This document shows positions 1 through 64,000 of a stretch of 64,000 nt of DNA, piece after piece (positions within the stretch are counted from its first letter, which is position 1; every line of letters begins with the position of its first letter). A program made the translations under genes and the position numbers. Below the pieces are notes generated by a model that did not search any database, was not told where the DNA came from, and saw only the letters and a program-made list of their open reading frames with translations. The stretch covers positions 109,381 to 173,380 of the forward strand of contig CAYSQJ010000004.1 of assembly GCA_964433345.1 (NCBI GenBank). Direction: 5' to 3'. Source of the stretch: an uncultured Bordetella sp. (GTDB taxonomy: Bacteria > Pseudomonadota > Gammaproteobacteria > Burkholderiales > SG8-41).

Positions 1-118
1 CACTGGTGGATACGCGAGAGATGACCGCAGTCGCGGCTCAATCCGTTCCCGCAACAACAAAAACAAGTGCTGTCGGACGCGGGACAAGTCGTCACGTTTC
101 CCGGCAGGCAGGGGAAGC

Positions 119-1801
119 GTGATGGACCAAAACCCGCTGTTGCGCCATCTGCGCAACGCGAGAGGGTGGACCCATATCGAGGGCGGGGCCTTCAGGATCG
201 CCGCAGCGGTGCTGCTTGCGGTGCTGATCGCGGGCGTCGGCATGCTGGTGTATGCCACCGGGGGCATCAAGTATGTCTATTCGCATGCCATGTACCTCGC
301 GCTGGTGCTCGCAGGCCTGTTTTTCGGGGTGCCCGGCGGGCTCGTCGCGGGTGTCGTCGGCGGGCTGGTGCTCGGTCCCTGGATGCCGATCGACACCGCG
401 ACCGGCGAGCTGCAGAGGGCGATCAACTGGGTTTACCGGATGTTCTTCTTCTGCCTGGTCGGCGGCCTGTCCGGTTACCTGTTCTCGATCATGCGTTCGC
501 ACATCACCCGCACGCAGTGGGTATCCGAGCGCAATGTCCACACCGGGCTGCCCAATCGCATGTACCTCGAGCGCGCGATGCGCGATGCGCTGCGCCGGCA
601 AACGCTGTCGCCGGAATTCCTGGTCGTGGTGGTCAACGTCGACAACTATCTCGAGATCATCAATACCCTGGGGCCGAATTTCAGCAAGCCGCTGATGACC
701 GCGGTGTATGAGCGCATTGCCGGCTGCCTGCCGAAACCCTTCCTGCTGTGCCAGTACCACACAGACCGCTTTGTCGCGGTGACCCGTGCCGAGGGCGCCG
801 CGGAGACCCTGCGCAGCGTCACCGCCGTGCTGCGGCGCTCATTCGCGGTGGAGGACATCCATGTCTATGTCGACGCCAGCATCGGCATGGCTGAATTCCC
901 GCTGCACGGCAACGAGCCGGAAGAGCTGATACAGAAGGCCAGCATCGCGATGCACGCAGCGATGAAGAAGGGGCAGGCGTGGTCGATATACGACCGCAGT
1001 GCCGACGCTGCCAACCGGGAAACGCTGACACTGCTGGGGCTGATTCCGGATGCCATCGCTGCCGGCGAGTTCCGGCTCTGGTGCCAGCCCAAGCTGAGGC
1101 TGGCGGACCGGCGCTATACCGGCGTCGAAATGCTGATGCGCTGGCATTCGCCCGGGCGCGGCAGCATTCCGCCCGCAACCTTCATTCCCCACGCCGAGCG
1201 CACCTCGCTGATCCACCTGCTGACGCGCTGGGCGCTGGAAACCTCCTTCGGCCAGATGAAGATCTGGCTGGCTGCGATGCCCGAACTGCAGATGTCGGTC
1301 AATCTGACCGCACGCGATCTCGGCGACCCCGAACTGCCGCAGTTCATCGATGACCTTGCCGCGCGCCATGCCATCGATCCGCGGCAGATTGAATTCGAAA
1401 TCACCGAATCCGGCATCGTCAGCGACCAGGGCAGCGCGGCGCAGTTGCTGCAGACCATCAAGCAGCGCGGATTCCGCGTGGCGATCGACGATTTCGGCAC
1501 CGGGCAGTCCTCGCTGCAGTATCTGAAGACGCTGCCGATCGACCATCTCAAGATCGATCAGGCTTTCGTGCGCAACCTGCTGACCGACCGCCGCGACCAG
1601 TCGATTGTCCAGACCGTGATTGCCATGGCGCAGGGACTGGGGATGGAGGTGACGGCTGAAGGTGTCGAGAACGCGGCCGCCGTTGACTATCTCGCCGCGC
1701 AGGGCTGCGGACACGCGCAGGGCTATGCCATCGCGCGACCGTTTCCGGCGGAGGAACTGCTGGATTGGCTCGGGAGCCGCCGGGGCGTGCAGGCGCAGTG
1801 A
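119..1801 (+). CDS. Membrane-anchored c-di-GMP phosphodiesterase with a degenerate GGDEF domain and an EAL domain
   Basis: 560-aa ORF. Hydrophobic N-terminal segments. The GGDEF-like domain has a degenerate signature (YHTDRF). The C-terminal EAL domain keeps EFEITES, DDFGTGQSSLQYL and KIDQAFV motifs. Confidence 0.85.
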   Translation: MMDQNPLLRHLRNARGWTHIEGGAFRIAAAVLLAVLIAGVGMLVYATGGIKYVYSHAMYLALVLAGLFFGVPGGLVAGVVGGLVLGPWMPIDTATGELQRAINWVYRMFFFCLVGGLSGYLFSIMRSHITRTQWVSERNVHTGLPNRMYLERAMRDALRRQTLSPEFLVVVVNVDNYLEIINTLGPNFSKPLMTAVYERIAGCLPKPFLLCQYHTDRFVAVTRAEGAAETLRSVTAVLRRSFAVEDIHVYVDASIGMAEFPLHGNEPEELIQKASIAMHAAMKKGQAWSIYDRSADAANRETLTLLGLIPDAIAAGEFRLWCQPKLRLADRRYTGVEMLMRWHSPGRGSIPPATFIPHAERTSLIHLLTRWALETSFGQMKIWLAAMPELQMSVNLTARDLGDPELPQFIDDLAARHAIDPRQIEFEITESGIVSDQGSAAQLLQTIKQRGFRVAIDDFGTGQSSLQYLKTLPIDHLKIDQAFVRNLLTDRRDQSIVQTVIAMAQGLGMEVTAEGVENAAAVDYLAAQGCGHAQGYAIARPFPAEELLDWLGSRRGVQAQ

Positions 1802-1840
1802 TGTCAGGAGCGGCAGCGGCCTGACGCCGGATCTTGCTGC

Positions 1841-3100
1841 TCAGGCTGTCGCCGCCGCCTCGCGGCGGTGGCGCGGCAGCCACAGCGCCAGCGGCAGTGC
1901 AAGAAAGCCGATGCCCGAAGCGACGTATATGGCGAGGGTGTAGTCGCCCGTATTGTCGAACAACACGCCGCCGAGCCAGCCGCCCAGCGCCATGCCGGTG
2001 CTCGCACCGATCATTTCAAACGAGAAAATCGAACTCAGCGGCGCCTTGGGGCCGAACATCTGCCGGTTGATGATCGGGAAGCCGACCATCTCGCCGCCAT
2101 AGCAGATGCCGAAAATCACCGCGAAAACATAGAAGTGCCAGGCCTCGGTGGCGAAGAGCAGCATCAGGATCGACAGGCTCTGGCCGAAGATTGCCCAGGA
2201 GAGGATGGTGCGTCCGCCGAAGCGCTCGGTCAGCAGCGAGAAGGTGAATCGGCTGAAGATCGAGACGCCGGCAATCGTGCTCAGCACGCCCGCAGCCTGA
2301 AGCCCCGGTATGCCGTGATGGGTGGCCATCGACACGCCGTGCGCCAGGATGACCGCATGGCCCGCGCAGCCGAGGTGGTGGCAGCCGGTGAGCAGCCAGA
2401 CCGGCTTGCGCGCGAGCACCGAGCGCAGGCTGATCGCGGCTTCCGCCGTGCCGGAAACCGGCTTGTCCGGCGTGGCCTCGCTTGCGCCGTACGCAGTCAG
2501 CCCCATTTCGGCCGGGCTGGTCCGGATCAGCCAGGAAAATCCCAGCAGGATTGCGCCGAAGGAGAGTCCTACCACCAAAAACGCCGATTCCCAGCCGCGG
2601 GTCTCGATCAGCCAGCGGAACAGCGGCGCGAAGATCACCGGCCCGGAGCCGAGCGCTGCCCAGTAGATGCCCAGTGCGAGCCCCATTTTCCGGTCAAACC
2701 AGCGGGTCACCAGTACCGGCAACAGCACCATGAATGCCGCATTGCCGAGTGCGCCGACGAACACGCCGTAGAGCACGTAGAGGTGCCACAGTTCCTGGAT
2801 CATCCCGAGCATCACCGTGCCGGCGGAGATCATCAGCGATGCCCCGATCATCAGCGTGCGTGCGCCGCAGCGGTCGCCCAGCCAGCCGAATACCAGCATC
2901 GCCGGCATGCTGCACAGGAAGGCCAGCGAATAGGCGAGCCCGATGTCGCCGCGCTTCCAGTCGAATTTTTCGACCAGCGGATCGACGAACACTGCAAACG
3001 ATGCCGAGTCGGCGCGGCTGACGATGCTGACGACGCAGGTGGCGGCGAGGATGATCCAGGCGTAATGGATGCGCGGCATGCGGGCGGATGGGGATGTCAT
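1841..3100 (-). CDS. MFS transporter
   Basis: 419-aa ORF, highly hydrophobic with about 12 predicted helices. MFS-type loop GWLGDRCGART after the second helix. Confidence 0.8.
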   Translation of the reverse strand: MTSPSARMPRIHYAWIILAATCVVSIVSRADSASFAVFVDPLVEKFDWKRGDIGLAYSLAFLCSMPAMLVFGWLGDRCGARTLMIGASLMISAGTVMLGMIQELWHLYVLYGVFVGALGNAAFMVLLPVLVTRWFDRKMGLALGIYWAALGSGPVIFAPLFRWLIETRGWESAFLVVGLSFGAILLGFSWLIRTSPAEMGLTAYGASEATPDKPVSGTAEAAISLRSVLARKPVWLLTGCHHLGCAGHAVILAHGVSMATHHGIPGLQAAGVLSTIAGVSIFSRFTFSLLTERFGGRTILSWAIFGQSLSILMLLFATEAWHFYVFAVIFGICYGGEMVGFPIINRQMFGPKAPLSSIFSFEMIGASTGMALGGWLGGVLFDNTGDYTLAIYVASGIGFLALPLALWLPRHRREAAATA

Positions 3101-3299
3101 GGGGACGTACTGGTTGGGGTGGGGTGTTACAGGTTTGCGGCGCGCAGGTTCAGGATGTGGAGTTACTCACCCATGGAGAGCAGGCATTTTCGCATACCCG
3201 ATCCCCCGCACATCGATTCGATTCCGCAGGATGGTCCGCTGCCGGCGGGTTTTGCTGCGGCAAGTTCCGGACACCATCCGGACTCGCGATCCGGGCGGG

Positions 3300-4718
3300 T
3301 TATTTCCCGGATGAACCTTTGTCACCGGCCGCAGCCTGGCCGGAGGGTTGCCTTTCCTTCCGCTGTTTCTTGAGCAGATACATGGTCTCGTCGGCGTGGC
3401 GCAACAGCTGTTTTTCGTCGTCTCCGTGCTGCGGGCAATGGGCGGCCCCGAAGCTCGCGGTGATGCCGACTGTTTTTCCTGCCAGCTCAAAAGGCTGATG
3501 CAGGGTCTTGCGGAATTTGCTGATCAGCATCTCGACGTTTTCCGGCGATGCGATGTTTTCCAGCAACACCACGAATTCGTCGCCGCCGAAGCGTGCAACG
3601 GTGTCGCCGGAGCGCACGCACTGTTCAAGGCGCCGCGCGACCTGCTGCAGCAGCTGGTCACCGGTCCCGTGACCGAGGTTGTCGTTGACTGCCTTGAATC
3701 CGTCCAGATCGATGAAAACCAGAGACAGCTGCATCTGGCCGCGCCGGGTCCTCGCCAGAGCCAGCCGCATGCGGTCATGGAAGAGCTGCCGGTTGGCCAG
3801 CCCGGTCAGGCTGTCGTAGAGAGCCATCTGCTGCAGGCTGGCAACAAGCCTTTTGCGCTCGATGGCCGTGGCAATCTGGACGGACACGAATTGCAGCAGT
3901 TCCCGGTCTTTGTCGTTGTAGTGTGCATCGCGGGCGTCGTTTTGCACCACCAACACGCCGATGGTGCCCTTGCCGGAGGTCAGCGGGATGCCCAGCCAGC
4001 TGAGTGCATGATCTTCAATCAGCTCGCGGGCAGCCCCGTGCAGTTCCTCCGGGAGGTCCGCGTCGCGGCCCGGGGCCAGAAGTAATGCTTCGCCGCTGCG
4101 GATGACCTGCGCACAGAGGGCGTCGAGGCCGGATTTGTGCGGATCGGCTTGCGCGCCTGTTTTGTCGTCGTGGCAGGCGAAATCCATCGTACCGCTGCGT
4201 TCATCGACGAGAGCAATCGAAAAGCTGGAAAAGGCCAGCAGATCGCTGATGATGCGGTGGATCTGCCGGTACAGGGACTGCAGATCCTCCGCTTCGTGGG
4301 CTGCCTCCGAAATGGCATATAGCGCCGCCTGTACCTTCTCCGCGTGTTTGCGCCGGGTGATATCCCTGGCCACTGCAATGCGCAACTGGTGGTCTTCCGA
4401 CCAGCGGGCGGACCACATGATATCGACGACCTGGCCGTCCTTGCGCAGGTAGCGGTTCTCGAAGTGAAACTGCGGATTGCCGGCCATGATGCCGCTGGCG
4501 GTCTGCAGCGTCCGTTCGCGGTCTTCGGGGTGCACCAGCTCGATCATGCGCCGGCCGAGCACCTCCTGCGGCGCGTAGCCGAAAATGGTCTCGAAACTGG
4601 CGCTGACGTAGACATAACGCCCCTCCTTGTCCACCACGCAAATGGCATCGAGCAGCAGATCGATGTATTCGCTCAAGGCTGGGCGGGAGGCGGATGTCAT
4701 GGGGGCGGTGTCTGGCAT
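3300..4718 (-). CDS. PAS-GAF-GGDEF diguanylate cyclase
   Basis: 472-aa ORF. N-terminal PAS-like region (FETIFGYAPQEVLGRRMIELVHPED), GAF-like middle. GGDEF domain with DSLTGLANR and RFGGDEFVVLL. Confidence 0.85.
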   Translation of the reverse strand: MPDTAPMTSASRPALSEYIDLLLDAICVVDKEGRYVYVSASFETIFGYAPQEVLGRRMIELVHPEDRERTLQTASGIMAGNPQFHFENRYLRKDGQVVDIMWSARWSEDHQLRIAVARDITRRKHAEKVQAALYAISEAAHEAEDLQSLYRQIHRIISDLLAFSSFSIALVDERSGTMDFACHDDKTGAQADPHKSGLDALCAQVIRSGEALLLAPGRDADLPEELHGAARELIEDHALSWLGIPLTSGKGTIGVLVVQNDARDAHYNDKDRELLQFVSVQIATAIERKRLVASLQQMALYDSLTGLANRQLFHDRMRLALARTRRGQMQLSLVFIDLDGFKAVNDNLGHGTGDQLLQQVARRLEQCVRSGDTVARFGGDEFVVLLENIASPENVEMLISKFRKTLHQPFELAGKTVGITASFGAAHCPQHGDDEKQLLRHADETMYLLKKQRKERQPSGQAAAGDKGSSGK

Positions 4719-4860
4719 GGATTGACCTGGGGCAGGGCTATTCTATTCGAGCCGGCCCGGCACCGGTTATCGCGGCGCCTGATGGTTATCAGGCCCTTAC
4801 GAGCCCGCATGACGTTCGCCATGCGCAAGCCGAGACCGCTGCCGCTATATACTTGAGCCC

Positions 4861-6264
4861 ATGCAAGTCACCTCCATGCACTTCAAGGCCCGCGCCGGTA
4901 CCAAGCTGGCCGATGTCCGCCTGCAGACAGCCCTGAAAAAGCTGCAGGGCAATTTCGTCAAGGGCCGGGCCGACCGCATCGCCGAACTGGACAATTTCCC
5001 GGACATCCGCGATGCCGCGGCGGCAATCCGCGACCGCGCGCTGGAGAACCTCGACGTCTGGCTGGATACCTTTGAACGCAATGCCGCGGCCCGCGGCACC
5101 GTGGTCCACTGGGCGGAAACCCACGATGACGTGAACCGCATCGTCCGCGAAATCGCCTTGCGGCACGGGGTGCGCAAGGTGATCAAGTCGAAGTCGATGG
5201 TCACCGAGGAATGCGGGCTCAACGACGCGCTGGAGTCGGCCGGCGTCGAGGTGGTCGAAACCGATCTCGGCGAATATATCCTTCAGCTGGCGAAGGAGCC
5301 GCCCTCGCACATCGTCGCACCGGTGGTGCACAAGACCCGCGACGAGGTATCCGACCTGTTCGCCGAGAAGCACCAGGCGCCACGGCTGACCGACATCCCG
5401 GCATTGTGCCGCGAGGCGCGGGAGAAGCTGCGGCCGCATTTCCTGTCGGCGGAGATGGGCGTGTCCGGGGCCAATTTCGTCATCGCCGAGACCGGCTCTA
5501 CGCTGATCGTCACCAACGAGGGCAACGGTCGCATGGTGACCACGCTGCCGAAGGTGCACGTGGCGATCACCGGCATCGAGAAAGTGGTGCCGACGCTGGA
5601 GGATGTGACCACCTTGCTGCGTCTGCTGCCGCGCCACGGCACCGGGCAGAGCATCACTAATTACATCTCGGTGACCACCGGGCCGAAGCGCGACGGCGAT
5701 TCCGACGGTCCCGAACACTTCCACGTGATCCTGGTCGATGCCGGGCGCACGGATCTCATTGGCGGCGACATGCAGCAGATGCTGCGCTGTATCCGCTGTG
5801 GTGCCTGCATGAACCATTGCCCGGTCTACCAGAGTGTCGGCGGCCATGCCTATGGCTGGGTTTATCCGGGGCCGATGGGTTCGGTGCTGACGCCGACCTA
5901 TGTCGGACTGGAGAACGCGCGCGATCTGCCCAATGCAGCGACGCTGTGCGGCCAGTGCGAGGTCGCCTGCCCGGTGAAGATTCCGCTGCCGGAACTGCTG
6001 CGCAAGCTGCGTGAGCGACAGTTCGAACAGGGGCTCAAGCCCTGGCACGAGGTTGCCGCGCTGCGGCTGTGGGGCTGGCTGGCCCGGCACCCTGCGCTGT
6101 ACGGGCTGGCGACGCGGATCAAGGTCCGCGCATTGAAGGCGATGGCCAACCCCCAAGGCATGATCCGTAGCCTGCCCTTCGGCGGCGGCTGGACCGACCG
6201 GCGCGATTTCCCGGCGCCGGAGGGGAAGACGTTCAGGGAGTTGTACGAAAAATCAAAAGCGTAG
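4861..6264 (+). CDS. lutB: Lactate utilization protein B (LutB/YkgF-type iron-sulfur protein)
   Basis: 467-aa ORF. LUD-type domain plus two 4Fe-4S motifs (CIRCGACMNHCPVY and CGQCEVACPV). Confidence 0.85.
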   Translation: MQVTSMHFKARAGTKLADVRLQTALKKLQGNFVKGRADRIAELDNFPDIRDAAAAIRDRALENLDVWLDTFERNAAARGTVVHWAETHDDVNRIVREIALRHGVRKVIKSKSMVTEECGLNDALESAGVEVVETDLGEYILQLAKEPPSHIVAPVVHKTRDEVSDLFAEKHQAPRLTDIPALCREAREKLRPHFLSAEMGVSGANFVIAETGSTLIVTNEGNGRMVTTLPKVHVAITGIEKVVPTLEDVTTLLRLLPRHGTGQSITNYISVTTGPKRDGDSDGPEHFHVILVDAGRTDLIGGDMQQMLRCIRCGACMNHCPVYQSVGGHAYGWVYPGPMGSVLTPTYVGLENARDLPNAATLCGQCEVACPVKIPLPELLRKLRERQFEQGLKPWHEVAALRLWGWLARHPALYGLATRIKVRALKAMANPQGMIRSLPFGGGWTDRRDFPAPEGKTFRELYEKSKA

Positions 6265-6386
6265 CCACAGAGGGCATAGAGAACACAGAGAAATTCTCGG
6301 ATCTCGTCACTCCGGCGCAAGCCGGAGTCAAGCAGCAATATTGACGAGACTCCTGGATTCCGGATCGCGCTTTGCGCGTCCGGAAT
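6265..6386. repeat. Composite GC-rich REP-like element (CACAGAG-type direct repeats plus two palindromic hairpins)
   Basis: CCACAGAGGGCATAGAGAACACAGAGAAA, followed by hairpin CTCCGGcgcaaGCCGGAG (about 6310-6327). A nested hairpin ATTCCGGAtcGCGCtttGCGCgTCCGGAAT follows at about 6357-6386. It lies between lutB and mmsA. Confidence 0.6.
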
Positions 6387-6425
6387 GACGATATCGGTAA
6401 CCAGTTGTTATTCCAAGAGACCATC

Positions 6426-7937
6426 ATGAACAAACCAAACGACATCACCACCACCATTCCCCTGTGGATCGACGGCAAGGCGCATCCGGCGACATCGACC
6501 CGCACGGCGGGCGTTACCAATCCGGCGACCGGCAGGGTCACGCGGCAGGTGCCGCTGGCGAATGCGCAGGACATTGACGCCGCCGTCCAGTCGGCGCAGC
6601 GCGCCTATCCGGCATGGCGCGACACGCCGCCGCTGCGCCGCGCGCGCATCCTGATGCGTTACCGCGAGCTGCTCGATGCCCACCGCGACGAGCTCGCGCG
6701 GCTGGTCACTGACGAACACGGCAAGACCCTGGCCGACGCTGCCGGCTCGGTGCAGCGCGGCATCGAGGTCGTCGAGTTCGCGATGGGCATTCCGCACCTG
6801 CTGAAGGGCGAGCACAGCGAGGACGTCGGCACCGGCGTCGATACCCATTCGCTGCGCCAGCCGCTGGGTGTCTGCGCCGGCATCACGCCCTTCAATTTTC
6901 CGGTGATGGTGCCGCTGTGGATGTTCCCGGTTGCGATCGCCTGCGGCAATACCTTCGTGCTGAAACCCTCGGAGAAAGTGCCGTCGGCCTCGATGCGCAT
7001 GGCGGAGCTGTTCAGCGAGGCCGGGCTGCCGGACGGCGTGCTTAACGTCGTGCATGGCGACAAGGAGGCGGTGGATGCCCTGCTGCATCACCCGCAGGTG
7101 AGGGCGGTGTCCTTCGTCGGCTCGACCCCGATTGCGAAGTACATCTACGAAACCTGCGCGAAGGAGGGCAAGCGCGTGCAGGCGCTGGGCGGGGCAAAGA
7201 ACCACGCCGTGGTGCTCGCCGATGCCGATCTCGATTTCGCGGCCGACGCCCTGATCGGCGCGGCCTATGGTTCGGCGGGCGAGCGCTGCATGGCGATTTC
7301 CGCGGTTGTGGCAGTGGAGGAGGTGGCCGACGCGCTGGTGGCGAAGCTGCAGACCGCCGCCGCACGTCTGAAAATCGGCCCCGGCCAGCAGAAGGACGCC
7401 GACATGGGACCGGTGATCAGCCGCGTCCATCGCGACAAGATTGCCTCCTATGTCGACCAGGGCGTTGCCGCCGGCGCCAAGCTGCTGCTCGACGGCCGCA
7501 GCCTGAAGGTGGCCGGCCACGAGGAGGGATTTTTCATCGGCGCCACGCTGTTTGACCACGTGAAGCCGGAGATGACGATCTACCGCGACGAGATTTTCGG
7601 CCCGGTGCTGGTTGTGCTGCGGGTGAAGTCTCTCGACGAGGCGATCAGGCTGATCAACGCCAACCCCTATGCCAACGGCACGGCAGTGTTCACCCGCTCC
7701 GGCGGTGCCGCGCGGCGTTTCGAGCGCGAGATCGAGGTAGGCATGGTCGGCATCAACGTGCCGATCCCTGTGCCCATCGCCTATTACTCCTTCGGCGGCT
7801 GGCGCAATTCGCTGTTCGGCGACCAGCATGTGCACGGCCCCGAGGGTGTGCGTTTCTATACCCGCGGCAAGGTGGTAACCACGCGCTGGCCCGACGACAA
7901 GGCCGTGGCCGGCGGCTTCAACATGCCGACGCTGTGA
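6426..7937 (+). CDS. mmsA: Methylmalonate-semialdehyde dehydrogenase (CoA-acylating), aldehyde dehydrogenase family
   Basis: ORF 6372-7937 with an internal ATG at 6426 (MNKPNDITTTIPLWIDGK). ALDH motifs include FTRSGGAARRF, and the end FYTRGKVVTTRW is typical of MmsA. Confidence 0.88.
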   Translation: MNKPNDITTTIPLWIDGKAHPATSTRTAGVTNPATGRVTRQVPLANAQDIDAAVQSAQRAYPAWRDTPPLRRARILMRYRELLDAHRDELARLVTDEHGKTLADAAGSVQRGIEVVEFAMGIPHLLKGEHSEDVGTGVDTHSLRQPLGVCAGITPFNFPVMVPLWMFPVAIACGNTFVLKPSEKVPSASMRMAELFSEAGLPDGVLNVVHGDKEAVDALLHHPQVRAVSFVGSTPIAKYIYETCAKEGKRVQALGGAKNHAVVLADADLDFAADALIGAAYGSAGERCMAISAVVAVEEVADALVAKLQTAAARLKIGPGQQKDADMGPVISRVHRDKIASYVDQGVAAGAKLLLDGRSLKVAGHEEGFFIGATLFDHVKPEMTIYRDEIFGPVLVVLRVKSLDEAIRLINANPYANGTAVFTRSGGAARRFEREIEVGMVGINVPIPVPIAYYSFGGWRNSLFGDQHVHGPEGVRFYTRGKVVTTRWPDDKAVAGGFNMPTL

Positions 7938-7941
7938 AGAA

Positions 7942-8020
7942 CAGTGAGGAGTCAGGGGTGAGGCGTAAGGAGTAAAACCCTGACACCTCACACCTCACAC
8001 CTCACACCTCACTGAAAAAA
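7942..8020. repeat. Structured intergenic element with a (CACCTCA)x4 tandem heptamer
   Basis: CAGTGAGG (7942-7949) pairs with CCTCACTG (about 8007-8014), and GTCAGGG pairs with CCCTGAC. Four tandem CACCTCA units lie at about 7984-8011, followed by an A6 run. Confidence 0.6.
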
Positions 8021-8023
8021 CCC

Positions 8024-8668
8024 ATGTCTGCACGCGCCAACATTCTCGCCCGCATCCGCACCCGCCAGGGCAAGGCGGTGACGGTGCGCGCGGCGGAGCG
8101 CGAGGCGGTGGCGCAGTACCTGGCGGAACATCCCCAGGGTCCGCGGCCACAGACGGGCGATGATGCCCTTGCCCGTTTCCGCGCGCGCGCGCTGGGTCTG
8201 TCGACGACCATTGACGAACTGCAGTCGCCTGCCGAAGTGCCGGCCGCAGTGGCGCGTTACCTGCGCGGTCTGGGACTGGCGCCGGCCGGCGTTTGCTGGC
8301 CTGAGTTCGCGGCGCTGGACTGGCAGGCGCAGGGACTTGCCGTGGAATCACGCGCAGCGCGCGGCGATGACCTCGTCGGCATCACCGGCGTTTTTTGCGC
8401 GATCGCCGAGACCGGCACGCTGGTGACCTGCTCCGGTCCGGCCACTCCGCCGGCAACGAGCCTGCTGCCGGAAACCCATATCGCCGTGCTGCGGCGCGAC
8501 CGCATCGTCGCCGGCATGGAGGATGCATGGACGCTGCTGCGCGAAGAGCACGGTGCCTTGCCGCGGGCAGTGAATTTCATCTCGGGCCCTTCGCGCACGG
8601 CGGACATCGAGCAGACCGTGACGCTGGGCGCGCACGGTCCCTACCGGGTGTACATTCTGCTGCTCTGA
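8024..8668 (+). CDS. lutC: Lactate utilization protein C (LutC/YkgG, LUD domain)
   Basis: 214-aa ORF. N-terminus MSARANILARIR and GITGVFCAIAETGTLV...SLLPETHIAVL fit the LutC/YkgG family. Confidence 0.8.
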   Translation: MSARANILARIRTRQGKAVTVRAAEREAVAQYLAEHPQGPRPQTGDDALARFRARALGLSTTIDELQSPAEVPAAVARYLRGLGLAPAGVCWPEFAALDWQAQGLAVESRAARGDDLVGITGVFCAIAETGTLVTCSGPATPPATSLLPETHIAVLRRDRIVAGMEDAWTLLREEHGALPRAVNFISGPSRTADIEQTVTLGAHGPYRVYILLL

Positions 8669-8680
8669 GCGCCTGCCTGT

Positions 8681-9016
8681 TCAGCGGCCCGAAGGCACGT
8701 CGTCGGGCAGGGGCGCGCGGGATTTGAGGCGCCGGCGCAATGCGGCCCTGGCGAGCAGGCTCGCGCTGACCGGCGCGGTGACGAACAGGAACAGCGTGAT
8801 CAGCAGTTCGTGCAGCGAGACGCCGTGGCTGATTGAATAGGCGATCGACGCGAGCAGCATGCCGCCCACGCCCAGCGTCGTCGCCTTGGTCGGTGCATGC
8901 AGGCGCATGAAGAAGTCGGGCAGGCGCAGCAGGCCGATGGCGCCGACCAGCGTGAAGAAGCTGCCGATCAGCAGCATCAGCGCGACCAGCCATTCGAGGA
9001 GGATTGCGGCGTCCAT
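8681..9016 (-). CDS. phaG: Mrp/Pha antiporter subunit G
   Basis: Internal ATG of ORF 8681-9079. MDAAILLEWLVALMLLIGSFFTLVGAIGLLRLPDFFMRLHAPTKATTLG is the MnhG/PhaG signature. Confidence 0.85.
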   Translation of the reverse strand: MDAAILLEWLVALMLLIGSFFTLVGAIGLLRLPDFFMRLHAPTKATTLGVGGMLLASIAYSISHGVSLHELLITLFLFVTAPVSASLLARAALRRRLKSRAPLPDDVPSGR

Positions 9017-9023
9017 GGCGGCC

Positions 9024-9293
9024 TCAGTCCATGACGTCGCCGCGCTCGAGGTAGCGGGCGAGTGCGACGGTGGCGACAAAACCCATCAGTGCGATCAGCA
9101 GCGCGGCCTCGAAGTAGACCGAGCTTGCCATGCGGATGCCGAGGACTATCAGCAGCGCGATGGCGTTGATGTACAGCGTGTCGAGCGCGAGTATGCGGTC
9201 GGCTGCATCGGGGCCGCGCACCAGCCTGACCAGGCACAGCAGCATGGCGAGGCCGATGGCGCAGAAGGCGATGTTGATGGCCAGGTTCAGCAT
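9024..9293 (-). CDS. phaF: Mrp/Pha antiporter subunit F
   Basis: 89-aa C-terminal part of ORF 9024-9572 starting MLNLAINIAF. It contains GPDAADRILALD, typical of MrpF/PhaF. The start overlaps the phaE stop. Confidence 0.85.
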   Translation of the reverse strand: MLNLAINIAFCAIGLAMLLCLVRLVRGPDAADRILALDTLYINAIALLIVLGIRMASSVYFEAALLIALMGFVATVALARYLERGDVMD

Positions 9294-9778
9294 CCGAATA
9301 TCTCCAGCAGGGGCTTCTCGTAACGTTCCTTGATTTCGGCGATCAGCGCGTCGGGTGACTCGCAGTCCAGCGCGTGCACCAGCAGTTCGCGGTTCTCGGT
9401 ATCGATCACCGCGGACACGGTTCCCGGCGTCATCGTGATGATGCTGGCAAACAGGGTGGTGGACTGGGGATTGCTCAATGCCAGGGGTACGCGCAGAAAA
9501 ACCGGCGACAGCTGGCCGGTGGGACCGAGTACCAGGCGTGACACGGCGACGTTGGCGACCACGATGTCCCAAGTGACGCGCAACAGCAGGCGCAGCGCGG
9601 CGACTGGTGAGCGCACCTTCGGCAGATGATCGAGGAATGGCGCACTGATGCGCGGAATGGCAATGCCGAGAAATGCGGCCAGCAGCAGGTGTCCGGCGGA
9701 GAGATCACCGGTCAGCGCCAGCCATCCGGCGGCGAGCGCGGCGGAGAGCAGCGGGAAGGGCAGCCAGCTCCGGATCAT
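9287..9778 (-). CDS. phaE: Mrp/Pha antiporter subunit E
   Basis: 163-aa ORF. MnhE-like features (WDIVVANVAVSRLVL, ITMTPGTVS). Confidence 0.85.
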   Translation of the reverse strand: MIRSWLPFPLLSAALAAGWLALTGDLSAGHLLLAAFLGIAIPRISAPFLDHLPKVRSPVAALRLLLRVTWDIVVANVAVSRLVLGPTGQLSPVFLRVPLALSNPQSTTLFASIITMTPGTVSAVIDTENRELLVHALDCESPDALIAEIKERYEKPLLEIFGC

Positions 9779-11319
9779 CGCGGCAGCTCCCGGCCCAGGG
9801 GCCTTGGCGCGCGATCAGCACTGTTGCCGACCACGGCCTGCACGTATTGCGCGGGCGCCAGCAACTGCGCGGCGGTTGCCTCGGCATGCCGGTGCAGCGG
9901 TCCGGCGAAAGCCACCAGCAGCAGGCTCAAGGCCATCAGCGCGCCCAGCGGCAGCCATTCTGCACTGCGCGCCGGCACCGCATCCGGAGCGGCTTCCGCG
10001 CCGACTTTCCACAGCAGTACGCTGCCGGCGCGCGAGCAGGCCACCAGCGCGGCGAGACTGGAGACCAGTACCGTTCCCCAGATCCAGGGTGCGACAGGAC
10101 TGCCGGCAGTGCCCTGGAGGATCATCACCTTGCCGAGGAATCCCGCCGAGGGCGGCGCGCCGGCGACAACGGCTGCGCCGAGCAGGAAGACAATGCCCAG
10201 CAGCACCGGCTGGCGCGGCGCGCCGGCAGCGACCAGGGTATCCGCCGTGCTGCCGCGCTGGCGCGCGACAAGGTCGGTCAGCAGGAACAGCGCGGCGACG
10301 ATGACCGTGCTGTGCACCAGGTAGTACAGGGCGCCGGCAAGTGCCGCGTTGCCGCCTGCAGCCACCGCCGTCAGCAGCGTGCCGACCGAAGCGATGGTCA
10401 GATGCGCCACCAGTTCGCCGAGCCGTTTCGCGCCCAGGGCTCCGGTCACGCCGAGGGCCAGTGTCAGCAGCGCCAGCGGCAGCAGCCAGGGCGAGGTGAG
10501 GCTGGCCGCGGCACCGCTGTCGCCGCCAAACATCAGCGTGGTCACGCGCAGGATCGCGTAGACACCGACCTTGGTCATGATCGCGAACAGCGCGGCGACC
10601 GGTGCCGAGGCGCTGGAATAGGTCGCCGGCAGCCAGAAATAAAGCGGAAACAGTGCGGCCTTGACCGCGAAAACACCGAGCAGCATCAGGCCGGCCGCGC
10701 GCACCAGGGCGATGTCGGCCTCCGGCGTCTGCGCGATGCGCTCGGCGAGATGCGCCATGTTGAGTGTTCCGGTGACGCCGTAGAGCAGGCTGACTGCGAT
10801 CAGGAAAACGCCGGATCCGGTCAGGTTTATCGCCACGTAATGCACCGCCGCGCGCAGCCTTTGCTGGCCGAGGCCATGCAGCAGCAGGCAGTAGGAGGCG
10901 ATGAGCAGGACTTCGAAAAATACGAACAGGTTGAACAGGTCGCCGGTCAGGAATGCGCCGTTGATGCCCATCAGCTGGAACTGGAACAGGGCATGGAAAT
11001 GGCGGCCGCGCAGATCCCAGCCGTTTGCGGCGTAGGCCAGTGCCGCCAGCGCAATGATAGAAGTCAGCAGGACCAGCAGCGCCGACAGCCGGTCGGCAAC
11101 CAGCACGATGCCGAAGGGCGCCATCCAGTCGCCCAAGGCATAGACCCGGTATCCGCCGGACAGCGATTCTGCCGCGAGCAGGACGGCGGCAGCTGCGCCG
11201 AGGGCGGTGGCGGCGAGTCCAAGCACACGTGCCAGCAGCGGACGGTTGCCGCCGCAGATCAGCAGCAGCGCGCCGGCCAGCGCGGGTATCGCCAGGGGCA
11301 ACACGGCGAGGTGGTTCAT
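9775..11319 (-). CDS. phaD: Mrp/Pha antiporter subunit D (NuoN/M-like)
   Basis: Start MNHLAVLPLAIPALAG inside ORF 9775-11697, with an ATGA overlap to the phaC stop at 11316-11319. Proton-antiporter core (FFEVLLIASY, LPATYSSA). Confidence 0.88.
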   Translation of the reverse strand: MNHLAVLPLAIPALAGALLLICGGNRPLLARVLGLAATALGAAAAVLLAAESLSGGYRVYALGDWMAPFGIVLVADRLSALLVLLTSIIALAALAYAANGWDLRGRHFHALFQFQLMGINGAFLTGDLFNLFVFFEVLLIASYCLLLHGLGQQRLRAAVHYVAINLTGSGVFLIAVSLLYGVTGTLNMAHLAERIAQTPEADIALVRAAGLMLLGVFAVKAALFPLYFWLPATYSSASAPVAALFAIMTKVGVYAILRVTTLMFGGDSGAAASLTSPWLLPLALLTLALGVTGALGAKRLGELVAHLTIASVGTLLTAVAAGGNAALAGALYYLVHSTVIVAALFLLTDLVARQRGSTADTLVAAGAPRQPVLLGIVFLLGAAVVAGAPPSAGFLGKVMILQGTAGSPVAPWIWGTVLVSSLAALVACSRAGSVLLWKVGAEAAPDAVPARSAEWLPLGALMALSLLLVAFAGPLHRHAEATAAQLLAPAQYVQAVVGNSADRAPRPLGRELPR

Positions 11320-11665
11320 CGCGGATCCTCCGGCCGGTCTGCGACTTCGGTGCCGTCGACATGGTCGGACCCCGATTCGCCATGGGCGCGCACGGCGAGC
11401 CCGAGGAAAAACGCGGTCATGCCGAAGCCGATGACGATGGCGGTGAGCACCAGCGCCTGCGGCAGCGGATCGGTATAGGCCGCGGCGTTGGAAGAGATGA
11501 CCGGCGGCGCACCCGGGGTGACGCGTCCCATCGAGAAAATGAAAAGGTTGACGGCGTAGGACAGCAGCGACAGGCCCAGCACCACCGAGAAGGTGCGCCC
11601 GCGCAGCAGCAGGAACACGCCGCAGGCGGTGACTACGCCGAGCGCCGAGGCGAGCAGGAATTCCA

Positions 11666-11666
<1 letters not shown>
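11316..11666 (-). CDS. phaC: Mrp/Pha antiporter subunit C (NuoK-like)
   Basis: 116-aa ORF MEFLLASALGVVTACGVFLLLRGRTF. DPLPQALVLTAIVIGF is typical of MrpC. Confidence 0.88.
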
Positions 11667-14443
<2,777 letters not shown>

Positions 14444-14784
14444 TGCACTGTATTCAAGCGGAACGCACGGTACCGGAATGTCCGGCCGCGGCGCAGTGTG
14501 CGACAGCAGGGCGGTTGCCGGTTTCTGCTGATCCTGCGGCGGGCCCTGAAATGATTAAAGCGAATGGCTGATGATAGCCAAAAAATCCTGGTGGGTCAGC
14601 ACTTGCGGACGGGGCGCGTGCCGCGGGTGTGGAGGGGTATTTCATTCGCGAGACTGCATCCGCGGTATCAATTGCATATAGAATTGCCGCAATTACAAAA
14701 GTTAATGCATGCAATCCAACATGCGATCCCGGATTCCGGCCAAACACCCGCCTTGCGTTACTGTCGCAACCGGTCTGAACAGCC
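14444..14784. promoter_or_regulatory. Divergent intergenic control region between the two Mrp-type operons
   Basis: 341-bp non-coding gap. It holds a locally AT-rich stretch near 14660-14730 with AATTGC/GCAATT inverted motifs and an 8-bp palindrome TGCATGCA. Only spurious overlapping ORFs fall here. Confidence 0.5.
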
Positions 14785-15261
14785 ATGCTTAAATCAGCCA
14801 GTCTTGCTTTTTTTCTGTTCGTCTTCTGGCTGTTGATGTCCGGCATCTATGAGCCTTTTCTCATAGGGGCGGGTCTGGGATCCTCGCTGCTGGTGGTGTG
14901 GATCGCGCGGCGGATGGAAGTTGTTGATGCCGAGGGGCATCCGGCTCACCTGGGGCCTGCGGCATTGACCTACTGGCCGTGGCTGATGAAAGAGATCGTG
15001 GTGTCCGCGCTGGCCGTCACCCGCATCATCGTCGATCCTAAGCTGCCGATATCGCCGACACTGGTGCGTTTTCGTCCGCGCCAGACCACCACGGTCGGCC
15101 TGGTGACCCACGCCAATTCGATCACCCTCACCCCGGGCACGATTTCGCTGGAAGTGGCGCCGGGAGAGTTCCTGGTGCACGCGCTGACCCGCGAAGGCGC
15201 GCAGGCGGTGACGGACAGCGAGATGGACCGCCGTGTCGAGCGCTTTGAGGCGGGCCGCTGA
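14785..15261 (+). CDS. MrpE/MnhE-like subunit (second cluster)
   Basis: 158-aa ORF. WLLMSG, EIVVSALAVTRIIVDP and ANSITLTPGTISLEV match the MnhE family pattern. Its stop overlaps the next start. Confidence 0.75.
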   Translation: MLKSASLAFFLFVFWLLMSGIYEPFLIGAGLGSSLLVVWIARRMEVVDAEGHPAHLGPAALTYWPWLMKEIVVSALAVTRIIVDPKLPISPTLVRFRPRQTTTVGLVTHANSITLTPGTISLEVAPGEFLVHALTREGAQAVTDSEMDRRVERFEAGR

Positions 15262-15542
15262 TGTACACAGTCGCAGTTCTTGCGTTGCTGGTAACCCTTG
15301 GTCTTGTGCTGGTGCGCGGTCTGCTCGGGCCGACTGTATTTGACCGCGCGCAGGCTGCCAACACGGTGGGCACGGCGGCGGTTCTGCTGCTGGCCGTGTT
15401 CGGATTCCTGTTCGGGCGCCCCGAATTCCTCGACCTGGCGATCATCTACGGCCTGCTCAACGTGATCGGCACCATTGCCGTACTCAAGTTCTTCCGCTAC
15501 GGCGACCTTGGAGAGCCCGGCGAAGGGGAGGGCGGCAAGTGA
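15261..15542 (+). CDS. MrpF-like subunit (second cluster)
   Basis: 93-aa ORF with three hydrophobic helices. GPTVFDRAQAANTVGT aligns with the MrpF GP..DR motif. Confidence 0.75.
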   Translation: MYTVAVLALLVTLGLVLVRGLLGPTVFDRAQAANTVGTAAVLLLAVFGFLFGRPEFLDLAIIYGLLNVIGTIAVLKFFRYGDLGEPGEGEGGK

Positions 15543-15865
15543 CGCCGCTCGTCGATGCCCTGAGCTGGGTCTGCTTCGCGGCCGGCGGATTTTTCTGCAT
15601 TGTCGGTGCGGCCGGCATGCTGCGCATGCCCGATGTCTACACCCGCATGCACGCGGCCAGCGTGATCGAGACTCTGGGGGCCGGCCTCATGCTGGCCGGC
15701 ATGATGCTCCAGGCCGGGCTGACGCTGGTCACCGTGAAGCTTGCCGTGATTGCACTGCTGGTGATGTTCGCGAGCCCGACTGCGAGCCACGCGCTGGCTC
15801 GGGCGGCGATGGTGCGCGGTGTCGAGCCGCTGCTTGACCGGGGAGAAGGCGCATCGAAGCCCTGA
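15539..15865 (+). CDS. MrpG/MnhG-like subunit (second cluster)
   Basis: 108-aa ORF. FFCIVGAAGMLRMPDVYTRMHAASVIETLG matches the MnhG signature. Confidence 0.8.
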   Translation: MTPLVDALSWVCFAAGGFFCIVGAAGMLRMPDVYTRMHAASVIETLGAGLMLAGMMLQAGLTLVTVKLAVIALLVMFASPTASHALARAAMVRGVEPLLDRGEGASKP

Positions 15866-15885
15866 TCATCAATACCCTGCTGACG

Positions 15886-16383
15886 ATGATGATCGTTGTC
15901 GTGCTGGCCATGGTCCTGCAGCGCAACCTGTTCGGCGTGGTGGTGCTGTCGGGCATTTACAGTTTCCTGATGGCCACGGCGCTGGTTGCACTTGATGCGG
16001 TGGATGTGGCGATGACCGAGGCTGCAGTCGGTGCTGGCATTTCGACGGTGCTGCTGCTGGGGGCGATATACCTCACGCGTGCGAACGAGGCGAAACCCCT
16101 GCGCCGGCCGCTGCTGCCGCTGGTGGCGGCGCTGGGCGTAAGCGGGGCGCTGATCTACGGTACGCTGGGACTGCCCGCATTTTCCGATCCGGCGGCGCCG
16201 ATCCATACCCATGTTGCTCCGCGCTACATCGAGAAGGCGGTCACCGAGACCGGCGTGCCCAACGTGGTGACTGCGGTACTTGCGAGTTACCGGGGCTATG
16301 ACACCTTCGGTGAGACCATCGTGGTGTTTACCGCCGGCATCGGCGTGATCGCGCTGCTCAGGCGCCGCCGCCGCAAGGATTAG
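15886..16383 (+). CDS. MbhD/DUF4040-type membrane subunit (equivalent to the MrpA C-terminal domain)
   Basis: 165-aa ORF. ALDAVDVAMTEAAVGAGISTVLLL and VVTAVLASYRGYDTFGETIVVFTAG are typical of DUF4040/MrpA C-terminal proteins. The true start may lie a few codons upstream. Confidence 0.72.
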   Translation: MMIVVVLAMVLQRNLFGVVVLSGIYSFLMATALVALDAVDVAMTEAAVGAGISTVLLLGAIYLTRANEAKPLRRPLLPLVAALGVSGALIYGTLGLPAFSDPAAPIHTHVAPRYIEKAVTETGVPNVVTAVLASYRGYDTFGETIVVFTAGIGVIALLRRRRRKD

Positions 16384-16385
16384 CC

Positions 16386-16817
16386 ATGCATTCTCAACTC
16401 GTCCTGCGCGTCATCGCGAAGCTGCTGATCCCGTTCATGCTGTTGTTCGCGCTGTACGTGCAGTTCCACGGCGATTTCGGCCCGGGCGGCGGTTTCCAGG
16501 CCGGCGTGATCACGGCAGCGGCGGTGATTCTCTACGGACTGATCTACGGCCTGCCCGCCGCGAGACGGCTGGTTCCCGACCGTTTTGTCGAATCGATGAT
16601 CGCCGGCGGGGTGCTGCTGTACGGCGGGGTCGGCGTCGCCGGCATGCTGCTGGGCGGCAACTTCCTCGATTATTTCGTGCTGGCGGCCGATCCGGTGCAT
16701 GGCCAGCACCGCGGCATCCTGCTGGTGGAGCTGGGTGTGCTGATCACCGTTGCCGGGGTGATGCTGAAGATCTTCTACGTGTTTGCGGGGCGGGGTCGCG
16801 ACCCCGGCCGCGAATGA
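16386..16817 (+). CDS. MnhB/MrpB-like subunit (second cluster)
   Basis: 143-aa ORF. LFALYVQFHGDFGPGGGFQAGVI is the MnhB-domain hallmark. Confidence 0.8.
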   Translation: MHSQLVLRVIAKLLIPFMLLFALYVQFHGDFGPGGGFQAGVITAAAVILYGLIYGLPAARRLVPDRFVESMIAGGVLLYGGVGVAGMLLGGNFLDYFVLAADPVHGQHRGILLVELGVLITVAGVMLKIFYVFAGRGRDPGRE

Positions 16818-17179
16818 GCTTCGCCAGCCATTACAGCTACTGGGCGACCATCGCGCTGATGGTCCTCGGGCTTTATATCCTGATTGCCCGGGGCAATCTG
16901 ATCAAGAAGCTGGTCGGACTGGCGGTGTTCCAGACCTCGGTCTACCTGCTGTACATCGCGCCGGGCAAGCTGATCGGAGGCACCGCGCCGATCATCGCCG
17001 AACAGTTCCGCATTTACTCCAATCCGCTGCCGCATGTGCTGATCCTGACCGCGATCGTGGTCGGCGTGGCGACGCTGGCGCTGGGCCTCGCGCTGGTGGT
17101 GCGCATATACGAGGCCTACGGCAGTATCGAGGAGGACGAGATCATCGAACGCGACCGGAAGGCAGGGCAGGACGCTTGA
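16814..17179 (+). CDS. MrpC/NuoK-like subunit (second cluster)
   Basis: 121-aa ORF. GNLIKKLVGLAVFQTSVYLLY and NPLPHVLILTAIVVGVATLALGLALV. Confidence 0.85.
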   Translation: MSFASHYSYWATIALMVLGLYILIARGNLIKKLVGLAVFQTSVYLLYIAPGKLIGGTAPIIAEQFRIYSNPLPHVLILTAIVVGVATLALGLALVVRIYEAYGSIEEDEIIERDRKAGQDA

Positions 17180-18654
17180 TTTCCGACCACCTGCCGATCC
17201 TGCAGGTTGTGCTGCCGTTGCTGGCGGCGCCGCTGATCGTGCTGTTCCGTCATGCCGTGCTGGCCTGGCTGCTGGCGGCTGCAGTCAGCTGGTGTTCCTT
17301 TGCGATCGCGGTGGCGCTTTTTTTCGCAGTGCCCGCCGGCGGTGCGTTCGATTATGCGCTCGGCAGCTGGGCCGCCCCCTGGGGCATTGCCTACCGCATC
17401 GACAGCGCCAGCGCCTATGTGCTGGTGCTGGTGTCGCTGATTGCCTCGGTGGTGGTCACCTACGCACGGTCGAGCATCGCCGCAGAGGTGGATCGCGACA
17501 GCCACTACCTGTTTTACGCGATGTTCGTGCTCTGCCTGGGCGGTCTGCTCGGCATTGCCGCCACCAACGACGCCTTCAACCTGTTTGTTTTCCTCGAGAT
17601 TTCCTCGCTGTCCAGCTACGTGCTCATTTCCATAGGCCGCAACCGGCGCGCGCTGCATGCTGCTTTCCAGTATCTGATCATGGGTACCATCGGTGCGACT
17701 TTCTACGTGATCGGCGTCGGGCTGCTCTACCTGATGACCGGCACGCTGAACATGGCGGACATGGCGGAGCGGCTGGCGCAGGTCGGTGAGACGCGCCCGG
17801 TGCTGTCGGCGCTGGCCTTCATCACCGTCGGACTGTCGCTGAAGATCGCGCTTTTCCCGCTGCATTTCTGGCTGCCCAATGCCTATGCCTCGGCGCCTTC
17901 GGTGGTGTCGGCATTCCTTGCCGGCACGGCGACCAAGGTGTCGGTGTACGTGCTGATGCGCTTCCTGTTCTCGGTGTTCGGTGTCAGGCTTTCCCTCGAT
18001 GCGCTGCACCTGTTTGACCTGCTCGTCGGCCTGTCGATCGCCGCGACCGTGGCGGCGTCCCTGATAGCGCTGTTCCAGGATGACCTCAAGCGCATGCTGG
18101 CCTACTCCAGTGTCGCCCAGGTCGGCTATATCACGCTGGGCATCGCGCTGAACAATGCAGACGGATTGACCGCCGCGGTGATTCACCTGTTCAACCACGG
18201 CATCACCAAGGTGGCGCTGTTCATGCTTGTCGGGGGCATCGTGCTGCGCATGGGCACGACGCGTTTTTCCGACATGGCGGGGCTCGCGCGGCGCATGCCG
18301 TTCACGGCCTTTGGCTTCGTCGTCGCCGGCCTCAGCCTGATCGGGGTTCCCGCATCCGCGGGATTCGTCACCAAGTGGTACCTGGTGATGGCGGCGCTGG
18401 AACGTGCTCACTGGTGGCTGGCGGCTCTGGTCGTGGCGACTTCGCTGATCTCGGCGCTGTACGTCTGGCGTTTTGTCGAGATGGCCTACCTGCGCGAGCC
18501 CGTCGGCGAGGTCCGGCGTTCCGAGGCACCGCTGTCGCTGCTGGTGCCGGCCTGGATCATGGTCCTGGCCTGCACCTATTTCGGACTCGAGACCTCGTAT
18601 TCGCTGACCGGGGCCCAGGAGGCCGCGGCTGCGCTGGCAAGGGGATTCCGTTGA
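17176..18654 (+). CDS. MrpD/NuoM-N-like antiporter subunit 1 (second cluster)
   Basis: TTG start at 17176 overlaps the preceding stop (within ORF 16783-18654). Proton-antiporter core FVFLEISSLSSYVLI, FPLHFWLPNAYASAPS, LAYSSVAQVGY. Confidence 0.85.
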   Translation: MISDHLPILQVVLPLLAAPLIVLFRHAVLAWLLAAAVSWCSFAIAVALFFAVPAGGAFDYALGSWAAPWGIAYRIDSASAYVLVLVSLIASVVVTYARSSIAAEVDRDSHYLFYAMFVLCLGGLLGIAATNDAFNLFVFLEISSLSSYVLISIGRNRRALHAAFQYLIMGTIGATFYVIGVGLLYLMTGTLNMADMAERLAQVGETRPVLSALAFITVGLSLKIALFPLHFWLPNAYASAPSVVSAFLAGTATKVSVYVLMRFLFSVFGVRLSLDALHLFDLLVGLSIAATVAASLIALFQDDLKRMLAYSSVAQVGYITLGIALNNADGLTAAVIHLFNHGITKVALFMLVGGIVLRMGTTRFSDMAGLARRMPFTAFGFVVAGLSLIGVPASAGFVTKWYLVMAALERAHWWLAALVVATSLISALYVWRFVEMAYLREPVGEVRRSEAPLSLLVPAWIMVLACTYFGLETSYSLTGAQEAAAALARGFR

Positions 18655-20108
18655 ATCCGCAGTCGGCGATACTCGCGGCGCTTGTTCTGCCCGTGGCCGG
18701 TGCAGCGGGCATCCTGCTGGCGCACCGCATGCCGAACCTGCGCGAGGCGGTGACCCTGTCCTGTGCTGCTGCGCTGTTCGGCTGCGTGCTGCTGCTGTTG
18801 CCGGCAGTACTGGACGGGGAGAGGCCTGCAGTGGCGCTGTTCCAGTTGCTGCCCGGCATTCAGTTCGCGTTCCGGGTGGAGCCGCTGGGCATGCTGTTTG
18901 CGCTGGTGGCCTCCGGCCTGTGGATCGTCAATTCACTGTATTCAATCGGTTACATGCGGGCCAACCGGGAGCAGGGGCAGACACGGTTCTACGCCTGTTT
19001 CGCGCTGGCGCTGGCCTGCACGATGGGCATCGCCTTCGCTTCCAACCTGCTGACGCTGTTCCTGTTCTACGAAATGCTGACCCTGGTCACCTATCCGCTG
19101 GTGACCCACCACCGGGACGAGGAAGCGCGTCGCGGCGGACGCGTTTACATGACCTATCTGCTCGGCAGTTCGATGGCGCTGCTGCTGGTGGCGGTCATCT
19201 CGACCTGGCTGGGCACGGGCAGCGTCGAGTTCACGCCGGGCGGCTTGATCGGTGACAAATTCTCGAACGGCGAAATCGGGCTGCTGCTGGCACTGTTCGT
19301 GTTCGGCATCGGCAAGGCCGCGGTGATGCCCTTCCATCGCTGGTTGCCGGCGGCGATGGTGGCGCCGACACCGGTCTCCGCGCTGCTGCACGCGGTCGCC
19401 GTGGTCAAGGCCGGCGTTTTCACCGTGGTCAAGGTCATCGTCTACGTGTTCGGCGTTGAGCGCATTGCCGGCCTGAGCAGCGTCGACTGGCTGCCGTTCA
19501 TCGCGGGCTTCACCATCATCGCCGCATCCGTGGTCGCGCTGCGCTCGGACAACCTGAAGCGGCGCCTGGCCTATTCCACCATCAGCCAGCTGTCGTACGT
19601 GGTGCTGGCCGCGGCGATCCTGGCGCCGCTGTCGGTGATCGGCGCGGCGCTGCATATTGCAGCCCATGCGGTGGGCAAGATCACGCTTTTTTTCGCGGCA
19701 GGCGCGATCTATACCGCGGCCCACAAGACGCAGGTCAGCGAGCTCGACGGCATCGGCCGGCGCATGCCGCTGACGATGACAGCATTTGCGATCGGCGCGA
19801 TCTCGATGATTGGCCTGCCGCCGGCCGCGGGTTTCATCAGCAAGTGGTACATGCTGCAGGGCGCCGTATCCGGCGCGCACTGGAACGCGGTGGCGGTCAT
19901 CGCAATGAGCACCCTGCTCAATGCGGCCTATTTTCTGCCGATCGTTTATCGCGCATTCTTTGCCGGACCCGCCGCCGGCGAGGCGGTGCACGGCGAGGCG
20001 CCGCCGCTGATGGTTGCCGCGCTGTGCATCACCGCCGCTGCGACGGTGCTGCTGTTCTTTTTCCCCGACGTGCCGCTGGCGCTGGCGCGGCTGATGATGG
20101 CGGACTGA
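18651..20108 (+). CDS. MrpD/NuoM-N-like antiporter subunit 2 (second cluster)
   Basis: TTG start at 18651 overlaps the preceding stop (within ORF 18375-20108). FLFYEMLTLVTYPLV, MPFHRWLPAAMVAPTPVSALLHAVAVVKAG, LAYSTISQLSYV. Confidence 0.85.
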   Translation: MNPQSAILAALVLPVAGAAGILLAHRMPNLREAVTLSCAAALFGCVLLLLPAVLDGERPAVALFQLLPGIQFAFRVEPLGMLFALVASGLWIVNSLYSIGYMRANREQGQTRFYACFALALACTMGIAFASNLLTLFLFYEMLTLVTYPLVTHHRDEEARRGGRVYMTYLLGSSMALLLVAVISTWLGTGSVEFTPGGLIGDKFSNGEIGLLLALFVFGIGKAAVMPFHRWLPAAMVAPTPVSALLHAVAVVKAGVFTVVKVIVYVFGVERIAGLSSVDWLPFIAGFTIIAASVVALRSDNLKRRLAYSTISQLSYVVLAAAILAPLSVIGAALHIAAHAVGKITLFFAAGAIYTAAHKTQVSELDGIGRRMPLTMTAFAIGAISMIGLPPAAGFISKWYMLQGAVSGAHWNAVAVIAMSTLLNAAYFLPIVYRAFFAGPAAGEAVHGEAPPLMVAALCITAAATVLLFFFPDVPLALARLMMAD

Positions 20109-20109
20109 C

Positions 20110-20367
20110 ATGGCGCACTGGCTGACCCGACAATCGACGATCCGCCGGCTCTGGCAAGTCTCCCTTGCCCTGCTGGCATTGCTGGTGCTGGCCGGTGCCC
20201 TGGTCGAGCAGCACCCCCATTTCGGAATAGACGCGGTGTTTGCCTTTCCCGCCTGGTACGGATTCGGCGCCTGCATTGTGCTGATCGTCATCGCCAAGGC
20301 GATCGGCCTGCTGCTGAAGCGGCCCGACAGCTACTATCCGCCCGAACGGGAGCCCGGCGATGACTAG
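20110..20367 (+). CDS. Small two-helix membrane protein of unknown function embedded in the Mrp-like cluster
   Basis: 85-aa ORF that starts 2 nt after the upstream stop and overlaps the downstream start by 8 nt. Two hydrophobic helices (VSLALLALLVLAGALV and GFGACIVLIVIAKAIGLLL). I recognise no family. Confidence 0.5.
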   Translation: MAHWLTRQSTIRRLWQVSLALLALLVLAGALVEQHPHFGIDAVFAFPAWYGFGACIVLIVIAKAIGLLLKRPDSYYPPEREPGDD

Positions 20368-22036
20368 CCTGCTGCTGCATCCGGGCCTGTTGCTGGTCGC
20401 CGGCGGGCTGCTGGTCGCGGTCCTGCGCGGCCGCACGCGTGCCGCGGTGATCCTGCTGCTGCCGCTGCTGGCACTGTGGCTGGTCTGGCAGGCGCCGGAC
20501 CCGGCAGCAGCGGCGACGGTGCAGTTCCTTGAGCACACGCTGCGGCCACTGGCGCCGGACAGCCTGTCGCGGCTGTTCGCGACGATATTCGCGATCATGG
20601 CTTTCGGCGGCGGCTTGTTTGCGCTGAACCAGCCCAGCCGCCTTGAAGTGCCTGCCGCCTTTGTCTACGCAGGTTCGGCCATCGGTGCCGCCATGGCGGG
20701 CGACCTGCTCACGCTGTTCGTGTTCTGGGAACTGATGGCGATCGGCTCCACGCTGGTGCTGTGGAGCGGCGGCGCCAGCCGGGCAAGTTTCCGTTACCTG
20801 ATGGTGCACCTGTTCGGCGGTGTGCTGCTGATGGCGGGCATTGCCGGCCATGTGGCGGATACCGGTTCCGTCGAATTCCTGCGCATGACGCTGGACACGC
20901 CCTGGCACTGGCTGATGCTGGCCGGTTTCCTGGTCAATGCGGGCGCGCCGCCGCTGTCAGCCTGGCTGCCCGACGCCTATCCGGAAGCTTCGTGGAGCGG
21001 CATGGTCTTCCTGTCGGCCTTCACCACCAAGACCGCGGTCTACGTGCTGCTGCGCGGGTTTCCCGGCAACGAGATCCTGATCTGGATCGGCGTGTTCATG
21101 ATTTTCTACGGCATCATCTACGCGCTGCTCGAGAACGACATGCGGCGCATTCTCGCCTACAGCATCGTCAACCAGGTGGGATTCATGGTTGCCGGCGCCG
21201 GCATCGGCACCGAAATGGCGATCAGCGGCGCGGCGGCGCATGCCTTCACCCACATCATCTACAAGGCGCTGCTGCTGATGTCCGCCGGCTCGGTGCTCTA
21301 CATGACCGGCCGGCGCAAGTGCACTGACCTCGGCGGACTGTTCCAGAGCATGCCGGTCACCTGCATCTGCGGCATCATCGGCGCGCTGGCGATCTCGGCG
21401 TTTCCGCTGACTTCCGGTTTTGTTTCCAAGTCGATGATTTCGCAGGCTGCCGCCGACCAGCATCTGCTGTGGATCTGGCTGGCGCTGGCCGCGGCTTCGG
21501 CAGGCGTGTTCCTCCACGCCGGCATCAAGTTTCCGTGGTTCGTGTTTTTCCAGAAGGACTCCGGCCTGCGGCCGCCGGATCCACCGGCAAACATGCGCGC
21601 CGCGATGATCCTGTTCTCGGTGCTGTGCATCGCCATCGGCATCTGGCCGGAGCCGCTCTACCGCCTGCTGCCGCATGCCACCGGGTACGAGCCGTACACG
21701 GCCGCGCACGTGCTGACCCAGCTGCAGCTTCTGCTGTTCTCCGGGCTGGCGTTTTTCGTGATGCTGGATTACCTGAAGCGCACGCTGACCATCACCCTCG
21801 ACGCGGACTGGCTGTACCGGGTGCTGGCGCCAGCCTTGTGGCGCGCGCTTTGCTCGGCGTACTGCGAGGTGCGGCGGTCCTTCGCCGCCGCATTGGGCCG
21901 CGGCACCGTCATTGCTGAACGTCTGCTGCGCTGTTTTGGCCCTGCAGGCCTGCTCGGCCGCACCTGGAGCACTGGTGCCACCGCGTTGTGGATGATGGTG
22001 CTTTTGCTGGCCTATCTGGTGACTTACCTGAGCTGA
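20360..22036 (+). CDS. NuoL/MrpA-N-terminal-like or MrpD-like antiporter subunit 3 (second cluster)
   Basis: 558-aa ORF. LFVFWELMAIGSTLVLW, SAWLPDAYPEASWSG, LAYSIVNQVGFMV. It is longer than the two preceding paralogues. Confidence 0.85.
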   Translation: MTSLLLHPGLLLVAGGLLVAVLRGRTRAAVILLLPLLALWLVWQAPDPAAAATVQFLEHTLRPLAPDSLSRLFATIFAIMAFGGGLFALNQPSRLEVPAAFVYAGSAIGAAMAGDLLTLFVFWELMAIGSTLVLWSGGASRASFRYLMVHLFGGVLLMAGIAGHVADTGSVEFLRMTLDTPWHWLMLAGFLVNAGAPPLSAWLPDAYPEASWSGMVFLSAFTTKTAVYVLLRGFPGNEILIWIGVFMIFYGIIYALLENDMRRILAYSIVNQVGFMVAGAGIGTEMAISGAAAHAFTHIIYKALLLMSAGSVLYMTGRRKCTDLGGLFQSMPVTCICGIIGALAISAFPLTSGFVSKSMISQAAADQHLLWIWLALAAASAGVFLHAGIKFPWFVFFQKDSGLRPPDPPANMRAAMILFSVLCIAIGIWPEPLYRLLPHATGYEPYTAAHVLTQLQLLLFSGLAFFVMLDYLKRTLTITLDADWLYRVLAPALWRALCSAYCEVRRSFAAALGRGTVIAERLLRCFGPAGLLGRTWSTGATALWMMVLLLAYLVTYLS

Positions 22037-22296
22037 GCAGGGCTGTCTTCGTCAGCATTCCGTAAGCTTCCGGCCGGCCTCATTCTGCTGATGCGGCAGC
22101 CGGCGGAAATGCTTGATTTCGCCCATGTTGGGCGCTAGCATGATTTTCAGGTAGCACAGCGTTGCGCATGGCGCAATCCACACGGGTCGCCAGGCTCCCG
22201 CAGATGACGGAATCGCGCAGGCCAGGCCATAACAACAAAGCGTCGCGCTGTACCGTTCCCCGTTTTTTGATGGTCCACCGTTCTGGAGGAGAAAAA

Positions 22297-23463
22297 ATGT
22301 TTAAGAAACAGGATGTTAAGCCTGCCGATCGCCGTGCCACCCGGCGCAAATTCCTGACCGGCGCTGCTGCTGCGACGACGGGTGCCGCGATTGCCGGCTT
22401 TCCGATGATTTCCAAGGCCCAGGCCGGGCCGATCACCATGCGCTGGCAGAGCACCTGGCCGGCGAAGGATATCTTCCACGAATACGCGCTCGATTTCGCG
22501 AAGAAGGTCAACGACATGACCGGCGGCGAACTCAAGATCGAGGTGCTGCCCGCAGGCGCAGTGGTGCCGGCCTTTCAACTGCTTGATGCCGTGTCCAAGG
22601 GCACGCTCGACGGCGGCCACGGTGTGCTGGTCTACCACTACGGCAAGCAGAATGCGCTGGCGCTGTGGGGCTCGGGTCCGGCCTACGGCATGGATGCCAA
22701 CATGCTGCTCGCCTGGCACAAGTACGGCGGCGGCAAGCAGCTGCTGGAGAAACTCTACGGCTCGATCGGCGCCAATGTGGTGTCCTTTCCCTACGGCCCG
22801 ATGCCGACGCAGCCGCTGGGCTGGTTCAAGAAGCCGGTGACCCGGGTGCAGGACATGAAGGGCCTGAAGTTCCGCACGGTGGGCATTTCGATTGACGTGT
22901 TCACGGCGATGGGCGTGTCGGTCAACGCGCTGCCCGGCGGCGAGATCGTGCCGGCCATGGACCGAGGACTGCTGGATGCCGCCGAGTTCAACAACGCGTC
23001 CTCCGACCGCATCCTCGGTTTCCCGGACGTGTCGAAGGTCTGCATGCTGCAGAGCTTCCACCAGAATGCCGAACAGTTCGAGATCATGTTCAACAAGGGC
23101 AAGTTCAATGCCCTGCCGTCGAAGATGAAGGCGATCATCGAGAACGCCGTCGAGGCCGCTTCGGCCGACATGTCGTGGAAGGCTGTCGACCGCTACTCGA
23201 AGGACTACATCGAGATGCAGCAGAAGCAGGGCGTGCGTTTCTACAAGACGCCGGATCCCATCCTGCAGGCGCAGTTGACCGGCTATGACGCTGCGGTGGC
23301 CAAGCGCAAGGACAATGCGCTGTTCCGCGAGATCGAGGAATCGCAGCGCAGGTTCGCCGAGCGCGCGGTGCGCTGGGACCTCGACACCAACGTCAACCGC
23401 CGCATGGCCTACAACCATTATTTCGGCAAGAAGCCGGCGGCAGCCAAAAAGAAGAAGTCCTGA
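22297..23463 (+). CDS. TRAP transporter substrate-binding protein (DctP-type, Tat signal)
   Basis: ATG at 22297 is preceded by GGAGGAG. Twin-arginine signal TRRKFLTGAAAATTGAAIAG. The mature part resembles the TRAP mannitol/chloroaromatic-type periplasmic component. Confidence 0.85.
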   Translation: MFKKQDVKPADRRATRRKFLTGAAAATTGAAIAGFPMISKAQAGPITMRWQSTWPAKDIFHEYALDFAKKVNDMTGGELKIEVLPAGAVVPAFQLLDAVSKGTLDGGHGVLVYHYGKQNALALWGSGPAYGMDANMLLAWHKYGGGKQLLEKLYGSIGANVVSFPYGPMPTQPLGWFKKPVTRVQDMKGLKFRTVGISIDVFTAMGVSVNALPGGEIVPAMDRGLLDAAEFNNASSDRILGFPDVSKVCMLQSFHQNAEQFEIMFNKGKFNALPSKMKAIIENAVEAASADMSWKAVDRYSKDYIEMQQKQGVRFYKTPDPILQAQLTGYDAAVAKRKDNALFREIEESQRRFAERAVRWDLDTNVNRRMAYNHYFGKKPAAAKKKKS

Positions 23464-23489
23464 CGCGGACTGCTACCGAAGCAAACACG

Positions 23490-23523
23490 ACACCATCCGG
23501 CCGCCCCGGATGGTGTTTTTTTT
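23490..23523 (+). terminator. Rho-independent terminator/attenuator between the TRAP binding-protein and permease genes
   Basis: Stem CACCATCCGG / CCGGATGGTG with a 5-nt loop, followed by T8. Confidence 0.75.
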
Positions 23524-23567
23524 AGCAGCGGCCGGCGGCCGGCCCGCATCCACGGAATCGATGGAAC

Positions 23568-24167
23568 ATGCAGAAACTGCTTCTTTTCGTCGACAAGCTG
23601 AGCACCTTCGTCGGGCAGGCCTTTTCCTGGCTGATCGTAGGCCTGACGCTGCTGATTTCCTGGGAAGTGTTCTCGCGCTACGCGCTCGACAACCCGCATG
23701 CCTGGGCCTTCGATGCGATGATCATGCTCTACGGCACGCTGTTCATGATGGCGGGCGCCTACACCCTGTCGAAGAACGGCCATGTGCGCGGCGACGTGTT
23801 GTACGGTTTTTTCCGGCCGCGGACCCAGGCCACGCTGGACCTGCTGCTCTACATCGTGTTTTTCATTCCCGGCGTCATCGCGCTGACCTATGCCGGGTAT
23901 TTCTACGCCGCCGAGTCCTGGGCGATCAATGAGCATTCGAACATCACCGCCGACGGCCCGCCGGTCTATCCCTTCAAGACCGTGATCCCGCTGGCCGGCA
24001 TAGTCCTGCTGCTGCAGGGCATTGTCGAAATCGCCCGCTGCATCATCTGCCTGCGTGACGGGGCATGGCCCTCCCGCGAGGAGGATGTCGAGGAGGTCGA
24101 CGTCGACAAGCTGAAGGAAATGGTGCACGCCGACGATGCCGGTGCGGCCGGCAAGGGGGCGGCGTGA
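23568..24167 (+). CDS. TRAP transporter small permease (DctQ-type)
   Basis: 199-aa ORF with four hydrophobic helices. It sits between the TRAP P and M genes and its stop overlaps the next start. Confidence 0.8.
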   Translation: MQKLLLFVDKLSTFVGQAFSWLIVGLTLLISWEVFSRYALDNPHAWAFDAMIMLYGTLFMMAGAYTLSKNGHVRGDVLYGFFRPRTQATLDLLLYIVFFIPGVIALTYAGYFYAAESWAINEHSNITADGPPVYPFKTVIPLAGIVLLLQGIVEIARCIICLRDGAWPSREEDVEEVDVDKLKEMVHADDAGAAGKGAA

Positions 24168-26179
24168 TGAAGGTGCGCAAGGAACTGTGGTTCGGCTTCA
24201 CGATCATGGCGCTGATCGTGATCCCCGTGCTGATCCTGACGCCCTGGACCGACATGACCAACGGCGCCCTCGGCCTGCTGATGCTGGCGCTGGTGGTGGT
24301 GGCGATCATGCTCGGCTTCCCGACGGCGTTCACGCTGATGGGCATGGGCGTGATGTTTTCCTGGTTTTTCTACCGCAGCGTCGATCCGGACATGGCCACC
24401 CGGCAGGTGCTCGACCTGATGGTGCAGCGGACATACGGCGTGATGTCCAACGACGTGCTGATCGCGGTGCCGCTGTTCGTGTTCATGGGTTATCTGGTCG
24501 AGCGTGCGGCGCTGATCGAACGTCTGTTCAAGAGCCTGCACCTCGCGCTGGCACGCCTGCCGGGATCGCTGGCGGTTGCCACCATCATCACCTGCGCGAT
24601 TTTCGCGACAGCCACCGGCATCGTCGGCGCGGTGGTCACGCTGATGGGCCTGCTGGCCCTGCCTGCCATGTTGCGTGCGGGTTATCACACGCAGATTGCC
24701 GCAGGTTCGGTGACCGCCGGCGGCTGTCTCGGCATCCTGATCCCGCCATCTGTGCTGCTGATCGTCTATGGCGCCACTGCCGGCGTGTCGGTGGTGCAGC
24801 TGTATGCAGGCGCATTTTTCCCCGGCCTGATGCTTTCCGCGCTGTACGTCGGCTACGTGATCGTGCTGGCGATGATCAAGCCGAAACTGATGCCGCCGCT
24901 GCCGAAGAGCGAGCGCGAGGTCGAACTGCCGGCATTCGCGAAAACCCTGGCGGCGCAGGGGCGCCATGCAACCATCGGCCTCCTCCGCGCGCTGGGCGGC
25001 GGCAGCAGTGTTCCGGTGCGCACGGTGTCCGGGCAATTATTTGTTTCCCTGCTGCCGGCGCTGGCGATTGCCGCCGTGCTGGCTTTCAGCTACCGGGCTG
25101 CGACCGCGCCGGTGGAGGAATTCGACACCTCGGGCCTGGTCGAGGCCGGCGCCTCCTTTTATTCCGAGCCGAAGCAGGAAACCGGATTGTTGGAACCTTC
25201 CGGCAGCACCGGACTGCAGGAGCCGCCAGCCGAAGGCGCGGCCGGGAAACCCGAGGAGAGCACCGGTTTGCTGGAGCCACCCGGCGCAGACAAGGCGGCT
25301 GCCGAAACCGTGGCTCCCGCGGAGACCCCCGCCGCAGTGTCCGAGCCCCCGGCGCCTGCTGCGGAGCAGCGTCCGGTGCCGCTCTGGTTCTGGATCATGG
25401 CCGGCATCGGCCTGGTGTCCCTGGTGCTGATTTATGCCTTGTGGACCTGGCAGCGCTTCGAGATTTTCAAGATGCTGCTGGGTTCCTTCTTCCCGCTGTC
25501 GATCCTGATCCTTGCCGTGCTGGGATCCATCGTGTTCGGATTCGCCACGCCCACCGAGGCGGCCGCAGTGGGCGCCTTCGGTGGTTTCGTGCTGGCGGCG
25601 GTCTACCGTTTCATTGCCCATCAGCGCGGCAATCCCGGCTTTGCCGCGGTCGGTACCACGGTCAGGGAACTGGGGGGCATCATCAAGGAATCCTCCTTCC
25701 TCACCGCAAAGACCAGCGCGATGGTGTGCTGGCTGTTTGTCGGATCGGCAATTTTCTCGGCGGCCTTCGCGCTGCTCGGCGGCCAGCAGATCATCGAAAA
25801 CTGGGTGCTGTCACTGGGGCTGACGCCGATCCAGTTCATGATCCTCGCCCAGTGCATCATATTCATCCTCGGCTGGCCGCTGGAATGGACCGAGATCATC
25901 GTCATTTTCATGCCTATCTTCATTCCGCTGCTGCCCAAGTTCGGCATCGATCCGCTGTTCTTCGGCCTGCTGGTCGCACTCAACCTGCAGACGGCCTTTT
26001 TGTCGCCGCCGGTCGCGATGTCGGCCTTCTACCTGAAGGGTGTTGCACCCCCGCATGTCACGCTGAACCAGATCTTCCTCGGGATGATGCCGTTCATGGG
26101 CATACAGATCATTGCCCTGGTCATGCTCTACACCTTCCCGGGAATCGGCCTGTGGCTGCCGCAACTGCTCTACCGCTGA
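24167..26179 (+). CDS. TRAP transporter large permease (DctM-type) with an internal hydrophilic insertion
   Basis: Start MKVRKELWFGF at 24167 inside ORF 24065-26179. DctM-like helices run throughout. A proline/glutamate/alanine-rich insert with TGLLEP/TGLQEP/TGLLEP repeats is encoded at about 25090-25380. Confidence 0.82.
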   Translation: MKVRKELWFGFTIMALIVIPVLILTPWTDMTNGALGLLMLALVVVAIMLGFPTAFTLMGMGVMFSWFFYRSVDPDMATRQVLDLMVQRTYGVMSNDVLIAVPLFVFMGYLVERAALIERLFKSLHLALARLPGSLAVATIITCAIFATATGIVGAVVTLMGLLALPAMLRAGYHTQIAAGSVTAGGCLGILIPPSVLLIVYGATAGVSVVQLYAGAFFPGLMLSALYVGYVIVLAMIKPKLMPPLPKSEREVELPAFAKTLAAQGRHATIGLLRALGGGSSVPVRTVSGQLFVSLLPALAIAAVLAFSYRAATAPVEEFDTSGLVEAGASFYSEPKQETGLLEPSGSTGLQEPPAEGAAGKPEESTGLLEPPGADKAAAETVAPAETPAAVSEPPAPAAEQRPVPLWFWIMAGIGLVSLVLIYALWTWQRFEIFKMLLGSFFPLSILILAVLGSIVFGFATPTEAAAVGAFGGFVLAAVYRFIAHQRGNPGFAAVGTTVRELGGIIKESSFLTAKTSAMVCWLFVGSAIFSAAFALLGGQQIIENWVLSLGLTPIQFMILAQCIIFILGWPLEWTEIIVIFMPIFIPLLPKFGIDPLFFGLLVALNLQTAFLSPPVAMSAFYLKGVAPPHVTLNQIFLGMMPFMGIQIIALVMLYTFPGIGLWLPQLLYR

Positions 26180-26185
26180 TCCGCG

Positions 26186-27499
26186 TTGGCGGTCTTGCCT
26201 GATCAGTTGCCGGAAGCACGGCGGGTACTGGCGCTGGCGCGCAGCCTGCGTGAAGGCCGCATCAGTGCCGAGGTTTTGGCGCGTCGTTGTCTCGAACACA
26301 CTGCGGCAACCGACGCTGCGGTGCAGGCCTGGGCCTTCCTCGATCCGCAACTCGTCATTGCCCAGGCCCGCGAGGCCGACCGCTATCTTGCCGCGGGTCG
26401 GCCCTGCGGGCCGCTGCATGGCCTGCCGGTGGGCATCAAGGACATCATCGACACCGCGGACATGCCGACCGAAAACGGCACCGTGCTGCATGCCGGCCGG
26501 CGTCCCGCGACGGATGCAGTCGTGGTCGCGCGGCTGCGTGCCGCCGGCGCGGTCATTTTCGGCAAGACCGTTACCACTGAACTTGCCACCTATGCGCCGG
26601 GGAAGACACGCAACCCGCACAACCCGGAACACACCCCCGGCGGTTCTTCCAGCGGCTCGGCTGCGGCCGTCGCCGCCGGCATGGTGCCGCTGGCGGTGGG
26701 CACGCAGACCAACGGCTCGGTGCTGCGGCCCGCGGCCTACTGCGGGGTCTGGGGATACAAGCCGACTGCGGGGCTGATTCCGCGTGAAGGCGTGCTGCGC
26801 CAGTCGCAGACCTTCGACCAGCTCGGTGTCTTTGCCGGGGACGTTGCGGGCGCCGCATTGCTCGCAGAAGTCCTCTGCGATGCACACCAGCCGCCGGAAC
26901 TGCTGGCTGCGGCGACAGGGCACATGCCCTCGCGACCGCGCCTTGCGCTGGTCAGGACTTCGCGTTGGCCGCAGGCCGAAGCTTCAACCCGGGCGGCAAT
27001 CGAAGCACTTGCCTCGAAGGCGGGTGCCGTGGAATGCGAAATGCCCGCGGCCGCCGCAGCGGCCTGGGATTGGCACCGCTGCGTGATGGAAGCCGAGATT
27101 GCCGAGAACTTTGCTGCGGAGTGGGCGCAGGGCCGCGACCGCCTGTCGGTTTCGCTGCGCGGACAGATCGAACGCGGTCTTGCCGTGGCTGCTGCGGATT
27201 ACCGCGAGGCCCTGGCGCAGATCCCGCGGGTCAACGCCGCATTCGAGCCGCTGTTTGCACAGTACGACGCGATACTCACGCCGGCCGTCGCAGGCGAGGC
27301 GCCACGCGGCCTGGGGTCGACCGGTGATCCTGGTTTCTGTACCCTGTGGACCTTCTGCGGCATGCCGGCGCTGAACCTGCCGCTGCTGCGCGGACCTTCC
27401 GGCCTGCCGCTGGGCGCGCAGCTGGTGGCGCCGCGCGGCGGCGATGCGCGGCTGCTGCGTGCGGCGCGCTGGCTGGCCGAAAATCTTTCCGATTGCTGA
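26186..27499 (+). CDS. Amidase (amidase-signature family)
   Basis: 437-aa ORF. Signature GGSSSGSAAAVAAGMVPLAVGTQTNGSVLRPAAYCG and catalytic-Lys context GLPVGIKD. Confidence 0.85.
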   Translation: MAVLPDQLPEARRVLALARSLREGRISAEVLARRCLEHTAATDAAVQAWAFLDPQLVIAQAREADRYLAAGRPCGPLHGLPVGIKDIIDTADMPTENGTVLHAGRRPATDAVVVARLRAAGAVIFGKTVTTELATYAPGKTRNPHNPEHTPGGSSSGSAAAVAAGMVPLAVGTQTNGSVLRPAAYCGVWGYKPTAGLIPREGVLRQSQTFDQLGVFAGDVAGAALLAEVLCDAHQPPELLAAATGHMPSRPRLALVRTSRWPQAEASTRAAIEALASKAGAVECEMPAAAAAAWDWHRCVMEAEIAENFAAEWAQGRDRLSVSLRGQIERGLAVAAADYREALAQIPRVNAAFEPLFAQYDAILTPAVAGEAPRGLGSTGDPGFCTLWTFCGMPALNLPLLRGPSGLPLGAQLVAPRGGDARLLRAARWLAENLSDC

Positions 27500-27523
27500 A
27501 CAACTGATCCGGTTGCAAACACC

Positions 27524-28507
27524 ATGAACGAGCGCAAACCCCGGGTGCTGGTGACCCGCGAAGTCTTCGACGAAACCCTTGATTACCTGCGCGCGCACTG
27601 CGAGGTCATCGACAACCAGAAGGATGTCCCTTACGCGCCGGAGGCACTGGCCGCGGCGCTGGCGGACTGCGAGGGCCTGATGTGCGCGCTGACCGACAGG
27701 GTTGATGCCGCGTTGCTGGCGCGTGCACCGCGGCTGAGGGCGGTGGCCAATATCGCCGTCGGTTACAACAACATCGACGTGCCGGCCTGCACCGCGCGCG
27801 GCGTGATGGCGACCAACACCCCGGGCGTGCTCGATGACAGCACGGCCGATCTTGCCTGGGCGCTGATGCTGGGCACCGCGCGGCGCATCACCGAGGTCGA
27901 ACGCCGCATCCGTGCCGGCGAGTGGACGGGCTGGCGGCTGAAGCAGTGGCTGGGCGTCGACGTGCATCACGCGACGCTGGGCATCGTCGGAATGGGCCGC
28001 ATCGGCCGGGCGATCGCCCGCCGCGCGCTGGGTTTCGAGATGAAGGTGGTCTACCACAACCGCAAGCGCATCGCGTCGGAGCTGGAGCGCAAGTGCAACG
28101 CGGCATATGTGTCCTTGGACGAGCTGCTGACACAATCCGATTTCGTCGTGCTGCAGGTGCCGTACACGCCGGAGACCCATCACCTGATTGGCGCGGCGCA
28201 GCTGAAGAAGATGAAAACCTCGGCAATCCTGATCAATTCCACGCGCGGCGGCGTGGTCGACGATGCCGCGCTGGTTGCCGCGCTGAAGGGCGGCACGATC
28301 CGCGGCGCCGGGCTCGATGTCTACGAGAACGAGCCGAAGCTGAATCCGGATTTCCTCAAACTCGACAACGTGGTACTCGCGCCGCATGTCGGCAGTTCGA
28401 CCGAGGCCACGCGCAAGGCGATGGCGATGCTCGCGGCGCAGAACCTGGTGGCGGCGCTGCAGGGCCATGTGCCGCCCAACCTGGTCAATCCGGATGTGCG
28501 GAAGTGA
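27524..28507 (+). CDS. D-isomer-specific 2-hydroxyacid dehydrogenase (glyoxylate/hydroxypyruvate reductase-like)
   Basis: 327-aa ORF. NAD fold GIVGMGRIGRAIARRA. Catalytic region INSTRGGVVDDAAL...GAGLDVYENEP...APHVGSST. Confidence 0.85.
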   Translation: MNERKPRVLVTREVFDETLDYLRAHCEVIDNQKDVPYAPEALAAALADCEGLMCALTDRVDAALLARAPRLRAVANIAVGYNNIDVPACTARGVMATNTPGVLDDSTADLAWALMLGTARRITEVERRIRAGEWTGWRLKQWLGVDVHHATLGIVGMGRIGRAIARRALGFEMKVVYHNRKRIASELERKCNAAYVSLDELLTQSDFVVLQVPYTPETHHLIGAAQLKKMKTSAILINSTRGGVVDDAALVAALKGGTIRGAGLDVYENEPKLNPDFLKLDNVVLAPHVGSSTEATRKAMAMLAAQNLVAALQGHVPPNLVNPDVRK

Positions 28508-28510
28508 CTT

Positions 28511-28543
28511 TATAAGTATTTGTTTTTATTGATATTTTTATAA
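28511..28543 (+). repeat. AT-rich intergenic repeat, copy A (forward)
   Basis: TATAAGTATTTGTTTTTATTGATATTTTTATAA begins 3 nt after the stop at 28507. It matches copies B-F. Confidence 0.8.
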
Positions 28544-28577
28544 TCCTCCACAGCGGCGCCCGGCGCCGCTGCCTGCA

Positions 28578-29546
28578 ATGAATTACGCCGCGCAACTGCT
28601 CGACCTGATGGTGCAGGTGATGCTGCCGCTGTCGCTGCTGGTCTGCGCCGGCGCGCTGTGGACGCGGTTTTTCCCGGACACCGACGTCGAGCAGATGCGC
28701 TCCAGCCTCAACCGGCTGGTGATGTATTTGTTCTATCCCTGCATCCTGTTCGCCGTGGCTTCGAGCACGCCGATCGACCGTGAGCTGCTGTCGGTGCCCT
28801 TGCTGGTGGGCATCGGCTCCCTGGTCTCCGGAGGCGTTCTCTACCTCCTGCTCTACCGTCTGCCGCTGTGGCCTCAGCTGACCGACCAGACACGCGCCGC
28901 GCTGATGCTTGGCGGCATGTTCGGCAACACCTTCAATATCGGCGCGCCGGTGCTGGTGTTTTTCTTCGGCGCGGAGGCGATCCGTTACGCGGTGTTCAAC
29001 GACATGCTGATGACGATGCCGCTGGTGTGGACGCTGGGCGTGTGGATCGCCACGCGCCTCGGTTCGCATGATCGCAGCGCCGCGCAGCCCTCGGTGATCG
29101 GCGTGATGCTGACGATGCCGCCGATCTGGGCTTTCCTGCTCGGCTTCGCCTGCCAGCAGACGGGGCTCAGCTACGAGCCGCTGGTCAAGGCGACACAGTT
29201 CATCGGCCAGGCGACGATTCCGGTGATCCTGTTCGTGCTCGGCATGACCATACCCTGGCGCAACCTGGTGCCGCGCGGCGAGATCCTCGCGGTGGCGGGC
29301 GTCAAGCTGCTGCTGACGCCCTTCATCATCTGGCTGGTCGCGCCGCTGATCTACCCGCGCATGGCCGAAGCGCAGTATGCCGCGGTGGTCGAGGGCACGA
29401 CGCCGGTGATGATGACTGCACTGCTGCTGGCCGACCGCTTCAGGCTTGATGCGCCGGCTGCGGCACTGCTGATCGGCTGGAGTACGATACTGTTCTGGCT
29501 GACGCTGCCGCTGATCATGGCCTTCGGCTGGATCGGCAGGTCTTGA
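28578..29546 (+). CDS. AEC (auxin efflux carrier) family permease
   Basis: 322-aa ORF with about 10 hydrophobic helices and the two-repeat architecture typical of AEC/membrane transport family proteins. Confidence 0.75.
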   Translation: MNYAAQLLDLMVQVMLPLSLLVCAGALWTRFFPDTDVEQMRSSLNRLVMYLFYPCILFAVASSTPIDRELLSVPLLVGIGSLVSGGVLYLLLYRLPLWPQLTDQTRAALMLGGMFGNTFNIGAPVLVFFFGAEAIRYAVFNDMLMTMPLVWTLGVWIATRLGSHDRSAAQPSVIGVMLTMPPIWAFLLGFACQQTGLSYEPLVKATQFIGQATIPVILFVLGMTIPWRNLVPRGEILAVAGVKLLLTPFIIWLVAPLIYPRMAEAQYAAVVEGTTPVMMTALLLADRFRLDAPAAALLIGWSTILFWLTLPLIMAFGWIGRS

Positions 29547-29560
29547 GAGGAGAATTTCAC

Positions 29561-30451
29561 TTGAACGTCGGATTCATAGGACTGGGCGCGATGGGGCGTC
29601 ACATGGCGCTGCACCTGATGAAAGGCGGCCATCGCATGGGCGTGTGGGCGCGCCGCGCCGAAAGCGCCGCGCCGCTGGTCGCTGCGGGCGCGACGCGCCA
29701 TGACACGCCGGCGGCGCTGGCTGCGGCATCGGATGTCGTGTTCACGATGGTCACCGCCTCGAGCGATTTCGAGCAGGTGGTGCTCGGCAATGAGGGCATC
29801 ATCCACGGCGCGAAGTCCGGCAGCGTGGTGGTCGACATGGAGACCATTTCGCCGGCGGTGGCGCGCGCGGTCGCGCGGCGGCTTGCGGAGAAGGGTATCG
29901 ACATGCTGGATGCGCCGGTGTCGGGCGGGCCGATGGGCGCCGAGCAGGCGACGCTGTCGATCATGGCCGGCGGCAAGGCGGAAGTTTTCGGGCGCGTGAA
30001 GCCGCTGTTCGAATGCATGGGCAAGACCGTGACCCGCGTCGGCGACAGCGGTGCCGGTCAGATTACCAAGGCCTGCAACCAGCTCGCGCTGCTGGTGGCG
30101 GCGCAGGGCGTCGCCGAATCGCTGCATCTTGCGCAACGCCTCGGTGCCGATCCGGCAAAGGTGCGTGAAGTGATGATGGGCGGCGTGGCCGCGAGCCGGG
30201 TGATGGAGCTTTTCGGCAAACGCATGGTGGAGCGCAACTTCGACAACGGCATCGACACCCGGCTCTACCACAAGGACCTTGGTATCGTGCTCGACCTTGC
30301 CCACGAGGCCTGCGTCGCCATGCCCGCCGGCGCGCTGGTGCTGCAGCAGATCAACGCGCTGATGGGGCAGGGGCGCGGCCGCGACGACCTCGGCGTGCTG
30401 ATCACGATCCTCGAAACCATGTCGGGCCCGGGCGGCCCGCGGGAGAAATGA
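29561..30451 (+). CDS. NAD(P)-dependent 3-hydroxyacid dehydrogenase (tartronate-semialdehyde / 3-hydroxyisobutyrate reductase family)
   Basis: TTG at 29561 follows a GAGAGGAG RBS (the ORF opens at 29543). VGFIGLGAMGRHMALHL Rossmann motif, DAPVSGG and KACNQ motifs. Confidence 0.85.
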   Translation: MNVGFIGLGAMGRHMALHLMKGGHRMGVWARRAESAAPLVAAGATRHDTPAALAAASDVVFTMVTASSDFEQVVLGNEGIIHGAKSGSVVVDMETISPAVARAVARRLAEKGIDMLDAPVSGGPMGAEQATLSIMAGGKAEVFGRVKPLFECMGKTVTRVGDSGAGQITKACNQLALLVAAQGVAESLHLAQRLGADPAKVREVMMGGVAASRVMELFGKRMVERNFDNGIDTRLYHKDLGIVLDLAHEACVAMPAGALVLQQINALMGQGRGRDDLGVLITILETMSGPGGPREK

Positions 30452-30452
30452 G

Positions 30453-31427
30453 ATGAGCTTCACGCAACCCGAACCGGCCACTCCGCGCCTGACCCGCTCC
30501 GAACTGGCGGTACCCGGCATCAACACGGCGATCTTCGGGAAGGCCGCCAAATCCGCCGCCGATGTGATTTTCCTCGACCTCGAGGATGCCGTCGCGCCGG
30601 ATGACAAGCCGCAGGCACGCAAAAACGTTGTCGCCGCGCTGAACGACATTGACTGGGGCAGCAAGGTGATGGCGGTGCGCATCAACGGCCTTGATACCCA
30701 TTACATGTACCGCGACGTGGTTGACCTGGTCGAGAACTGTCCGCGCCTCGACATGCTGGTGATTCCGAAAGTCGGTGTGCCGGCAGACGTCTATGCGCTG
30801 GACATGCTGGTGACCCAGATCGAAACCGCGCAGGGGCGCAGCAAACGCATCGGCTTCGAGGCGCTGATCGAAACCGCGCTGGGAATGGCCAACATCGAAG
30901 CCATCGCCCAGTCGAGCCGCCGCCTTGAGGCGCTGGCCTTCGGTTCCGGCGACTTTGCGGCTTCGACCCGTGCGCGCACGACCATCATCGGCGGCCTGCA
31001 TCCGGAATACGGCGTGCTGTCGGACCGCGATGCCGAAGGCCGGCGTTCCTACCAGCAGACCGATCCCTGGCATGCGGCGCAGGCGCGGCTGCTGGTGGCC
31101 TGCCGCGCCTACGGCCTGCGGCCGATCGACGGGCCGTACGGCGATTTCAGGGACGCCGAGGGTTATCTTGCCGCCGCGCGCCGCGTCGCCGCGCTGGGTT
31201 ACGAAGGCAAATGGGCGATCCATCCATCGCAGATTGAAGCGGCGAATGCGGTATTCAGCCCTTCGCCGGAAGAAGTGGGGAAGGCGCGTCGCATCGTGGA
31301 CGCGATGGCGCAGGCCGCGCGCGAGGGCAAGGGCGCCGTGCAGGTCGACGGCCGGCTGGTCGACATCGCCAACATCCGTATGGCCCAGAACCTGCTGCAG
31401 AAGGCGGATGCGATATCCGGGCGCTGA
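30453..31427 (+). CDS. mcl: HpcH/HpaI-CitE family lyase, L-malyl-CoA/beta-methylmalyl-CoA lyase-like
   Basis: 324-aa ORF. FLDLEDAVAPDDK, VRINGLDT, IPKVG, GKWAIHPSQI and GRLVDIA blocks follow my recollection of Mcl-type lyases along the full length. Confidence 0.7.
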   Translation: MSFTQPEPATPRLTRSELAVPGINTAIFGKAAKSAADVIFLDLEDAVAPDDKPQARKNVVAALNDIDWGSKVMAVRINGLDTHYMYRDVVDLVENCPRLDMLVIPKVGVPADVYALDMLVTQIETAQGRSKRIGFEALIETALGMANIEAIAQSSRRLEALAFGSGDFAASTRARTTIIGGLHPEYGVLSDRDAEGRRSYQQTDPWHAAQARLLVACRAYGLRPIDGPYGDFRDAEGYLAAARRVAALGYEGKWAIHPSQIEAANAVFSPSPEEVGKARRIVDAMAQAAREGKGAVQVDGRLVDIANIRMAQNLLQKADAISGR

Positions 31428-31506
31428 GGTGCTACACCGCGGCGGCAAAATTGGCTAGACTGGATTCCCAGCCGGTGTCCGTCGGCAAACCCCGGAGGAG
31501 GGGATC

Positions 31507-31935
31507 ATGAAAACAGTCAGCCAGTTGTTGCAGGGCAAGGGCGGCAATGTGTGGTCGATATCCCCGGAGTCCAGCGTGTTCGACGCGCTGAAACTGATGG
31601 CGGAGAAGAACTGCGGCGCGTTGCTGGTGATGAGTGACGGCAAGCTGCGCGGCATCCTCTCCGAGCGCGACTATGCGCGCAAGGTCATTCTGCTCGGCAA
31701 GTCCTCCCATGAACTGTCGGTGAGCGAGATCATGTCGGACAAGGTGGTCTGCGTCCGTCCGTCGCAGACCGTCGACGAGTGCATGGCGTTGATGAGCAGC
31801 AAGCGTATCCGCCACCTTCCGGTCCTCGAGGGCGGCGAGGTCATCGGCGTGCTGTCGGTGGGCGATCTGGTCAAGGCGTTCATCGAGATGCAGCAGGAAA
31901 CCATACAGCAGCTCGAAAGCTACATTCACAGCTGA
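31507..31935 (+). CDS. CBS-pair domain protein
   Basis: 142-aa ORF with two CBS repeats (GALLVMSDGKLRGILSERD and HLPVLEGGEVIGVLSVGDL). GGAGGAGG RBS. Confidence 0.85.
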   Translation: MKTVSQLLQGKGGNVWSISPESSVFDALKLMAEKNCGALLVMSDGKLRGILSERDYARKVILLGKSSHELSVSEIMSDKVVCVRPSQTVDECMALMSSKRIRHLPVLEGGEVIGVLSVGDLVKAFIEMQQETIQQLESYIHS

Positions 31936-31980
31936 AACCCGGCGCCGGCCGGTCCGGTGCCTCATCCTGAGTCGATCACC

Positions 31981-32730
31981 ATGAAATTCGGCGCCATCAT
32001 CATCGGCGATGAGATCCTGTCGGGCAAACGCCAGGACAAGCACTTCGCCAAGGTCATAAGCACGCTCGGCGAGCGCGGCCTCGAGCTGTCCTGGGCCCGG
32101 TATCTGGGCGACGATCCGGAACTGATCACGGCCACGCTCAGACAGACCTTCGCCGGCACCGATGCCGTGTTCTGCTTTGGCGGCATCGGCGCGACGCCCG
32201 ACGACCATACCCGGCAGTGCGCCGCGCGTGCCGGGGATGTTCGCCTGAAACTGCATCCGCAGGCGGAAGCCGAGATACGTTCGCGTTTCGTCGACGACCC
32301 GAAAGGGGTGACGCCGCAGCGGCTGACGATGGGCGAATTTCCCGAAGGCGCGGAGATCATCCCCAACCCGTATAACCGCATTCCCGGATTCAGTTTCCGC
32401 AACCACCACTTCCTGCCGGGTTTTCCGGAGATGGCCTGGCCGATGATGGCCTGGGTGCTCGACCATCGTTATGGCGGACTCAGTGCCGAGCGCGCCGCCG
32501 AGGCGGCGATCATCGTGCGCGAGGCCGGCGAGAGCCAGTTGATCGAATTGATGAACGAATGCCTGCGTGCCTATCCGGCGCTGAAGGTGTTCAGCCTGCC
32601 GCGGGTGACGCCGGAGCGCTACATCGAGCTCGGCGTGCGCGGCAGCGCGGCGCAGGTGCCGCAGGCGATCGCAATGCTCCAGGCCGGCGTGAGCCGGCTG
32701 GGGTTTCCGTGGACGCCGGTGGCGGCCTGA
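31981..32730 (+). CDS. MoCF-biosynthesis/CinA-like molybdopterin-binding domain protein
   Basis: Start MKFGAIIIGDEILSGKRQD inside ORF 31957-32730. GGIGATPDD motif. Confidence 0.75.
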   Translation: MKFGAIIIGDEILSGKRQDKHFAKVISTLGERGLELSWARYLGDDPELITATLRQTFAGTDAVFCFGGIGATPDDHTRQCAARAGDVRLKLHPQAEAEIRSRFVDDPKGVTPQRLTMGEFPEGAEIIPNPYNRIPGFSFRNHHFLPGFPEMAWPMMAWVLDHRYGGLSAERAAEAAIIVREAGESQLIELMNECLRAYPALKVFSLPRVTPERYIELGVRGSAAQVPQAIAMLQAGVSRLGFPWTPVAA

Positions 32731-32752
32731 GATACCGGAACTGCCTTACATG

Positions 32753-32787
32753 AAAAAAGCCCCCGGAAAATTCCGGGGGCTTTTTGT
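32753..32787. terminator. Bidirectional rho-independent terminator
   Basis: AAAAAAGCCCCCGGaaaattCCGGGGGCTTTTTGTTT lies between convergent genes ending at 32730 (+) and 32814 (-). Confidence 0.85.
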
Positions 32788-32813
32788 TTGCTGCGGGCTG
32801 CGTGGAAAGCGGC

Positions 32814-33362
32814 TTACGCGGCTTTCTTGGTGGCCTTCTTCACCGACGCGGTCGCCTGCGTGGCGGCGGCTTCAAGATTGGACTGGGTGGCCTGGGCGAA
32901 CTGCTTGGCGACTTTCGACAGGTTGTCGTACGCGGAGTTGACGGCGGCGATACCCGACTTGATCGCGGCGATGCCGACTTCAGAGCCCGCCGGGGCGGTC
33001 TTCACCAGTTTGTCGAGGCCGGCGACGACTTCCTTGTTGAATTCGGCGACCTGGCCCTCGACCAGCTTGCCGAACTCGGCTTGCGTTTCGGTCGCGCAGT
33101 CGTACATGCTCTTGACGTAGGCGGTGGCTTTTTCCAGGCTCGGTTGCGCCATGTTGTCCTTCAGCGCGGCCAGTTGCTGGAAATCCTTGACGGCGGCCAG
33201 GGCTTTCGCGCCTTCGAAGCTGTCGGCAAAAGCGGCTTTGGTCGCTTTCAGCTGCAGCTCCATCATGCGCTCGGCGCCCTCGATCGCCACGCCGGCGAAT
33301 TTCATCGCGGCTTCGAGGTTGGCTTTGTTCAGTGCAATAAGTTGCTCGGGGGTCTGATACAT
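32814..33362 (-). CDS. phaP: Phasin (PHA granule-associated protein)
   Basis: 182-aa ORF. Ala/Lys/Glu-rich amphipathic sequence MYQTPEQLIALNKANLEAAMKFAGVAIEGAERMMELQLKATK is typical of the phasin family. AAGGAGA RBS. Confidence 0.85.
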   Translation of the reverse strand: MYQTPEQLIALNKANLEAAMKFAGVAIEGAERMMELQLKATKAAFADSFEGAKALAAVKDFQQLAALKDNMAQPSLEKATAYVKSMYDCATETQAEFGKLVEGQVAEFNKEVVAGLDKLVKTAPAGSEVGIAAIKSGIAAVNSAYDNLSKVAKQFAQATQSNLEAAATQATASVKKATKKAA

Positions 33363-33553
33363 GATTAATCTCCTTTAAAACTATATAGTTAGGAGGTTTA
33401 ACCCTCCGCTTTGGGTGCAGATATATTGCACCGCACAATTTGAATTATAGGGTCTGAAAGAGGCATGTCAAGGGTTGGGGCAAAATAAATATTGCATTGC
33501 AACATTCAAGGCAGGCAATCATCCATTTTGATACACTGGCTCGCGCAGCCTTT

Positions 33554-33587
33554 TTATAAAATATTGTTTATAATCAAATATTTATAA
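33554..33587 (-). repeat. AT-rich intergenic repeat, copy F (reverse)
   Basis: The plus strand reads TTATAAAATATTGTTTATAATCAAATATTTATAA. Its reverse complement aligns with copies A-E. It contains AATCAAATATTTA, which fits WATCAANNNNTTR. Confidence 0.7.
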
Positions 33588-33647
33588 TGCTCACTATCGG
33601 ATTATTAGTCCGACCAGAACCTTTTAACCGAAGACTGTGAAAACGCC

Positions 33648-33986
33648 ATGACCACCCTGTTCAGCAAGATCATTAACCGCGAAATCCCGGCCGACATCGT
33701 CTACGAAGATGAGCGCTGCCTGGCCTTCCGCGACATCAATCCGCAGGCGCCGATTCACGTATTGCTGATCCCGAAGCAGGAAATTCCGAAGCTGGCGGAT
33801 GCGGCGGACAGTGACCAGGCGCTGCTGGGCCATCTGCTGCTGGCTGCGGGCAAGGTCGCGCGGCAGCTCGGCGTGGGGGATGCCTTCCGCCTGGTGGTGA
33901 ACAACGGTGCCGGCGCCGGACAGACGGTGTTTCATCTCCATCTGCATCTTCTTGCCGGGCGACCTTTGCACTGGCCGCCGGGATGA
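33648..33986 (+). CDS. HIT-family nucleotide hydrolase (HinT-like)
   Basis: 112-aa ORF with histidine triad FHLHLHLL and N-terminus FSKIINREIPADIVYED. Confidence 0.9.
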   Translation: MTTLFSKIINREIPADIVYEDERCLAFRDINPQAPIHVLLIPKQEIPKLADAADSDQALLGHLLLAAGKVARQLGVGDAFRLVVNNGAGAGQTVFHLHLHLLAGRPLHWPPG

Positions 33987-35570
33987 TCAGTCGACGACCA
34001 GTGTCGGCAGTTCGATCGTGAACTGCACCCCGCTGCCGTCCGCAAGGTCGGTGGCGCTGGCGCGGCCGCGGTGGAATTCGGCCACCAGGCGAACGATGTA
34101 CAGGCCCAGCCCGAGATGAATGTCGGGCGCCTGTGCCTTGCGTGCGGATTGCATTGATTCGAACAACTGCAGGTCCGCAGGCAGTCGCGGGCCGCGGTTG
34201 CTCACCGTGAGCAGGGCGGTGGTGCCGCGCATCGCCAGCGCTACCGTCACCGGTGTGCCCGGCTCGGCGAAATCAGCGGCGTTGGCGGCGAGCTTGTCGA
34301 GCATCTGCGCGAAGAGTTGCGGGGCGCCATTGAGCATCACCGGATGTCCCGGCAGCTGCAGCTCGAAACGGCGTTCAGGATAGGCGGCGGAGTAGCCCGC
34401 GACACAGCCGGCCAGCACTGCGGCCGCATCGTAGCGTTCTCGCGCGCTGTCGCGCACCGCCTGCTCCAGCCGGGTGGCTTCCGCCATACGCGTCAGCACG
34501 GTGTCGAGCCGGTGCAGGCCGTCTTCCGCCCGCTCCAGGTACACGCCGCTGTCTGCAGGCAGCCCCTTCAGCCGCAGGTTGTCCAGAGAGGAGCGCAGCA
34601 CCGCGAGCGGCGTGCGCAGTTCGTGGGCGAGGCGGCGGGCGAGGTTTTCAAGGTAGGCGTTGGTGTCGGCCAGCCGCTTCAGCGCGAGCGAAAAGCTGCG
34701 CGAGAGGTCGCCGATTTCGTCACGCGCCGTGCTCGCGGACACCAGGGCTCGCACCTGTCCGCGGGAGTCGATGGCCTGTTCCGCCTCATCTCGCAGGCGC
34801 CTCAGCCGCAGCGACAGCCGCGAGGCGAACAGCAGCAGCACCAGCGCCGCCGCGCCGAAGGCGATCAGGGTGACCGCGATCAGCCGCTCGATCGCGCGGT
34901 GGCGGAATGAGACCGCGGCAGCCGTGCTTTCCTCGACGATGGCAACGCCGACGACGGTTTCGCCGATCCACACCGGCTGGGTGACGCTGACGATGGGCGG
35001 GCTGCCGCCGGGACCCGGCCGGCGCCGTGTGGAAGCGGCGCCATCAAGCGCGCGCTCGATCTCGCGCCCGCCGAAAATGAGGTCATCGGGGATGAATTCC
35101 TCCGCCGGCAGTGCAGGCGCATCGAGCCAGCGCGCCAGCAGGGGCCGCAGCACGGCGCGTACCGCATGTTCGACGACCCCGAAGGTGGTTTCGGCGCCGG
35201 TGCTTCCGCTGTCGCCGGCGATGTCACCGGCCACCGCAATCAGCTGCAGCCGGCGATCCACAACCCAGATGCGCAGGCCGGCGCGGGCGATGCCGGTGAC
35301 CAGCGTGCGTACTTCGGCGCGCGCTGCCTCGCCGTCTGCGGAGTCCTCCTGCAGGATGGCCAGCCGCGGCCGGTCGTGCAGCGCCGCCGCGATGGCACGC
35401 GCCGCTGCCGAGAGCTGGCGTTCCTGCTGTTCGCGCAGCAGCTGTTCGGTGGCACTGACATAGGAGTAACCGGCCCAGGGAATGACCAGCAGGACCAGCG
35501 CCACCAGCACGATGCGGCCGCGCAGCCCGATCGCGGGCAGCGCCCGGGAGTTCAGTCCGAGCTCCGCCAC
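33987..35570 (-). CDS. Sensor histidine kinase
   Basis: C-terminal part of ORF 33987-36341. A GTG at 35570 overlaps the regulator stop. One N-terminal helix, a periplasmic region and a second helix. H-box HELRTPLAVL and ATPase motifs (VSNRGPRLP, GLGLYIV). Confidence 0.8.
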   Translation of the reverse strand: MAELGLNSRALPAIGLRGRIVLVALVLLVIPWAGYSYVSATEQLLREQQERQLSAAARAIAAALHDRPRLAILQEDSADGEAARAEVRTLVTGIARAGLRIWVVDRRLQLIAVAGDIAGDSGSTGAETTFGVVEHAVRAVLRPLLARWLDAPALPAEEFIPDDLIFGGREIERALDGAASTRRRPGPGGSPPIVSVTQPVWIGETVVGVAIVEESTAAAVSFRHRAIERLIAVTLIAFGAAALVLLLFASRLSLRLRRLRDEAEQAIDSRGQVRALVSASTARDEIGDLSRSFSLALKRLADTNAYLENLARRLAHELRTPLAVLRSSLDNLRLKGLPADSGVYLERAEDGLHRLDTVLTRMAEATRLEQAVRDSARERYDAAAVLAGCVAGYSAAYPERRFELQLPGHPVMLNGAPQLFAQMLDKLAANAADFAEPGTPVTVALAMRGTTALLTVSNRGPRLPADLQLFESMQSARKAQAPDIHLGLGLYIVRLVAEFHRGRASATDLADGSGVQFTIELPTLVVD

Positions 35571-36247
35571 CGGTAGCCCAGCCCGTACACCGTATCGATG
35601 TGGTCGAAGTGCGGATCCACCGCTGCGAATTTGCGGCGCATGCGCTTGATGTGCGAGGTGATGGTGCTGTCGTCGACGACGATGTGTGCCTCGGCCATCA
35701 GCTGCTCGCGATTCTTGACATGGCCCGGATGGCGCGCCAGCGCGTGCACCAGCCAGAACTCGGTCAGCGTGAGATCGACGGCGCGGCCGTTCCAGCGCAC
35801 CGTGAAGCGCTTGAGATCTATGGTCAGCGCGCCGCGGTTCAGGGTTTCTTCGCCGCCTTCGGCTGCGGTGCCCAGCGCGGCGCGGCGGAACAGCGCCGCA
35901 ACGCGCGCCAGCAGGTGGGGCAGACTGACGCTCTTGGTGACATAGTCGTCGGCGCCCAGGCGCAGGCCGGCGACCATGTCGAACTCGTTGTCGCGTGCAG
36001 TGAGAAAAATGATCGGCAGCGTCGCCGACTGGCTGCGCAGTTCGCGGCACAGTGCGAAGCCGGCATCGGGTTCGCTGCCGAGTCCGATGTCGAGCAGCAC
36101 CAGGTCGGGCAAGCCTGCCTGCAGGCCGGCCATGGCCGAGGCACGGTCGGCGTAGAGCTGCACCGTGTAACCATGTGCTTTCAGGGCATCGGCGTAGTTC
36201 GCGCCGATGGCGGGATCGTCCTCGATGATGGCGATGCGCTGGGTCAT
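35552..36247 (-). CDS. OmpR-family response regulator
   Basis: Start MTQRIAIIEDDPAIG inside ORF 35552-36310. Receiver motifs DLVLLDIGL and ADDYVTK. Winged-helix C-terminus (VYGLGYRW). Confidence 0.88.
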   Translation of the reverse strand: MTQRIAIIEDDPAIGANYADALKAHGYTVQLYADRASAMAGLQAGLPDLVLLDIGLGSEPDAGFALCRELRSQSATLPIIFLTARDNEFDMVAGLRLGADDYVTKSVSLPHLLARVAALFRRAALGTAAEGGEETLNRGALTIDLKRFTVRWNGRAVDLTLTEFWLVHALARHPGHVKNREQLMAEAHIVVDDSTITSHIKRMRRKFAAVDPHFDHIDTVYGLGYRWRSSD

Positions 36248-36408
36248 GATGGTCGCGCCGACTATACCGCAGCAGCGGCGGCACCGCCGTGGCTGCCACT
36301 GCTTTGCCACAATTCATCGCCGCTTTGCCATGTCGCTGCATCGCGCTGCCACTCCGGCCTGTTCAAATGATCCTGCCCGATCGGGGCACATTTCACAGGA
36401 GGCCACAC

Positions 36409-36570
36409 ATGAACGCATCCCCGGACGCCACCATCACCCGAACCGTCCTCACAGCCCGGCAGATTGCCTGGGACTTCTGCATCTGGCTGGCGCGCGCGGC
36501 GGCGACCGGCGTGCTGATCGGTGTCGCCTGCGCAGCGGTGGTGCTGCTGCTGGCGACGACGAGCGGCTGA
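36409..36570 (+). CDS. Hypothetical small membrane protein (53 aa)
   Basis: ATG at 36409 lies 7 nt after AGGAGG. One hydrophobic helix (GVLIGVACAAVVLLLA). It is divergent from the two-component operon. I recognise no family. Confidence 0.35.
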   Translation: MNASPDATITRTVLTARQIAWDFCIWLARAAATGVLIGVACAAVVLLLATTSG

Positions 36571-36852
36571 ACGCGCAGGGCGCTGCGGGCCGGTGATTGG
36601 GGCTTGCGTGGGAAACCCGGCTGATTTTTCCGGTGATCACGACGTGGCATGGCGGAAGCCCTGCCGGTACCCAGTTTCTGGCCCACAGCGCCTTGAAGGG
36701 CAAGCTGTGCAACCAGCTAATCAATAAAAAAGATCCAAAAAGATCCCCGTGTTTGCCATCGCTTTCATATCGCCATGCAAAGCACGCTGGATATTTCCCG
36801 CTTCGCCGTTCACTGCCACCAATCGTCAAATACCAAGGGCTGGTGTCAAGCT

Positions 36853-37923
36853 TCACGCCGCGTTTCTGGCGCGGGCCTCGCTCATGATCTCGTCGAGGGT
36901 CACGCTCTGGCCCCTGCGCTCGATCGATTTAAGTGCGGCGTTGGTCATCGCCACTGCGACATTGCCGTTGTGCGCGGTCAGTTCGCCCGGCTTGCCCGAC
37001 AGGCAGCTGTCGGCAAAGGCCTCGAGTTCGGTGCGGAACATGTCGGATTCGGGCAGGCTGATCTCTTCCCGCTTTGCCCAGCCGTCCTTGCCGCGCTGGA
37101 TGTAGAACACGCAGTGCTTGTGCAGCAGGTGGGGGGTGTCCCAGCTACCGACATCGATCTCGTAATGCACCAGTCCCTTCGAGCCAAACACTCGCACCGA
37201 AAACACGCCGGGCGAGGTCCAGCAGGAGCCGACATAGCCGATCTTGCCGTCCTTGAAGCGCACCAGGTTCATCGACTGGTCGTCGACTTCGGCGCCGACC
37301 GGCGACAGCTTGGAGGCCATCGAGGAGACTTCCTGCACCTCGCCGCCGAGCAGGTGCAGCACGTCGAACTGGTGGATCGCCAGCTGCGACAGCGGGCCGC
37401 CGGGCGCGCGATCCTTGTACCAGCGCCAGGTCTGGGGCGTGAGTTCCAGCGCGCGTTCGTTGGAGAAGTTGGCCTCGATGAAGGCGACGCGGCCGAGTTC
37501 GCCGGCGTCGATCTTCTCCTTGATGATGCGGATGCCGGCCATCAGCCGTGCGCTGTGGCCGACGGTGACGGTGACGCCGTGCTGCTGCTGCAAGGCCTCG
37601 ATCTTCAGGCCGTCTTCCAGGGTCTGCGAGATCGGCTTCTCGGTGTAGACATGCTTGCCTGCCCTGGCCACGAGCTCGGCCAGCGGCAGATGCTGCTCGT
37701 TGGGCACGGTGAGGATAACGCCCTTGATTTCCGGATTCGACAGCATGGTTTGCATGTCGGCGACGGCCGGCACGCCGAACTCCGCAGCGAAGGCGTCGCG
37801 GTTCTCCCGGGAACGGCTGTATCCGGCGACGATCTGCAGCTTGTCCGACTGCTTGGACGCGCGGGTCAGCACCCTGGCCCAGCGGCCCAGCCCGACGATA
37901 CCGACCTTGACTGGCGTACTCAT
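36853..37923 (-). CDS. Gfo/Idh/MocA family oxidoreductase
   Basis: 356-aa ORF. N-terminal Rossmann motif VKVGIVGLGRWA and an EKP motif (YTEKPIS). Confidence 0.85.
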   Translation of the reverse strand: MSTPVKVGIVGLGRWARVLTRASKQSDKLQIVAGYSRSRENRDAFAAEFGVPAVADMQTMLSNPEIKGVILTVPNEQHLPLAELVARAGKHVYTEKPISQTLEDGLKIEALQQQHGVTVTVGHSARLMAGIRIIKEKIDAGELGRVAFIEANFSNERALELTPQTWRWYKDRAPGGPLSQLAIHQFDVLHLLGGEVQEVSSMASKLSPVGAEVDDQSMNLVRFKDGKIGYVGSCWTSPGVFSVRVFGSKGLVHYEIDVGSWDTPHLLHKHCVFYIQRGKDGWAKREEISLPESDMFRTELEAFADSCLSGKPGELTAHNGNVAVAMTNAALKSIERRGQSVTLDEIMSEARARNAA

Positions 37924-38067
37924 GTTGCGTCTCCTCGCTGAATGGACATCAATGGAATCCCTTGCAGTCGCCCGGCTGCCGGCGCGGCAGCCCGGGGCTT
38001 GCCGCGGGCGGCACGCCGTAATATCGTATTACGGTATTTCAGGGCAGGTCAACGCAAGCTCAGGTCA

Positions 38068-38775
38068 ATGGTCATGAATCTTCCGAAAATCGAAGGTGTT
38101 CGAAAGCTTGCGGCACCACTGCGGCTGCAGGTGCTGGACGGGCTGCGGCGCGCGATCATCGACGGTCGTCTTGCGCCGGGCGCGCGGCTGATTGAACGCG
38201 AGCTGACGGAAATGATGGGCGTATCGCGCACGGTGATTCGCGAGGCGCTGCGCCAGCTGGAGTCCGAGGGCCTGATCACCAATGTGCCGAACAAGGGCCC
38301 GGAGGTGCGCGAATTGTCGCCGGACGAGGCGAAGGATCTCTATACCATCCGCGCAGTGCTGGAGGGGCTTGCGGCGCGGCTCTTCGTGCAGAACGCGGAA
38401 GCCCGCGAGCTGAAGGACCTTGCAGAGGCTCTCGAGCTGGTCGCGGACGCCTATCAAGGCGGAAATGCGCAGGACGTGCTGGAATCCAAGAATCGCTTCT
38501 ACGAGGTGCTGTTCGAGGGCGCAGGCAGCGAGACGCTGTCGTCGATGCTCGGCACGCTGCACGCGCGCATCTGGCGCTGGCGCGCGCTGGGCCTGTCGCA
38601 TCCGCGGCGCTCGGGCAGTCGCTCCCGGGCAAGTGTCAAGGGTCTGCGCGCGATGCTGGCGGCGATCCGCAGGCGGGATGCCGATGCCGCCGAGCGGCTG
38701 ACGCGCGAGGAGGCGCAATCCGCTGCCGCCGAAATCATGCGCCTGATGGAACCCGGCATGCAGGGCGCGGAATGA
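38068..38775 (+). CDS. GntR-family transcriptional regulator (FadR/FCD subfamily)
   Basis: Internal Met of ORF 37942-38775. Winged HTH LIERELTEMMGVSRTVIREALRQLESEGLI, plus an all-helical C-terminal domain. Confidence 0.8.
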   Translation: MVMNLPKIEGVRKLAAPLRLQVLDGLRRAIIDGRLAPGARLIERELTEMMGVSRTVIREALRQLESEGLITNVPNKGPEVRELSPDEAKDLYTIRAVLEGLAARLFVQNAEARELKDLAEALELVADAYQGGNAQDVLESKNRFYEVLFEGAGSETLSSMLGTLHARIWRWRALGLSHPRRSGSRSRASVKGLRAMLAAIRRRDADAAERLTREEAQSAAAEIMRLMEPGMQGAE

Positions 38776-39509
38776 CCGGCCTCACGCTGCCGGAGCAGCT
38801 CTACTGCATCATCGTGCTGGTCGCGAGCTATGCGCTGCGCGGCAGCACCGGCTTCGGCGGGTTCGCGGCGATGCCGCTGCTGGCGCTGGTGATCCCGATG
38901 AAGGTGCTGGTGCCGGTGTGGACCTTGCTGACGATTTCGTCCTCGGCGACGCTGTTCGGCAAGGATCGCCGGCACGTGTCGCTGCCGATGATCCTGCGCA
39001 TCCTGCCTTCGTGCACACTCGGCATACTGCTCGGCCTCTACCTGTTCAAGACCCTGGATGCCGCCTGGCTGACGCGAGGCCTCGGCGCGCTGGTGTCCGG
39101 TTACGGACTCCATGCGCTGTGGCAGACGCGCAGCGGCAAGGCCGGCCATCCACCGCGGGCCATAGCCACCGTGGCGAGTTTCCTCGCCGGCGCCGTGGGC
39201 ACTATCTTCGGCACCATGGCCAGCCTGTTTTTCGCGGTCTACATGGATGCACTCCGCGTCACCAAGGAGCAGTTCCGCGGCACGCTGGCGGCCCTGATGA
39301 TGACCCTGGCGGTGGTGCGCGGCGTCGGCTACTGGGCGGTCGGCGAATTCGGCCGCGAATCGCTGCTGCTGTTTGCCGCGGCGCTGCCGTTCATGCTGAT
39401 CGGGATTTTCCTCGGCGACCGCATCCATACCGGCCTCAGCGAGACGGCGTTCCGTCGCGTGGTCTGCGTGGTGCTGATCCTGAGCGGAATCCCGCTGATG
39501 CTCAAGTAG
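38772..39509 (+). CDS. TauE/SafE (TSUP) family anion exporter
   Basis: 245-aa ORF with about 7-8 helices. GSTGFGGFAAMPLL motif. Confidence 0.75.
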   Translation: MTGLTLPEQLYCIIVLVASYALRGSTGFGGFAAMPLLALVIPMKVLVPVWTLLTISSSATLFGKDRRHVSLPMILRILPSCTLGILLGLYLFKTLDAAWLTRGLGALVSGYGLHALWQTRSGKAGHPPRAIATVASFLAGAVGTIFGTMASLFFAVYMDALRVTKEQFRGTLAALMMTLAVVRGVGYWAVGEFGRESLLLFAAALPFMLIGIFLGDRIHTGLSETAFRRVVCVVLILSGIPLMLK

Positions 39510-39512
39510 GAC

Positions 39513-40910
39513 TCAGGCAGTCGTCGGCGCCTGCTCATCGCGTCGTCCGGCCTTGTTTTCGTACATGCGCGCGTCGGCGGCGCGCAACAGTTCCTCCAGC
39601 GTGCTGCCGTCCTCCGGCGCGAAGGCGTGGCCGATCGAGGCGCCCACCGCGAACGGCTGTTGTGCGTAGCTTGTCGGCAACTCGACAACCTGGCGCACCT
39701 TGGCAATCATCTCGCCGACTTTCGAGCGGTCGACGTTGTCCATGAACACGATGAACTCGTCGCCGCCCCAGCGGCCGACGGTGTCGGATTCGCGCACGGC
39801 GCCGGTGATGCGCTGCGCGGTGTGTTGCAGCGCCGTGTCGCCGGCCTTGTGGCCCAGGCGGTCGTTGACCTGCTTGAAACGATCAAGGTCGATGAACAGC
39901 AGCAGGCAGCTGCGCCCCGGATCGCGGCGCAACGCGGAAAGGGCGCGTTCGACGCGGTCGCGCAGCAGCAGGCGGTTGGGCAGTCCGGTCAGCGGATCGA
40001 ACAGGGCAAGCTGGGCGAGCCGGTCGCGTTGCACCAGCACGACCAGCGTGCTCCAGCCCAGAGTCAGTGCGAACAGCCAGACCAGCCCGTGCATCAGCCA
40101 CAGCGCGAGCTGCGGCTGGGTGCCGGTCTGGCGCAGGGCAATCACCCACTTGCCGCCGGGCACGTCGACATCGACCAACTGGATACCGGATGCGGAAAAC
40201 AGGCCCGGGTCACCCCAGAATACTTCGCCCGCCATGCCGGCGCCGTTCTTGCCGCGGATGGCAATCGCGGTGCCGTTGGACGCGCTTTCGGCGACAGCGC
40301 TTTTCAGCAGCGATTCCGAATCAATCACCGACGACAGCAATCCCCAGTACCGGCCGCCGATGTAGATCGGCACCCGGTAGATCAGCCCGCTGCCGCCCTG
40401 GACCAGCGGCACCGGACCGATCAGCACCGGCACGCCGCTTTCCGCCGCACGCTTCACGTCAGGCCATTGCGCCGGGACGTCGGGATAGTGCAGGCCGACC
40501 GCCTTCTCGTTGCCGCTGAAGGGATAAATGTAGGTGACCCGGAAACCGACCGCGATTGCGAAATTGCGCACATGGCGCGCATTGCGGTGCATGCCACCCA
40601 GTATCGCTTCGACTTCCCCGCGCTCAAGGCTGGCGTGACGCACCGCGAGGTAACTGCTCATCCCGCTGGTCAGGTAGAGCACGCTGTTGAGTTCCCGGCT
40701 CAGCCTTGCACGCAGGGTCGAGCCGGCCATCAGCAGGTCGACCTGGCGGCGCGCCTCGATCTCGCGCGACTGCAGATTAACCACCAGCGTGCCGACCAGG
40801 ATGATCGACAGGCTGACCCCGGCAGCGATCAGCAGATGCAGCAGGCCCGGCCGGAACACGCCGGTTTCGCGTGGCACTGATTGCGGGGGATTCCGGTTGG
40901 CAAACGGCAT
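39513..40910 (-). CDS. Periplasmic-sensor diguanylate cyclase (GGDEF)
   Basis: 465-aa ORF. TM helix, extracytoplasmic domain of about 230 aa, second TM helix. Then DPLTGLPNR and RWGGDEFIVFM. Confidence 0.85.
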   Translation of the reverse strand: MPFANRNPPQSVPRETGVFRPGLLHLLIAAGVSLSIILVGTLVVNLQSREIEARRQVDLLMAGSTLRARLSRELNSVLYLTSGMSSYLAVRHASLERGEVEAILGGMHRNARHVRNFAIAVGFRVTYIYPFSGNEKAVGLHYPDVPAQWPDVKRAAESGVPVLIGPVPLVQGGSGLIYRVPIYIGGRYWGLLSSVIDSESLLKSAVAESASNGTAIAIRGKNGAGMAGEVFWGDPGLFSASGIQLVDVDVPGGKWVIALRQTGTQPQLALWLMHGLVWLFALTLGWSTLVVLVQRDRLAQLALFDPLTGLPNRLLLRDRVERALSALRRDPGRSCLLLFIDLDRFKQVNDRLGHKAGDTALQHTAQRITGAVRESDTVGRWGGDEFIVFMDNVDRSKVGEMIAKVRQVVELPTSYAQQPFAVGASIGHAFAPEDGSTLEELLRAADARMYENKAGRRDEQAPTTA

Positions 40911-40996
40911 GGGGCCGGTCTCATGTCCAGGAGTGCGTTGTGACGCGAGACATAATACCGGGCCTCCGTTGCGGCGCCAGTGCTGTTTGCGGCGTG

Positions 40997-41037
40997 AATA
41001 TTAAAATATATTTTAAAAACAAATACTTATAAATATT
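40997..41037 (-). repeat. AT-rich intergenic repeat, copy B (reverse)
   Basis: The plus strand reads AATATTAAAATATATTTTAAAAACAAATACTTATAAATATT. The reverse complement begins TATAAGTATTTGTTTTT, identical to copy A over 17 nt. It lies 17 nt downstream of the qor-like stop. Confidence 0.75.
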
Positions 41038-41054
41038 CCGCTGTGCCGGCTGCA

Positions 41055-42044
41055 CTAACGCATGAGTATGACCACCTTGCCCACCACCTTGCGATCACGC
41101 ACCGTGCGCAGGGCTTCCTGATATTGCGCCAGCGGAGAGGCTGACATCACATGCGGCCTGATCTTGCCGGCGACATACCAGTCGAACAGTTCGCGCTGCA
41201 CGCGCTGCACCTTTTCCGGCTGGCGGTCGCGGTAGGCGCTGTACTGCAGGCCGATCAGCGAGATATTCTTGACCAGCAGATGACCGGCTTTCACCTCCGG
41301 AATGCGGCCCTCCGCAAAGCCGACCACGATCAGGCGGCCGGACCAGGCGATGACCCGCAGGCTCGCATCGAAAACATCGCCGCCGACCGGATCGACGATG
41401 ATGTCGACACCGCGTTTGCCGACTGCGGCAAGCACCTGGTCACGGAAGGCGTCGCGCAGCTTCGGCACGTCGGTGCGCACCACGTGGTCCGCGCCATGCT
41501 GTTTCGCCAGCGCCGCCTTCTCCGCGCTGCCGACGCTGGCGATCACCGTTGCGCCCAGCGCCTTGCCCACCTGTATCGCGGCAATGCCGACGCCGCCGGC
41601 GGCGCCGTTGACGAGTATCGTTTCACCCGGCTGGTACTGGCCGCGCTCGACGATCGCGAAGTGCGCGGTCGGGTAGGCGATGCCCATCGCCGCGGCGTCC
41701 GCGTAACTCATCGAGTCCGGCATCGGGTAGCAGTTGTGCTGCGGCACCACGCATTTCTGGGCATAGGCGCCGTATTCATTCTGCGCGGCGACCCGGTCCC
41801 CCGGCTTGCAGGTGGTGACGCCGGCGCCGACCGCAGCGACCACGCCGGCCATATCCTTGCCCGGGCTGAAGGGGCGTTTGGGCAGCACCTGGTAAGTGCC
41901 GCCGATGACCAGCAGGTCGGGAAAATTGACGCTCGCGGCATGTACGTCGACCAGTACCTCGCCGGGACCGGGAACGGGATCTGCCGTTTCCTCGAGGACC
42001 AGGTTCTCGAGAGGGCCGTGTTCATGGACGATCAGTGCTTTCAA
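41055..42044 (-). CDS. NADPH:quinone oxidoreductase (zinc-independent MDR family)
   Basis: 329-aa ORF. GEVLVDVHAASVNFPD and VNGAAGGVGIAAIQ motifs. Confidence 0.85.
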   Translation of the reverse strand: MKALIVHEHGPLENLVLEETADPVPGPGEVLVDVHAASVNFPDLLVIGGTYQVLPKRPFSPGKDMAGVVAAVGAGVTTCKPGDRVAAQNEYGAYAQKCVVPQHNCYPMPDSMSYADAAAMGIAYPTAHFAIVERGQYQPGETILVNGAAGGVGIAAIQVGKALGATVIASVGSAEKAALAKQHGADHVVRTDVPKLRDAFRDQVLAAVGKRGVDIIVDPVGGDVFDASLRVIAWSGRLIVVGFAEGRIPEVKAGHLLVKNISLIGLQYSAYRDRQPEKVQRVQRELFDWYVAGKIRPHVMSASPLAQYQEALRTVRDRKVVGKVVILMR

Positions 42045-42226
42045 AATGGGGTCTCCGGGGCGGAAATTTTGCGAGGCGCGATTGTAACGCGGTCCCCGGC
42101 GGGCTCCCCGAAGGCTTCAGGCGGTGCATCGCCTGTAAACTCCGCGCTTGGCTGCCGAACTGTCCGGAATTGGCCCGGAACGGGAACCTTGACCGCCTCC
42201 CGGCGGTCTTCCACACTTCGCACATC

Positions 42227-43105
42227 ATGAACCCCCTGACCAAAACACTGCTTTTCCCGCTGATCGCGATCCTGCTCGCCGGTTGCGCCACTGCGCCGGT
42301 GAATCATGTCGCGTCGGACGCACCGTACGCGGTGCCGCTGGAGCGGATGTCCAAGGCACGCCCGGTGATCGGCCTCGTGCTGGGCGCGGGCGGTTCCCGC
42401 GGTTTCGCGCATGTCGGCGTGCTCAAGGCGCTGGAGGCGGCGGGCATCGAGGCCGACGTGCTGGTCGGCGTGAGCTCCGGTGCGGTGGTTGCGGCGCTGC
42501 ACGCCGGAGGCATGCGCGCAAAGGAACTGGAGGCGCATGCGCTGGAAATCGAGGACAACGACCTGCTCGATTTCACGCTGTTCGGTCCCGGCGTCATCGA
42601 GGGTGGCCGGCTCCAGCGCTATATCAACGACATGGTCGGCGGGCGCCCGATCGAGGCGCTGCAGAAACCGTTTGTCGCCGTGGTTGCCGAGCGTGAAACC
42701 CGCCGCATGACGGTGTTCAACCGCGGCAATACCGGGCTGGCGGTGCGCGCCTCTGCCAGCGTGCCGCGGCTGTTCTGGCCTGTGGTGATCCGCGGCACCG
42801 AGTATGTCGATGGCGGCGTGGCCAGCCGCGTGCCGGCTTCGGTGGCGCGCGAGATGGGCGCCGACATCGTGATCGCCGTCGACGTTTCCTGGCGCGGCTC
42901 CGCCGATGCGCGGCAGGCCGACATCGTGATCCGGCCGGAAACCGTGCGTTCGCGCATCACCGATTTTTCACACAAGCTCGCCAACCTCGCGGCCGGCGAA
43001 GCAGCCGCGCAGGAGATCGTGCCGCAGCTGCGCGAGCTGCTGGCCCGGGTAGCTTCAGAGAAATCGCGGCCGCTGCGCGTCGGCGCTGCCGGCCCGGGCG
43101 CCTAG
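42227..43105 (+). CDS. Patatin-like phospholipase lipoprotein
   Basis: Start MNPLTKTLLFPLIAILLAGC (lipobox LAGC) inside ORF 42035-43105. Patatin motifs GAGGSRG and GVSSG. Confidence 0.85.
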   Translation: MNPLTKTLLFPLIAILLAGCATAPVNHVASDAPYAVPLERMSKARPVIGLVLGAGGSRGFAHVGVLKALEAAGIEADVLVGVSSGAVVAALHAGGMRAKELEAHALEIEDNDLLDFTLFGPGVIEGGRLQRYINDMVGGRPIEALQKPFVAVVAERETRRMTVFNRGNTGLAVRASASVPRLFWPVVIRGTEYVDGGVASRVPASVAREMGADIVIAVDVSWRGSADARQADIVIRPETVRSRITDFSHKLANLAAGEAAAQEIVPQLRELLARVASEKSRPLRVGAAGPGA

Positions 43106-43179
43106 CGCAATGTGAACTGCGGGTCCGTCGCCGCCGGACCCCTTGTTATGATGTGCCCCTGATTCAAGGGAGTGCAATC

Positions 43180-44439
43180 ATGGCAATGAAACAGGCAACA
43201 AGCGAGGCAACAAGCGAGGCAACAAGCGATCCGCGCGCATTCGCGGGCATCAAGGTGCTGGATCTCACGCGCGTGCTGGCCGGACCCTTCTGTGCCTATC
43301 AGCTGGCGCTGCTCGGTGCGGAAGTGATCAAGATCGAGCCGCCGGGCAAGGGCGAGACCGTGCGCTGGCGCACCGAGGCCGATCCCTCATTCGGCCAGCA
43401 GGGTCTGTCGCTGGGCTTCATGACCCAGTCCTCGAACAAGCGTTTCCTGTCACTCGACCTCAACAAGCCCGAGGGCCGCGACATTTTCCTGAAGCTCGCC
43501 GCCGAATGCGACGTCGTGGTGCAGAACCTGCGCAGCGGTTCGGCCGACAAGCGGGGTATCGGCTACGAGGCGGTGAAAAAGGTCAACCCGGAAGTGATCT
43601 TCATGTCGATCACCGCCTATGGAGGCACCGGCCCCAAGAAAAGCCATCCCGCCTACGACAGCGTGATCCAGGCCTGGTCGGGTTTCATGAGCATCACCGG
43701 CACCAGGGAAAGCGGCCCGCTTAAGGCCGGCCCGCCGATCATCGATTATTCGACCGGGCTTGCCGCGGCCTATGCGGTGTCGGCGGCGCTGTTCCAGAAG
43801 CAGCGCACGGGGCGCGGCCAGTACATCGACATGTCGATGCTCGACACCAACATCATCCTGATGGCTTCGACGGTCACCGCCTACATGAACACCGGCGCAG
43901 CGCCGAAGCAGGGCGGCAATGACGCGGCGAGCCGTTCGCCGGCATCGACCACCTTCAACACCGCCGACGGCCTGATCGCCTTCGCCATCAACGAGGAACA
44001 CCAGCACCAGGGCCTGCTCAAGGTGCTGGGGCTGACCGCGTTGAACGACGACCCGCGCTTCGCCACCGGCGCCGCCCGCCGCGAAAACATCCCGGCGCTG
44101 CGCGCGCTGATGCAGGAAAAGCTGATGACGAAGACGGCGGCGGAATGGGAACCGCTGTTCAACGAGGCGGGCGCGCCCGCCGGCCGGGTGCGTACGATTC
44201 CGGAATGCATGGCCGAGGCGCAGGTCGCCTCGCGCAATCTGTTTCACAGCTTTCCGCCGGACGCGACCGGTTTCGCGAAGGACCTCAAGGTGCCATTGTC
44301 GCCTTTCACCTTTGCCCATGACGGTCCGCGTGCCGATACGCCGCCGCGCAAGGTCGGTGCCGACAGCGAGGCCATACTCGGCGAACTCGGCTACGATGCC
44401 GCGGCGATCGCCGCGCTGCGCGACAGCAAGGTGATCTGA
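43180..44439 (+). CDS. Family III CoA-transferase (CaiB/BaiF type)
   Basis: ATG at 43180 follows AAGGGAG. GIKVLDLTRVLAGPFCAYQLALLGAEVIKIE is the class III CoA-transferase N-terminal signature. Confidence 0.85.
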   Translation: MAMKQATSEATSEATSDPRAFAGIKVLDLTRVLAGPFCAYQLALLGAEVIKIEPPGKGETVRWRTEADPSFGQQGLSLGFMTQSSNKRFLSLDLNKPEGRDIFLKLAAECDVVVQNLRSGSADKRGIGYEAVKKVNPEVIFMSITAYGGTGPKKSHPAYDSVIQAWSGFMSITGTRESGPLKAGPPIIDYSTGLAAAYAVSAALFQKQRTGRGQYIDMSMLDTNIILMASTVTAYMNTGAAPKQGGNDAASRSPASTTFNTADGLIAFAINEEHQHQGLLKVLGLTALNDDPRFATGAARRENIPALRALMQEKLMTKTAAEWEPLFNEAGAPAGRVRTIPECMAEAQVASRNLFHSFPPDATGFAKDLKVPLSPFTFAHDGPRADTPPRKVGADSEAILGELGYDAAAIAALRDSKVI

Positions 44440-44459
44440 ACCCGGAGACAGGCTCCGAC

Positions 44460-45380
44460 GTGGACCCGCTGATCCTGATTTTCGCGCTGGGCGTGATCGC
44501 GCGACTGGCGCGATCGGACCTGCGCTTTCCGGAGCCGGTCTACGAGGCGCTGTCGATCTACCTGCTGCTGGCAATCGGGCTCAAGGGCGGGGTCGAACTG
44601 TCGCAGCAGCCGCTCGCCGAGGTGGCGCTGCCGGCGGCGGTCGCGGTGCTCGCGGGTTTTGCCATACCTTTTCTGCTGTTTCCCGCGCTCAGGCTCGGCG
44701 TCGGGCTGAAACGCGTCGACGCCGCGAGTGTCGCCGCGCATTACGGCTCGGTGTCGGTGGTGACCTTCGCCATCGGCGGCGCGTATCTGCAGCAGCGCGC
44801 CGTTCCTTACGAATCCTTCATGCCGGTGTTGCTGGCGCTGATGGAGGCTCCGGGCATACTCGCCGGCGTGCTGCTTGCCCGTGCCGGCGGCGCCGGTGGC
44901 AGTTCGGTATATCGCGAGCTCGCAGTGAACAAGGGTGTGGTGCTGCTGATCGGCGGCATCGCCATCGGCTGGGTGATCGGCCCCGAAGGTTTCCTGCCGC
45001 TGAAGCCGGTGTTCGGCGACCTGTTCCGCGGCCTGCTCGCGTTCTATCTGCTGGAACTCGGACTGGTGGTCGGTGGCCGCATGCCCGACCTGCGCCGCGC
45101 CGGTCCGCGGCTGGTCGCTTTCGGTGTGGCGGCGCCGCTGCTGATGGGTGTGCTCGGCCTGTTGCTGGGTCACTGGCTGCTCGGGCTGTCGGCCGGCGGC
45201 TCGGCGCTGTTCGGCCTGCTGCTCGCCAGCGCGTCCTACATCGCCGCGCCGGCGGCGATGCGCATGGCGGTGCCCGAAGCCAATCCGGCCTTGGGCATTT
45301 CTGCGGCGCTGGCCGTGACCTTCCCCTTCAATGTCTTCGTCAACTTGCCCCTGCTTGCCTGGCTGGGAGGACGCCTATGA
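44460..45380 (+). CDS. SbtA-like (sodium-dependent bicarbonate transporter family) permease
   Basis: 306-aa ORF. LSIYLLLAIGLKGGVEL, AAHYGSVSVVTF and ASASYIAAPAAMRMAVPEANPAL resemble the SbtA/DUF897 family. Confidence 0.75.
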   Translation: MDPLILIFALGVIARLARSDLRFPEPVYEALSIYLLLAIGLKGGVELSQQPLAEVALPAAVAVLAGFAIPFLLFPALRLGVGLKRVDAASVAAHYGSVSVVTFAIGGAYLQQRAVPYESFMPVLLALMEAPGILAGVLLARAGGAGGSSVYRELAVNKGVVLLIGGIAIGWVIGPEGFLPLKPVFGDLFRGLLAFYLLELGLVVGGRMPDLRRAGPRLVAFGVAAPLLMGVLGLLLGHWLLGLSAGGSALFGLLLASASYIAAPAAMRMAVPEANPALGISAALAVTFPFNVFVNLPLLAWLGGRL

Positions 45381-45697
45381 GCCTGCAAACCCATCGTCGC
45401 TGCCAGCTCACGCTGATCGCGGAATACGTGCTGGAGGAAAGGCTGATCGCGCTGGTCGGGCGGCTGGGCGCCCACGGTTACACCGTGCACGAGGTGCGCG
45501 GCGGCAGCTTTGCCGCCGACGGCGAGCACCGGCGCGAAGGCACGGGCGACACCGACCGCACCATCGAGATGAAGGTGATCTGCGAGCGCGCCGTCGCCGA
45601 GGACATCGCGCAGCAGGTCATTGCGCAGTTCGGGCCGCATTTTTCGGTGCGGCTGCTGCTGTCCGAAGTCGAAGTGCTGCGCCCCGCGAAGTATTGA
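45377..45697 (+). CDS. PII-like signalling protein (SbtB-like partner)
   Basis: 106-aa ORF overlapping the permease stop. The pattern looks like a beta-alpha-beta fold (LTLIAEYVLEERLIALVGRLGAHGYTVHEVRGG). It also has a T-loop-like charged segment and a C-terminal SEVEVLRPAKY. Confidence 0.65.
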   Translation: MSLQTHRRCQLTLIAEYVLEERLIALVGRLGAHGYTVHEVRGGSFAADGEHRREGTGDTDRTIEMKVICERAVAEDIAQQVIAQFGPHFSVRLLLSEVEVLRPAKY

Positions 45698-45709
45698 ATC
45701 GGGACGGAA

Positions 45710-46636
45710 TCAGGCCGCCGGTGCCGGCAGCGTGCGCTGCCGCGGCACGCGGTCGATGCGCCAGCCGGCAATGGCCTGCGACCAGAAGGCTGCGGTGTCG
45801 TCCGGGGCGCAGTCCGCCACCACGGACTGTCCGAGAAATTCCAGAACGGTATTGAGCAGCGGCACCGGCACTGCGGTATCGATCGCGCGCGCCAGCGTCT
45901 GCTTGGAAAGTTTCTCGCCGACGACATTGACCGCCACCGGCAGATGGGCATAGCGCGGCTCCGCATATCCGAGCAGCCGCTGCAGGTAAATCTGCCGTGG
46001 TGTCGAATCGAGCAGGTCGGCGCCGCGCACCACGTCGCTGATGCCCTGTTCCGCGTCATCGACGACCACCGCCAGCTGGTAGGCGTAGGGTCCGTCGGCG
46101 CGCTTGAGCACGAAGTCGCCGATCTGGCGCTCGATGTTGTGCACGATACGGCCCTGGACCGCATCCTCGAATCCGACCGGATCACCCGAGGTCAGCACCC
46201 GTTCGGCGCGCGCGCTGCGCCCGGGCAGCAGTCCTTTGCGGCAGGTGCCGGGATAGACCGGACCATCGATGCCGGCCACCGCCGAATCGGCGATCTCGCG
46301 GCGGCTGCAGGCGCAGGGATAGACCAGTCCGCGCGACTTCAGCTTGTCCAGTGCGGCGCGGTAGGCCTCGTCGCGGTCGCCCTGGTGGAGCACGGGGCCG
46401 TCCCAGGCCATGCCCAGCGCCTCCAGCGCGCGCAGGATCTCGTCGGCGGCGCCGGGTACGGTGCGCGGCCGGTCGAGGTCTTCCATGCGCAGCAGCCACT
46501 CGCCACCGCGTGATTTCGCGTCGAGGTAGCTGCCGACGGCAGCCACCAGCGATCCGAAATGCAGCGGTCCGGTGGGAGAGGGCGCGAAGCGGCCGCGACT
46601 GGGGACTGCGGCGGCAGATGCGGGTGAAGATGCCAT
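45710..46636 (-). CDS. gluQ: Glutamyl-Q tRNA(Asp) synthetase
   Basis: 308-aa ORF. RGRFAPSPTGPLHFGS (HIGH-like), and a truncated GluRS catalytic domain with no anticodon-binding domain. Confidence 0.85.
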   Translation of the reverse strand: MASSPASAAAVPSRGRFAPSPTGPLHFGSLVAAVGSYLDAKSRGGEWLLRMEDLDRPRTVPGAADEILRALEALGMAWDGPVLHQGDRDEAYRAALDKLKSRGLVYPCACSRREIADSAVAGIDGPVYPGTCRKGLLPGRSARAERVLTSGDPVGFEDAVQGRIVHNIERQIGDFVLKRADGPYAYQLAVVVDDAEQGISDVVRGADLLDSTPRQIYLQRLLGYAEPRYAHLPVAVNVVGEKLSKQTLARAIDTAVPVPLLNTVLEFLGQSVVADCAPDDTAAFWSQAIAGWRIDRVPRQRTLPAPAA

Positions 46637-46797
46637 ACTAGAGTGCCAGTTTACCCCCGATTGCCAGGCACCATGTCGGAGCCGAAATGAAATCCGGCAT
46701 GCCGCATTTCTTGCGGTGCCTTGCGCTGACCGGTGCCTGAGCGAGTTTTGCCTTTGTTAACCTATCGTCATTTCCAGGAATCTACAGGAGAAGCTGC

Positions 46798-47907
46798 ATG
46801 AAGACCCGAGCCGCCGTAGCCCACAAGGCCGGAGCGCCGCTGACCATCGAAACCGTCGACCTCGACGGCCCGCGCGCGGGCGAGGTGCTGGTCGAGATCA
46901 GGGCCACCGGCATCTGCCACACCGACGAGTTCACGCGCTCGGGCGCCGATCCCGAGGGCATCTTCCCGGCGATCCTCGGTCACGAGGGTGCGGGCGTGGT
47001 GGTTGATATCGGCCCCGGCGTCACCAGTCTGAAGAAGGGTGATCACGTGATCCCGTTGTACACGCCGGAATGCCGGCAATGCGAGTATTGCCTCAGTGGC
47101 AAGACCAATCTCTGCCAGGCGATCCGCGTCACCCAGGGCCAGGGCGTGATGCCGGACGGCAGCAGCCGCTTCTCGATCGGTGGCGACAAGGTGTTCCATT
47201 ACATGGGGACTTCGACCTTCGCCAACCACACCGTGGTGCCGGAGATCGCGCTCGCCAAGATCCGCGAGGACGCGCCCTTCGACAAGGTCTGCTACATCGG
47301 TTGCGGCGTCACCACCGGCATCGGCGCGGTGATCAACACCGCGAAAGTCGAGCCCGGTGCCAATGTCGTGGTTTTCGGCTTGGGTGGCATCGGCCTCAAC
47401 GTGATCCAGGGCGCGCGCATGGCCGGCGCCAACATGATCGTCGGCGTCGATCTCAATCCCTCACGCAAGCCGCTGGCGGAAAAATTCGGCATGACCCATT
47501 TCGTCAACCCGAAGGAAGTCGAAGGCGACCTGGTGCCGTACCTGGTCAATCTGACCAGGGGCGGCGCCGACTACAGCTTTGAATGCATCGGCAACGTCGA
47601 CGTCATGCGCCAGGCGCTGGAGTGCTGCCACAAGGGCTGGGGCGTGTCGGTGATCATCGGCGTCGCCGGGGCAGGGCAGGAGATCAAGACCCGGCCCTTC
47701 CAGCTGGTCACGGGCCGCGTGTGGAAAGGCACGGCCTTCGGCGGCGCCAAGGGCCGCCGCGATGTGCCGAAGATTGTGGACTGGTACATGGACGGCAAGA
47801 TCAACATCGACGACCTGATAACGCACAAGCTGAAGCTGGAAGACATCAACAAGGGGTTTGATCTGATGCACTCCGGGGAGTCGATACGAAGTGTCGTGGA
47901 GTTTTGA
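46798..47907 (+). CDS. adhC: S-(hydroxymethyl)glutathione dehydrogenase / class III alcohol dehydrogenase
   Basis: 369-aa ORF. GICHTDEFTRSG, GHEGAGVV and the CxxCxxC..C structural zinc motif (CRQCEYCLSGKTNLC). Confidence 0.9.
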   Translation: MKTRAAVAHKAGAPLTIETVDLDGPRAGEVLVEIRATGICHTDEFTRSGADPEGIFPAILGHEGAGVVVDIGPGVTSLKKGDHVIPLYTPECRQCEYCLSGKTNLCQAIRVTQGQGVMPDGSSRFSIGGDKVFHYMGTSTFANHTVVPEIALAKIREDAPFDKVCYIGCGVTTGIGAVINTAKVEPGANVVVFGLGGIGLNVIQGARMAGANMIVGVDLNPSRKPLAEKFGMTHFVNPKEVEGDLVPYLVNLTRGGADYSFECIGNVDVMRQALECCHKGWGVSVIIGVAGAGQEIKTRPFQLVTGRVWKGTAFGGAKGRRDVPKIVDWYMDGKINIDDLITHKLKLEDINKGFDLMHSGESIRSVVEF

Positions 47908-47911
47908 TCGG

Positions 47912-47950
47912 AATATTTTAAATACCTGATTTTATTGATATTTTTAAGAT
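47912..47950 (+). repeat. AT-rich intergenic repeat, copy C (forward)
   Basis: AATATTTTAAATACCTGATTTTATTGATATTTTTAAGAT begins 4 nt after the adhC stop. It is flanked by CGGAA...TTCCGG. Confidence 0.8.
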
Positions 47951-48017
47951 TTCCGGCTGCTTGGTCCTGTTGTTATACAATGTCATACGTTTTGTGTGAA
48001 GTACAAGGAGGTGTGCC

Positions 48018-48230
48018 ATGCTGGCCGTAAGGCTCGAGAAACAACTGGAAGCCGCGATTACACGTATTGCCGAAGCGACCGGCAGCACCAAGAGCAGCGT
48101 GGTGCGGGAAGCCGTGGTGCGTTATCTGGAAGACCGGGAGGACATCCTGCTTGCCGAACAGGCGCGCAAGGCAGGCGGCCGCGCGAAATCCATCGCCGAG
48201 GTCAGGAAGTCGCTTGGCCTGGACGGTTGA
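48018..48230 (+). CDS. relB: Ribbon-helix-helix antitoxin (RelB/CopG-like)
   Basis: 70-aa ORF. MLAVRLEKQLEAAITRIAEATGSTKSSVVREAVVRYLE is an RHH fold pattern. AAGGAGG RBS. Confidence 0.8.
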   Translation: MLAVRLEKQLEAAITRIAEATGSTKSSVVREAVVRYLEDREDILLAEQARKAGGRAKSIAEVRKSLGLDG

Positions 48231-48486
48231 GATTTCCGCGTTCGCGCAGAGGCAGCTCGCGAAGCTTGATCGTCCGGCAGCGGCGCGCATCCTCGACTGG
48301 CTGGAGTCGAGACTGGAAGGGCAGGGCAATCCCCGGCATTTTGGTGAAGCGCTGCGCGGGGAACTCGCCGGCCTGTGGCGTTATCGAATCGGTGACTTTC
48401 GCGTCATCTGCGAGATCCAGGATCAGCGGCTGGTTGTTCACGCGCTGTCCATCGGCCATCGCCGGGAAATTTATCGCAAGCGCTAA
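48214..48486 (+). CDS. relE: RelE/ParE-family toxin
   Basis: TTG at 48214 inside ORF 48067-48486 overlaps the antitoxin end. AWTVEISAFAQRQLAKLD...WRYRIGDFRVICEIQDQRLVVHALSIGHRREIY is the RelE/StbE pattern. Confidence 0.8.
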   Translation: MAWTVEISAFAQRQLAKLDRPAAARILDWLESRLEGQGNPRHFGEALRGELAGLWRYRIGDFRVICEIQDQRLVVHALSIGHRREIYRKR

Positions 48487-48513
48487 ATCAGCACGAACCC
48501 TCTTGATATCTCG

Positions 48514-50007
48514 ATGAGTCTCAGCTTCGACAACAGCTACGCCCGCGATCTCGAAGGCCTCTACGTGCCGTGGAAGGCAGCGGAGGTGCCGCAGCCGAAG
48601 CTGATCCGGCTCAACCATGCGCTGGCCGAAGAACTAGGGCTCGACGCCGCTTCTCTGGATTCCCCCGAAGGCGCGCAACTCTTCTCCGGCAACCAAATCC
48701 CCGAAGGCACGGCCACCATCGCCCAGGCCTACGCCGGCCACCAGTTCGGCGGTTTCTCGCCGCAGCTCGGCGACGGCCGTGCGCTGCTGCTGGGCGAGGT
48801 CATTGACCAGCAGGGCAGACGCCGCGACATAGCGTTCAAGGGTTCCGGACGCACGCCGTTTTCACGCGGTGGTGACGGCAAGGCGGCGCTGGGGCCGGTG
48901 CTGCGTGAATACATCATCGGCGAGGCGATGCATGCGCTGGGCATCCCGACTACCCGCGCATTGGCGGCGGTGACCACCGGCGAATTCGTGCGTCGTGAAC
49001 GCAACCTGCCGGGGGCGGTGCTGACGCGGGTCGCGGCTAGCCACGTCCGGGTCGGGACTTTCCAGTTCGCCGCCGCGCGCGGTGACGAGGCCTTGCTGAA
49101 AAAACTTGCCGATTACGTGATCGACCGCCATTACCCGGAGGTCGGGGGCGCGGACAAACCGTATTTTGAATTGCTGCGCGCCCTCTGCGAGCGGCAGGCG
49201 GCGCTGATTGCGCGCTGGATGAACGTGGGCTTCATCCACGGCGTGATGAACACCGACAACATGACGCTCTCCGGCGAGACCATCGACTACGGACCTTGCG
49301 CCTTCATGGACCGTTACGATCCGAAGACCGTGTTCAGCTCCATCGATGAATACGGGCGTTATGCCTATGTCAACCAGCCGCCGATCGCCAACTGGAACCT
49401 TGCGCGCTTCGCCGAGGCGCTGCTGCCGCTGCTGATCGGCGAGAGCGGCGGCGAACAGGACAGGGCGGTGGAGCGGGCGATGGAAATCCTCGGCGATTTC
49501 CAGTCGTGTTACGAGCAGCACTGGCTGGCCGGCATGCGTGCGAAGCTCGGACTGACGCGCGGGGAGGATGGTGACCTCGAACTGGCGCAGGATTTTCTCG
49601 CCGGCATGGAAGGGCAGGGTGTCGATTTCACGCTGGCCTTCCGCCGGCTGGCCGATGCCGCTGAAGCGGCGGATGCTTCGCGCGAGGGCTGGCTGCGGCA
49701 GCTCTATGCGGACGATGCGAAACTCGATGCCTGGCTGCCGCGCTGGCGCGCGCGCATCAATGCCGAAGGCATCGATCCCGCGCGACGCGCAATTGCGATG
49801 CGCGGCGTGAATCCGCTCTACATTCCGCGCAATCACAAGGTCGAGGAAGCGCTCGATGCCGCGGTTGCACTCGGCAATTACGAACCGTTCGAGCGATTGC
49901 TCGCCGTTTTGCAGCAACCCTACACTGAAAAGCCGGAATGGGCGGCCTATGCCGAGCCGGCGACTGCGGAAGCCTCCGCCGGTTATCGCACCTTCTGCGG
50001 CACATAA
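48514..50007 (+). CDS. selO: Protein adenylyltransferase SelO (YdiU/UPF0061)
   Basis: 497-aa [64 protein letters not shown]. Confidence 0.9.
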
Positions 50008-50042
50008 TATAAATACTTGATTATATTGATATTTTTGTAAAT
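50008..50042 (+). repeat. AT-rich intergenic repeat, copy D (forward)
   Basis: TATAAATACTTGATTATATTGATATTTTTGTAAAT is contiguous with the selO TAA stop. It lies between convergent genes. Confidence 0.8.
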
Positions 50043-50047
50043 CTGCG

Positions 50048-50848
50048 TCAGGCGGCGTCGGCGGTGTAGAGCGGCACCACCTTGCCCTCGTCGTCGTTGG
50101 CCGCGCGCACCTCGGGTTCCCAGCGCACCAGTTCCATGCGGCCGTCGAGGTGTTCGACCACCGCGGTGCAGCTGTCCACCCAGTCACCGCAGTTGATGTA
50201 GGTGATCTCGCCGATCCGCCGCAGCACGGGTGTGTGGATGTGGCCGCAGATCACGCCGTCGAGCCCGCGCTGCGCGGCGGTATGCGCCACCGCGCTTTCG
50301 AAGTCGCTGATGAAGCTGACCGCCTGCAGCACGTTGCGCTTGGCGTAGTCGGCCAGCGACCAGTGGCCGCTGACGCCGAGCTTGCGCCGCATCCACGACA
50401 GCAGGCGGTTGACGTGGATCAGGAAGGTGTACGAGATGTCGCCGAGCACCGAGATCCAGCGGTGCAGCCGGGTGACCTGGTCGTATTCGTCACCATGCAG
50501 CACCAGGTATTTTTTGCCGTCGGCGGCGACGTGCACGTGTTCGCGCAGCAGGTGGACGTCGCCGAAGTTGGAGCCGACATGTTCGCGCAGCAGTTCGTCG
50601 TGGTTGCCGGGGATCAGGCAGACCCGGGTTTCGTGGCGCGCCTTCTTCAGGATTTTCTGCACCACGGTGTTGTGCGTCGCCGGCCAGTGCACCGCGCGGT
50701 TCATTGCCCAGAAATCGATGATGTCGCCGACCAGGAACAGGTTCTCGCACTCATAGGACTTGAGGAAGGCGAGCAGGTGTTCGGCCTGGCAGGCGCGGGT
50801 GCCGAGGTGGATGTCGGAGAGGAACAGCGTGCGGACGCGTCGGGTCAT
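50048..50848 (-). CDS. plcP: LpxH-family metallophosphoesterase, PlcP-like phospholipase C candidate
   Basis: 266-aa ORF. LFLSDIHLG, VGDIIDFW, GNHD and GHIH metallophosphoesterase motifs. ATGA-coupled to the upstream methyltransferase and BtaA-like genes. Confidence 0.6.
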   Translation of the reverse strand: MTRRVRTLFLSDIHLGTRACQAEHLLAFLKSYECENLFLVGDIIDFWAMNRAVHWPATHNTVVQKILKKARHETRVCLIPGNHDELLREHVGSNFGDVHLLREHVHVAADGKKYLVLHGDEYDQVTRLHRWISVLGDISYTFLIHVNRLLSWMRRKLGVSGHWSLADYAKRNVLQAVSFISDFESAVAHTAAQRGLDGVICGHIHTPVLRRIGEITYINCGDWVDSCTAVVEHLDGRMELVRWEPEVRAANDDEGKVVPLYTADAA

Positions 50849-51570
50849 CAGGCGGGATTTCCAGTCAGGGGCTTGCGCCCGAGGTAGAGGTAGTAGGGCA
50901 TGCGCAGCCCGGGCAGGTAGGGCAGGGCCGCGGTCGATTCGCGCAGCACCCGCGTTTCGGTCAGCTGCTGCAGGGTGTCGACATGGGCGCGGTCGAGGCG
51001 CACGCCGTCATGGGCAAACCAGCGCCGCCAGAACTCGCAGGCGCAGCGGTCCGCGAGGCAATCGCCCCTCGGCAGGCCGAAATCGACGACGCCGAGCAGG
51101 CCGCCGGGCTTGAGCATGGCCAGTGCGTTGCCGAGCGCCGCGTGCCACTGCGGCATCATCGTCAGCGCATAGGAAAAGTAGATGCAGTCGGCTGACTGCA
51201 GTGGCTGGTACTTCACGGCGTCGGCCTCGATGATGCGCACCCTCGGCTGCAGCGCCCAGCGTTTGCGCGCCTGTTCGAGCAGGGCCGGGCAGAGGTCGAC
51301 CAGTTCGACGTGATGGAAATCGAGCAGCCGTTCGCCGAAATACTCGGCATTGCGGCCGGTGCCGGCACCGAGTTCGATGACCACCGCCCCCTCCGGCGGA
51401 TCCAGCAGTTCCACCAGTTCGCGCCGGCCGTGCAGCAGCTTCTCGCGGAAACTGTCGTAATGCCCGGCCTGGGGGCGGTAAAAACGTTCCAGGCGTTCGG
51501 CGTGGCTGCCGCTGCTTCCCGCGCCGCGCGCCATCTGCCACAGGGTGCGGAGTTCTGCGGTGATCGGCAT
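50848..51570 (-). CDS. btaB: Class I SAM-dependent methyltransferase, BtaB-like
   Basis: 240-aa C-terminal part of ORF 50848-52245 starting MPITAELRTLW at 51570. SAM motif VIELGAGTGRN. It lies 17 nt downstream of the DUF3419 gene. Confidence 0.65.
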   Translation of the reverse strand: MPITAELRTLWQMARGAGSSGSHAERLERFYRPQAGHYDSFREKLLHGRRELVELLDPPEGAVVIELGAGTGRNAEYFGERLLDFHHVELVDLCPALLEQARKRWALQPRVRIIEADAVKYQPLQSADCIYFSYALTMMPQWHAALGNALAMLKPGGLLGVVDFGLPRGDCLADRCACEFWRRWFAHDGVRLDRAHVDTLQQLTETRVLRESTAALPYLPGLRMPYYLYLGRKPLTGNPA

Positions 51571-51587
51571 TTTCACGGCGGCCTCGT

Positions 51588-52808
51588 TCAGGCGCGGACG
51601 TCGGCGATGTGGAAGCCGGCGTAGGTGTGGACGCGATCCTCGCGGTTGAGTCGCGCCGCGAGCCCGGGGTGGAAATCCAGCAGTTCGCGCAGGCGGCGGC
51701 CGCGGCCCGCGCCCGGCACGGTCAGCGTGTCGAGGTAGGCGGGCTGTGCGTGGGAGCTGCGGAAGATCGCGCGCGCGCCGGGCGCCGCGCAGTCGAGCAG
51801 GGCGGCCCATTCCTCGCGCAGGGCTTCGGGTTTGAACGAGCCCAGCCAGTCCATGTGGTCGAGCAGCACGAATTTCGAAATCTGCGGCTGCTTGTCGCGC
51901 AGCAGTTCGGTGACCGTGCAGGTATGGTGGGTAATGCGGTCCGCGAGACCGTTTTTCAGCGCGAGGAAATTGCCGCGTTTGAGGTACTCGGGACAGCAGT
52001 CGCGGCTGTAGCTGCCGCGCACATAGACCCGCCAGAAATAGTTGGTCCACAGCGGCAGGCTGCGGAACACGTATTCCACGGCTTCGCGCACGAATCCGGG
52101 TACGCCGCCGGCGTGCTGGCGGCGCACTTCCTCGTGCTGGGGTGCAGGCACGCCGAGCATGCTCATAGTGATTTGCCGCGACAGCGCCCAGTTGACGCCG
52201 CGGTTCCACATCCGCGGCGCTACGCGCGCGTCGTAGATGCTGCATTGTTCGTCGAGCGATTTCGCCTCGACCAGTTCATCGACCGCATCGCGCAGTTTCG
52301 GCTGCAGGTCGAGGTAATGGCGGAACAGCAGCGCGACGCGGCCTGACAGGCTGTGGAAATAGAAGGTGTTGCGCGGATTGCTGCGGCTGAACCAGTCGCC
52401 GGCGCCGTCCCAGAACTGCTTCGCGAAGGGCGACAGTTCGCGCCGCAGCAGGTCGCGGTACAGTTCCGGGAAATGCGGGTGCCGGCCTTCGCCGAAGAGC
52501 ATGAAAAAATCGGTGTGCGACAGGCGGCGGATGCCGGCCAGCTTCAGTTCCAGCAGCGCGGTCTGCCGCGGATTGGCGTCGACAGCGTGGATACGCTTCG
52601 GTCCGGCCAGCGCATAGTCCAGCACGTTGCAGCCGGCGCTGGTGATCACCAGGATCGTGTCCTCCGCGGTAATGCTCAGCGCCTGCCGGTCCACCGCCGG
52701 ATCTTCCCAGCAGGTGTTGTAGATCAGCGAGCGGGAATACAGCGCATCGAACACTTTCTGGTTCATGCGCTCGCTCATGCGTTTTGTCAGTGAGCTGCTC
52801 AAAGTCAT
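51588..52808 (-). CDS. btaA: DUF3419/BtaA-like S-adenosylmethionine:diacylglycerol 3-amino-3-carboxypropyl transferase
   Basis: 406-aa ORF. LIYNTCWEDPAVDRQAL, ITSAGCNVLDYAL and HAVDANPRQTALLELK match the BtaA-type family pattern. The start could be a downstream Met. Confidence 0.7.
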   Translation of the reverse strand: MTLSSSLTKRMSERMNQKVFDALYSRSLIYNTCWEDPAVDRQALSITAEDTILVITSAGCNVLDYALAGPKRIHAVDANPRQTALLELKLAGIRRLSHTDFFMLFGEGRHPHFPELYRDLLRRELSPFAKQFWDGAGDWFSRSNPRNTFYFHSLSGRVALLFRHYLDLQPKLRDAVDELVEAKSLDEQCSIYDARVAPRMWNRGVNWALSRQITMSMLGVPAPQHEEVRRQHAGGVPGFVREAVEYVFRSLPLWTNYFWRVYVRGSYSRDCCPEYLKRGNFLALKNGLADRITHHTCTVTELLRDKQPQISKFVLLDHMDWLGSFKPEALREEWAALLDCAAPGARAIFRSSHAQPAYLDTLTVPGAGRGRRLRELLDFHPGLAARLNREDRVHTYAGFHIADVRA

Positions 52809-52816
52809 TGATTGCT

Positions 52817-52904
52817 CTCCGGATTCGACGCGATCAGCCTAAGCGTGGATTGTTGCCGTGGTATGACCTGCGGATTGCGGAATGGCGTCAACGCGCTGCG
52901 GATT
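52817..52904. promoter_or_regulatory. Four direct CTGCGGATT-like 9-mers in the btaA/pabB divergent intergenic region
   Basis: CTCCGGATT (about 52817), GCGTGGATT (about 52843), CTGCGGATT (about 52868) and CTGCGGATT (about 52896). Spacing is 25-28 bp. Confidence 0.4.
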
Positions 52905-52919
52905 CATTAAAATGCGGCA

Positions 52920-54311
52920 ATGACCATCCCGCTGCTGACCGAACTGCCGTACCGCGAGGACAGCGCCGCGCTGTTCGAGGCGGTTGCGGACCGGCCGTGG
53001 GCAGTGTTTCTCGACAGCGGCCTGCACCACCCGGGGCAGGCGCGTTACGACATCATTGCCGCCGACCCGCATGTGCGGCTGGTCACCCGCGGCGCGCTGA
53101 CCGAAATCCATGACGAGGCGAGCGAGCTGTCGCGCGCCGATCCCTTCGAACTGCTGCGCGGGCGGCTCTGTTTCGAGCCAGGCTGTGCCGGCGACCTGCC
53201 TTTCGCCGGCGGCGCGATCGGTTATTTCGGTTATGACCTCGCTCGCCGCATCGAGCGCCTGCCGCTGCGTGCGCGGGCCAGCGAACGCATCCCCGACATG
53301 GCCGTCGGCATCTACGACTGGGCCGTCGTGGTCGATCATTCCGAACGCCGCGCCTGGCTCGCCGGGCAGGGGCGTGATCCGGACACCGACCGCAAATGGG
53401 ACGCGCTGGTGCGGCTGTTCAGCGCCACCCCCGCCGAACGCCAGCGCACCCCCTTCCGGGTGACTTCGCCGGTGACCTCGAATTTCACGCCCAAGGGTTA
53501 CGGGCACGCCTTCGACCGTGTACTGGGCTATATCCGTGCCGGCGACTGTTACCAGGTCAACCTCGCACAGCGTTTCATCGCCCAGGCCAGCGGCGATCCC
53601 TGGCTGGCCTACCAGCGGCTGCGGCTGATCAATCCGGCGCCGTACTCGGCCTATTTCAGCACGCCCTATGCACAGATCCTGTCGGCCTCGCCGGAGCGTT
53701 TCCTGCGCGTGCAGGACGGTGCGGTGGAGACCAAGCCGATCAAGGGCACGCGGCCGCGCGCCGGGCATGCCCGGCTCGACGCCGAGCGCATTGCCGAATT
53801 GCTGGCGAGCGAGAAGGACCGCGCCGAGAACCTGATGATCGTCGACCTGTTGCGCAACGACCTGTCGAAGAACTGCGCCACCGGCACGGTGAAGGTGCCC
53901 AAGCTGTTCGAGGTCGAGAGTTTCGCCACCGTGCACCACCTGGTGAGCACGGTGACCGGGAAGCTGAAGCCAGGGAGTGACGCGATCGACCTGCTGCGCG
54001 GCGCTTTCCCCGGCGGCTCGATCACCGGCGCGCCGAAGCTGCGCGCGATGCAGATCATCGAGGAACTGGAGCCGCACCGCCGCGGCGTCTATTGCGGGGC
54101 CATCGGCTACATCGGACACGACGGCGGCATGGATACCAACATCGCGATCCGCACCCTGGTGCATTCCGGGGGCACGGTGCGGCTGTGGGCCGGCGGCGGC
54201 ATTGTCGCCGATTCGCAGTGCGAAGCCGAGTACCAGGAAACCTTCGACAAGGCAGCCGCCCTGTTGAGCCTGCTGCAGCAGAGCGCGGAAAGCGCCAGCG
54301 GCGGCGCCTGA
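52920..54311 (+). CDS. pabB: Aminodeoxychorismate synthase component I
   Basis: 463-aa ORF. Chorismate-binding family motifs SPERFL, KGTRPR, FPGGSITGAPK and RGVYCGAIGY. Size and N-terminus fit PabB rather than TrpE. Confidence 0.85.
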   Translation: MTIPLLTELPYREDSAALFEAVADRPWAVFLDSGLHHPGQARYDIIAADPHVRLVTRGALTEIHDEASELSRADPFELLRGRLCFEPGCAGDLPFAGGAIGYFGYDLARRIERLPLRARASERIPDMAVGIYDWAVVVDHSERRAWLAGQGRDPDTDRKWDALVRLFSATPAERQRTPFRVTSPVTSNFTPKGYGHAFDRVLGYIRAGDCYQVNLAQRFIAQASGDPWLAYQRLRLINPAPYSAYFSTPYAQILSASPERFLRVQDGAVETKPIKGTRPRAGHARLDAERIAELLASEKDRAENLMIVDLLRNDLSKNCATGTVKVPKLFEVESFATVHHLVSTVTGKLKPGSDAIDLLRGAFPGGSITGAPKLRAMQIIEELEPHRRGVYCGAIGYIGHDGGMDTNIAIRTLVHSGGTVRLWAGGGIVADSQCEAEYQETFDKAAALLSLLQQSAESASGGA

Positions 54312-54312
54312 A

Positions 54313-54330
54313 CCGTCATCTTCCCGTAAC
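54313..54330 (+). promoter_or_regulatory. Pho-box-like site upstream of phoX
   Basis: CCGTCAT-CTTC-CCGTAAC: two 7-bp direct repeats with 11-bp periodicity, resembling CTGTCAT-N4-CTGTCAT. It lies 44-61 nt upstream of the phoX ATG. Confidence 0.45.
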
Positions 54331-54373
54331 GGATGCACCGTATTGTCCGCGCTTCCATTTCAAGGGAGCGCAA

Positions 54374-56305
54374 ATGAGCCACAGCTACAGCGACGGGCGC
54401 AGCCTCAACGGCTCGCCGAATGCCACGTTTGAACAGGTCCTGGAGGCGCGCTTGTCGCGCCGGGGGCTGCTGAAGGGCGCCGCCGCGCTGGCGGCGATTT
54501 CCGCGCTGCCGCTGTCGCTGGGGGCCTGCGCCACGACCGGCCTGCGGCGCGAGGGCCGGCTCGGTTTCAGCGGCATCACGGTTTCAACGGCCGATGCGGT
54601 TCGTGTCCCCGCAGGGTATTCGGCGAAGGTGCTGTATGCCTGGGGCGATCCGGTCGGCCACCCTTCCGGCTCGCCCGCCTTCCGTCATGACGCCGGCAAC
54701 AGCGCCGCCGAGCAGGCGCTGCAGGCGGGCATGCACCATGATGGCATCCATTATTTTCCGCTGCCCTACGGCTCGGAGAATTCCGCCAGCGGCCTGCTGG
54801 TGATGAATCACGAATACACCGATGACGGCCTGCTGCACAGCGACGGATTCGCCAACTGGAGCGCGGAGAAGGTGCGCAAGGCGCAGAACGCCCACGGCTG
54901 TTCGGTGATCGAGGTGCGTGCCACGGCCGGCGGCCAGTGGGAAGTCGTGCGGCCCTCGCGTTATGCGCGGCGCATCACCGCGGCGACGCCGATGCGCATT
55001 GCCGGTCCGGCTGCGGGCAGCGCCGGCATGAAGACCGCCGCCGATCCCGCGGGCAACGAAGTGCTGGGCACCTTCAACAACTGTGCCCACGGTTACACGC
55101 CCTGGGGGACGTACCTGACCTGCGAGGAAAACTGGGACACCTACTTCGCAAACATCGGTACGCTGACCGCGGACCAGCGGCGCAATGGCGTGACGGCGAA
55201 GGGCCGCGGTTACCGCTGGGAGGAGTTCGACGAGCGTTTTGATGCGGGCAAGCATCCCAACGAACCCAACCGCCACGGCTGGGTGGTGGAGTTCGATCCC
55301 TATGATCCGCAGTCGAAACCGGTCAAACGTACCGCGCTCGGCCGTTTCAGCCACGAGGGCGCCTGGCCGGCCACGGCGAAGGACGGCCGGTTGGTGATCT
55401 ACATGGGAGATGACCGGGCCTTCGAGTACATTTACAAGTTCGTGTCGCGCGACGCGTACAGCCGCAGCGACCGCAAGGCCAATGCCAAGCTCCTCGACCA
55501 TGGCACGCTGTACGTCGCGAAGTTCAATGATGACGGCAGCGGCGAATGGATTCCGCTGGTGCATGGCCGCGGCAAACTGACCGCTGCCAACGGTTTTGCC
55601 GACCAGGCCGACGTGTTGATTCGCACGCGTGCCGCGGCCGACGCCGCCGGCGCGACGAAAATGGACCGTCCGGAATGGATCGCGGTGCATCCGGCGACAA
55701 ACGAGGTGTACTGCACACTGACCAACAACAGCCAGCGCGGCGGCAAGGATCGCCCCGGTACCGACCGCGCCAATCCGCGGGCCAACAACGTGTTCGGCCA
55801 GATCATCCGCTGGCGCGAGGCCGGCAACGATCCGGCCGGGATGAAATTCGAATGGGACCTGTTTGCAATCGCCGGTGATCCGCAGCATCCTGACCCGGCG
55901 CGCCACGGCAACATCAAGGGCGACGCCTACGGCAGTCCCGACGGCCTGTGGTTCGATGACGGCGGCCTGCTGTGGATACAGACCGATGTGTCGGCGAGCA
56001 CGCAGAACCGCAATCATTACGAACGGCTGGGCAACAACCAGATGCTGGCCGCAGACATCCGCAGCGGCGAGACCCGGCGTTTCCTGACCGGGCCGAGCGG
56101 CAGTGAGGTGACGGGGGTTGTTACCACTCCGGACGGGCGTACGATGTTCGTCAATATCCAGCATCCGGGCGAAGCGCCGAAAGGACGCAACGACCCGAAA
56201 AATCCGAAGGCGCACAGCAGCTGGCCCGACGGCGCCGCCGGCGGCCGGCCGCGCTCGGCGACACTGGTCATCCGCAGGAACGACGGCGGCATCATCGGCA
56301 GCTGA
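54374..56305 (+). CDS. phoX: PhoX-family alkaline phosphatase (Tat-exported)
   Basis: ATG at 54374 follows AAGGGAG (within ORF 54092-56305). Tat signal LSRRGLLKGAAALAA. MNHEYTD, FNNCAHGYTPWGTYLTCEEN, DRPEWIAVHP and SPDGLWFD blocks are typical of PhoX/DUF839. Confidence 0.88.
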   Translation: MSHSYSDGRSLNGSPNATFEQVLEARLSRRGLLKGAAALAAISALPLSLGACATTGLRREGRLGFSGITVSTADAVRVPAGYSAKVLYAWGDPVGHPSGSPAFRHDAGNSAAEQALQAGMHHDGIHYFPLPYGSENSASGLLVMNHEYTDDGLLHSDGFANWSAEKVRKAQNAHGCSVIEVRATAGGQWEVVRPSRYARRITAATPMRIAGPAAGSAGMKTAADPAGNEVLGTFNNCAHGYTPWGTYLTCEENWDTYFANIGTLTADQRRNGVTAKGRGYRWEEFDERFDAGKHPNEPNRHGWVVEFDPYDPQSKPVKRTALGRFSHEGAWPATAKDGRLVIYMGDDRAFEYIYKFVSRDAYSRSDRKANAKLLDHGTLYVAKFNDDGSGEWIPLVHGRGKLTAANGFADQADVLIRTRAAADAAGATKMDRPEWIAVHPATNEVYCTLTNNSQRGGKDRPGTDRANPRANNVFGQIIRWREAGNDPAGMKFEWDLFAIAGDPQHPDPARHGNIKGDAYGSPDGLWFDDGGLLWIQTDVSASTQNRNHYERLGNNQMLAADIRSGETRRFLTGPSGSEVTGVVTTPDGRTMFVNIQHPGEAPKGRNDPKNPKAHSSWPDGAAGGRPRSATLVIRRNDGGIIGS

Positions 56306-56328
56306 GTTGGCGTTTATCAGGAATCATT

Positions 56329-56387
56329 GCCCCGGCACGGCACTAAGGAGGTCCCTTTGAGGGGAGGCCGGGGCCCAGAAAGTTTTT
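56329..56387 (+). terminator. Probable rho-independent terminator after phoX
   Basis: GCCCCGGC...GCCGGGGC outer stem with inner TCCCtttgaGGGA, followed nearby by GTTTTT. Confidence 0.5.
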
Positions 56388-56488
56388 CGGTTTAATCGTA
56401 CGTTTGTTGGATGCTGGCTTTCGCCGGCGGTGTCCGGCTTCCCGCGGATTTGTGCCATCATCGCGTTTCCTACGAAGGGAGTGCGACG

Positions 56489-56665
56489 ATGGCTGTCTTG
56501 GAATTGACGCAGGAAAATTTCGAATCGACGATCACCGGCAACAAAATGGTGATCGTGGATTTCCGGGCGCCGTGGTGCGGGCGCGCGCCGCGACTCGTTA
56601 GCCGCAGGCCCGTTTGCGGGAGCGGCGCGCCAGGGGCCGCAAGCCGATCACTGGACAGGAGCTGA
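56489..56665 (+). pseudogene. Decayed 5-prime thioredoxin fragment / thioredoxin-derived upstream ORF
   Basis: MAVLELTQENFESTITGNKMVIVDFRAPWCG parallels the first 31 residues of the downstream thioredoxin (about 85 percent nucleotide identity over about 93 nt by my hand alignment). It then diverges and CGPC is lost (WCGRA). It has its own GAAGGGAG RBS and ends 4 nt before the trx ATG. Confidence 0.6.
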
Positions 56666-56669
56666 GACC

Positions 56670-57038
56670 ATGCCTGTTCTGGAACTGACGCAGCAGAATT
56701 TCGAGAGCACGATCACCGGCAACAAAATCGTGATCTTGGATTTCTGGGCGCCGTGGTGCGGCCCCTGCAAAAGTTTTGCGCCGGTGTTCGAGGCTGCCGC
56801 GGAAAAACACCCCGACGTGGTGTTCGCCAAGGTCAATTCGGACGACGAGCAGGCACTGGCCGGTCATTTCGGCATCCGCTCGATTCCGACCATCATGCTG
56901 TTCCGCGAACAGATCATCGTGTTCATGCAGGCGGGTGCCTTGCCGGCCTCGGGACTGGAGAGCGTGCTAGAGCAGGCGAAGGCGCTGGACATGGAGCAGG
57001 TGCGCCGCGACATCGCTGCGCAGCAGTCGCAGCAGTAA
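56670..57038 (+). CDS. trx: Thioredoxin
   Basis: 122-aa ORF with WAPWCGPCK active site and the IRSIPT cis-Pro loop. Confidence 0.9.
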   Translation: MPVLELTQQNFESTITGNKIVILDFWAPWCGPCKSFAPVFEAAAEKHPDVVFAKVNSDDEQALAGHFGIRSIPTIMLFREQIIVFMQAGALPASGLESVLEQAKALDMEQVRRDIAAQQSQQ

Positions 57039-57071
57039 AAATATCAATAAAATCAAATACTTATAATTTAT
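57036..57071 (-). repeat. AT-rich intergenic repeat, copy E (reverse)
   Basis: The plus strand reads TAAAAATATCAATAAAATCAAATACTTATAATTTAT and includes the trx TAA stop. Its reverse complement TATAAGTATTTGATTTTATTGATATTTTTA is the closest copy to the family consensus. It contains AATCAAATACTTA. Confidence 0.8.
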
Positions 57072-57099
57072 CTCGGCGACCTGCCGGGGGGGGGCGGCA

Positions 57100-58263
57100 A
57101 TGAGCACGCGCGGTTTCTGGATTGACCATTTTCCCGGCAATTTCCTGTGGTCGAATGCCGCGCTGGCCTGCAAGGGCATGGCGCCCTACGGCGTGGTGGC
57201 GATGGACGAGATCGACCGCATCGCCGAGAAGTTGAAAACGCGGCAGGGCGAACCCGAAGCATGGCAGCAGGAGTGGTGTGCAATGGCTGCGCAACTCGAG
57301 AAGACGGCCGATGCCGAAGCCGCGCGTGGCCGCGAGCGCACCGCGGGCAACTATTATCTGCGCGCCGGCAACTATTACTACACCGGGGAACGTTTCATTC
57401 CGCCGGGCGAAGCCAAGGTGGCTGTGGGGCGCAAGGCCTATCGCTGTTATCGCGAGGGCCTGACGCGGCGTCATCCCGAAATCGAATTCGTCGAAGTGCC
57501 GTATGAAGGAAAAACACTGCCCGCGCTGTTCATGAAGGCGCCGGGCGTCTCCTTGCGCGCGCCGACGGTGGTGATATTCAACGGCATGGACAACTGCAAG
57601 GAGATGAGCGTGATCTTTGCCGGGCTCGAATTCGCGAAGCGCGGCATGCACACGCTGGCGATCGACGGGCCGGGGCAGGGCGAGACGCTGCGTTTCCGCG
57701 GCATCCACAGCCGTTATGACTACGAAGTGCCGGGCAAGGCCGCCTACGACTATGTCGCACAGCGCGCCGACGTCGATCCGGCGCGGGTGGTGATCATGGG
57801 CTACAGCTTCGGCGGTTATTACTCGGCGCGCATCGCAGCCTTCGACAAGCGTTACGCCGCCGGCGTGGCGATGACCGCGCTGCATTGGGACCTCGCGGGC
57901 TGGCAACAGAAAATCAAGGAAAAGGCGCAGGCCGAGGGCAGCAAGATCGCGCAGTCGAATTTCCAGTTCCAGTGGGTGGTTGGCGCGCCGGACACCGACG
58001 GCAGCATCGAGATTGCGAAACGTTTCACGCTGAAGGATGTTGCCCACCAGATCACCATGCCATTCCTGGTGACCCACGGCGCCAACGACCGCGTGGTACC
58101 GGCAGAAAACGCGCAGAAACTGTACGATGCGCTGGGCTCTGCCAAAAAGACCCTGCGCGTGTTCACTGCCGAAGATGGAGGCGCGGAGCATGCCCATGTC
58201 GACAACCGCCAGGTCGGCGTCGATTTCGTCTCCGACTGGATAAGCGAGCATCTGCCGGGCTGA
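57100..58263 (+). CDS. Alpha/beta hydrolase (FrsA/DUF1100-like or C-C hydrolase-like)
   Basis: 387-aa ORF. Helical N-terminal domain, then an alpha/beta fold with nucleophile elbow GYSFGG and C-terminal HGANDRVVP. Confidence 0.7.
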   Translation: MSTRGFWIDHFPGNFLWSNAALACKGMAPYGVVAMDEIDRIAEKLKTRQGEPEAWQQEWCAMAAQLEKTADAEAARGRERTAGNYYLRAGNYYYTGERFIPPGEAKVAVGRKAYRCYREGLTRRHPEIEFVEVPYEGKTLPALFMKAPGVSLRAPTVVIFNGMDNCKEMSVIFAGLEFAKRGMHTLAIDGPGQGETLRFRGIHSRYDYEVPGKAAYDYVAQRADVDPARVVIMGYSFGGYYSARIAAFDKRYAAGVAMTALHWDLAGWQQKIKEKAQAEGSKIAQSNFQFQWVVGAPDTDGSIEIAKRFTLKDVAHQITMPFLVTHGANDRVVPAENAQKLYDALGSAKKTLRVFTAEDGGAEHAHVDNRQVGVDFVSDWISEHLPG

Positions 58264-58392
58264 AAACCGTGTTCCTTTCCGCGCGCGGCAGGCGTGTCGT
58301 GGACAGCTTGCACTGACAAGGCGTGCTCCTGCGCGCTAAACTTCGGCCTCCCGTTGTTGTCCGACTTCGGGTCTTTCCGGAATCAGGTTCCC

Positions 58393-59484
58393 ATGAAACG
58401 CATTGCCTACCTTGCGGCGGCTGTCGCCCTGCTGATTGCTGCCGGTTTTACCTGGCGTCATTACTCGAAACCCCAGCCGGCGCCTGCCGCGAAGCCCGCC
58501 GCGGGCCCGGCGCGCGCCCTGCCGGTGAAGGTGGCGGTCGTGCGCAGCGACACCGTGACCGACAGCCTGACCGCGGTGGGCACGCTGCTTGCCAACGAGT
58601 CGGTGATGATCCGCCCGGAGATCGACGGCCGCATCGAAGCCATTCATTTCAGGGAAGGCCAGCTGGTGCGCAAGGGCGACAGGCTGGTGTCGCTGGATGC
58701 CGCCGAGGTTGAGGCCCAGCTTGCGTCTGCGGTGGCCGCGGCCAGTCTCAACCGCAGCCGGCTGAAACGCTCCGAAGAACTGTTCCAGAAGAAATTCATC
58801 AGCGCCCAGGCGCTGGACGAGGCGCGCGAAAACCTCAACCAGACCAATGCGCGCGAGGCCGAAATCCGCGCCCGGCTGGCGAAGACCCTGATCCGCGCGC
58901 CTTTCGAGGGGGTTGCCGGCCTGCGCCAGGTCAGTCCCGGCGCCTATGCCAGGGCCGGCCAGGACATTGCGCGGCTGGAGGGCATAGGAACGCTGAAGCT
59001 GGATTTCCGTGTGCCGGAAACCTATCTGCGCCAGATCCGCAACGGACAATCGCTGACGGTCACGGTGGATGCCTATGCCGGTGAAAGTTTCAGCGGCGCG
59101 ATTTACGCCATCGAGCCGTCCGTCGACGAGGCCACGCGCACCGTGCTGCTGCGGGCGCGGCTGCCCAATCCGGGTGTGCGCCTGAAGCCGGGCATGTTCG
59201 CTCGGGTCAGCCTGGTGCTCGCGCAGCGTGAAAACGCGCTGCTGGTGCCCGAGCAGGCGATCGTGCCGCGCGGCGACGGGCAGTTCGTGTTTCGCGTGGT
59301 CGAAGGCAGGGCACGGCTGACGAAGGTCGAGACCGGCCTGCGCCGTCCCGGCGAGGTGGAGGTCACCAGCGGCCTCGAGGCAGGGCAGACCATAGTCGCC
59401 GACGGCCAGTTGAAACTGCAGGACGGTGCCGCGGTGAGCCTGCCCAAGCCCGGGCCGCAAACCCCGCCGCAGCCGGTGAAATAG
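58393..59484 (+). CDS. RND efflux periplasmic adaptor (membrane fusion protein)
   Basis: Start MKRIAYLAAAVALLIAAG inside ORF 58294-59484. Coiled-coil hairpin region and the beta-barrel motif IRAPFEGVAG. Confidence 0.85.
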   Translation: MKRIAYLAAAVALLIAAGFTWRHYSKPQPAPAAKPAAGPARALPVKVAVVRSDTVTDSLTAVGTLLANESVMIRPEIDGRIEAIHFREGQLVRKGDRLVSLDAAEVEAQLASAVAAASLNRSRLKRSEELFQKKFISAQALDEARENLNQTNAREAEIRARLAKTLIRAPFEGVAGLRQVSPGAYARAGQDIARLEGIGTLKLDFRVPETYLRQIRNGQSLTVTVDAYAGESFSGAIYAIEPSVDEATRTVLLRARLPNPGVRLKPGMFARVSLVLAQRENALLVPEQAIVPRGDGQFVFRVVEGRARLTKVETGLRRPGEVEVTSGLEAGQTIVADGQLKLQDGAAVSLPKPGPQTPPQPVK

Positions 59485-59486
59485 CG

Positions 59487-62400
59487 ATGGTGCTTCCGGA
59501 ACTTTCGGTGCGGCGTCCCGTGCTGGCCACGGTGATGAGCCTGCTGATCATCCTCGTCGGCATCATTTCATTCGAGCGGCTGACGGTTCGCGAATATCCG
59601 AAGATCGACTCCCCGGTGGTCTCGGTGCGCACGATCTATACCGGCGCCAGTCCGCAGGTCATCGAGTCGCAGGTCACGCAGCCGCTGGAGGACAGCATTT
59701 CCGGCATCGAGGGCGTGAAGACCATGAAATCGGTGAGCCGGGAGGAGGTCAGCCAGATCACCGTGGAGTTCACCAACGACCGCGACCCCGATCTTGCCGC
59801 CAACGACGTGCGCGACCGGGTATCGCGGGCCCGCGGGCGCATGCCCGACGAGGTTGACGAACCGATCATCTCCAAGGTCGAGGCTGATGCCCAGGCGATC
59901 ATGTGGCTGCGGCTGTTTTCGGACCAGCACGGTCCACTGGAGATTTCCGACTATGCCGACCGTTTTGTTGCCGACCGCCTGAAGACCCTGCCGGGCGTGG
60001 CCTCGGTGATCATCGGCGGCGAGCGGCGCTACGCAATGCGCATCTGGCTGGACCGCGAGCGCCTCGCCGCCTACGCGCTGACGCCCCAGGATGTGGAAGA
60101 GGCGCTGCGCCGCCAGAACATCGAGGTGCCCTCGGGGAGAATCGAGAGCAGCCAGCGTGAATTCACGGTGCTGTCGGAATCCGACCTGCGCACGCCGGCC
60201 CAGTTCAACCAGCTGATCATCCGCGAGGTCAAGGGTTACCCGGTGCGGCTTTCCGACATCGGACGCGCCGAGCTGGGCGCCGCCGACGACCGCAACATCC
60301 TGCGCGTCAACGGCAATCCGGCGGTCGGACTCGGCATCGTCAAGCAGTCGACCGCGAACACGCTGGCGGTGGCGCAGGCGGTCAAGACCGAAGTGCCGAA
60401 GATCGCCGGGGCACTGCCGCCGGGCATGCAGATCGCGGTCGCCTTCGACACCTCGATTTTCATCGAGAAGTCGATCACCTCGGTGTACACGGTGATGGCC
60501 GAGGCGTTGGTGCTGGTGGTGCTGGTGATTTTCCTTTTCCTGCGTTCGGTGCGGGCGACGCTGATCCCTTTTGTCACCATTCCGGTGTCGCTGATCGGGG
60601 CCTTTTTCCTGATCTGGATCATGGGCTTCTCGATCAACGTGCTGACGCTGCTGGGCATTGTGCTGGCGGTGGGACTGGTCGTCGACGATGCCATCGTCGT
60701 GCTCGAGAACATCCACCGCCACATCGAAAACGGCATGCGCCCCTTCGAGGCGGCGCTGAAGGGCGGACGCGAGATCGCCTTCGCCGTGGTGGCGATGACG
60801 GTGACTCTCGCCGCAGTGTTCGCGCCGCTGGCCTTCGCCACCGGCAATACCGGCCGTCTGTTCCTCGAGTTCGCGCTGACCGTTGCATCCGCGGTCGTGG
60901 TGTCCGGGTTCGTCGCGCTGACGCTGACGCCGATGATGTGCTCAAAACTGCTGCGGCATGAAGCCTCGCATGGCCGTGTCTACAACGCGCTGGAGCGTTT
61001 TTTCGAAGGCATGTCCTCGGGTTACGAGAGGCTGCTGCGTTTCTGTCTCGCGCGGCGCGGTGTGGTTGTGGTGCTGTTCCTGCTGGTCGCCGCGGGCGGT
61101 TCGGCGCTTTTCCTGTCTATCCGCTCCGAGCTGTCGCCACTGGAAGACCGCGGCTTCTTCATCGGCGTGATGTCGGCGCCGGAGGGGGCGACCAAGGAAT
61201 ACACCGACGACTACGCACGCATTTGGGAGGACATCTATGCCGACGTGCCGGAGATCACCTCCTATTTCGTTTCGGTCGCGCCCGGCCTCGAGCGCCCGAA
61301 TCCGGTCAACTTCGCGCTGTCCTTCGTGCGGCTGACGGACTGGAGTGAACGTGAGCGCAAGACGCAGCAGATCACCGCGTCGATCGCGCCGCAGATGTTC
61401 GCGCGGATGCCGGGCGTGCTGGCGTTTCCGGTGAATCCGCCGTCGCTGGGACAGAGTTTCCGCAATCCGCCAGTACAGTTCGTGGTGCAGGGGAATTCGT
61501 ACGAGGACCTGGACCGCAGGGTCAGCGCGCTGGTGGCGAAGGCACGGCAGTCGCCGGCCCTGGCCAATGTCGACAGCGACCTCAAGCTCAACAAGCCGCA
61601 GCTGACGGTGGACATCGACCGCGAGAAGGCGGCGGCGCTCGGCATCCAGGTCGAAACCATCGGCAGGACAATGGAAACCCTGCTCGGCGGACGCCAGGTC
61701 ACACGCTTCAAGCGCGAGGGCAAGCAGTACGATGTCATTGTCCGGCTCGAAGACAAGGATCGCCGCCAGCCGGCCGATCTGACCTCGATTTACGTGCGCG
61801 GCGCTTCCGGCGGCATCACCCAGCTGTCGAACCTGGTGAGCGTGCGCGAGACCGTGGCGCCCAAGGAGCTCAACCATTTCAACCGGCTGCGCGCCGCGAT
61901 CATCTCGGCGAACGTGACGCCGGGCTACTCGCTGTCCGAGGCGCTCGATGCAATGGAGGCTGCTGCTGCGGAAACGCTGACGCCGGAATACCAGACCACG
62001 CTGGACGGACAGTCGCGCGAATTCCGTGAGTCGGGTCAGCAGCTGTACCTGATTTTCGCGCTGGCGCTGGCTTTCATTTATCTCGTGCTTGCGGCGCAGT
62101 TCGAGAGCTTCCGTGGTCCGCTGGTGATCATGCTGACCGTCCCGCTGGCGGTGACCGGCGCGCTGCTGGCGATCAAGCTCACCGGCGGCACGCTCAACGT
62201 CTACAGCCAGATCGGTCTGGTGATGCTGATCGGGCTGATTACCAAGAACGGCATCCTGATCGTCGAGTTCACCAACCAGCTGCGCGACCAGGGGCGCGAG
62301 AAAATTGCGGCCCTGGTCGAGGCCTGTTCGCTGCGCCTGCGGCCGATCCTGATGACCACTGCAGCAACCGTGCTCGGTGCGGTGCCGCTGGCGATTGCCA

Positions 62401-62567
62401 CCGGCGCCGGGGCCGAGTCGCGTTCAGCGATCGGCTGGGTGGTTGTCGGCGGCATGAGCTTCGGCACCCTGTTCACGCTGTTCGTGGTGCCGGTGGCTTA
62501 CACCTTCATCGTCGGCGGGCGCAAGTCTGCGGACGGCGTGCAGCCGGCTGCCGCCGCGGCGCACTGA
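59487..62567 (+). CDS. RND efflux transporter permease (AcrB/HAE family)
   Basis: 1026-aa ORF. VRRPVLATVMSLLIILVG N-terminus, 12-TM two-repeat architecture, GLVVDDAIVVLENI motif. Confidence 0.9.
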   Translation: MVLPELSVRRPVLATVMSLLIILVGIISFERLTVREYPKIDSPVVSVRTIYTGASPQVIESQVTQPLEDSISGIEGVKTMKSVSREEVSQITVEFTNDRDPDLAANDVRDRVSRARGRMPDEVDEPIISKVEADAQAIMWLRLFSDQHGPLEISDYADRFVADRLKTLPGVASVIIGGERRYAMRIWLDRERLAAYALTPQDVEEALRRQNIEVPSGRIESSQREFTVLSESDLRTPAQFNQLIIREVKGYPVRLSDIGRAELGAADDRNILRVNGNPAVGLGIVKQSTANTLAVAQAVKTEVPKIAGALPPGMQIAVAFDTSIFIEKSITSVYTVMAEALVLVVLVIFLFLRSVRATLIPFVTIPVSLIGAFFLIWIMGFSINVLTLLGIVLAVGLVVDDAIVVLENIHRHIENGMRPFEAALKGGREIAFAVVAMTVTLAAVFAPLAFATGNTGRLFLEFALTVASAVVVSGFVALTLTPMMCSKLLRHEASHGRVYNALERFFEGMSSGYERLLRFCLARRGVVVVLFLLVAAGGSALFLSIRSELSPLEDRGFFIGVMSAPEGATKEYTDDYARIWEDIYADVPEITSYFVSVAPGLERPNPVNFALSFVRLTDWSERERKTQQITASIAPQMFARMPGVLAFPVNPPSLGQSFRNPPVQFVVQGNSYEDLDRRVSALVAKARQSPALANVDSDLKLNKPQLTVDIDREKAAALGIQVETIGRTMETLLGGRQVTRFKREGKQYDVIVRLEDKDRRQPADLTSIYVRGASGGITQLSNLVSVRETVAPKELNHFNRLRAAIISANVTPGYSLSEALDAMEAAAAETLTPEYQTTLDGQSREFRESGQQLYLIFALALAFIYLVLAAQFESFRGPLVIMLTVPLAVTGALLAIKLTGGTLNVYSQIGLVMLIGLITKNGILIVEFTNQLRDQGREKIAALVEACSLRLRPILMTTAATVLGAVPLAIATGAGAESRSAIGWVVVGGMSFGTLFTLFVVPVAYTFIVGGRKSADGVQPAAAAAH

Positions 62568-62571
62568 GCAG

Positions 62572-63489
62572 TCATTTCCCGTTGCCGCTTTCCAGCGCGC
62601 GGTCCAGCCAGCCGGGTACATAGACCTGCTCGACGAACCAGCGCAGCGCCTTGCCGCGGTGCGCGGTGCGCCAGGCCAGGTACAGCATCTGGCTCACCTT
62701 TGGCTCCTCGATGGTCTTTATCACCAGTTCGCCGCGCGCGATGGGTATCCCGGCAAGGCATTGCGGCAGATAACCCACGCCCAGGCCCATGACCTGAGCC
62801 CGCAGCTTGGCGGCGAGGTCCGGGACGGTCAGTGTGTCCTGTCCCGAGAGCAGACCGGTGGTGCGCGGCGGCAGGTTGCGCGAACTGTCTGCAACCGCCA
62901 CCGCGCGATGGGCGAGTATGTCCTCGCGTCGCAAGGGCTCGGGCAGTGCGGCCAGCGGATGCGCCGGCGCCACCGCGAATACCCAGTCGATTTCGCCCAA
63001 GGGCCGCGTCTGGTAGCCGCCGCCTGCAGGTCCTTCGCCTGAAGCGCCGATGGCGAGGTCGGCACGGCCGGAGGCCAGCGCGTCCCAGCAGCCGCCCAGT
63101 ACCTCTGCGGAGAAACGCAACCGGGTTTCGTTGTGAAGATCGTGGAAGTCGCGCGCGAGGTCGAGCATGGCCTGGCCCGGCAGCAGGCCGTCGTAGGCGA
63201 TGCGCAACTCGGATTCCCAGCCGGTCGCCACGCGTTTCACGCGTGCCTCGAGTTCGCCGGCCGCGCGCAGCAGGTGACGGCCTTCGGCCAGCAGTTCACG
63301 TCCCGCCGTGGTGAGCTTGGCGCGGTGGCCGCGGCGGTCGAACAGCGCCACGTCGAGGTCCTGCTCGAGTTTCTGCACCGTGTAGGTCAGCGCCGAAGGC
63401 ACGCGATGCAGTTCGTGCGCGGCGGCCGCGAAACTGCCCTTGCGATCTATGGCGTCGATGGCCAGCAGTGCGTCCAATGTCAGGCGCAT
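62572..63489 (-). CDS. LysR-family transcriptional regulator
   Basis: Start MRLTLDALLAIDAIDRKGSFAAAAHELHRVPSALTYTVQKLE inside ORF 62572-63516. Divergent from the pirin gene. Confidence 0.88.
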   Translation of the reverse strand: MRLTLDALLAIDAIDRKGSFAAAAHELHRVPSALTYTVQKLEQDLDVALFDRRGHRAKLTTAGRELLAEGRHLLRAAGELEARVKRVATGWESELRIAYDGLLPGQAMLDLARDFHDLHNETRLRFSAEVLGGCWDALASGRADLAIGASGEGPAGGGYQTRPLGEIDWVFAVAPAHPLAALPEPLRREDILAHRAVAVADSSRNLPPRTTGLLSGQDTLTVPDLAAKLRAQVMGLGVGYLPQCLAGIPIARGELVIKTIEEPKVSQMLYLAWRTAHRGKALRWFVEQVYVPGWLDRALESGNGK

Positions 63490-63681
63490 CTCGATTCCTT
63501 GCTGAATCAAAATCAATTAATTATTGCTAAATTTATCATAATTTATTGTTTTTTAACATAAATATTATTCATTAATTTTGACTTTTTTGGTCAAAATCTT
63601 CCGATTTCTTGTGCCGGAGCAGCGGCCTAGGATGCACTCCATCGCATCTCACGATGCATCGAACGGGAAAGGAGAAACGCC

Positions 63682-64000
63682 ATGCTGACCCTGCGCAAAA
63701 GCGAAGACCGCGGCCATGCCAACCACGGCTGGCTGGACTCGTACCACAGCTTTTCGTTTGCCGATTACTACGACCCCGAGCACATGGGTTACGGCCCGCT
63801 GCGGGTGATCAACGAGGACCGCGTGCAGGCCGGTGCCGGTTTCGGCACCCATGGCCACCGCGACATGGAAATCATCAGCTACGTGCTCGACGGCGCGCTG
63901 GCGCACCAGGACTCGATGGGCAACGGCTCGGCGATCGTGCCCGGCGACGTGCAGCGCATGAGCGCCGGCACCGGTGTGCGCCATTCCGAACACAACCACA
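63682..64000 (+). CDS. Pirin-family protein (partial, runs off the window end)
   Basis: My own translation from the ATG at 63682, which follows GGAGAAAC: [32 protein letters not shown]...[19 protein letters not shown]. This is the pirin N-terminal cupin signature. It is absent from the ORF track because no stop falls in the window. Confidence 0.8.

Follow-up and report, generated by a model that had tools for sequence, protein, structure and literature searches.

The ten genes at positions 14785–22036 of the window, the whole 64-kb stretch of uncultured Bordetella sp. DNA analyzed, probably encode one stand-alone Mrp (CPA3; TC 2.A.63) complex of the Mbh/Mbs-like group 3 lineage that would act as a three-pump cation/H+ exchanger. 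All ten open reading frames (ORFs) are intact and lie on the (+) strand at the coordinates given by an earlier reading of the DNA (the sequence-only reading), and their products follow the order E-F-G-Ac-B-C-D1-D2-X-D3, where Ac is a free MrpA C-terminal domain and X is an 85-aa protein. The sole sizeable gap is the 20 nt between G and Ac. E and F have 1 nt in common, 4-nt overlaps occur at F/G, B/C, C/D1, and D1/D2, X and D3 overlap by 8 nt, and spacings of 2 and 1 nt separate Ac from B and D2 from X, respectively. D1 and D2 both start with TTG (at 17176 and 18651, respectively); longer ORFs beginning at 16783 and 18375 were rejected because they traverse the preceding gene in a different frame. 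All seven Mrp domain types were found by Pfam and NCBIfam, with several proteins scoring above NCBIfam curated cutoffs. The genes are real, as homologues at 42–85% identity occur in the same order in ~70 other genomes. The sequence-only reading had considered that the architecture might belong to an already characterized subgroup or include pseudogenes; we found no experimental characterization of the ten-gene architecture in the published literature and no pseudogene among the ten genes.

The same reading had called the cluster atypical, which is true relative to the textbook mrpABCDEFG order; however, the architecture itself proved common, with relatives of D3 in at least 564 species-level genomes and NCBIfam models that fit its proteins. 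The cluster type is widespread in Proteobacteria. Specifically, among 80 related loci drawn from the at least 564 species matches, essentially all of those with enough flanking sequence hold the ten-gene order, spanning Alpha-, Beta-, and Gammaproteobacteria as well as more distant metagenomic lineages. Most hosts live in fresh water, groundwater, or soil and are neither alkaliphiles nor halophiles, which weighs against the exchanger reading. So does one genome (L015) in which an X-D3 pair has none of the remaining eight genes close by and lies 4.6 kb from nuoD/E/F/G-like genes.

Group 3 Mrp systems (Swartz 2005; Ito 2017; Haja 2021) have been described as lacking a full-length mrpA, having at least one mrpD-like gene, and arranging their genes irregularly (PMC5703873, PMC8415708). 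The cluster shows these features in its gene order and in the splitting of MrpA functions, and it fits within this published catch-all group. Other assignments were tried and rejected: groups 1 and 2, for which the adjoining Pha operon does qualify, by the gene order and the split MrpA; an MBH/MBS/Mbx respiratory complex by the lack of a hydrogenase-derived module and MbhM; complex I, including its "green" form, because no Nuo core is encoded and D2-X-D3 alone is in common; and a CO2-hydrating DAB or NDH-1/CupA system because no DabA/CupA-type partner was found among the window neighbors or in the related-locus gene tables.

The first three products are the MrpE-like E (158 aa; 14785–15261; Pfam MNHE, 3.7e-29), MrpF-like F (93 aa; 15261–15542; MrpF_PhaF, 4.7e-15), and MrpG-like G (108 aa; 15539–15865; PhaG_MnhG_YufB, 6.7e-26). 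E, whose homologues are 46–68% identical, is the first cluster gene at related loci, and G, with Asp32 and Arg36 conserved, scores 79.7 bits against TIGR01300, which exceeds the cutoff of that model. Alignment of F against five solved homologues placed Asn34, within the motif DRAQAAN, at the position of an Asp in Mrp, MBH, and MBS. This residue is Asp38 in Bacillus pseudofirmus MrpF, to which PMC9568556 ascribes a central part in binding Na+ and passing it on. The Asn occurs at 67 of 67 loci and in six more distant clusters, whereas PhaF of the adjoining Pha operon retains the Asp. The Asp28-Arg29 pair of F, equivalent to MrpF Asp32/Arg33, is present and invariant.

Ac (165 aa; 15886–16383) is a fusion of MbhD (Pfam, 1.7e-15) and MbhE (1.8e-12), scoring 187 bits against NF009159 (cutoff, 141), and its TEAAVGAG motif resembles MbhD. 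Its Asp139 and Glu143, invariant across related loci, align with MrpA Asp776 and Glu780, and Ac is predicted to form part of a composite proton path and of the cation site. B (MrpB/MnhB; 143 aa; 16386–16817; MnhB, 4.9e-29; 191 bits against NF009162 with a cutoff of 120) carries Phe37 and Glu115 at the positions of MrpB Phe41 and Asp121, respectively, both invariant; MrpA Glu780 and these two MrpB residues are Na+-site residues (PMC9568556). The MrpC/NuoK-like C (121 aa; 16814–17179; Oxidored_q2, 2e-21; 127.7 bits against NF005624 with a cutoff of 95) is nearest MbsG in a search of the PDB (78 bits versus 42 for bacterial MrpC) but has Gln at the position of MbsG Glu37.

Three antiporter-like subunits follow, D1 (492 aa; 17176–18654; Proton_antipo_M, 1.6e-66), D2 (485 aa; 18651–20108; Proton_antipo_M, 1.6e-51, plus Proton_antipo_N), and D3 (558 aa; 20360–22036; Proton_antipo_M, 2.5e-44; 679 bits against NF009310 with a cutoff of 564). 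D1 is of the MrpD/MbsH/MbhH type, with MbsH (219 bits) and MrpD (212 bits) as its best solved relatives and with TM5 Glu, TM7 Lys, TM8 Lys, and TM12 Lys all conserved. D2, which has no lateral helix, is of the MrpA-N/NuoL type: among solved structures it is most closely related to NuoL, NdhF, and MrpA, and a neighbor-joining tree groups it with the N-terminal region of PhaA. The D3 model (AlphaFold2, pLDDT 77) comprises a 14-helix core, TM15 (448–473), an amphipathic lateral helix (482–526), and TM16 (538–557), and its top full-length Foldseek matches are MrpA, NdhF, and NuoL; D3 nevertheless forms a separate clade and is NuoL-like in topology only. The sequence-only reading had labeled two MrpD-like proteins and a third of NuoL/MrpA-N type. 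This holds for D1, but the MrpA-N/NuoL-like sequence is D2, the subunit with Proton_antipo_N, and not the third, D3 being the distinct one with the lateral helix.

TM5 Glu, TM8 Lys, TM11 His/Lys, and TM12 Lys are kept in D1, D2, and D3 and are all invariant. D3 has Asn193 in place of the TM7 lysine (invariant at 89 of 89 loci), a residue present in every solved antiporter-like subunit compared. Across 78 Mrp-type loci, the D3 tail past the D.DW motif varies in sequence yet measures 73–79 aa, while the equivalent tail in the pSymA complex I variant, with one extra antiporter-like subunit, measures 100 aa. This difference is in line with published complex I variants, in which each extra subunit is reported to go with ~26 aa (PMC9040806), and a tail of fixed length, shorter than in the four-pump complex I, argues for three pumps in one complex.

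X (85 aa, two transmembrane helices; 20110–20367) matched no Pfam or NCBIfam family; the sequence-only reading had left it unassigned, and we found no name for it in any source. It has the conserved motifs HWLxRPxTIRRLW and LKRPDxYY and is modeled as a helical hairpin (AlphaFold2, pLDDT 72). A profile search recovered 2,008 cluster representatives at E ≤ 1e-3, by which X is a large unannotated family. In the loci inspected, its gene always lies between D2-like and D3-like genes, apart from the X-D3 pair of L015.

A newly noted relationship links the cluster to the rhizobial green complex I: judged by sequence identity, the cassette found there in place of NuoL is a homologue of D2-X-D3. In the account of PMC9040806, which cites Degli Esposti & Martinez-Romero 2016, two "MrpD-like" subunits replace NuoL in this enzyme and in Complex_I_3 of Ca. 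Manganitrophus. The first such protein of Sinorhizobium meliloti pSymA is 52% identical to D2 and the second 53% identical to D3, an 84-aa X homologue lies between their genes, and the D3-like protein also has Asn for the TM7 Lys. In contrast to the cluster, however, the pSymA cassette sits between nuoK and nuoM of a full NADH dehydrogenase operon without MrpE, F, G, or B genes, and its D3-like protein ends in a tail that exceeds that of D3 by 25 aa. The sequence-only reading was silent on this homology.

Among stand-alone systems, the first seven genes share their order with mrpEFGBB'CD of Pyrococcus furiosus, a group 3 Mrp for which deletion genetics established a role in pH and Na+ homeostasis (PMC8415708). 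Its "MrpB" is an MbhD+MbhE fusion like Ac, its "MrpB'" is MnhB, and it likewise has neither a full-length MrpA nor a redox module. It differs in being archaeal, in having one antiporter-like subunit, and in a published gene list without D2-, X-, or D3-like genes (PMC8415708). In MBS and MBH (PDB 6u8y and 6cfw; PMC7684303, PMC8165549), the order E-F-G-(D/E)-(F)-G-H-H' mirrors E-F-G-Ac-B-C-D1-D2, the subunits are the best or near-best solved relatives of C, F, D1, and D3, and Ac shares the MbhD-type motif. Unlike the cluster, these complexes bear a NiFe-hydrogenase-derived redox module (MbhJKLMN), have two (MBS) or one (MBH) antiporter-like subunits rather than three, and retain, in MbsB and MbhB, the Asp replaced by Asn in F. 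Group 1/2 Mrp complexes (Anoxybacillus, Bacillus pseudofirmus, Dietzia; PMC7419157, PMC9568556) and the adjoining Pha have the identical domain set, with the residues around the second Na+ site conserved and the antiporter-like subunits likewise clamped by a lateral helix. However, their MrpA is one polypeptide, which in the cluster is split over D2, D3, and Ac, their order is ABCDEFG with two antiporter-like subunits, and they retain MrpF Asp38 and the TM7 Lys. Two further group 3 systems were compared by published description only. In Aphanothece halophytica, mrpCD1D2EFGAB has several MrpD-like genes in a circular permutation of E-F-G-A-B-C-D1-D2 and, as PMC5703873 relates from Fukaya et al. 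2009, gave Na+/H+ antiport in Escherichia coli; in Ca. Nitrospira alkalitolerans (PMC7784846), two extra NuoM-/NuoL-like genes follow mrpD.

Profile searches and synteny bear out the core of the sequence-only reading: an Mrp-type cluster that stands alone, follows the Mbh/Mbs order, encodes three antiporter-like subunits, lacks a redox module, and lies beside a canonical group-2 Pha operon. Upstream, a 341-bp divergent intergenic region (14444–14784), with short palindromes in an AT-rich stretch at ~14640–14725, only weak promoter-like matches, and no Rfam match, separates the cluster from a group-2 Pha/Mrp operon, phaAB-C-D-E-F-G, on the (−) strand (8681–14443; identified by Pfam), a separate system whose PhaAB (925 aa) fuses MrpA and MrpB. 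This back-to-back arrangement, emphasized in the sequence-only reading, is present in the window but is not conserved: of the 80 related loci, just 2 have a Pha operon next to the cluster. Downstream, the first gene past D3 is, as had been read, a TRAP binding protein, here of the DctP family, followed by DctQ and DctM (22162–26179, (+) strand; Pfam DctP, DctQ, and DctM). TRAP genes lie beside the cluster in ~13 related loci, and the transporter is possibly a user of a cation gradient.

The redox module that the sequence-only reading found missing is indeed not linked to the cluster. A tblastn search of the 64-kb window with pSymA Nuo queries (from locus L088; E ≤ 1e-3) gave no match for NuoA–G, I, J, or K; NuoH was not among these queries, and its absence from the window rests on Pfam annotation, which also placed no hydrogenase or complex I genes in the rest of the window. 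No MbhJ/K/L/N and no NuoH-like anchor MbhM were found in the window or in the related-locus flanks. Across the 80 loci, flanking genes vary from genome to genome, with no NuoB/C/D/H/I- or hydrogenase-like gene linked to the cluster; at 4 of the 80, Nuo-like genes lie less than 10 kb away, where they make up ordinary nuo or related operons of their own.

It is highly unlikely that the cluster supplies the membrane arm for a pump powered by a redox reaction or another energy source, with a peripheral module encoded elsewhere in the genome, as in MBH, MBS, Mbx, and complex I, even though MBS/MBH subunits are nearest in gene order and sequence and D2-X-D3 works in a true complex I too. The window has neither a NuoH/MbhM-type anchor nor a NuoB/C/D/I homologue, nearby Nuo-like genes are rare and in operons of their own, the remaining flanks are unrelated between genomes, and stand-alone group 3 Mrp complexes have a precedent (PMC8415708). 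We also doubt strongly that one operon serves two machines, i.e., a group 3 Mrp with the seven subunits from E to D1, resembling the P. furiosus enzyme, and an independent D2-X-D3 that acts alone or docks in trans, e.g., to complex I. Such a division would agree with the portability of D2-X-D3, found within rhizobial nuo operons, with the solitary X-D3 pair near nuo-like genes in L015, and with the seven-gene form that archaea have by itself (PMC8415708). The ten genes, however, are strictly co-linear and translationally coupled at ~75 loci, and the D3 tail fits the span of two neighbors (D2 and D1), 25 aa below a three-neighbor span. Moreover, the MrpF Asp-to-Asn change was found alongside X-D3 in every cluster checked, which suggests co-evolution of both halves.

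A stand-alone exchanger that is not a Na+ extruder, moving K+, NH4+, or Ca2+ or running in reverse (cation uptake with proton expulsion), is an unlikely reading as well, although the invariant Asn at the position of MrpF Asp38 and Gln at that of MbsG Glu37 speak for it. K+- or Ca2+-specific Mrp systems are known (S. meliloti Pha1 and Thermomicrobium roseum Mrp; PMC5703873), the P. furiosus Mrp has been proposed to run backwards at low pH (PMC8415708), and, because a canonical Pha system lies next door, simple redundancy seems unlikely. Against this reading, the other Na+-site residues are kept (MrpA Glu780, MrpB Phe41, MrpB Asp121 as Glu, and Asp28-Arg29 of F), and in the Mrp family sequence does not reveal ion specificity.

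In the preferred reading of one three-pump exchanger, a monovalent cation (Na+ and/or K+) would be swapped for protons, driven by the proton-motive force and not by a redox reaction. D3, D2, and D1 would be arranged in series as antiporter-like proton channels, Ac and C would provide the composite proton path, and the cation module would consist of B, E, F, and G. D3 may form the distal cap, its lateral helix running back across D2 and D1 with TM16 as the anchor and clamping them as NuoL does NuoM and NuoN in complex I, and X may be a small subunit dedicated to the D2/D3 pair. With a third proton channel, more protons or charge would move per cation than in a two-pump Mrp, and the exchanger would be driven more strongly by the membrane potential. 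Given the Asn of F, the Gln of C, and a D3 without the TM7 lysine, the cation path and coupling may differ from those of characterized Mrp complexes.

We tentatively suggest, at somewhat lower confidence than the single complex, that D2-X-D3 is a portable "pump-extension cassette" added both to stand-alone Mrp and to complex I (rhizobia and Ca. Manganitrophus), with X as an obligatory small subunit, D3 as a terminal cap able to function despite its missing canonical TM7 lysine, and the lateral helix as a length ruler. On the ruler view, a three-pump complex would have a 75-aa tail and a four-pump complex one of 100 aa, with a further ~26 aa needed for a fifth pump. If true, the cluster would represent a natural three-pump Mrp with an H+/cation ratio unlike that of two-pump Mrp, and it would allow the scaling of stoichiometry with the number of antiporter-like subunits to be tested in a system free of redox reactions.

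Positions 14785-22036 carry ten open reading frames (ORFs) on the (+) strand, every one intact, in the order E-F-G-Ac-B-C-D1-D2-X-D3, in which E, F, G, B and C are Mrp-type subunits, Ac is a free MrpA C-terminal domain, D1, D2 and D3 are large antiporter-like subunits (pumps), and X is an 85-aa protein. E and F have 1 nt in common, 4-nt overlaps (GTGA, ATGA or TTGA) occur at F/G, B/C, C/D1 and D1/D2, and X overlaps D3 by 8 nt, while Ac/B and D2/X are spaced by 2 and 1 nt, respectively, with a single larger gap of 20 nt between G and Ac. Both D1 (17176) and D2 (18651) use TTG start codons, which agree with the N-termini of the corresponding NCBIfam profiles. Pfam searches assigned MNHE, MrpF_PhaF, PhaG_MnhG_YufB, MbhD+MbhE, MnhB, Oxidored_q2 and three copies of Proton_antipo_M to the cluster and gave X no family. 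When the proteins were tested against the NCBIfam curated cutoffs for Mrp subunits, Ac (NF009159), B (NF009162), C (NF005624) and G (TIGR01300) passed, and D3 scored 679 bits with NF009310 (cutoff, 564). With intact ORFs and matching Pfam and NCBIfam assignments, this profile-HMM check bears out the ten-gene operon proposed in the sequence-only reading. The divergent phaAB-C-D-E-F-G operon (8681-14443, [−] strand) and the 341-bp spacer that it described are present, the TRAP gene that it placed downstream (DctP) is accompanied by DctQ and DctM (22162-26179, [+] strand), and, as it held for the redox module, nothing like NuoA-K or a hydrogenase is encoded in the whole 64 kb. The cluster is thus real, and its original interpretation was essentially right.

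No near-identical DNA was found in plasmids, no Rfam families were detected across 8-24 kb, divergent spacer included, and scans of that spacer for promoters, terminators and repeats returned nothing above chance. The segment 14640-14725 of the spacer is AT-rich and contains short palindromes (AATTGC...GCAATT, TGCATGCA) that have neither an Rfam match nor statistical support; they could represent a candidate operator common to the Pha operon and the cluster. Elsewhere, the window encodes three GGDEF and/or EAL (c-di-GMP) signaling proteins (119-1801, 3300-4718 and 39513-40910), a LutB/LutC-like pair around an aldehyde dehydrogenase (4861-8668), PhoX (54092-56305) and an RND efflux pump (58294-62567), all of which look like ordinary proteobacterial chromosome content.

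The three large subunits were told apart by searches against solved structures. D1 is of the MrpD/MbsH/MbhH type (MbsH, 219 bits; MrpD, 212 bits), whereas D2 (485 aa, without a C-terminal extension) is of the MrpA-N/NuoL type, with NuoL, NdhF and MrpA as its top matches and a Proton_antipo_N domain, and in a neighbor-joining (NJ) tree falls together with the N-terminal portion of PhaA from the window. D3 forms a separate clade, and its top sequence match is only MbsH' (112 bits). Beyond a 14-helix core, the AlphaFold2 model of D3 (pLDDT 77, pTM 0.78) contains a helix (residues 448-473), an amphipathic helix (482-526) and a last transmembrane (TM) helix (538-557), and in full-length Foldseek comparisons it matched MrpA, NdhF and NuoL best (TM-scores up to 0.78), compared with about 0.65 for the extension-less MrpD or NuoM. 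The third large protein had been labeled NuoL/MrpA-N-like; the NuoL-like sequence in fact belongs to D2, whereas the NuoL-like topology is that of D3, and the initial labels were therefore half right.

A scan of one genome per species revealed D3 relatives in at least 564 genomes, and the best 80 loci were fetched and analyzed for synteny by tblastn. As claimed for the window, the order E-F-G-Ac-B-C-D1-D2-X-D3 recurs across these related loci and is kept in essentially every one with enough upstream sequence, with protein identities to the window of 42-85%. Carriers include Betaproteobacteria (Hydrogenophaga, Rhodoferax, Ca. Accumulibacter, Thiobacillus, Gallionella and Leptothrix), Alphaproteobacteria (Bradyrhizobium, Hyphomicrobiales and Rhodospirillales) and Gammaproteobacteria, and the order also holds in remoter clusters found via X, e.g., those of Magnetospira sp. 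QH-2 and Iodidimonas gelatinilytica. In some lineages, Ac and B form a single fused gene of 322-323 aa matching NF009161 of NCBIfam (5679-6647 in loci L081 and L082; 2881-3852 in L091), which shows that the boundaries between subunits are fluid. D1 and D2 are split into at least two pieces in the complete genome of Bradyrhizobium sp. RDT10 (L052, 6816-9746) and in I. gelatinilytica (L091, 4211-7174), owing to either frameshift pseudogenes or sequencing errors.

The flanks vary. We found no constant partner gene among the 80 loci, in which the commonest neighbors (a two-component system, DctP, a P-type ATPase, a 2-hydroxyacid dehydrogenase and a CaCA antiporter) each occur at 11 or fewer loci, and Nuo-like genes lie within 10 kb of the cluster at four loci, each time as a separate operon. 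With its stable gene order and varying flanks, the cluster therefore forms a strongly conserved, self-contained unit. Pairing with Pha was rejected as a conserved feature, given that a Pha operon adjoins the cluster at just 2 of the 80 loci; its adjacency in the window is incidental or a one-lineage trait. DctP/Q/M genes adjoin the cluster in the window and at about 13 of about 95 related loci (including L001, L003, L004, L006, L007, L011, L062, L067, L087 and L092), a recurrent minority arrangement that possibly reflects a common dependence on a cation gradient. At another locus, in a gammaproteobacterial MAG chromosome (L015, CP070738.1), an X-D3 pair (9708-11674) is present with the other eight genes absent within 10 kb and nuoD/E/F/G-like genes about 4.6 kb downstream.

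X has two predicted transmembrane helices, and its conserved motifs are found at the two termini (HWLxRPxTIRRLW and LKRPDxYY) and within a short loop. Searching 1.84 billion representative proteins with an X profile yielded 2008 cluster representatives at E ≤ 1e-3, of which 688 reached E ≤ 1e-10; every one is short (about 70-240 aa) and unannotated. Some members (among them database proteins P0212, P0214, P0218, P0251, P0281, P0297 and P0310) carry low-complexity extensions, either genuine or start-codon miscalls: Lys/Ile/Leu-rich N-terminal ones of 60-150 aa in low-GC members and Ala/Pro/Asp-rich ones in high-GC members. The possibility that X is a fragment split off from MrpA (TM15/16 or lateral helix) was ruled out by profile comparison with the window's PhaAB, which showed no similarity along any part of it (probability, 0.1%), and a lateral helix was further ruled out by the 18-residue loop between the two helices of X, which is too short. 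In every context examined, the X gene sits between D2-like and D3-like genes and mostly overlaps them, and we regard X as a subunit dedicated to the D2/D3 pair.

The same cassette occurs within complex I operons. Among plasmids, a protein search detected D3 relatives in 99 rhizobial replicons, at about 53-55% identity, and in Sinorhizobium meliloti pSymA and a Rhizobium sp. Pop5 plasmid the D3 relative lies inside a nuo operon. Specifically, nuoJ and nuoK are followed in this operon by a 487-aa "MrpD family" gene, a gene for an 84-aa "hypothetical protein" and a gene of 586 or 591 aa annotated "Na+/H+ antiporter subunit D", after which come nuoM, N, A, B, C, D, E, F and G. The 84-aa protein, encoded between the two MrpD-like genes (11622-11876 in the pSymA locus, L088; 6622-6876 in the Pop5 locus, L089), is the X homologue; identities between window and pSymA proteins are 52% for D2, 53% for D3 and 34% for X (E-value, 7e-7). 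This operon is the "green complex I" of PMC9040806, which, citing Degli Esposti & Martinez-Romero 2016, describes it as having two MrpD-like subunits in place of NuoL. The same study reports this pair in Complex_I_3 of Ca. Manganitrophus, whose "MrpD2" has a further 26-aa lateral-helix insertion with room for a fifth pump, and its text makes no mention of a small protein between the two MrpD-like genes. In NJ trees, the D2 and D3 of green complex I are sister to all sampled Mrp-type D2 and D3, and D2, X and D3 therefore travelled together.

The lateral helix of D3 may act as a ruler for the number of pumps. Such helices are just long enough to span the antiporter-like subunits (PMC8165549) and lengthen in complex I variants by roughly 26 aa per added subunit (PMC9040806). 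Measured from the conserved D.DW motif just past TM15 to the C-terminus, the D3 tail is 73-79 aa long in 78 Mrp-type loci (75 aa at 45 of them, 76 aa at 25), a stretch of fixed length and poorly conserved sequence; the L015 tail (75 aa) is also of Mrp-type length. In comparison, the tail of the pSymA complex I homologue is 100 aa, and this 25-aa difference equals the reported step of roughly 26 aa. As the strongest indirect evidence on the architecture, these lengths suggest that the D3 helix spans exactly two neighbors in the cluster, D2 and D1, and that its counterpart in green complex I would span three (the D2-like subunit, NuoM and NuoN). A helix spanning D2 and D1 would therefore place all three large subunits in one linear complex.

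All three pumps retain the TM5 Glu, TM8 Lys, TM11 His/Lys and TM12 Lys, which are invariant across loci; by alignment, the motif at K254 of D1 is the TM8 lysine and the HxxxHxxxK motif lies in TM11, and TM8 of D2 has the MrpA-type His + Lys. Likewise invariant are Ac Asp139 and Glu143, which align with MrpA Asp776 and Glu780, and B Phe37 and Glu115, which align with MrpB Phe41 and Asp121, positions highlighted for the Na+ sites of B. pseudofirmus (PMC9568556). In Ac, the Glu is of the Mbh/Mbs type (TEAAVGAG), not the Bacillus-type Glu687. Two departures characterize the clade as a whole. The MrpF motif DRxxAxD reads DRAQAAN, with Asn34 at the position of MrpF Asp38 in 67 of 67 loci and six more distant clusters, whereas Asp is kept in all five solved homologues and in the window's PhaF. 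Protonation of MrpF Asp38 is among the events central to Na+ binding and transfer (PMC9568556), and the equivalent MbsB Asp36 sits in the first negatively charged cavity (PMC8165549). In D3, Asn193 replaces the TM7 lysine of the Lys/Glu pair in 89 of 89 loci (complex I copies included) and 73 of 74 database proteins, and the histidine of the following PxH.WLP is Ser; the lysine is present in D1, D2, PhaA, PhaD, NuoM, NuoN and all solved homologues compared. The cation path or coupling details thus probably differ from those of Bacillus Mrp.

Group 3 Mrp systems are irregular in gene order, lack a full-length mrpA and carry additional mrpD copies (PMC5703873, PMC8415708). Among them, the stand-alone Mrp of P. 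furiosus (mrpEFGBB'CD, where "MrpB" is an MbhD+MbhE fusion and "MrpB'" the MnhB protein) corresponds exactly to the first seven genes of the cluster, and its deletion showed a role in pH and Na+ homeostasis (PMC8415708). MBS carries MbsH and MbsH', a pair of antiporter-like subunits placed in the same relative order as their cluster counterparts; the number of antiporter-like paths is one in MBH, two in MBS and Mrp, and three in complex I (PMC8165549). Two extra NuoM-/NuoL-like genes after mrpD are mentioned in passing for the group 3 Mrp of Ca. Nitrospira alkalitolerans (PMC7784846), and cyanobacterial mrpCD1D2EFGAB, as summarized in PMC5703873, confers Na+/H+ antiport in E. coli. Because it is common and falls within group 3 Mrp, the architecture is not categorically new. 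In the literature searched, the ten-gene architecture, the X protein and the residue changes of the cluster were neither described nor tested, and the cluster is an uncharacterized, well-defined variant with three pumps, a conserved extra subunit, two invariant changes at positions regarded as important for the mechanism and a direct evolutionary link to the cassette that replaces NuoL in green complex I.

We consider it reasonably probable that the cluster encodes a stand-alone, proton-motive-force-driven monovalent cation/H+ antiporter, in which the subunits would be arranged as D3-D2-D1-(Ac/C)-(B/E/F/G), clamped by the D3 lateral helix, with X on D2/D3. Current models treat Mrp as electrogenic, one of them with 2 H+ per Na+ (PMC9568556), and a third channel could plausibly raise the proton or charge ratio and make cation extrusion more membrane-potential-driven. 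A variant of this model, in which the exchanger transports an ion other than Na+ or runs in reverse, seems unlikely. We regard as more doubtful still a pair of machines sharing one operon, a seven-gene Mrp and an independent D2-X-D3 module; the cassette is mobile and L015 has X-D3 alone near nuo genes, but the strict gene co-linearity, the tail lengths of D3 and the co-occurrence of the MrpF Asp38-to-Asn change with X-D3 argue against such a division. That the cluster is instead the membrane arm of an unlinked redox module is improbable, as the window lacks a NuoH/MbhM-type anchor and the related loci share no partner gene.

Na+ coupling is a trait of TRAP transporters such as SiaPQM, and the DctP/Q/M adjacency is weakly compatible with upkeep of a Na+ cycle by the antiporter. 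The window also encodes (44460-45697, [+] strand) a 306-aa Sbt_1 protein of the Na+-dependent bicarbonate transporter superfamily (348 bits); the next gene, which overlaps it by 4 nt, encodes a 106-aa P-II-like protein, and the two resemble the cyanobacterial SbtA/SbtB pair. Such a pair would depend on a Na+ gradient and is, again weakly, compatible with a Na+-cycle role of the cluster.

Known Mrp systems contain two antiporter-like subunits and complex I three, against four or five in rare variants. How complex I and its relatives couple a distant event to serial proton channels is a standing question on which the cluster bears, and it also touches on whether each added antiporter-like subunit contributes one extra proton per cycle. 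The invariant loss of MrpF Asp38 and of the distal-subunit TM7 lysine, both considered central to the mechanism, supplies natural mutants against which current models can be tested; the subunits that replace NuoL in green complex I are linked in origin to an Mrp-type operon, and a large set of "hypothetical" 80-130-aa proteins gains a family-level assignment through X. The cluster is widespread, with close relatives in cultured Hydrogenophaga, Rhodoferax and Magnetospira, and for specialists in complex I and Mrp mechanism it is a useful natural experiment rather than a surprise: a redox-free, three-pump, stand-alone Mrp, if true, would be the simplest system in which to measure stoichiometry scaling directly.

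Follow-up and report, generated by a model that had tools for sequence, protein, structure and literature searches.

The window, i.e. the whole 64,000-nucleotide stretch that was analysed, contains six AT-rich, near-identical elements of 30–36 bp. All six are intergenic, and each forms an almost pure A/T island in DNA of 65% GC. The copies, referred to as c1 to c6, are listed below with their 29-nt cores, the IHF-like core that each contains and the flanking genes.

28508..28545, plus strand: c1, core 28511–28539 (TATAAGTATTTGTTTTTATTGATATTTTT); IHF-like core on the minus strand, AAACAAATACTTA; between a 2-hydroxyacid dehydrogenase gene (stop 28507) and a Mem_trans gene (start 28578).
33554..33589, minus strand: c2, the most divergent copy, core 33558–33586; IHF-like core AATCAAATATTTA; between the divergent phasin and HIT genes, with the −35 of a phasin promoter that matches the sigma-70 consensus perfectly ~85 bp downstream of the copy.
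40997..41037, minus strand: c3, core 41003–41031, sub-type "TTTTTAAAA"; IHF-like core AAACAAATACTTA; between an ADH gene (stop 41055, minus strand) and a GGDEF gene (start 40910).
47912..47950, plus strand: c4, core 47917–47945; IHF-like core AATCAGGTATTTA; between an ADH gene (stop 47907) and an RHH/ParE toxin–antitoxin pair (48018–48486).
50005..50042, plus strand: c5, core 50008–50036; IHF-like core AATCAAGTATTTA; directly after the TAA stop of SelO, filling the 40-bp gap to a convergent metallophosphoesterase gene (stop 50048).
57036..57071, minus strand: c6, core 57037–57065; IHF-like core AATCAAATACTTA; its end is the TAA stop of a thioredoxin gene (57036–57038), and a hydrolase gene starts at 57100.

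When the six copies were condensed into a 29-nt degenerate pattern, TWTAARTAYYTGWTTWTAWWVWWWWTTTT, this matched the window exactly six times (28511+, 33558−, 41003−, 47917+, 50008+ and 57037−) and was absent from 100 dinucleotide-preserving shuffles of the window, confirming the six copies at the positions given in the initial annotation. Copies c1 and c6 are identical at 30 of 31 positions. The distances to stop codons described there (stops at 28507, 47907, 50007, 57038 and 41055) proved correct on re-checking, as did the placement of one copy, c5, between convergent genes (SelO and metallophosphoesterase) and the observation that in two copies, c5 and c6, a TAA stop is part of the element or directly abuts it. 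With an nhmmer profile, no seventh copy turned up anywhere in the window, the first 28 kb included. The reported lack of copies in the first 28 kb is therefore correct as a count but at most marginal statistically (P ~ 0.04, post hoc), because that region holds only ~10 of the ~27 gaps of at least 39 bp. A 9-bp-phased TTGATnnnnTTGAT, previously ascribed to every copy, is exact in c5 and c6 and one base off in c1 and c4 but absent from c2 and c3.

The element is not confined to the window. A pattern scan of species-representative genomes located the element in at least 115 stretches of other genomes, showing it to be common to many uncultured Burkholderiales and Gallionellales. The carriers, which are of freshwater origin, are almost all uncultured MAGs of these two orders, and each carries several copies at unrelated, non-orthologous loci. 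Given this conserved recurrence, the repeat family is real and only moderately surprising. The nhmmer profile yielded ~20 extra copies in ~750 kb of loci, a lower density than that of the window (6 copies per 64 kb, or ~1 per 10 kb). Sub-types TTATTGATA and TTAAACAAT recur across loci, as does the lineage-specific Gallionellales variant TTGAATATTTT; recurrence of sub-types and lineage-specific variants is what copied elements would be expected to show. When plasmids, phages and E. coli genomes were searched by BLAST with the consensus, only chance-level matches in AT-rich taxa were returned, the pattern scan of IMG/VR gave 2 matches in 2.9 million viral contigs, and an exact-string literature search with the literal element sequence returned no match.

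Four recognition elements within a 34-bp site have been described for IHF (PMC1874591, 10.1101/382655), and two AA/TT steps 9 bp apart are its proline intercalation sites (PMC1874591). The reverse strand of the element, TAAAAATATCAATAAAATCAAATACTTATAA, contains all four canonical IHF elements at the spacing of lambda H′. The A-tract, AAAAA(T)A, begins 14 bp 5′ of W, as it does in H′. One AA/TT step lies at −5/−4 from W in all six copies, with the second, 9 bp away, inside WATCAA. The WATCAA(R) core is exact in c2, c4, c5 and c6 and reads AAACAA, a single mismatch, in c1 and c3, in line with the earlier statement that every copy carries the IHF 13-mer or a one-mismatch variant. TTA, the TTR element, follows four bases 3′ of WATCAA in six of six copies. 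The four-element layout was thus present in 6/6 copies vs 0.1–0.3% of composition-matched shuffles, and the strict 13-mer in 4/6 vs ~1%. Across the whole family, about half of the copies have AAACAA in place of AATCAA and so depart from the consensus T. The lambda H′ string AAAAAAGCATTGCTTATCAATTTGTTG, which appears contiguously in a published paper, aligns to the element position for position.

Conservation was assessed in 41 diverged copies picked by a position-neutral mismatch cut-off. Positions A4, A5, T11 and G12 were invariant in these copies, T3, T14 and T15 were nearly so, and the four N positions and positions 21–25 were variable. The invariant bases are the AA and TG of the consensus; CAA (= TTG) is invariant throughout, as is AA (= TT of TTR), and the T-run at positions 26–29 is retained. 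The resulting pattern, YAANNNNTTGATW, with its looser 5′ half, reproduces the known asymmetry of IHF sites. Between orthologues, the four N positions had 12 substitutions, the nine consensus positions one and the remaining 16 positions 16, the sole consensus-position change being the permitted T to C at Y. Purifying selection acts on the IHF consensus positions. L031 and L013 (genomes ~78–90% identical) have the 29-nt core of c1 unchanged at their orthologous sites, the flanks of which diverge; only YAANNNNTTGATT is kept in the c2 orthologues of the same two, and c6 is kept in L113 with two changes, one in NNNN and one at a W position. As at c5, an element is present 0–120 nt downstream of SelO in 7 of 13 relatives (77–92% protein identity). 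No conserved sequence was found in the flanks beyond ~6 AT-rich bases. With four elements present and conservation that tracks the consensus, sequence support for the predicted IHF-like core is much stronger than that offered in the initial annotation.

Relative to the flanking genes, 29 copies were oriented same/same, 27 opposite/opposite, 18 convergent and 11 divergent. The mixed orientation remarked on earlier is accordingly random with respect to transcription of the flanking genes, which indicates that the element acts as DNA and not as RNA. A flanking stop codon lies at most 10 nt from the core, or inside it, in ~40% of copies, and six flanking ORFs extend 14 nt into the element before their stop. 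The specific 3′-end role that had been proposed was not supported, given the random orientation to transcription and the lack of terminator features; the simplest explanation for the closeness of stop codons is that short intergenic gaps tolerate the element beside a 3′ end. The 54 genes whose 5′ end faces an element span 89 Pfam families and therefore do not form a regulon, and no enrichment was detected among them beyond the lineage-typical TctC and amidohydrolases.

The element is best explained as a dispersed family of predicted high-affinity docking sites for IHF, or for the IHF/HU-family equivalent of this lineage, and this reading is considered probable. The A-tract on TAAAAATATCAATAAAATCAAATACTTATAA would seat one protein clamp, the AA steps 9 bp apart would provide the two proline intercalation kinks, and WATCAA, with TTR four bases further on, would complete the proposed IHF contacts within an AT-rich block (median 36 bp) that corresponds to the ~34-bp IHF site. 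On binding, IHF would turn the intergenic DNA back on itself in a U-turn. Such sites would work as double-stranded DNA, in either orientation and between unrelated housekeeping genes, as a fixed nucleoid-protein anchor or an insulator between transcription units. By analogy with the L motif that binds IHF in E. coli RIP/BIME-1, the role would most likely be architectural and not that of a gene-specific switch. Both IHF binding and the effect of that binding we infer from the sequence. Since the physiological role of the E. coli RIP IHF sites is itself unsettled and debated, the architectural function is likewise something we infer. Copy-to-copy identity is far above what the 15–17 constrained positions of an IHF site demand, which calls for an extra factor, whether a mechanism of copying, a stricter preference specific to the lineage or a second protein.

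Copying is central to an unlikely, though not negligible, alternative, namely that the family is a very small non-autonomous mobile or copied element that carries, or is, an IHF site serving as host-factor site. Its copies would have spread through transposition, or else through site-specific or templated insertion at AT-rich spots, TAA stops among them. This reading does not conflict with IHF binding and departs from the main one only in its account of why there are copies. Near-identical copies at unrelated loci and across genera, the recurring sub-types and lineage-specific variants, and the frequent stop codons next to or inside the core all agree with it. At the site in L093 orthologous to that of c4, moreover, the element is present in the opposite orientation, and downstream of SelO gene order switches exactly at the element. 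Against these observations, no terminal inverted repeats were found (the first G/C bases to either side are not mirror-symmetric), no hairpin, and no target-site duplication of k = 3–6 at any tested boundary (best 8/101 vs 3.6 expected; a 2-bp TA duplication is beyond judgement in such AT-rich flanks), and the suggested mobile-element footprint is thus unsupported. A length of 30–36 bp is also far under MITE size, the 25 Pfam families found most often in neighbouring genes include no transposase, viral matches are as rare as given above with those to plasmids and phages at chance level, and the orthologous copies are old and stably retained. It is similarly doubtful, if conceivable, that a self-standing 30–36 bp unit is copied to new intergenic sites and between Burkholderiales and Gallionellales genera without terminal inverted repeats, hairpin or target duplication, IHF being perhaps its only recognisable cofactor. 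If true, this would define a new micro-repeat class in which the entire element is a single IHF site. Such a copied unit may have been domesticated by the host as a chromosome-architecture or rearrangement hotspot signal, given that synteny breaks and a toxin–antitoxin insertion adjoin copies.

Recognition by another sequence-specific DNA-binding protein, whether of OmpR/PhoB type on the TTGATnnnnTTGAT direct repeat, Fur/ArgR/FNR-like, or an H-NS/MvaT-type silencer, appears improbable. The 9-bp direct repeat TTGATWTTW occurs in many copies, AT islands in 65% GC DNA are the type of DNA preferred by H-NS-like proteins, and conservation reaches beyond the classical IHF consensus. That conservation is asymmetric, however, with G12 invariant vs G21 of the second repeat kept in only 19 of the 41 diverged copies, and so fits a tandem dimer poorly; invariant AA...TG combined with a 4-bp gap that is free to vary would not be expected of H-NS-type binding, the neighbouring genes are without a regulon, and some copies lie between convergent genes. 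The inverted repeats that make up FNR, ArgR and Fur boxes do not match the element sequence. Sites of Fur, ArgR, FNR/CRP, Ter/Tus, dif/Xer and parS were rejected on inspection, their established consensus sequences being inverted repeats or unrelated to the element. REP, a RAYT-mobilised GC-rich palindrome, was rejected as an identity, the element being almost pure A/T with no stem-loop beyond shuffles in five of six copies. That the element serves these freshwater Betaproteobacteria as a DNA uptake (self-recognition) sequence in natural transformation is very improbable. The element does occur in either orientation, is common to related genera with lineage "dialects", and resembles the Pasteurellaceae USS, which is ~30 bp and partly AT-rich, in length and composition. 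Known uptake sequences (DUS/USS), in contrast, occur at ~1 per kb and also inside genes, whereas the element is strictly intergenic and roughly tenfold sparser in the window, and sparser still in the loci; its internal conservation is, besides, explained in detail by IHF. The initial annotation did not recognise the element as a described REP, BIME, Correia or uptake-sequence family, and it is none of these, their defining features having been looked for and not found. A signal at the level of RNA or transcription (promoter or UP element, terminator, AU-rich leader or processing site, or small RNA) is hardly credible. Although only a few bases separate the end of the element from an RBS or ATG in some loci, and c2 sits in a promoter region, copies between co-directional genes point either way equally often and convergent copies occur as well. 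Scanning for −35/−10 hexamers with 16–18 bp spacing gave no sigma-70 match at the copies other than a weak 9/12 promoter-like one at c3, and sigma-54 promoters were not associated (1 in 43 kb near elements vs 10 in 690 kb elsewhere). The terminator signature, a GC hairpin and then a T-run, was found at 0/6 copies, in agreement with the earlier statement that terminator-like hairpins are absent. Fold energies equalled those of shuffles for five of six copies (z-scores ~0, both strands), the exception being c3, the flanks of which happen to pair, and no Rfam match was present in the window at gathering threshold.

To our knowledge, dispersed IHF sites in enterobacteria occur only as parts of composite REP elements. 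The present family consists of stand-alone predicted IHF sites without REPs, under clear purifying selection, and thus offers a cleaner setting for asking what purpose chromosomal IHF anchors serve and how short sequences multiply. The 29-nt pattern is a practical metagenome marker for the carrier lineage, and with it annotators can account for AT islands and unusual gene ends in GC-rich genomes of this kind.

The E. coli RIP/RIB element (BIME-1) is composed of a REP, a 34-bp L motif with an IHF site and an inverted REP. Like it, the family described here comprises extragenic, multi-copy, ~34-bp (here predicted) IHF sites that are not tied to particular genes, and both are found mainly between co-directional or convergent genes. 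NC_000913 5565–5669, which we take to be RIP1, contains, when its sequence is read directly, the core CAATATATTGAAT and a T-run at a spacing similar to that of the element; RIP features are no longer listed in the current RefSeq record of K-12. Unlike RIP/RIB, the element has no flanking REP palindromes, its flanks are unconserved with no consistent hairpin, and it has no sequence homology to E. coli, its host lineage being Burkholderiales/Gallionellales. Correia elements of Neisseria and other MITEs that include an IHF site (reviewed in PMC2229807 and PMC3184786) are likewise small intergenic repeats that often abut or alter gene ends, but they are 100–150 bp long with terminal inverted repeats and a TA duplication, whereas the element measures 30–36 bp and has neither terminal inverted repeats nor a target-site duplication. 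Lambda attP H′ is the canonical IHF site, with a co-crystal structure (Rice et al. 1996, as cited in PMC1874591). H′ is single-copy within a recombination locus, in contrast to the dispersed, multi-copy and near-identical element, about half of whose copies have AAACAA and not WATCAA. In both, the A-tract starts 14 bp 5′ of W, the AA/TT steps at −5/−4 and inside WATCAA are 9 bp apart, TTR comes after four free bases, the span is ~34 bp and conservation is concentrated in one half.

Six AT-rich intergenic repeats of ~35 bp had been reported in the initial annotation, and all were present where it had placed them: c1 (28508–28545, plus strand), c2 (33554–33589, minus), c3 (40997–41037, minus), c4 (47912–47950, plus), c5 (50005–50042, plus) and c6 (57036–57071, minus). 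The repeat family in the window is real. Alignment of the copies, of which c1 and c6 differ by one base, gave the consensus TTATAAGTATTTG(A/T)TTTTATTGATATTTTTA. The 29-nt degenerate pattern covering all six, TWTAARTAYYTGWTTWTAWWVWWWWTTTT, matched the window exactly six times, a number that was unchanged with three mismatches permitted, and was absent from 100 dinucleotide-preserving shuffles of the window. A profile search for further copies in the window found none. At a window G+C content of ~65%, the six copies are nearly the sole stretches of at least 30 bp with 20% G+C or less. Gene coordinates bore out what had been stated on the distances to stop codons, on the TAA stops of c5 and c6, and on the position of c5 between convergent genes. 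The first 28 kb, mostly tightly packed operons, was indeed devoid of copies, but this is at best marginally significant, with ~10 of the ~27 usable gaps falling there. Copies c3 and c4 (window 40990–41045 and 47905–47960) have an extra left flank in common, CGGAATATTT, which may mark a longer sub-type. In both, the flanking sequences can base-pair around the element (fold z = −3.3 for c3), which was not seen in the family at large.

A canonical IHF site spans ~34 bp and is defined by four elements (PMC1874591; 10.1101/382655). WATCAA is followed, four bases further downstream, by TTR; two AA steps with a separation of nine base pairs are the points of proline intercalation; and the best sites also have 4–6 A as an A-tract in the 5′ half. 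On the reverse strand, the element consensus reads 5′-TAAAAATATCAATAAAATCAAATACTTATAA-3′. The four-element layout was observed in all six window copies, with AAACAA in place of AATCAA in c1 and c3, and in only 0.1–0.3% of composition-matched shuffles. A 9-bp-phased TTGATnnnnTTGAT, previously described for every copy, was exact in c5 and c6, one base off in c1 and c4, and absent from c2 and c3; the layout identifies this phased TTGAT as the pair of kink sites. The element also aligned without gaps to the lambda H′ string AAAAAAGCATTGCTTATCAATTTGTTG, which was confirmed as a contiguous sequence printed in a paper. In both, the A-tract begins 14 bp 5′ of W; at −5/−4 there is an AA/TT step, then comes (W)ATCAA and, after four free bases, TTR.

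Conservation was assessed in 41 diverged copies gathered by a position-neutral cut-off of at most nine mismatches to the 29-mer. Only A4, A5, T11 and G12 were invariant; T3, T14, T15 and A18 were near-invariant, and positions 6–9 and 21–25 were variable. The conserved pattern, YAANNNNTTGATW, is the reverse complement of WATCAANNNNTTR with a looser 5′ half, a known trait of IHF sites. The 29-nt core of c1 was identical in three genomes, down to ~78% identity, and the adjoining intergenic bases had diverged. Orthologous sets were compared for c5 (with loci L125 and L118/L120), c6 (L113) and c2 (L031 and L013). Of the substitutions in the pooled sets, 12 fell on the four N positions, 16 on the remaining 16 positions, and a single one, the permitted T to C at Y, on the nine consensus positions. 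This pattern is one of purifying selection on exactly those bases read by IHF. In silico, the IHF proposal of the initial annotation stands up well.

The scan of relatives suggested there detected the element beyond the window, with at least 115 stretches matching TWTAARTAYYTGWTTWTAWWVWWWWTTTT in one scan of a species-representative genome collection. Among the matches listed, the sources were overwhelmingly uncultured Burkholderiales/‘Betaproteobacteria’ MAGs of lake, stream and groundwater origin, together with Gallionellales; the exceptions were a few AT-rich genomes, in which the pattern is expected to match by chance. At least 19 assemblies carried 2–10 copies each, on separate contigs and beside unrelated neighbouring genes. 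CAZHJU01 is among the carrier MAGs. The core was near-invariant and similarity ended abruptly at its edges, where only ~3–6 unspecific flanking A/T bases extend the 29 nt to an AT block of median 36 bp. Among the loci, JALHND01 ‘Bin_52_4’ was nearest to the window (88–93% nucleotide identity); JAHCAI01 showed 86–90% and JAIETP01 ~78%. The element was essentially missing from viral contigs (2 matches in 2.9 million), and searches of plasmids, phages and E. coli gave chance-level matches only.

Genes in all GC-rich loci, which were covered as 8-kb blocks, were called by third-position GC content. In the frame of the element, the flanking genes fell into 29 same/same and 27 opposite/opposite arrangements, with 18 convergent and 11 divergent cases besides. 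The equal frequency of both orientations between co-directional genes, together with the copies between convergent genes, argues against an RNA-level or promoter-type function, in line with the earlier view that a pure promoter role is unlikely. Further negative results agree with this: no Rfam family matched, the folding energy of five of the six window copies equalled that of shuffles, no sigma-70 or terminator pattern was found at the copies, which agrees with the reported lack of terminator-like hairpins, and no association with sigma-54 promoters was observed. A regulon operator was also rejected, since the 54 genes whose 5′ end faces the element span 89 different Pfam families.

Only 15–17 of the 34 positions in an IHF site are constrained (PMC1874591). 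The perfect 29-mer consensus was present in 26 of the 150 copies lying within nine mismatches, the sub-types …TTATTGATATTTTT and …TTAAACAATATTTT recurred among copies, and so did a Gallionellales lineage variant, …TTGAATATTTT. Independent convergence cannot be the source of such near-identity and recurring variants; either copies arise from other copies, or the protein of this lineage has much stricter sequence demands than E. coli IHF, or the remaining positions are recognised by a second factor. Turnover is hinted at by an orientation switch after the ADH gene, where the element is oppositely oriented in the window and in the related locus L093, by a synteny change at SelO, and by stop-codon overlap. 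In the window and in 7 of 13 relatives, the element lay 0–120 nt beyond the SelO stop codon despite a differing downstream gene. Across the SelO loci (L116–L135) this gene was in some cases a convergent metallophosphoesterase, in others a co-directional alpha/beta hydrolase or another gene altogether; the synteny change coincided with the element. In ~40% of copies a flanking stop codon was located inside the core or no more than 10 nt from it, and six ORFs extended 14 nt into the element. The usual hallmarks of transposition are nevertheless missing: there are no terminal inverted repeats at the element edges, no target-site duplication around it and no hairpin within it, and the 25 Pfam families found most often in neighbouring genes included no transposase.

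Several further features of the window were recorded.

48018–48230: RHH/DUF6290 antitoxin, between c4 and SelO
48223–48486: ParE toxin, between c4 and SelO
33444–33471, minus strand: perfect sigma-70 consensus TTGACA-16-TATAAT (12/12), upstream of the phasin gene (33362 to 32814)
56411–56665 and 56670–57038: two tandem thioredoxin-like genes
63502–63600: 100-bp AT-rich divergent intergenic region holding an independent IHF consensus, AATCAATTAATTA

The first two form a type II toxin-antitoxin pair (48018–48486); in relatives, L093 among them, the element is followed by a different gene. A mechanically listed 173-aa ORF at 47996–48517 is spurious. Copy c2 lies ~85 bp upstream of the −35 of the phasin promoter, and the conserved TGC-rich repeats between them (…TATATTGCACCGCACAAT…, …TATTGCATTGCA…) may be PhaR-type operators. 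The thioredoxin-like genes have a 99-nt stretch in common at 85% identity, and the duplication is also seen in L113. The IHF consensus at 63502–63600 is outside the repeat family. Long inverted repeats at 9287–22036 (64–109 nt at 71–76%) connect a pair of multi-gene membrane-protein clusters of opposite orientation, which look like candidate paralogous Mrp/NADH-dehydrogenase-type antiporter operons.

Taken together, we favour with moderate confidence a reading in which the copies form a dispersed family, kept by selection, of canonical IHF docking sites that serve as architectural DNA elements; IHF would dock at the dispersed predicted sites, and their role would be architectural, exerted as DNA. 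The family is of moderate interest, which would be greater if its copies prove actively propagated.

In E. coli, one example of RIP/RIB (BIME-1), NC_000913 5565–5669, consists of a REP, an L motif of 34 bp that contains CAATATATTGAAT and a T-run, and an inverted REP. The L motif is IHF-binding and the element resembles it as a predicted IHF site, but it lacks REPs, shares no sequence homology with RIP/RIB and is therefore not a member of that family. Correia-type MITEs also carry IHF sites (PMC2229807; PMC3184786); the element differs from them in size and has neither terminal inverted repeats nor target duplication. An uptake sequence was rejected on density and on coding-region occurrence. 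The element stands apart from the REP, BIME, Correia and uptake families, in keeping with the initial annotation, which had not recognised it as one of them. Dispersed IHF-site repeats as such are already known; judged from sequence, what appears to be new is that these stand alone and are lineage-wide.

Follow-up and report, generated by a model that had tools for sequence, protein, structure and literature searches.

A probable phosphate-starvation module of an uncultured member of the Burkholderiales: a predicted btaA-btaB-plcP operon and phoX with conserved Pho-box-like sites

A stretch of 64 kb of DNA, referred to here as the window, carries a group of genes that raises one question: do a btaA-like gene, a btaB-like gene, a plcP-like gene and a neighbouring phoX form a single phosphate-starvation module, and is its product the phosphorus-free betaine lipid DGTS? 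The reading favoured here, and considered probable, is that btaA-btaB-plcP and phoX make up a PhoB-controlled module with DGTS as its lipid product. The three lipid genes lie on the minus strand, and pabB followed by phoX lies on the plus strand (Table 1). The window's nearest relatives by synteny are Burkholderiales/Betaproteobacteria MAGs with 79-94% amino-acid identity, which agrees with the betaproteobacterial host proposed in the initial annotation and assigns the window, by sequence comparison, to a Burkholderiales MAG. Open reading frame and domain data also bear out the gene set and coordinates reported earlier, including the 17-nt spacing between btaA and btaB. The junction of btaB and plcP had been described as a 4-nt ATGA overlap and has to be corrected. 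It reads GCC TGA TGA CCC, a 1-nt overlap (TGATG) in which the btaB stop occupies 50850-50848 and the plcP ATG occupies 50848-50846. The pabB product contains the Chorismate_bind and Anth_synt_I_N domains (Pfam) and passes the pabB model with 389 bits (cut-off 328).

Table 1. Features of the locus in window coordinates; gene names are predicted assignments.
Feature	Coordinates	Strand	Details
btaA (DUF3419)	52808..51588	-	406 aa; Pfam PF11899
btaB-like class-I SAM methyltransferase	51570..50848	-	240 aa; Methyltransf_25/23/11 domains
plcP (metallophosphoesterase-type intracellular phospholipase C)	50848..50048	-	266 aa; Metallophos
Pho-box-like repeat array 5' of btaA	52852..52890	-	conserved block and matrix score
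-10-like hexamer TAGGCT, btaA	52836..52841	-	read from sequence; promoter role inferred
pabB (aminodeoxychorismate synthase component I)	52920..54311	+	TIGR00553; divergent from btaA; bystander
Pho-box-like site CCGTCAT-CTTC-CCGTAAC, phoX	54313..54330	+	conserved position and matrix score
-10-like hexamer TATTGT, phoX	54341..54346	+	read from sequence; promoter role inferred
phoX alkaline phosphatase	54374..56305	+	643 aa; PF05787 PhoX; predicted Tat signal

The first gene of the operon encodes a DUF3419 protein that matches PF11899 with an E-value of 4e-111 over model positions 5-383 of 385, which is the full length of the model. Rhizobial BtaA, represented by the protein whose locus is syntenic with S. 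meliloti btaAB, is 28-31% identical to it over about 95% of its length. In an NJ tree, the window protein grouped with the methyltransferase-linked BtaA clades, and a DUF3419 clade lacking the methyltransferase stood apart from this group with 95% bootstrap. The neighbours of that methyltransferase-less clade are KAS III, an oxidoreductase, an MBL hydrolase and a CoF-synthetase-like gene. The BtaA-like label given earlier is supported by the full-length domain match and by the btaB-like partner found at nearly all of the best loci. Its phylogenetic side stands in part: the protein joins the methyltransferase-linked BtaA clades, but it does so as a separate clade of its own, distant from rhizobial BtaA. 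Members of this clade are 59-66% identical to the window protein and occur in Burkholderiales, Rhodocyclaceae, Chromatiaceae, Xanthomonadales-type and some Planctomycetota/Acidobacteriota genomes. Cultured carriers of the Beta/Gamma BtaA clade include Plasticicumulans lactativorans, Dokdonella ginsengisoli and Thiohalocapsa marina, together with Imhoffiella purpurea and Thiocystis violacea.

A search for a solved structure of the DUF3419 family found none. The AlphaFold model of the window protein (pLDDT 87) gave Foldseek matches that were all class-I SAM-dependent methyltransferases, and all were weak (E of 2.7e-3 or higher, TM of at most 0.41). Two invariant segments, I55/S57-A-G-C-N61 and A75-V-D77, would fit motif I and post-I. 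The protein is classed as a predicted member of the BtaA family.

The second gene encodes a methyltransferase with 37-38% identity (90-96 bits) to the methyltransferase located 3' of rhizobial btaA. Its top match in the PDB reached just 37 bits, and the PE and phosphoethanolamine N-methyltransferases in the PDB scored 29-32 bits. No NCBIfam model exceeded its cut-off for this protein. Among the class-I SAM methyltransferases compared, it is most similar to BtaB, in line with its earlier description as a BtaB-like SAM methyltransferase, and N-methylation of DGHS is predicted.

At least 599 species genomes contain the pair of DUF3419 gene and methyltransferase gene. Linkage was counted in the best 80 genome loci, where a btaB homologue lies directly 3' of the DUF3419 gene in 79. 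The contiguous triad, with plcP directly downstream, was found in 25 of these 80 loci, and in another 6 plcP lies no more than a few kb away. Betaproteobacterial labels are attached to 27 of the 80, and 13 of those 27 have the contiguous triad. Systems of this kind are already known, and they are common among related genomes. The initial annotation had regarded the triad as notable for a Betaproteobacterium, and this was overstated, given the abundance of the pair and a cluster that is already published (PMC4796936).

The identity of the lipid is the point at which another explanation has most room. The DUF3419 and methyltransferase pair of this clade, which is dominated by Beta- and Gammaproteobacteria, could make a phosphorus-free membrane lipid other than DGTS. 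Such a product could be a different lipid with an aminocarboxypropyl modification, one methylated in another way, or one whose acceptor is not diacylglycerol. The clade's distance from rhizobial BtaA, set against the much higher identity within the clade, would fit this, as would the existence of at least one DUF3419 clade in a clearly different biosynthetic context without a methyltransferase. No lipid data were found in the literature for carriers of the clade, and literature searches found no report of DGTS in any Betaproteobacterium or in the purple sulfur bacteria that carry it. Against this, the homology to BtaA spans the full protein length, the partner enzyme scores far better against BtaB than against any solved structure, and the enrichment of Pho boxes upstream of btaA homologues (given below) agrees with known DGTS regulons. 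Diacylglycerol is taken as the acceptor because the pair recurs in one operon with a PlcP that would produce it. It is considered unlikely that the pair makes a different phosphorus-free lipid, and equally unlikely that the clade represents a distinct head-group transferase whose product is some betaine or amino lipid different from DGTS.

A PhoB box consists of two or more 7-bp repeats at an 11-bp phase, which replace the -35 element and lie about 10 bp upstream of the -10 element. Upstream of btaA, three to four repeats follow one another in 11-bp phase (TTGACGC-CATT-CCGCAAT-CCGC-AGGTCAT-ACCA-CGGCAAC). This second Pho-box-like array of the locus had been missed by the initial annotation. In eight relatives (79-94% protein identity), the array is a conserved block in an otherwise divergent intergenic region. 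The hexamer TAGGCT lies 10 bp 3' of the last repeat and 27 nt 5' of the btaA ATG, and its TANNCT pattern is kept in 8 of 8 aligned relatives. The phoX site had been reported earlier and proved exact in sequence and position. It is also conserved, since the corresponding position in relatives reads CCGTCAT-CGTC-CTGTCAC, GCGTCAT-CATT-CTGTAAC or CCGTCAT-CGTT-CTGTCAC. These are closer to the consensus than the window site and agree with it at up to 12 of 14 positions. TATTGT lies 10 bp 3' of the phoX Pho box and is kept in 2 of 3 relatives.

A Pho-box matrix was built from 19 btaA upstream sites of other genomes and run on about 128,000 window positions. With this independent matrix, CCGCAATCCGCAGGTCAT (52880-52863), upstream of btaA, ranked second among the roughly 128,000 positions, and the phoX site ranked third. 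The top match, at 29016 on the minus strand, is antisense and intragenic and is presumably noise. Among btaA homologues, 44 of 79 upstream regions contained a site with at least 10 of the 14 positions of CTGTCATN4CTGTCAT, compared with 3.3 +/- 1.8 matching regions in dinucleotide shuffles. The controls gave 14 of 82 for the reverse strand and 6 of 412 for coding windows. No phoB, phoR or pst genes were found within the window, and hence it offers no local Pho-box consensus. One OmpR-type regulator is present, and it belongs to a sortase system.

The phoX product matches PF05787 with an E-value of 2e-178. A 737-aa open reading frame from 54092 is over-extended; the ATG that begins the gene in Table 1 is preceded by the Shine-Dalgarno sequence AAGGGAG at 54362-54368. 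The N-terminus has the twin-arginine motif SRRGLLK (S28-K34), followed by a hydrophobic stretch, and a lipobox-like LGAC with Cys52. The Pfam TAT_signal model was below its threshold (18.6 bits, threshold 22.7). The PhoX domain and the SRRGLLK motif together uphold the earlier prediction of a Tat-exported PhoX. Within the best 80 loci, phoX adjoins the btaA operon only in the closest relatives of the window.

The Pho-box-like strings might instead have arisen by chance or be bound by a different regulator. In that case phosphate would not control the operon and phoX together in this organism, and the position of phoX would be coincidental. Both window boxes are degenerate, differing from the strict 14-position consensus at 4 (phoX site) and 5 positions. 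A scan of the window with this consensus yielded no sites with 3 or fewer mismatches, where 3.1 were expected by chance. The limited phoX adjacency, which is absent from loci L006 and L008-L010, and the first rank of a presumed noise match point the same way. In contrast, two of the three top matrix matches are correctly oriented and fall within two short promoter regions. Each is separated from a -10-like hexamer by the canonical 10 bp and is kept in relatives, and the near-consensus phoX sites of relatives add to this. Chance or a different regulator is improbable. The btaA and phoX upstream sites fit the promoter layout of a Pho regulon and are regarded as putative PhoB boxes.

The third gene encodes a protein with a Metallophos domain (Pfam, E 1e-11). 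It is 51.6% identical to P. aeruginosa PlcP (PA3219) and 49% identical to the lone LpxH-like protein of S. meliloti, which is PlcP. The P. aeruginosa protein was taken as PA3219 because a GT1 gene and cyaB come after it. As a cross-check, the P. aeruginosa and S. meliloti homologues are 46.6% identical to each other, and the published value for PA3219 and S. meliloti PlcP is 46% (PMC8528852). The metal-binding motifs read from the translation are intact (D12-I-H14, G41-D42, G81-N-H-D84, H118 in HGD and G202-H-I-H205). The protein is thus a predicted orthologue of PlcP and not of LpxH. Its earlier naming as PlcP-like is well founded, given about 50% identity to two experimentally characterised PlcPs.

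That the protein is the lipid A enzyme LpxH (UDP-2,3-diacylglucosamine diphosphatase), placed after the methyltransferase incidentally, is scarcely credible: LpxH models head its NCBIfam list, homologues on plasmid records are annotated as that enzyme and its sole PDB sequence match is the LpxH structure 5k8k, but it falls far below the cut-offs (58.1 bits vs 134 for NF003743; 48.8 vs 190.35 for TIGR01854), scores 33 bits against LpxH and 245-269 against characterised PlcPs, and has alphaproteobacterial and Pseudomonas orthologues that bear the LpxH annotation and are experimentally shown PlcPs. Homologues of this protein are routinely mis-annotated as LpxH.

Several known systems resemble the locus. 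The btaA/btaB genes of Rhodobacter sphaeroides are reportedly a two-gene operon that is sufficient for DGTS (Klug and Benning 2001; Riekhof et al. 2005). According to literature descriptions, a DUF3419-type aminocarboxypropyl transferase is followed by an N-methyltransferase there, as is predicted for the window, but plcP is not linked. The btaA, btaB and plcP genes of S. meliloti are said to be induced by phosphate limitation and genetically verified. Their products have the identities to the window proteins given above, but plcP (SMc00171) lies about 390 kb from btaAB on the same record, whereas the window has all three genes in one operon. A similar arrangement is found in Phaeobacter sp. 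MED193, whose 'type 1' plcP-btaA-btaB cluster has a Pho box (Sebastian et al. 2016, PMC4796936). In that strain, PlcP supplies diacylglycerol for DGTS, and deletion of plcP abolishes DGTS (PMC4796936). Both loci unite the same three enzyme families in one cluster preceded by a Pho box, which is predicted in the window. The gene order differs (plcP-btaA-btaB in MED193; btaA-btaB-plcP with the TGATG overlap in the window). The host differs as well, MED193 being an alphaproteobacterium. The window BtaA belongs to a separate clade with about 30% identity to alphaproteobacterial BtaA. In P. aeruginosa, PA3219-PA3218 is the plcP-agt1 lipid renovation operon (Jones et al. 2021, PMC8528852). There too, plcP is co-transcribed with the gene for an enzyme that uses its diacylglycerol, and a Pho box lies upstream. 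The partner is a glycosyltransferase for glycolipids, whereas the predicted partners in the window are betaine-lipid genes.

For the favoured reading, a PhoB-controlled module with DGTS as its product, the following sequence of events can be proposed. Under phosphate scarcity, PhoB would activate two promoters, one for the translationally coupled btaA-btaB-plcP and one for phoX. PlcP, an intracellular Mn-type metallophosphoesterase, would cleave the phosphorylated head group from phospholipids to give diacylglycerol and recoverable phosphate. BtaA would transfer the 3-amino-3-carboxypropyl group of SAM to this diacylglycerol to form diacylglyceryl-homoserine, which BtaB would convert to DGTS by three N-methylations. 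PhoX, exported by the Tat pathway and possibly a lipoprotein, would scavenge phosphate from external organic esters.

The mechanism is not new. The pathway, its regulation and this type of gene cluster have already been described. If confirmed, the locus would extend PlcP-fed betaine-lipid remodelling beyond Alphaproteobacteria to uncultured Burkholderiales of freshwater, sludge or soil and to their gammaproteobacterial relatives. It would also bear on the source attribution of environmental betaine lipids and on how btaA is used to mark phosphorus limitation. If the clade makes DGTS, betaine-lipid remodelling would be demonstrated for the first time in Betaproteobacteria and purple sulfur bacteria, and the clade would provide a bacterial source for the betaine lipids of freshwater and anoxic settings.

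The three-gene arrangement on the minus strand that the initial annotation proposed as a phosphate-starvation block is present. Gene A (btaA-like, DUF3419), gene B (a btaB-like methyltransferase) and gene C (plcP, a metallophosphoesterase) share one orientation, and the stated 17-nt gap separates A from B. At the B/C junction (GCC-TGA-TGA-CCC), the stop codon of B at 50850-50848 and the ATG of C at 50848-50846 overlap by 1 nt (TGATG), not by the 4-nt ATGA described earlier. pabB is divergent from A, and phoX follows 62 nt after pabB. The observation on the gene block is confirmed with two small corrections. Pfam assigns A to DUF3419 (PF11899) over its full length (E 4e-111), finds class-I SAM methyltransferase domains in B, and places C among calcineurin-like Metallophos proteins. 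In base composition the block does not stand out from the rest of the window. An Rfam scan of the whole window returned no matches, and promoter and terminator scans gave nothing exceeding shuffle expectation.

Positions of the features discussed in the text
Feature	Position	Strand	Description
Antiporter sets	9775-22036	opposite strands	two Mrp/Mnh-type multisubunit sets
AT-rich element	28508-28538	-	
Gly/Ala-rich ORF	34317-34910		
Gly/Ala-rich ORF	35166-35576		
OmpR-type regulator	35552-36310	-	
Patatin-like gene	42035-43105	+	
AT-rich element	47914-47944	-	
AT-rich element	50005-50035	-	
C (plcP)	50848..50048	-	266 aa; ORF listing and direct strand reading
B (btaB-like)	51570..50848	-	240 aa; ORF listing and direct strand reading
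A (btaA-like)	52808..51588	-	406 aa; ORF listing and direct strand reading
Site upstream of btaA	52880	-	candidate Pho box
pabB	52920..54311	+	Chorismate_bind and Anth_synt_I_N (Pfam)
Site upstream of phoX	54313	+	candidate Pho box
phoX	start ATG 54374	+	PhoX, E 2e-178 (Pfam)
PhoX residues 1-52	54374-54529	+	
Pseudo-ORF	56411..56665		
trx partial duplicate	56482-56580		
trx 5' end	56663-56761		
Intact trx	56670..57038		
AT-rich element	57038-57068	+	

Gene C had been read as an LpxH-family enzyme resembling PlcP, the supplier of diacylglycerol. Its best NCBIfam matches are LpxH models, but its scores of 58 and 49 bits fall well short of the respective cut-offs of 134 and 190, and its only sequence match in the PDB is the LpxH structure 5k8k, at 33 bits. 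In a tblastn search of plasmid and chromid records, C is 51.6% identical to a Pseudomonas aeruginosa homologue whose gene precedes those for a family-1 glycosyltransferase and an adenylate cyclase, the PA3219-PA3218-cyaB arrangement. The same search gave 49% identity to the single LpxH-like gene of a chromosome-sized Sinorhizobium meliloti record. The two homologues are 46.6% identical to each other, and the published value for PA3219 and S. meliloti PlcP is 46% (Jones et al., PMC8528852), which confirms both PlcP identifications. The metallophosphoesterase motifs of C are all intact. These sequence comparisons identify gene C as PlcP, not LpxH.

A is 28-31% identical to a rhizobial DUF3419 protein over about 95% of its length; between B and the methyltransferase encoded downstream of that rhizobial gene, identity is 37-38%. 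Rhizobium leguminosarum and S. meliloti share the gene order of this locus (LysE, transglycosylase, serine hydrolase, DUF3419, methyltransferase, GH25, transglycosylase), which corresponds to btaAB, and the literature has established the role of btaAB in the synthesis of DGTS, a phosphorus-free betaine lipid. Rhizobium sp. plasmid pMK-2 (CP041205.1, 98599-106555) encodes a DUF3419 protein that lacks a partner methyltransferase; it is 25.6% identical to A and lies in a cluster with KAS III, an NAD(P)-dependent oxidoreductase, an MBL-fold hydrolase and a CoF-synthetase-like enzyme. In a bootstrapped neighbour-joining tree of 23 sequences, this methyltransferase-less group, which also contains a Brevibacillus homologue, is separated from every other DUF3419 sequence with 95% support, and the window clade and the rhizobial BtaA clade form distinct sister groups. 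The separate position of the plasmid protein means that BtaA does not account for the whole family, and the topology puts A on the BtaB-linked side, in a subfamily of its own. By homology, A and B form a pair of the BtaA/BtaB type, although a distant one. A search of PDB sequences with A found no solved relative, and its AlphaFold model (pLDDT 87) gave weak and generic Foldseek matches to class-I SAM-dependent methyltransferases only. The modelled fold is compatible with SAM use, and such matches add little beyond a SAM-dependent fold. Close homologues are already named "BtaA family protein" or given the full enzyme name by NCBI and JGI.

Three short metagenome contigs encode a protein identical to A, with the same neighbours. 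Among genome records, the nearest are MAGs labelled as Burkholderiales or Betaproteobacteria, with 79-94% identity in A and the shared order selO - C - B - A - pabB; the suspected betaproteobacterial placement stands. A survey of A relatives with one genome per species confirmed at least 599 stretches, and the best 80 of these (59-97% identity to A) were compared as loci. Among these best 80 of at least 599, a B homologue directly follows A in 79, and a C homologue directly follows B in 25 and is no more than a few kb away in a further 6. Record titles identify 27 of the 80 as betaproteobacterial, and the contiguous triad is present in 13 of these 27. The remaining loci of the 80 are mainly from Chromatiaceae and other Gammaproteobacteria, with a few Planctomycetota or Acidobacteriota MAGs; cultured carriers in this set are Imhoffiella, Thiorhodococcus, Thiocystis, Halochromatium, Thiohalocapsa, Chromatium okenii, Plasticicumulans and Dokdonella. 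A complete triad in a betaproteobacterium had been considered notable; the wide recurrence of the arrangement and the earlier publication of this type of cluster weaken that claim.

The textbook Pho-box consensus is CTGTCATN4CTGTCAT, and the Pho-box-like site first noticed upstream of phoX has 4 mismatches to it. A strict search of the whole window, allowing up to 3 mismatches, found 0 matches where 3.1 were expected by chance, so the site is not significant against the textbook consensus. This candidate becomes convincing only through its conservation and an independently built matrix. Its equivalents in relatives (CCGTCAT-CGTC-CTGTCAC, GCGTCAT-CATT-CTGTAAC and CCGTCAT-CGTT-CTGTCAC) are nearer to the consensus, and a 10-bp spacer separates the site from TATTGT downstream, the canonical geometry of a Pho promoter. 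An alignment of the divergent btaA-pabB intergenic region from eight genomes revealed a conserved island of 11-bp-phased repeats, TTGACGC-CATT-CCGCAAT-CCGC-AGGTCAT-ACCA-CGGCAAC, with a conserved TANNCT hexamer 10 bp beyond it. A forward match to 10 or more of the 14 consensus positions is present in 44 of 79 upstream regions of btaA homologues, compared with 3.3 ± 1.8 in dinucleotide shuffles, 14 of 82 on the reverse strand and 6 of 412 coding windows. When a matrix was built from the 19 best btaA upstream sites, leaving out the close relatives of the window, and applied to about 128,000 window positions, the site upstream of btaA ranked second and the phoX site third; the top-ranked site is an antisense intragenic match. 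Conservation at both promoters, enrichment across the family and the matrix ranks make the predicted PhoB control of both units, the btaA operon and phoX, well supported computationally.

No phoB, phoR or pst genes, from which a local Pho box could have been derived, were found in the window. Its only OmpR-type regulator belongs to a sortase system, scoring 365 bits with the "proteobacterial dedicated sortase system response regulator" model, against a cut-off of 336. Beside it are two glycine/alanine-rich ORFs with a first-codon-position GC of 0.85 and no family matches. The window also encodes, 7 kb away from the lipid-remodelling operon, a patatin-like phospholipase whose resemblance to RssA falls below cut-off; none of the top matrix matches is near it.

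The reading of PhoX as Tat-exported agrees with its PhoX domain and its N-terminus, MSHSYSDGRSLNGSPNATFEQVLEARLSRRGLLKGAAALAAISALPLSLGAC..., which carries a canonical SRRxLLK twin-arginine motif, and export is predicted; the short Pfam TAT model scored just under threshold. The start codon is preceded by AAGGGAG, and a longer ORF from 54092 was rejected as an over-extension. The signal peptide ends in a lipobox-like L-G-A-C (Cys52) after the twin-arginine motif, and PhoX may be a lipoprotein exported by the Tat pathway and not a soluble enzyme of the periplasm. Among the best 80 of at least 599 loci, phoX is next to the operon only in the closest relatives of the window (L004, L005 and L007), and this adjacency looks incidental. 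Downstream of phoX, 99 nt of the 5' end of a thioredoxin gene are tandemly duplicated with 85% identity. The upstream copy, within a pseudo-ORF preceding the intact trx, diverges directly past the W-C-G codons and has lost the CGPC active site. Spacing in relatives suggests that L004 and L005 lack the duplication and that L007 possibly has it.

An AT-rich element of about 31 nt, AAAATATCAATAAAATCAAATACTTATAATT, is dispersed in this 65% GC genome, with four copies in the window and none expected by chance. Each copy abuts a gene end, adjacent to or overlapping the stop codon where identifiable, and the element has no hairpin, Rfam match or promoter call. It also occurs in L004-L007 and L012, and the closest relatives have two or three copies per 15 kb at orthologous intergenic positions. 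The inverted copies at 50005-50035 and 57038-57068, flanking the operon and phoX, were considered as the ends of a mobile 7-kb block; this was rejected owing to the additional copies in the window, the orthologous copies in relatives and the ordinary GC of the block. Window-wide annotation also identified two cation:proton antiporter sets, each with several Proton_antipo_M proteins.

Six plcP neighbourhoods have been described (Sebastian et al. 2016, PMC4796936). In "type 1", from Phaeobacter MED193, plcP precedes btaA and btaB and a Pho box is present; plcP deletion abolishes DGTS, with SAR11 plcP complementing (PMC4796936). The window contains the same btaA, btaB and plcP families but differs in its order, btaA-btaB-plcP, in bacterial class and in its divergent BtaA subfamily. 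In P. aeruginosa, PlcP is instead coupled to a glycosyltransferase (PMC8528852), unlike the btaA-btaB of the window. The literature searched gave no direct report of DGTS in Betaproteobacteria, Burkholderiales or the purple sulfur bacteria carrying this clade. A lipid swap under phosphate starvation, with predicted DGTS synthesis, is the supported interpretation of the operon, and its residual novelty would be the Beta/Gamma BtaA subfamily, with DGTS as its putative product.
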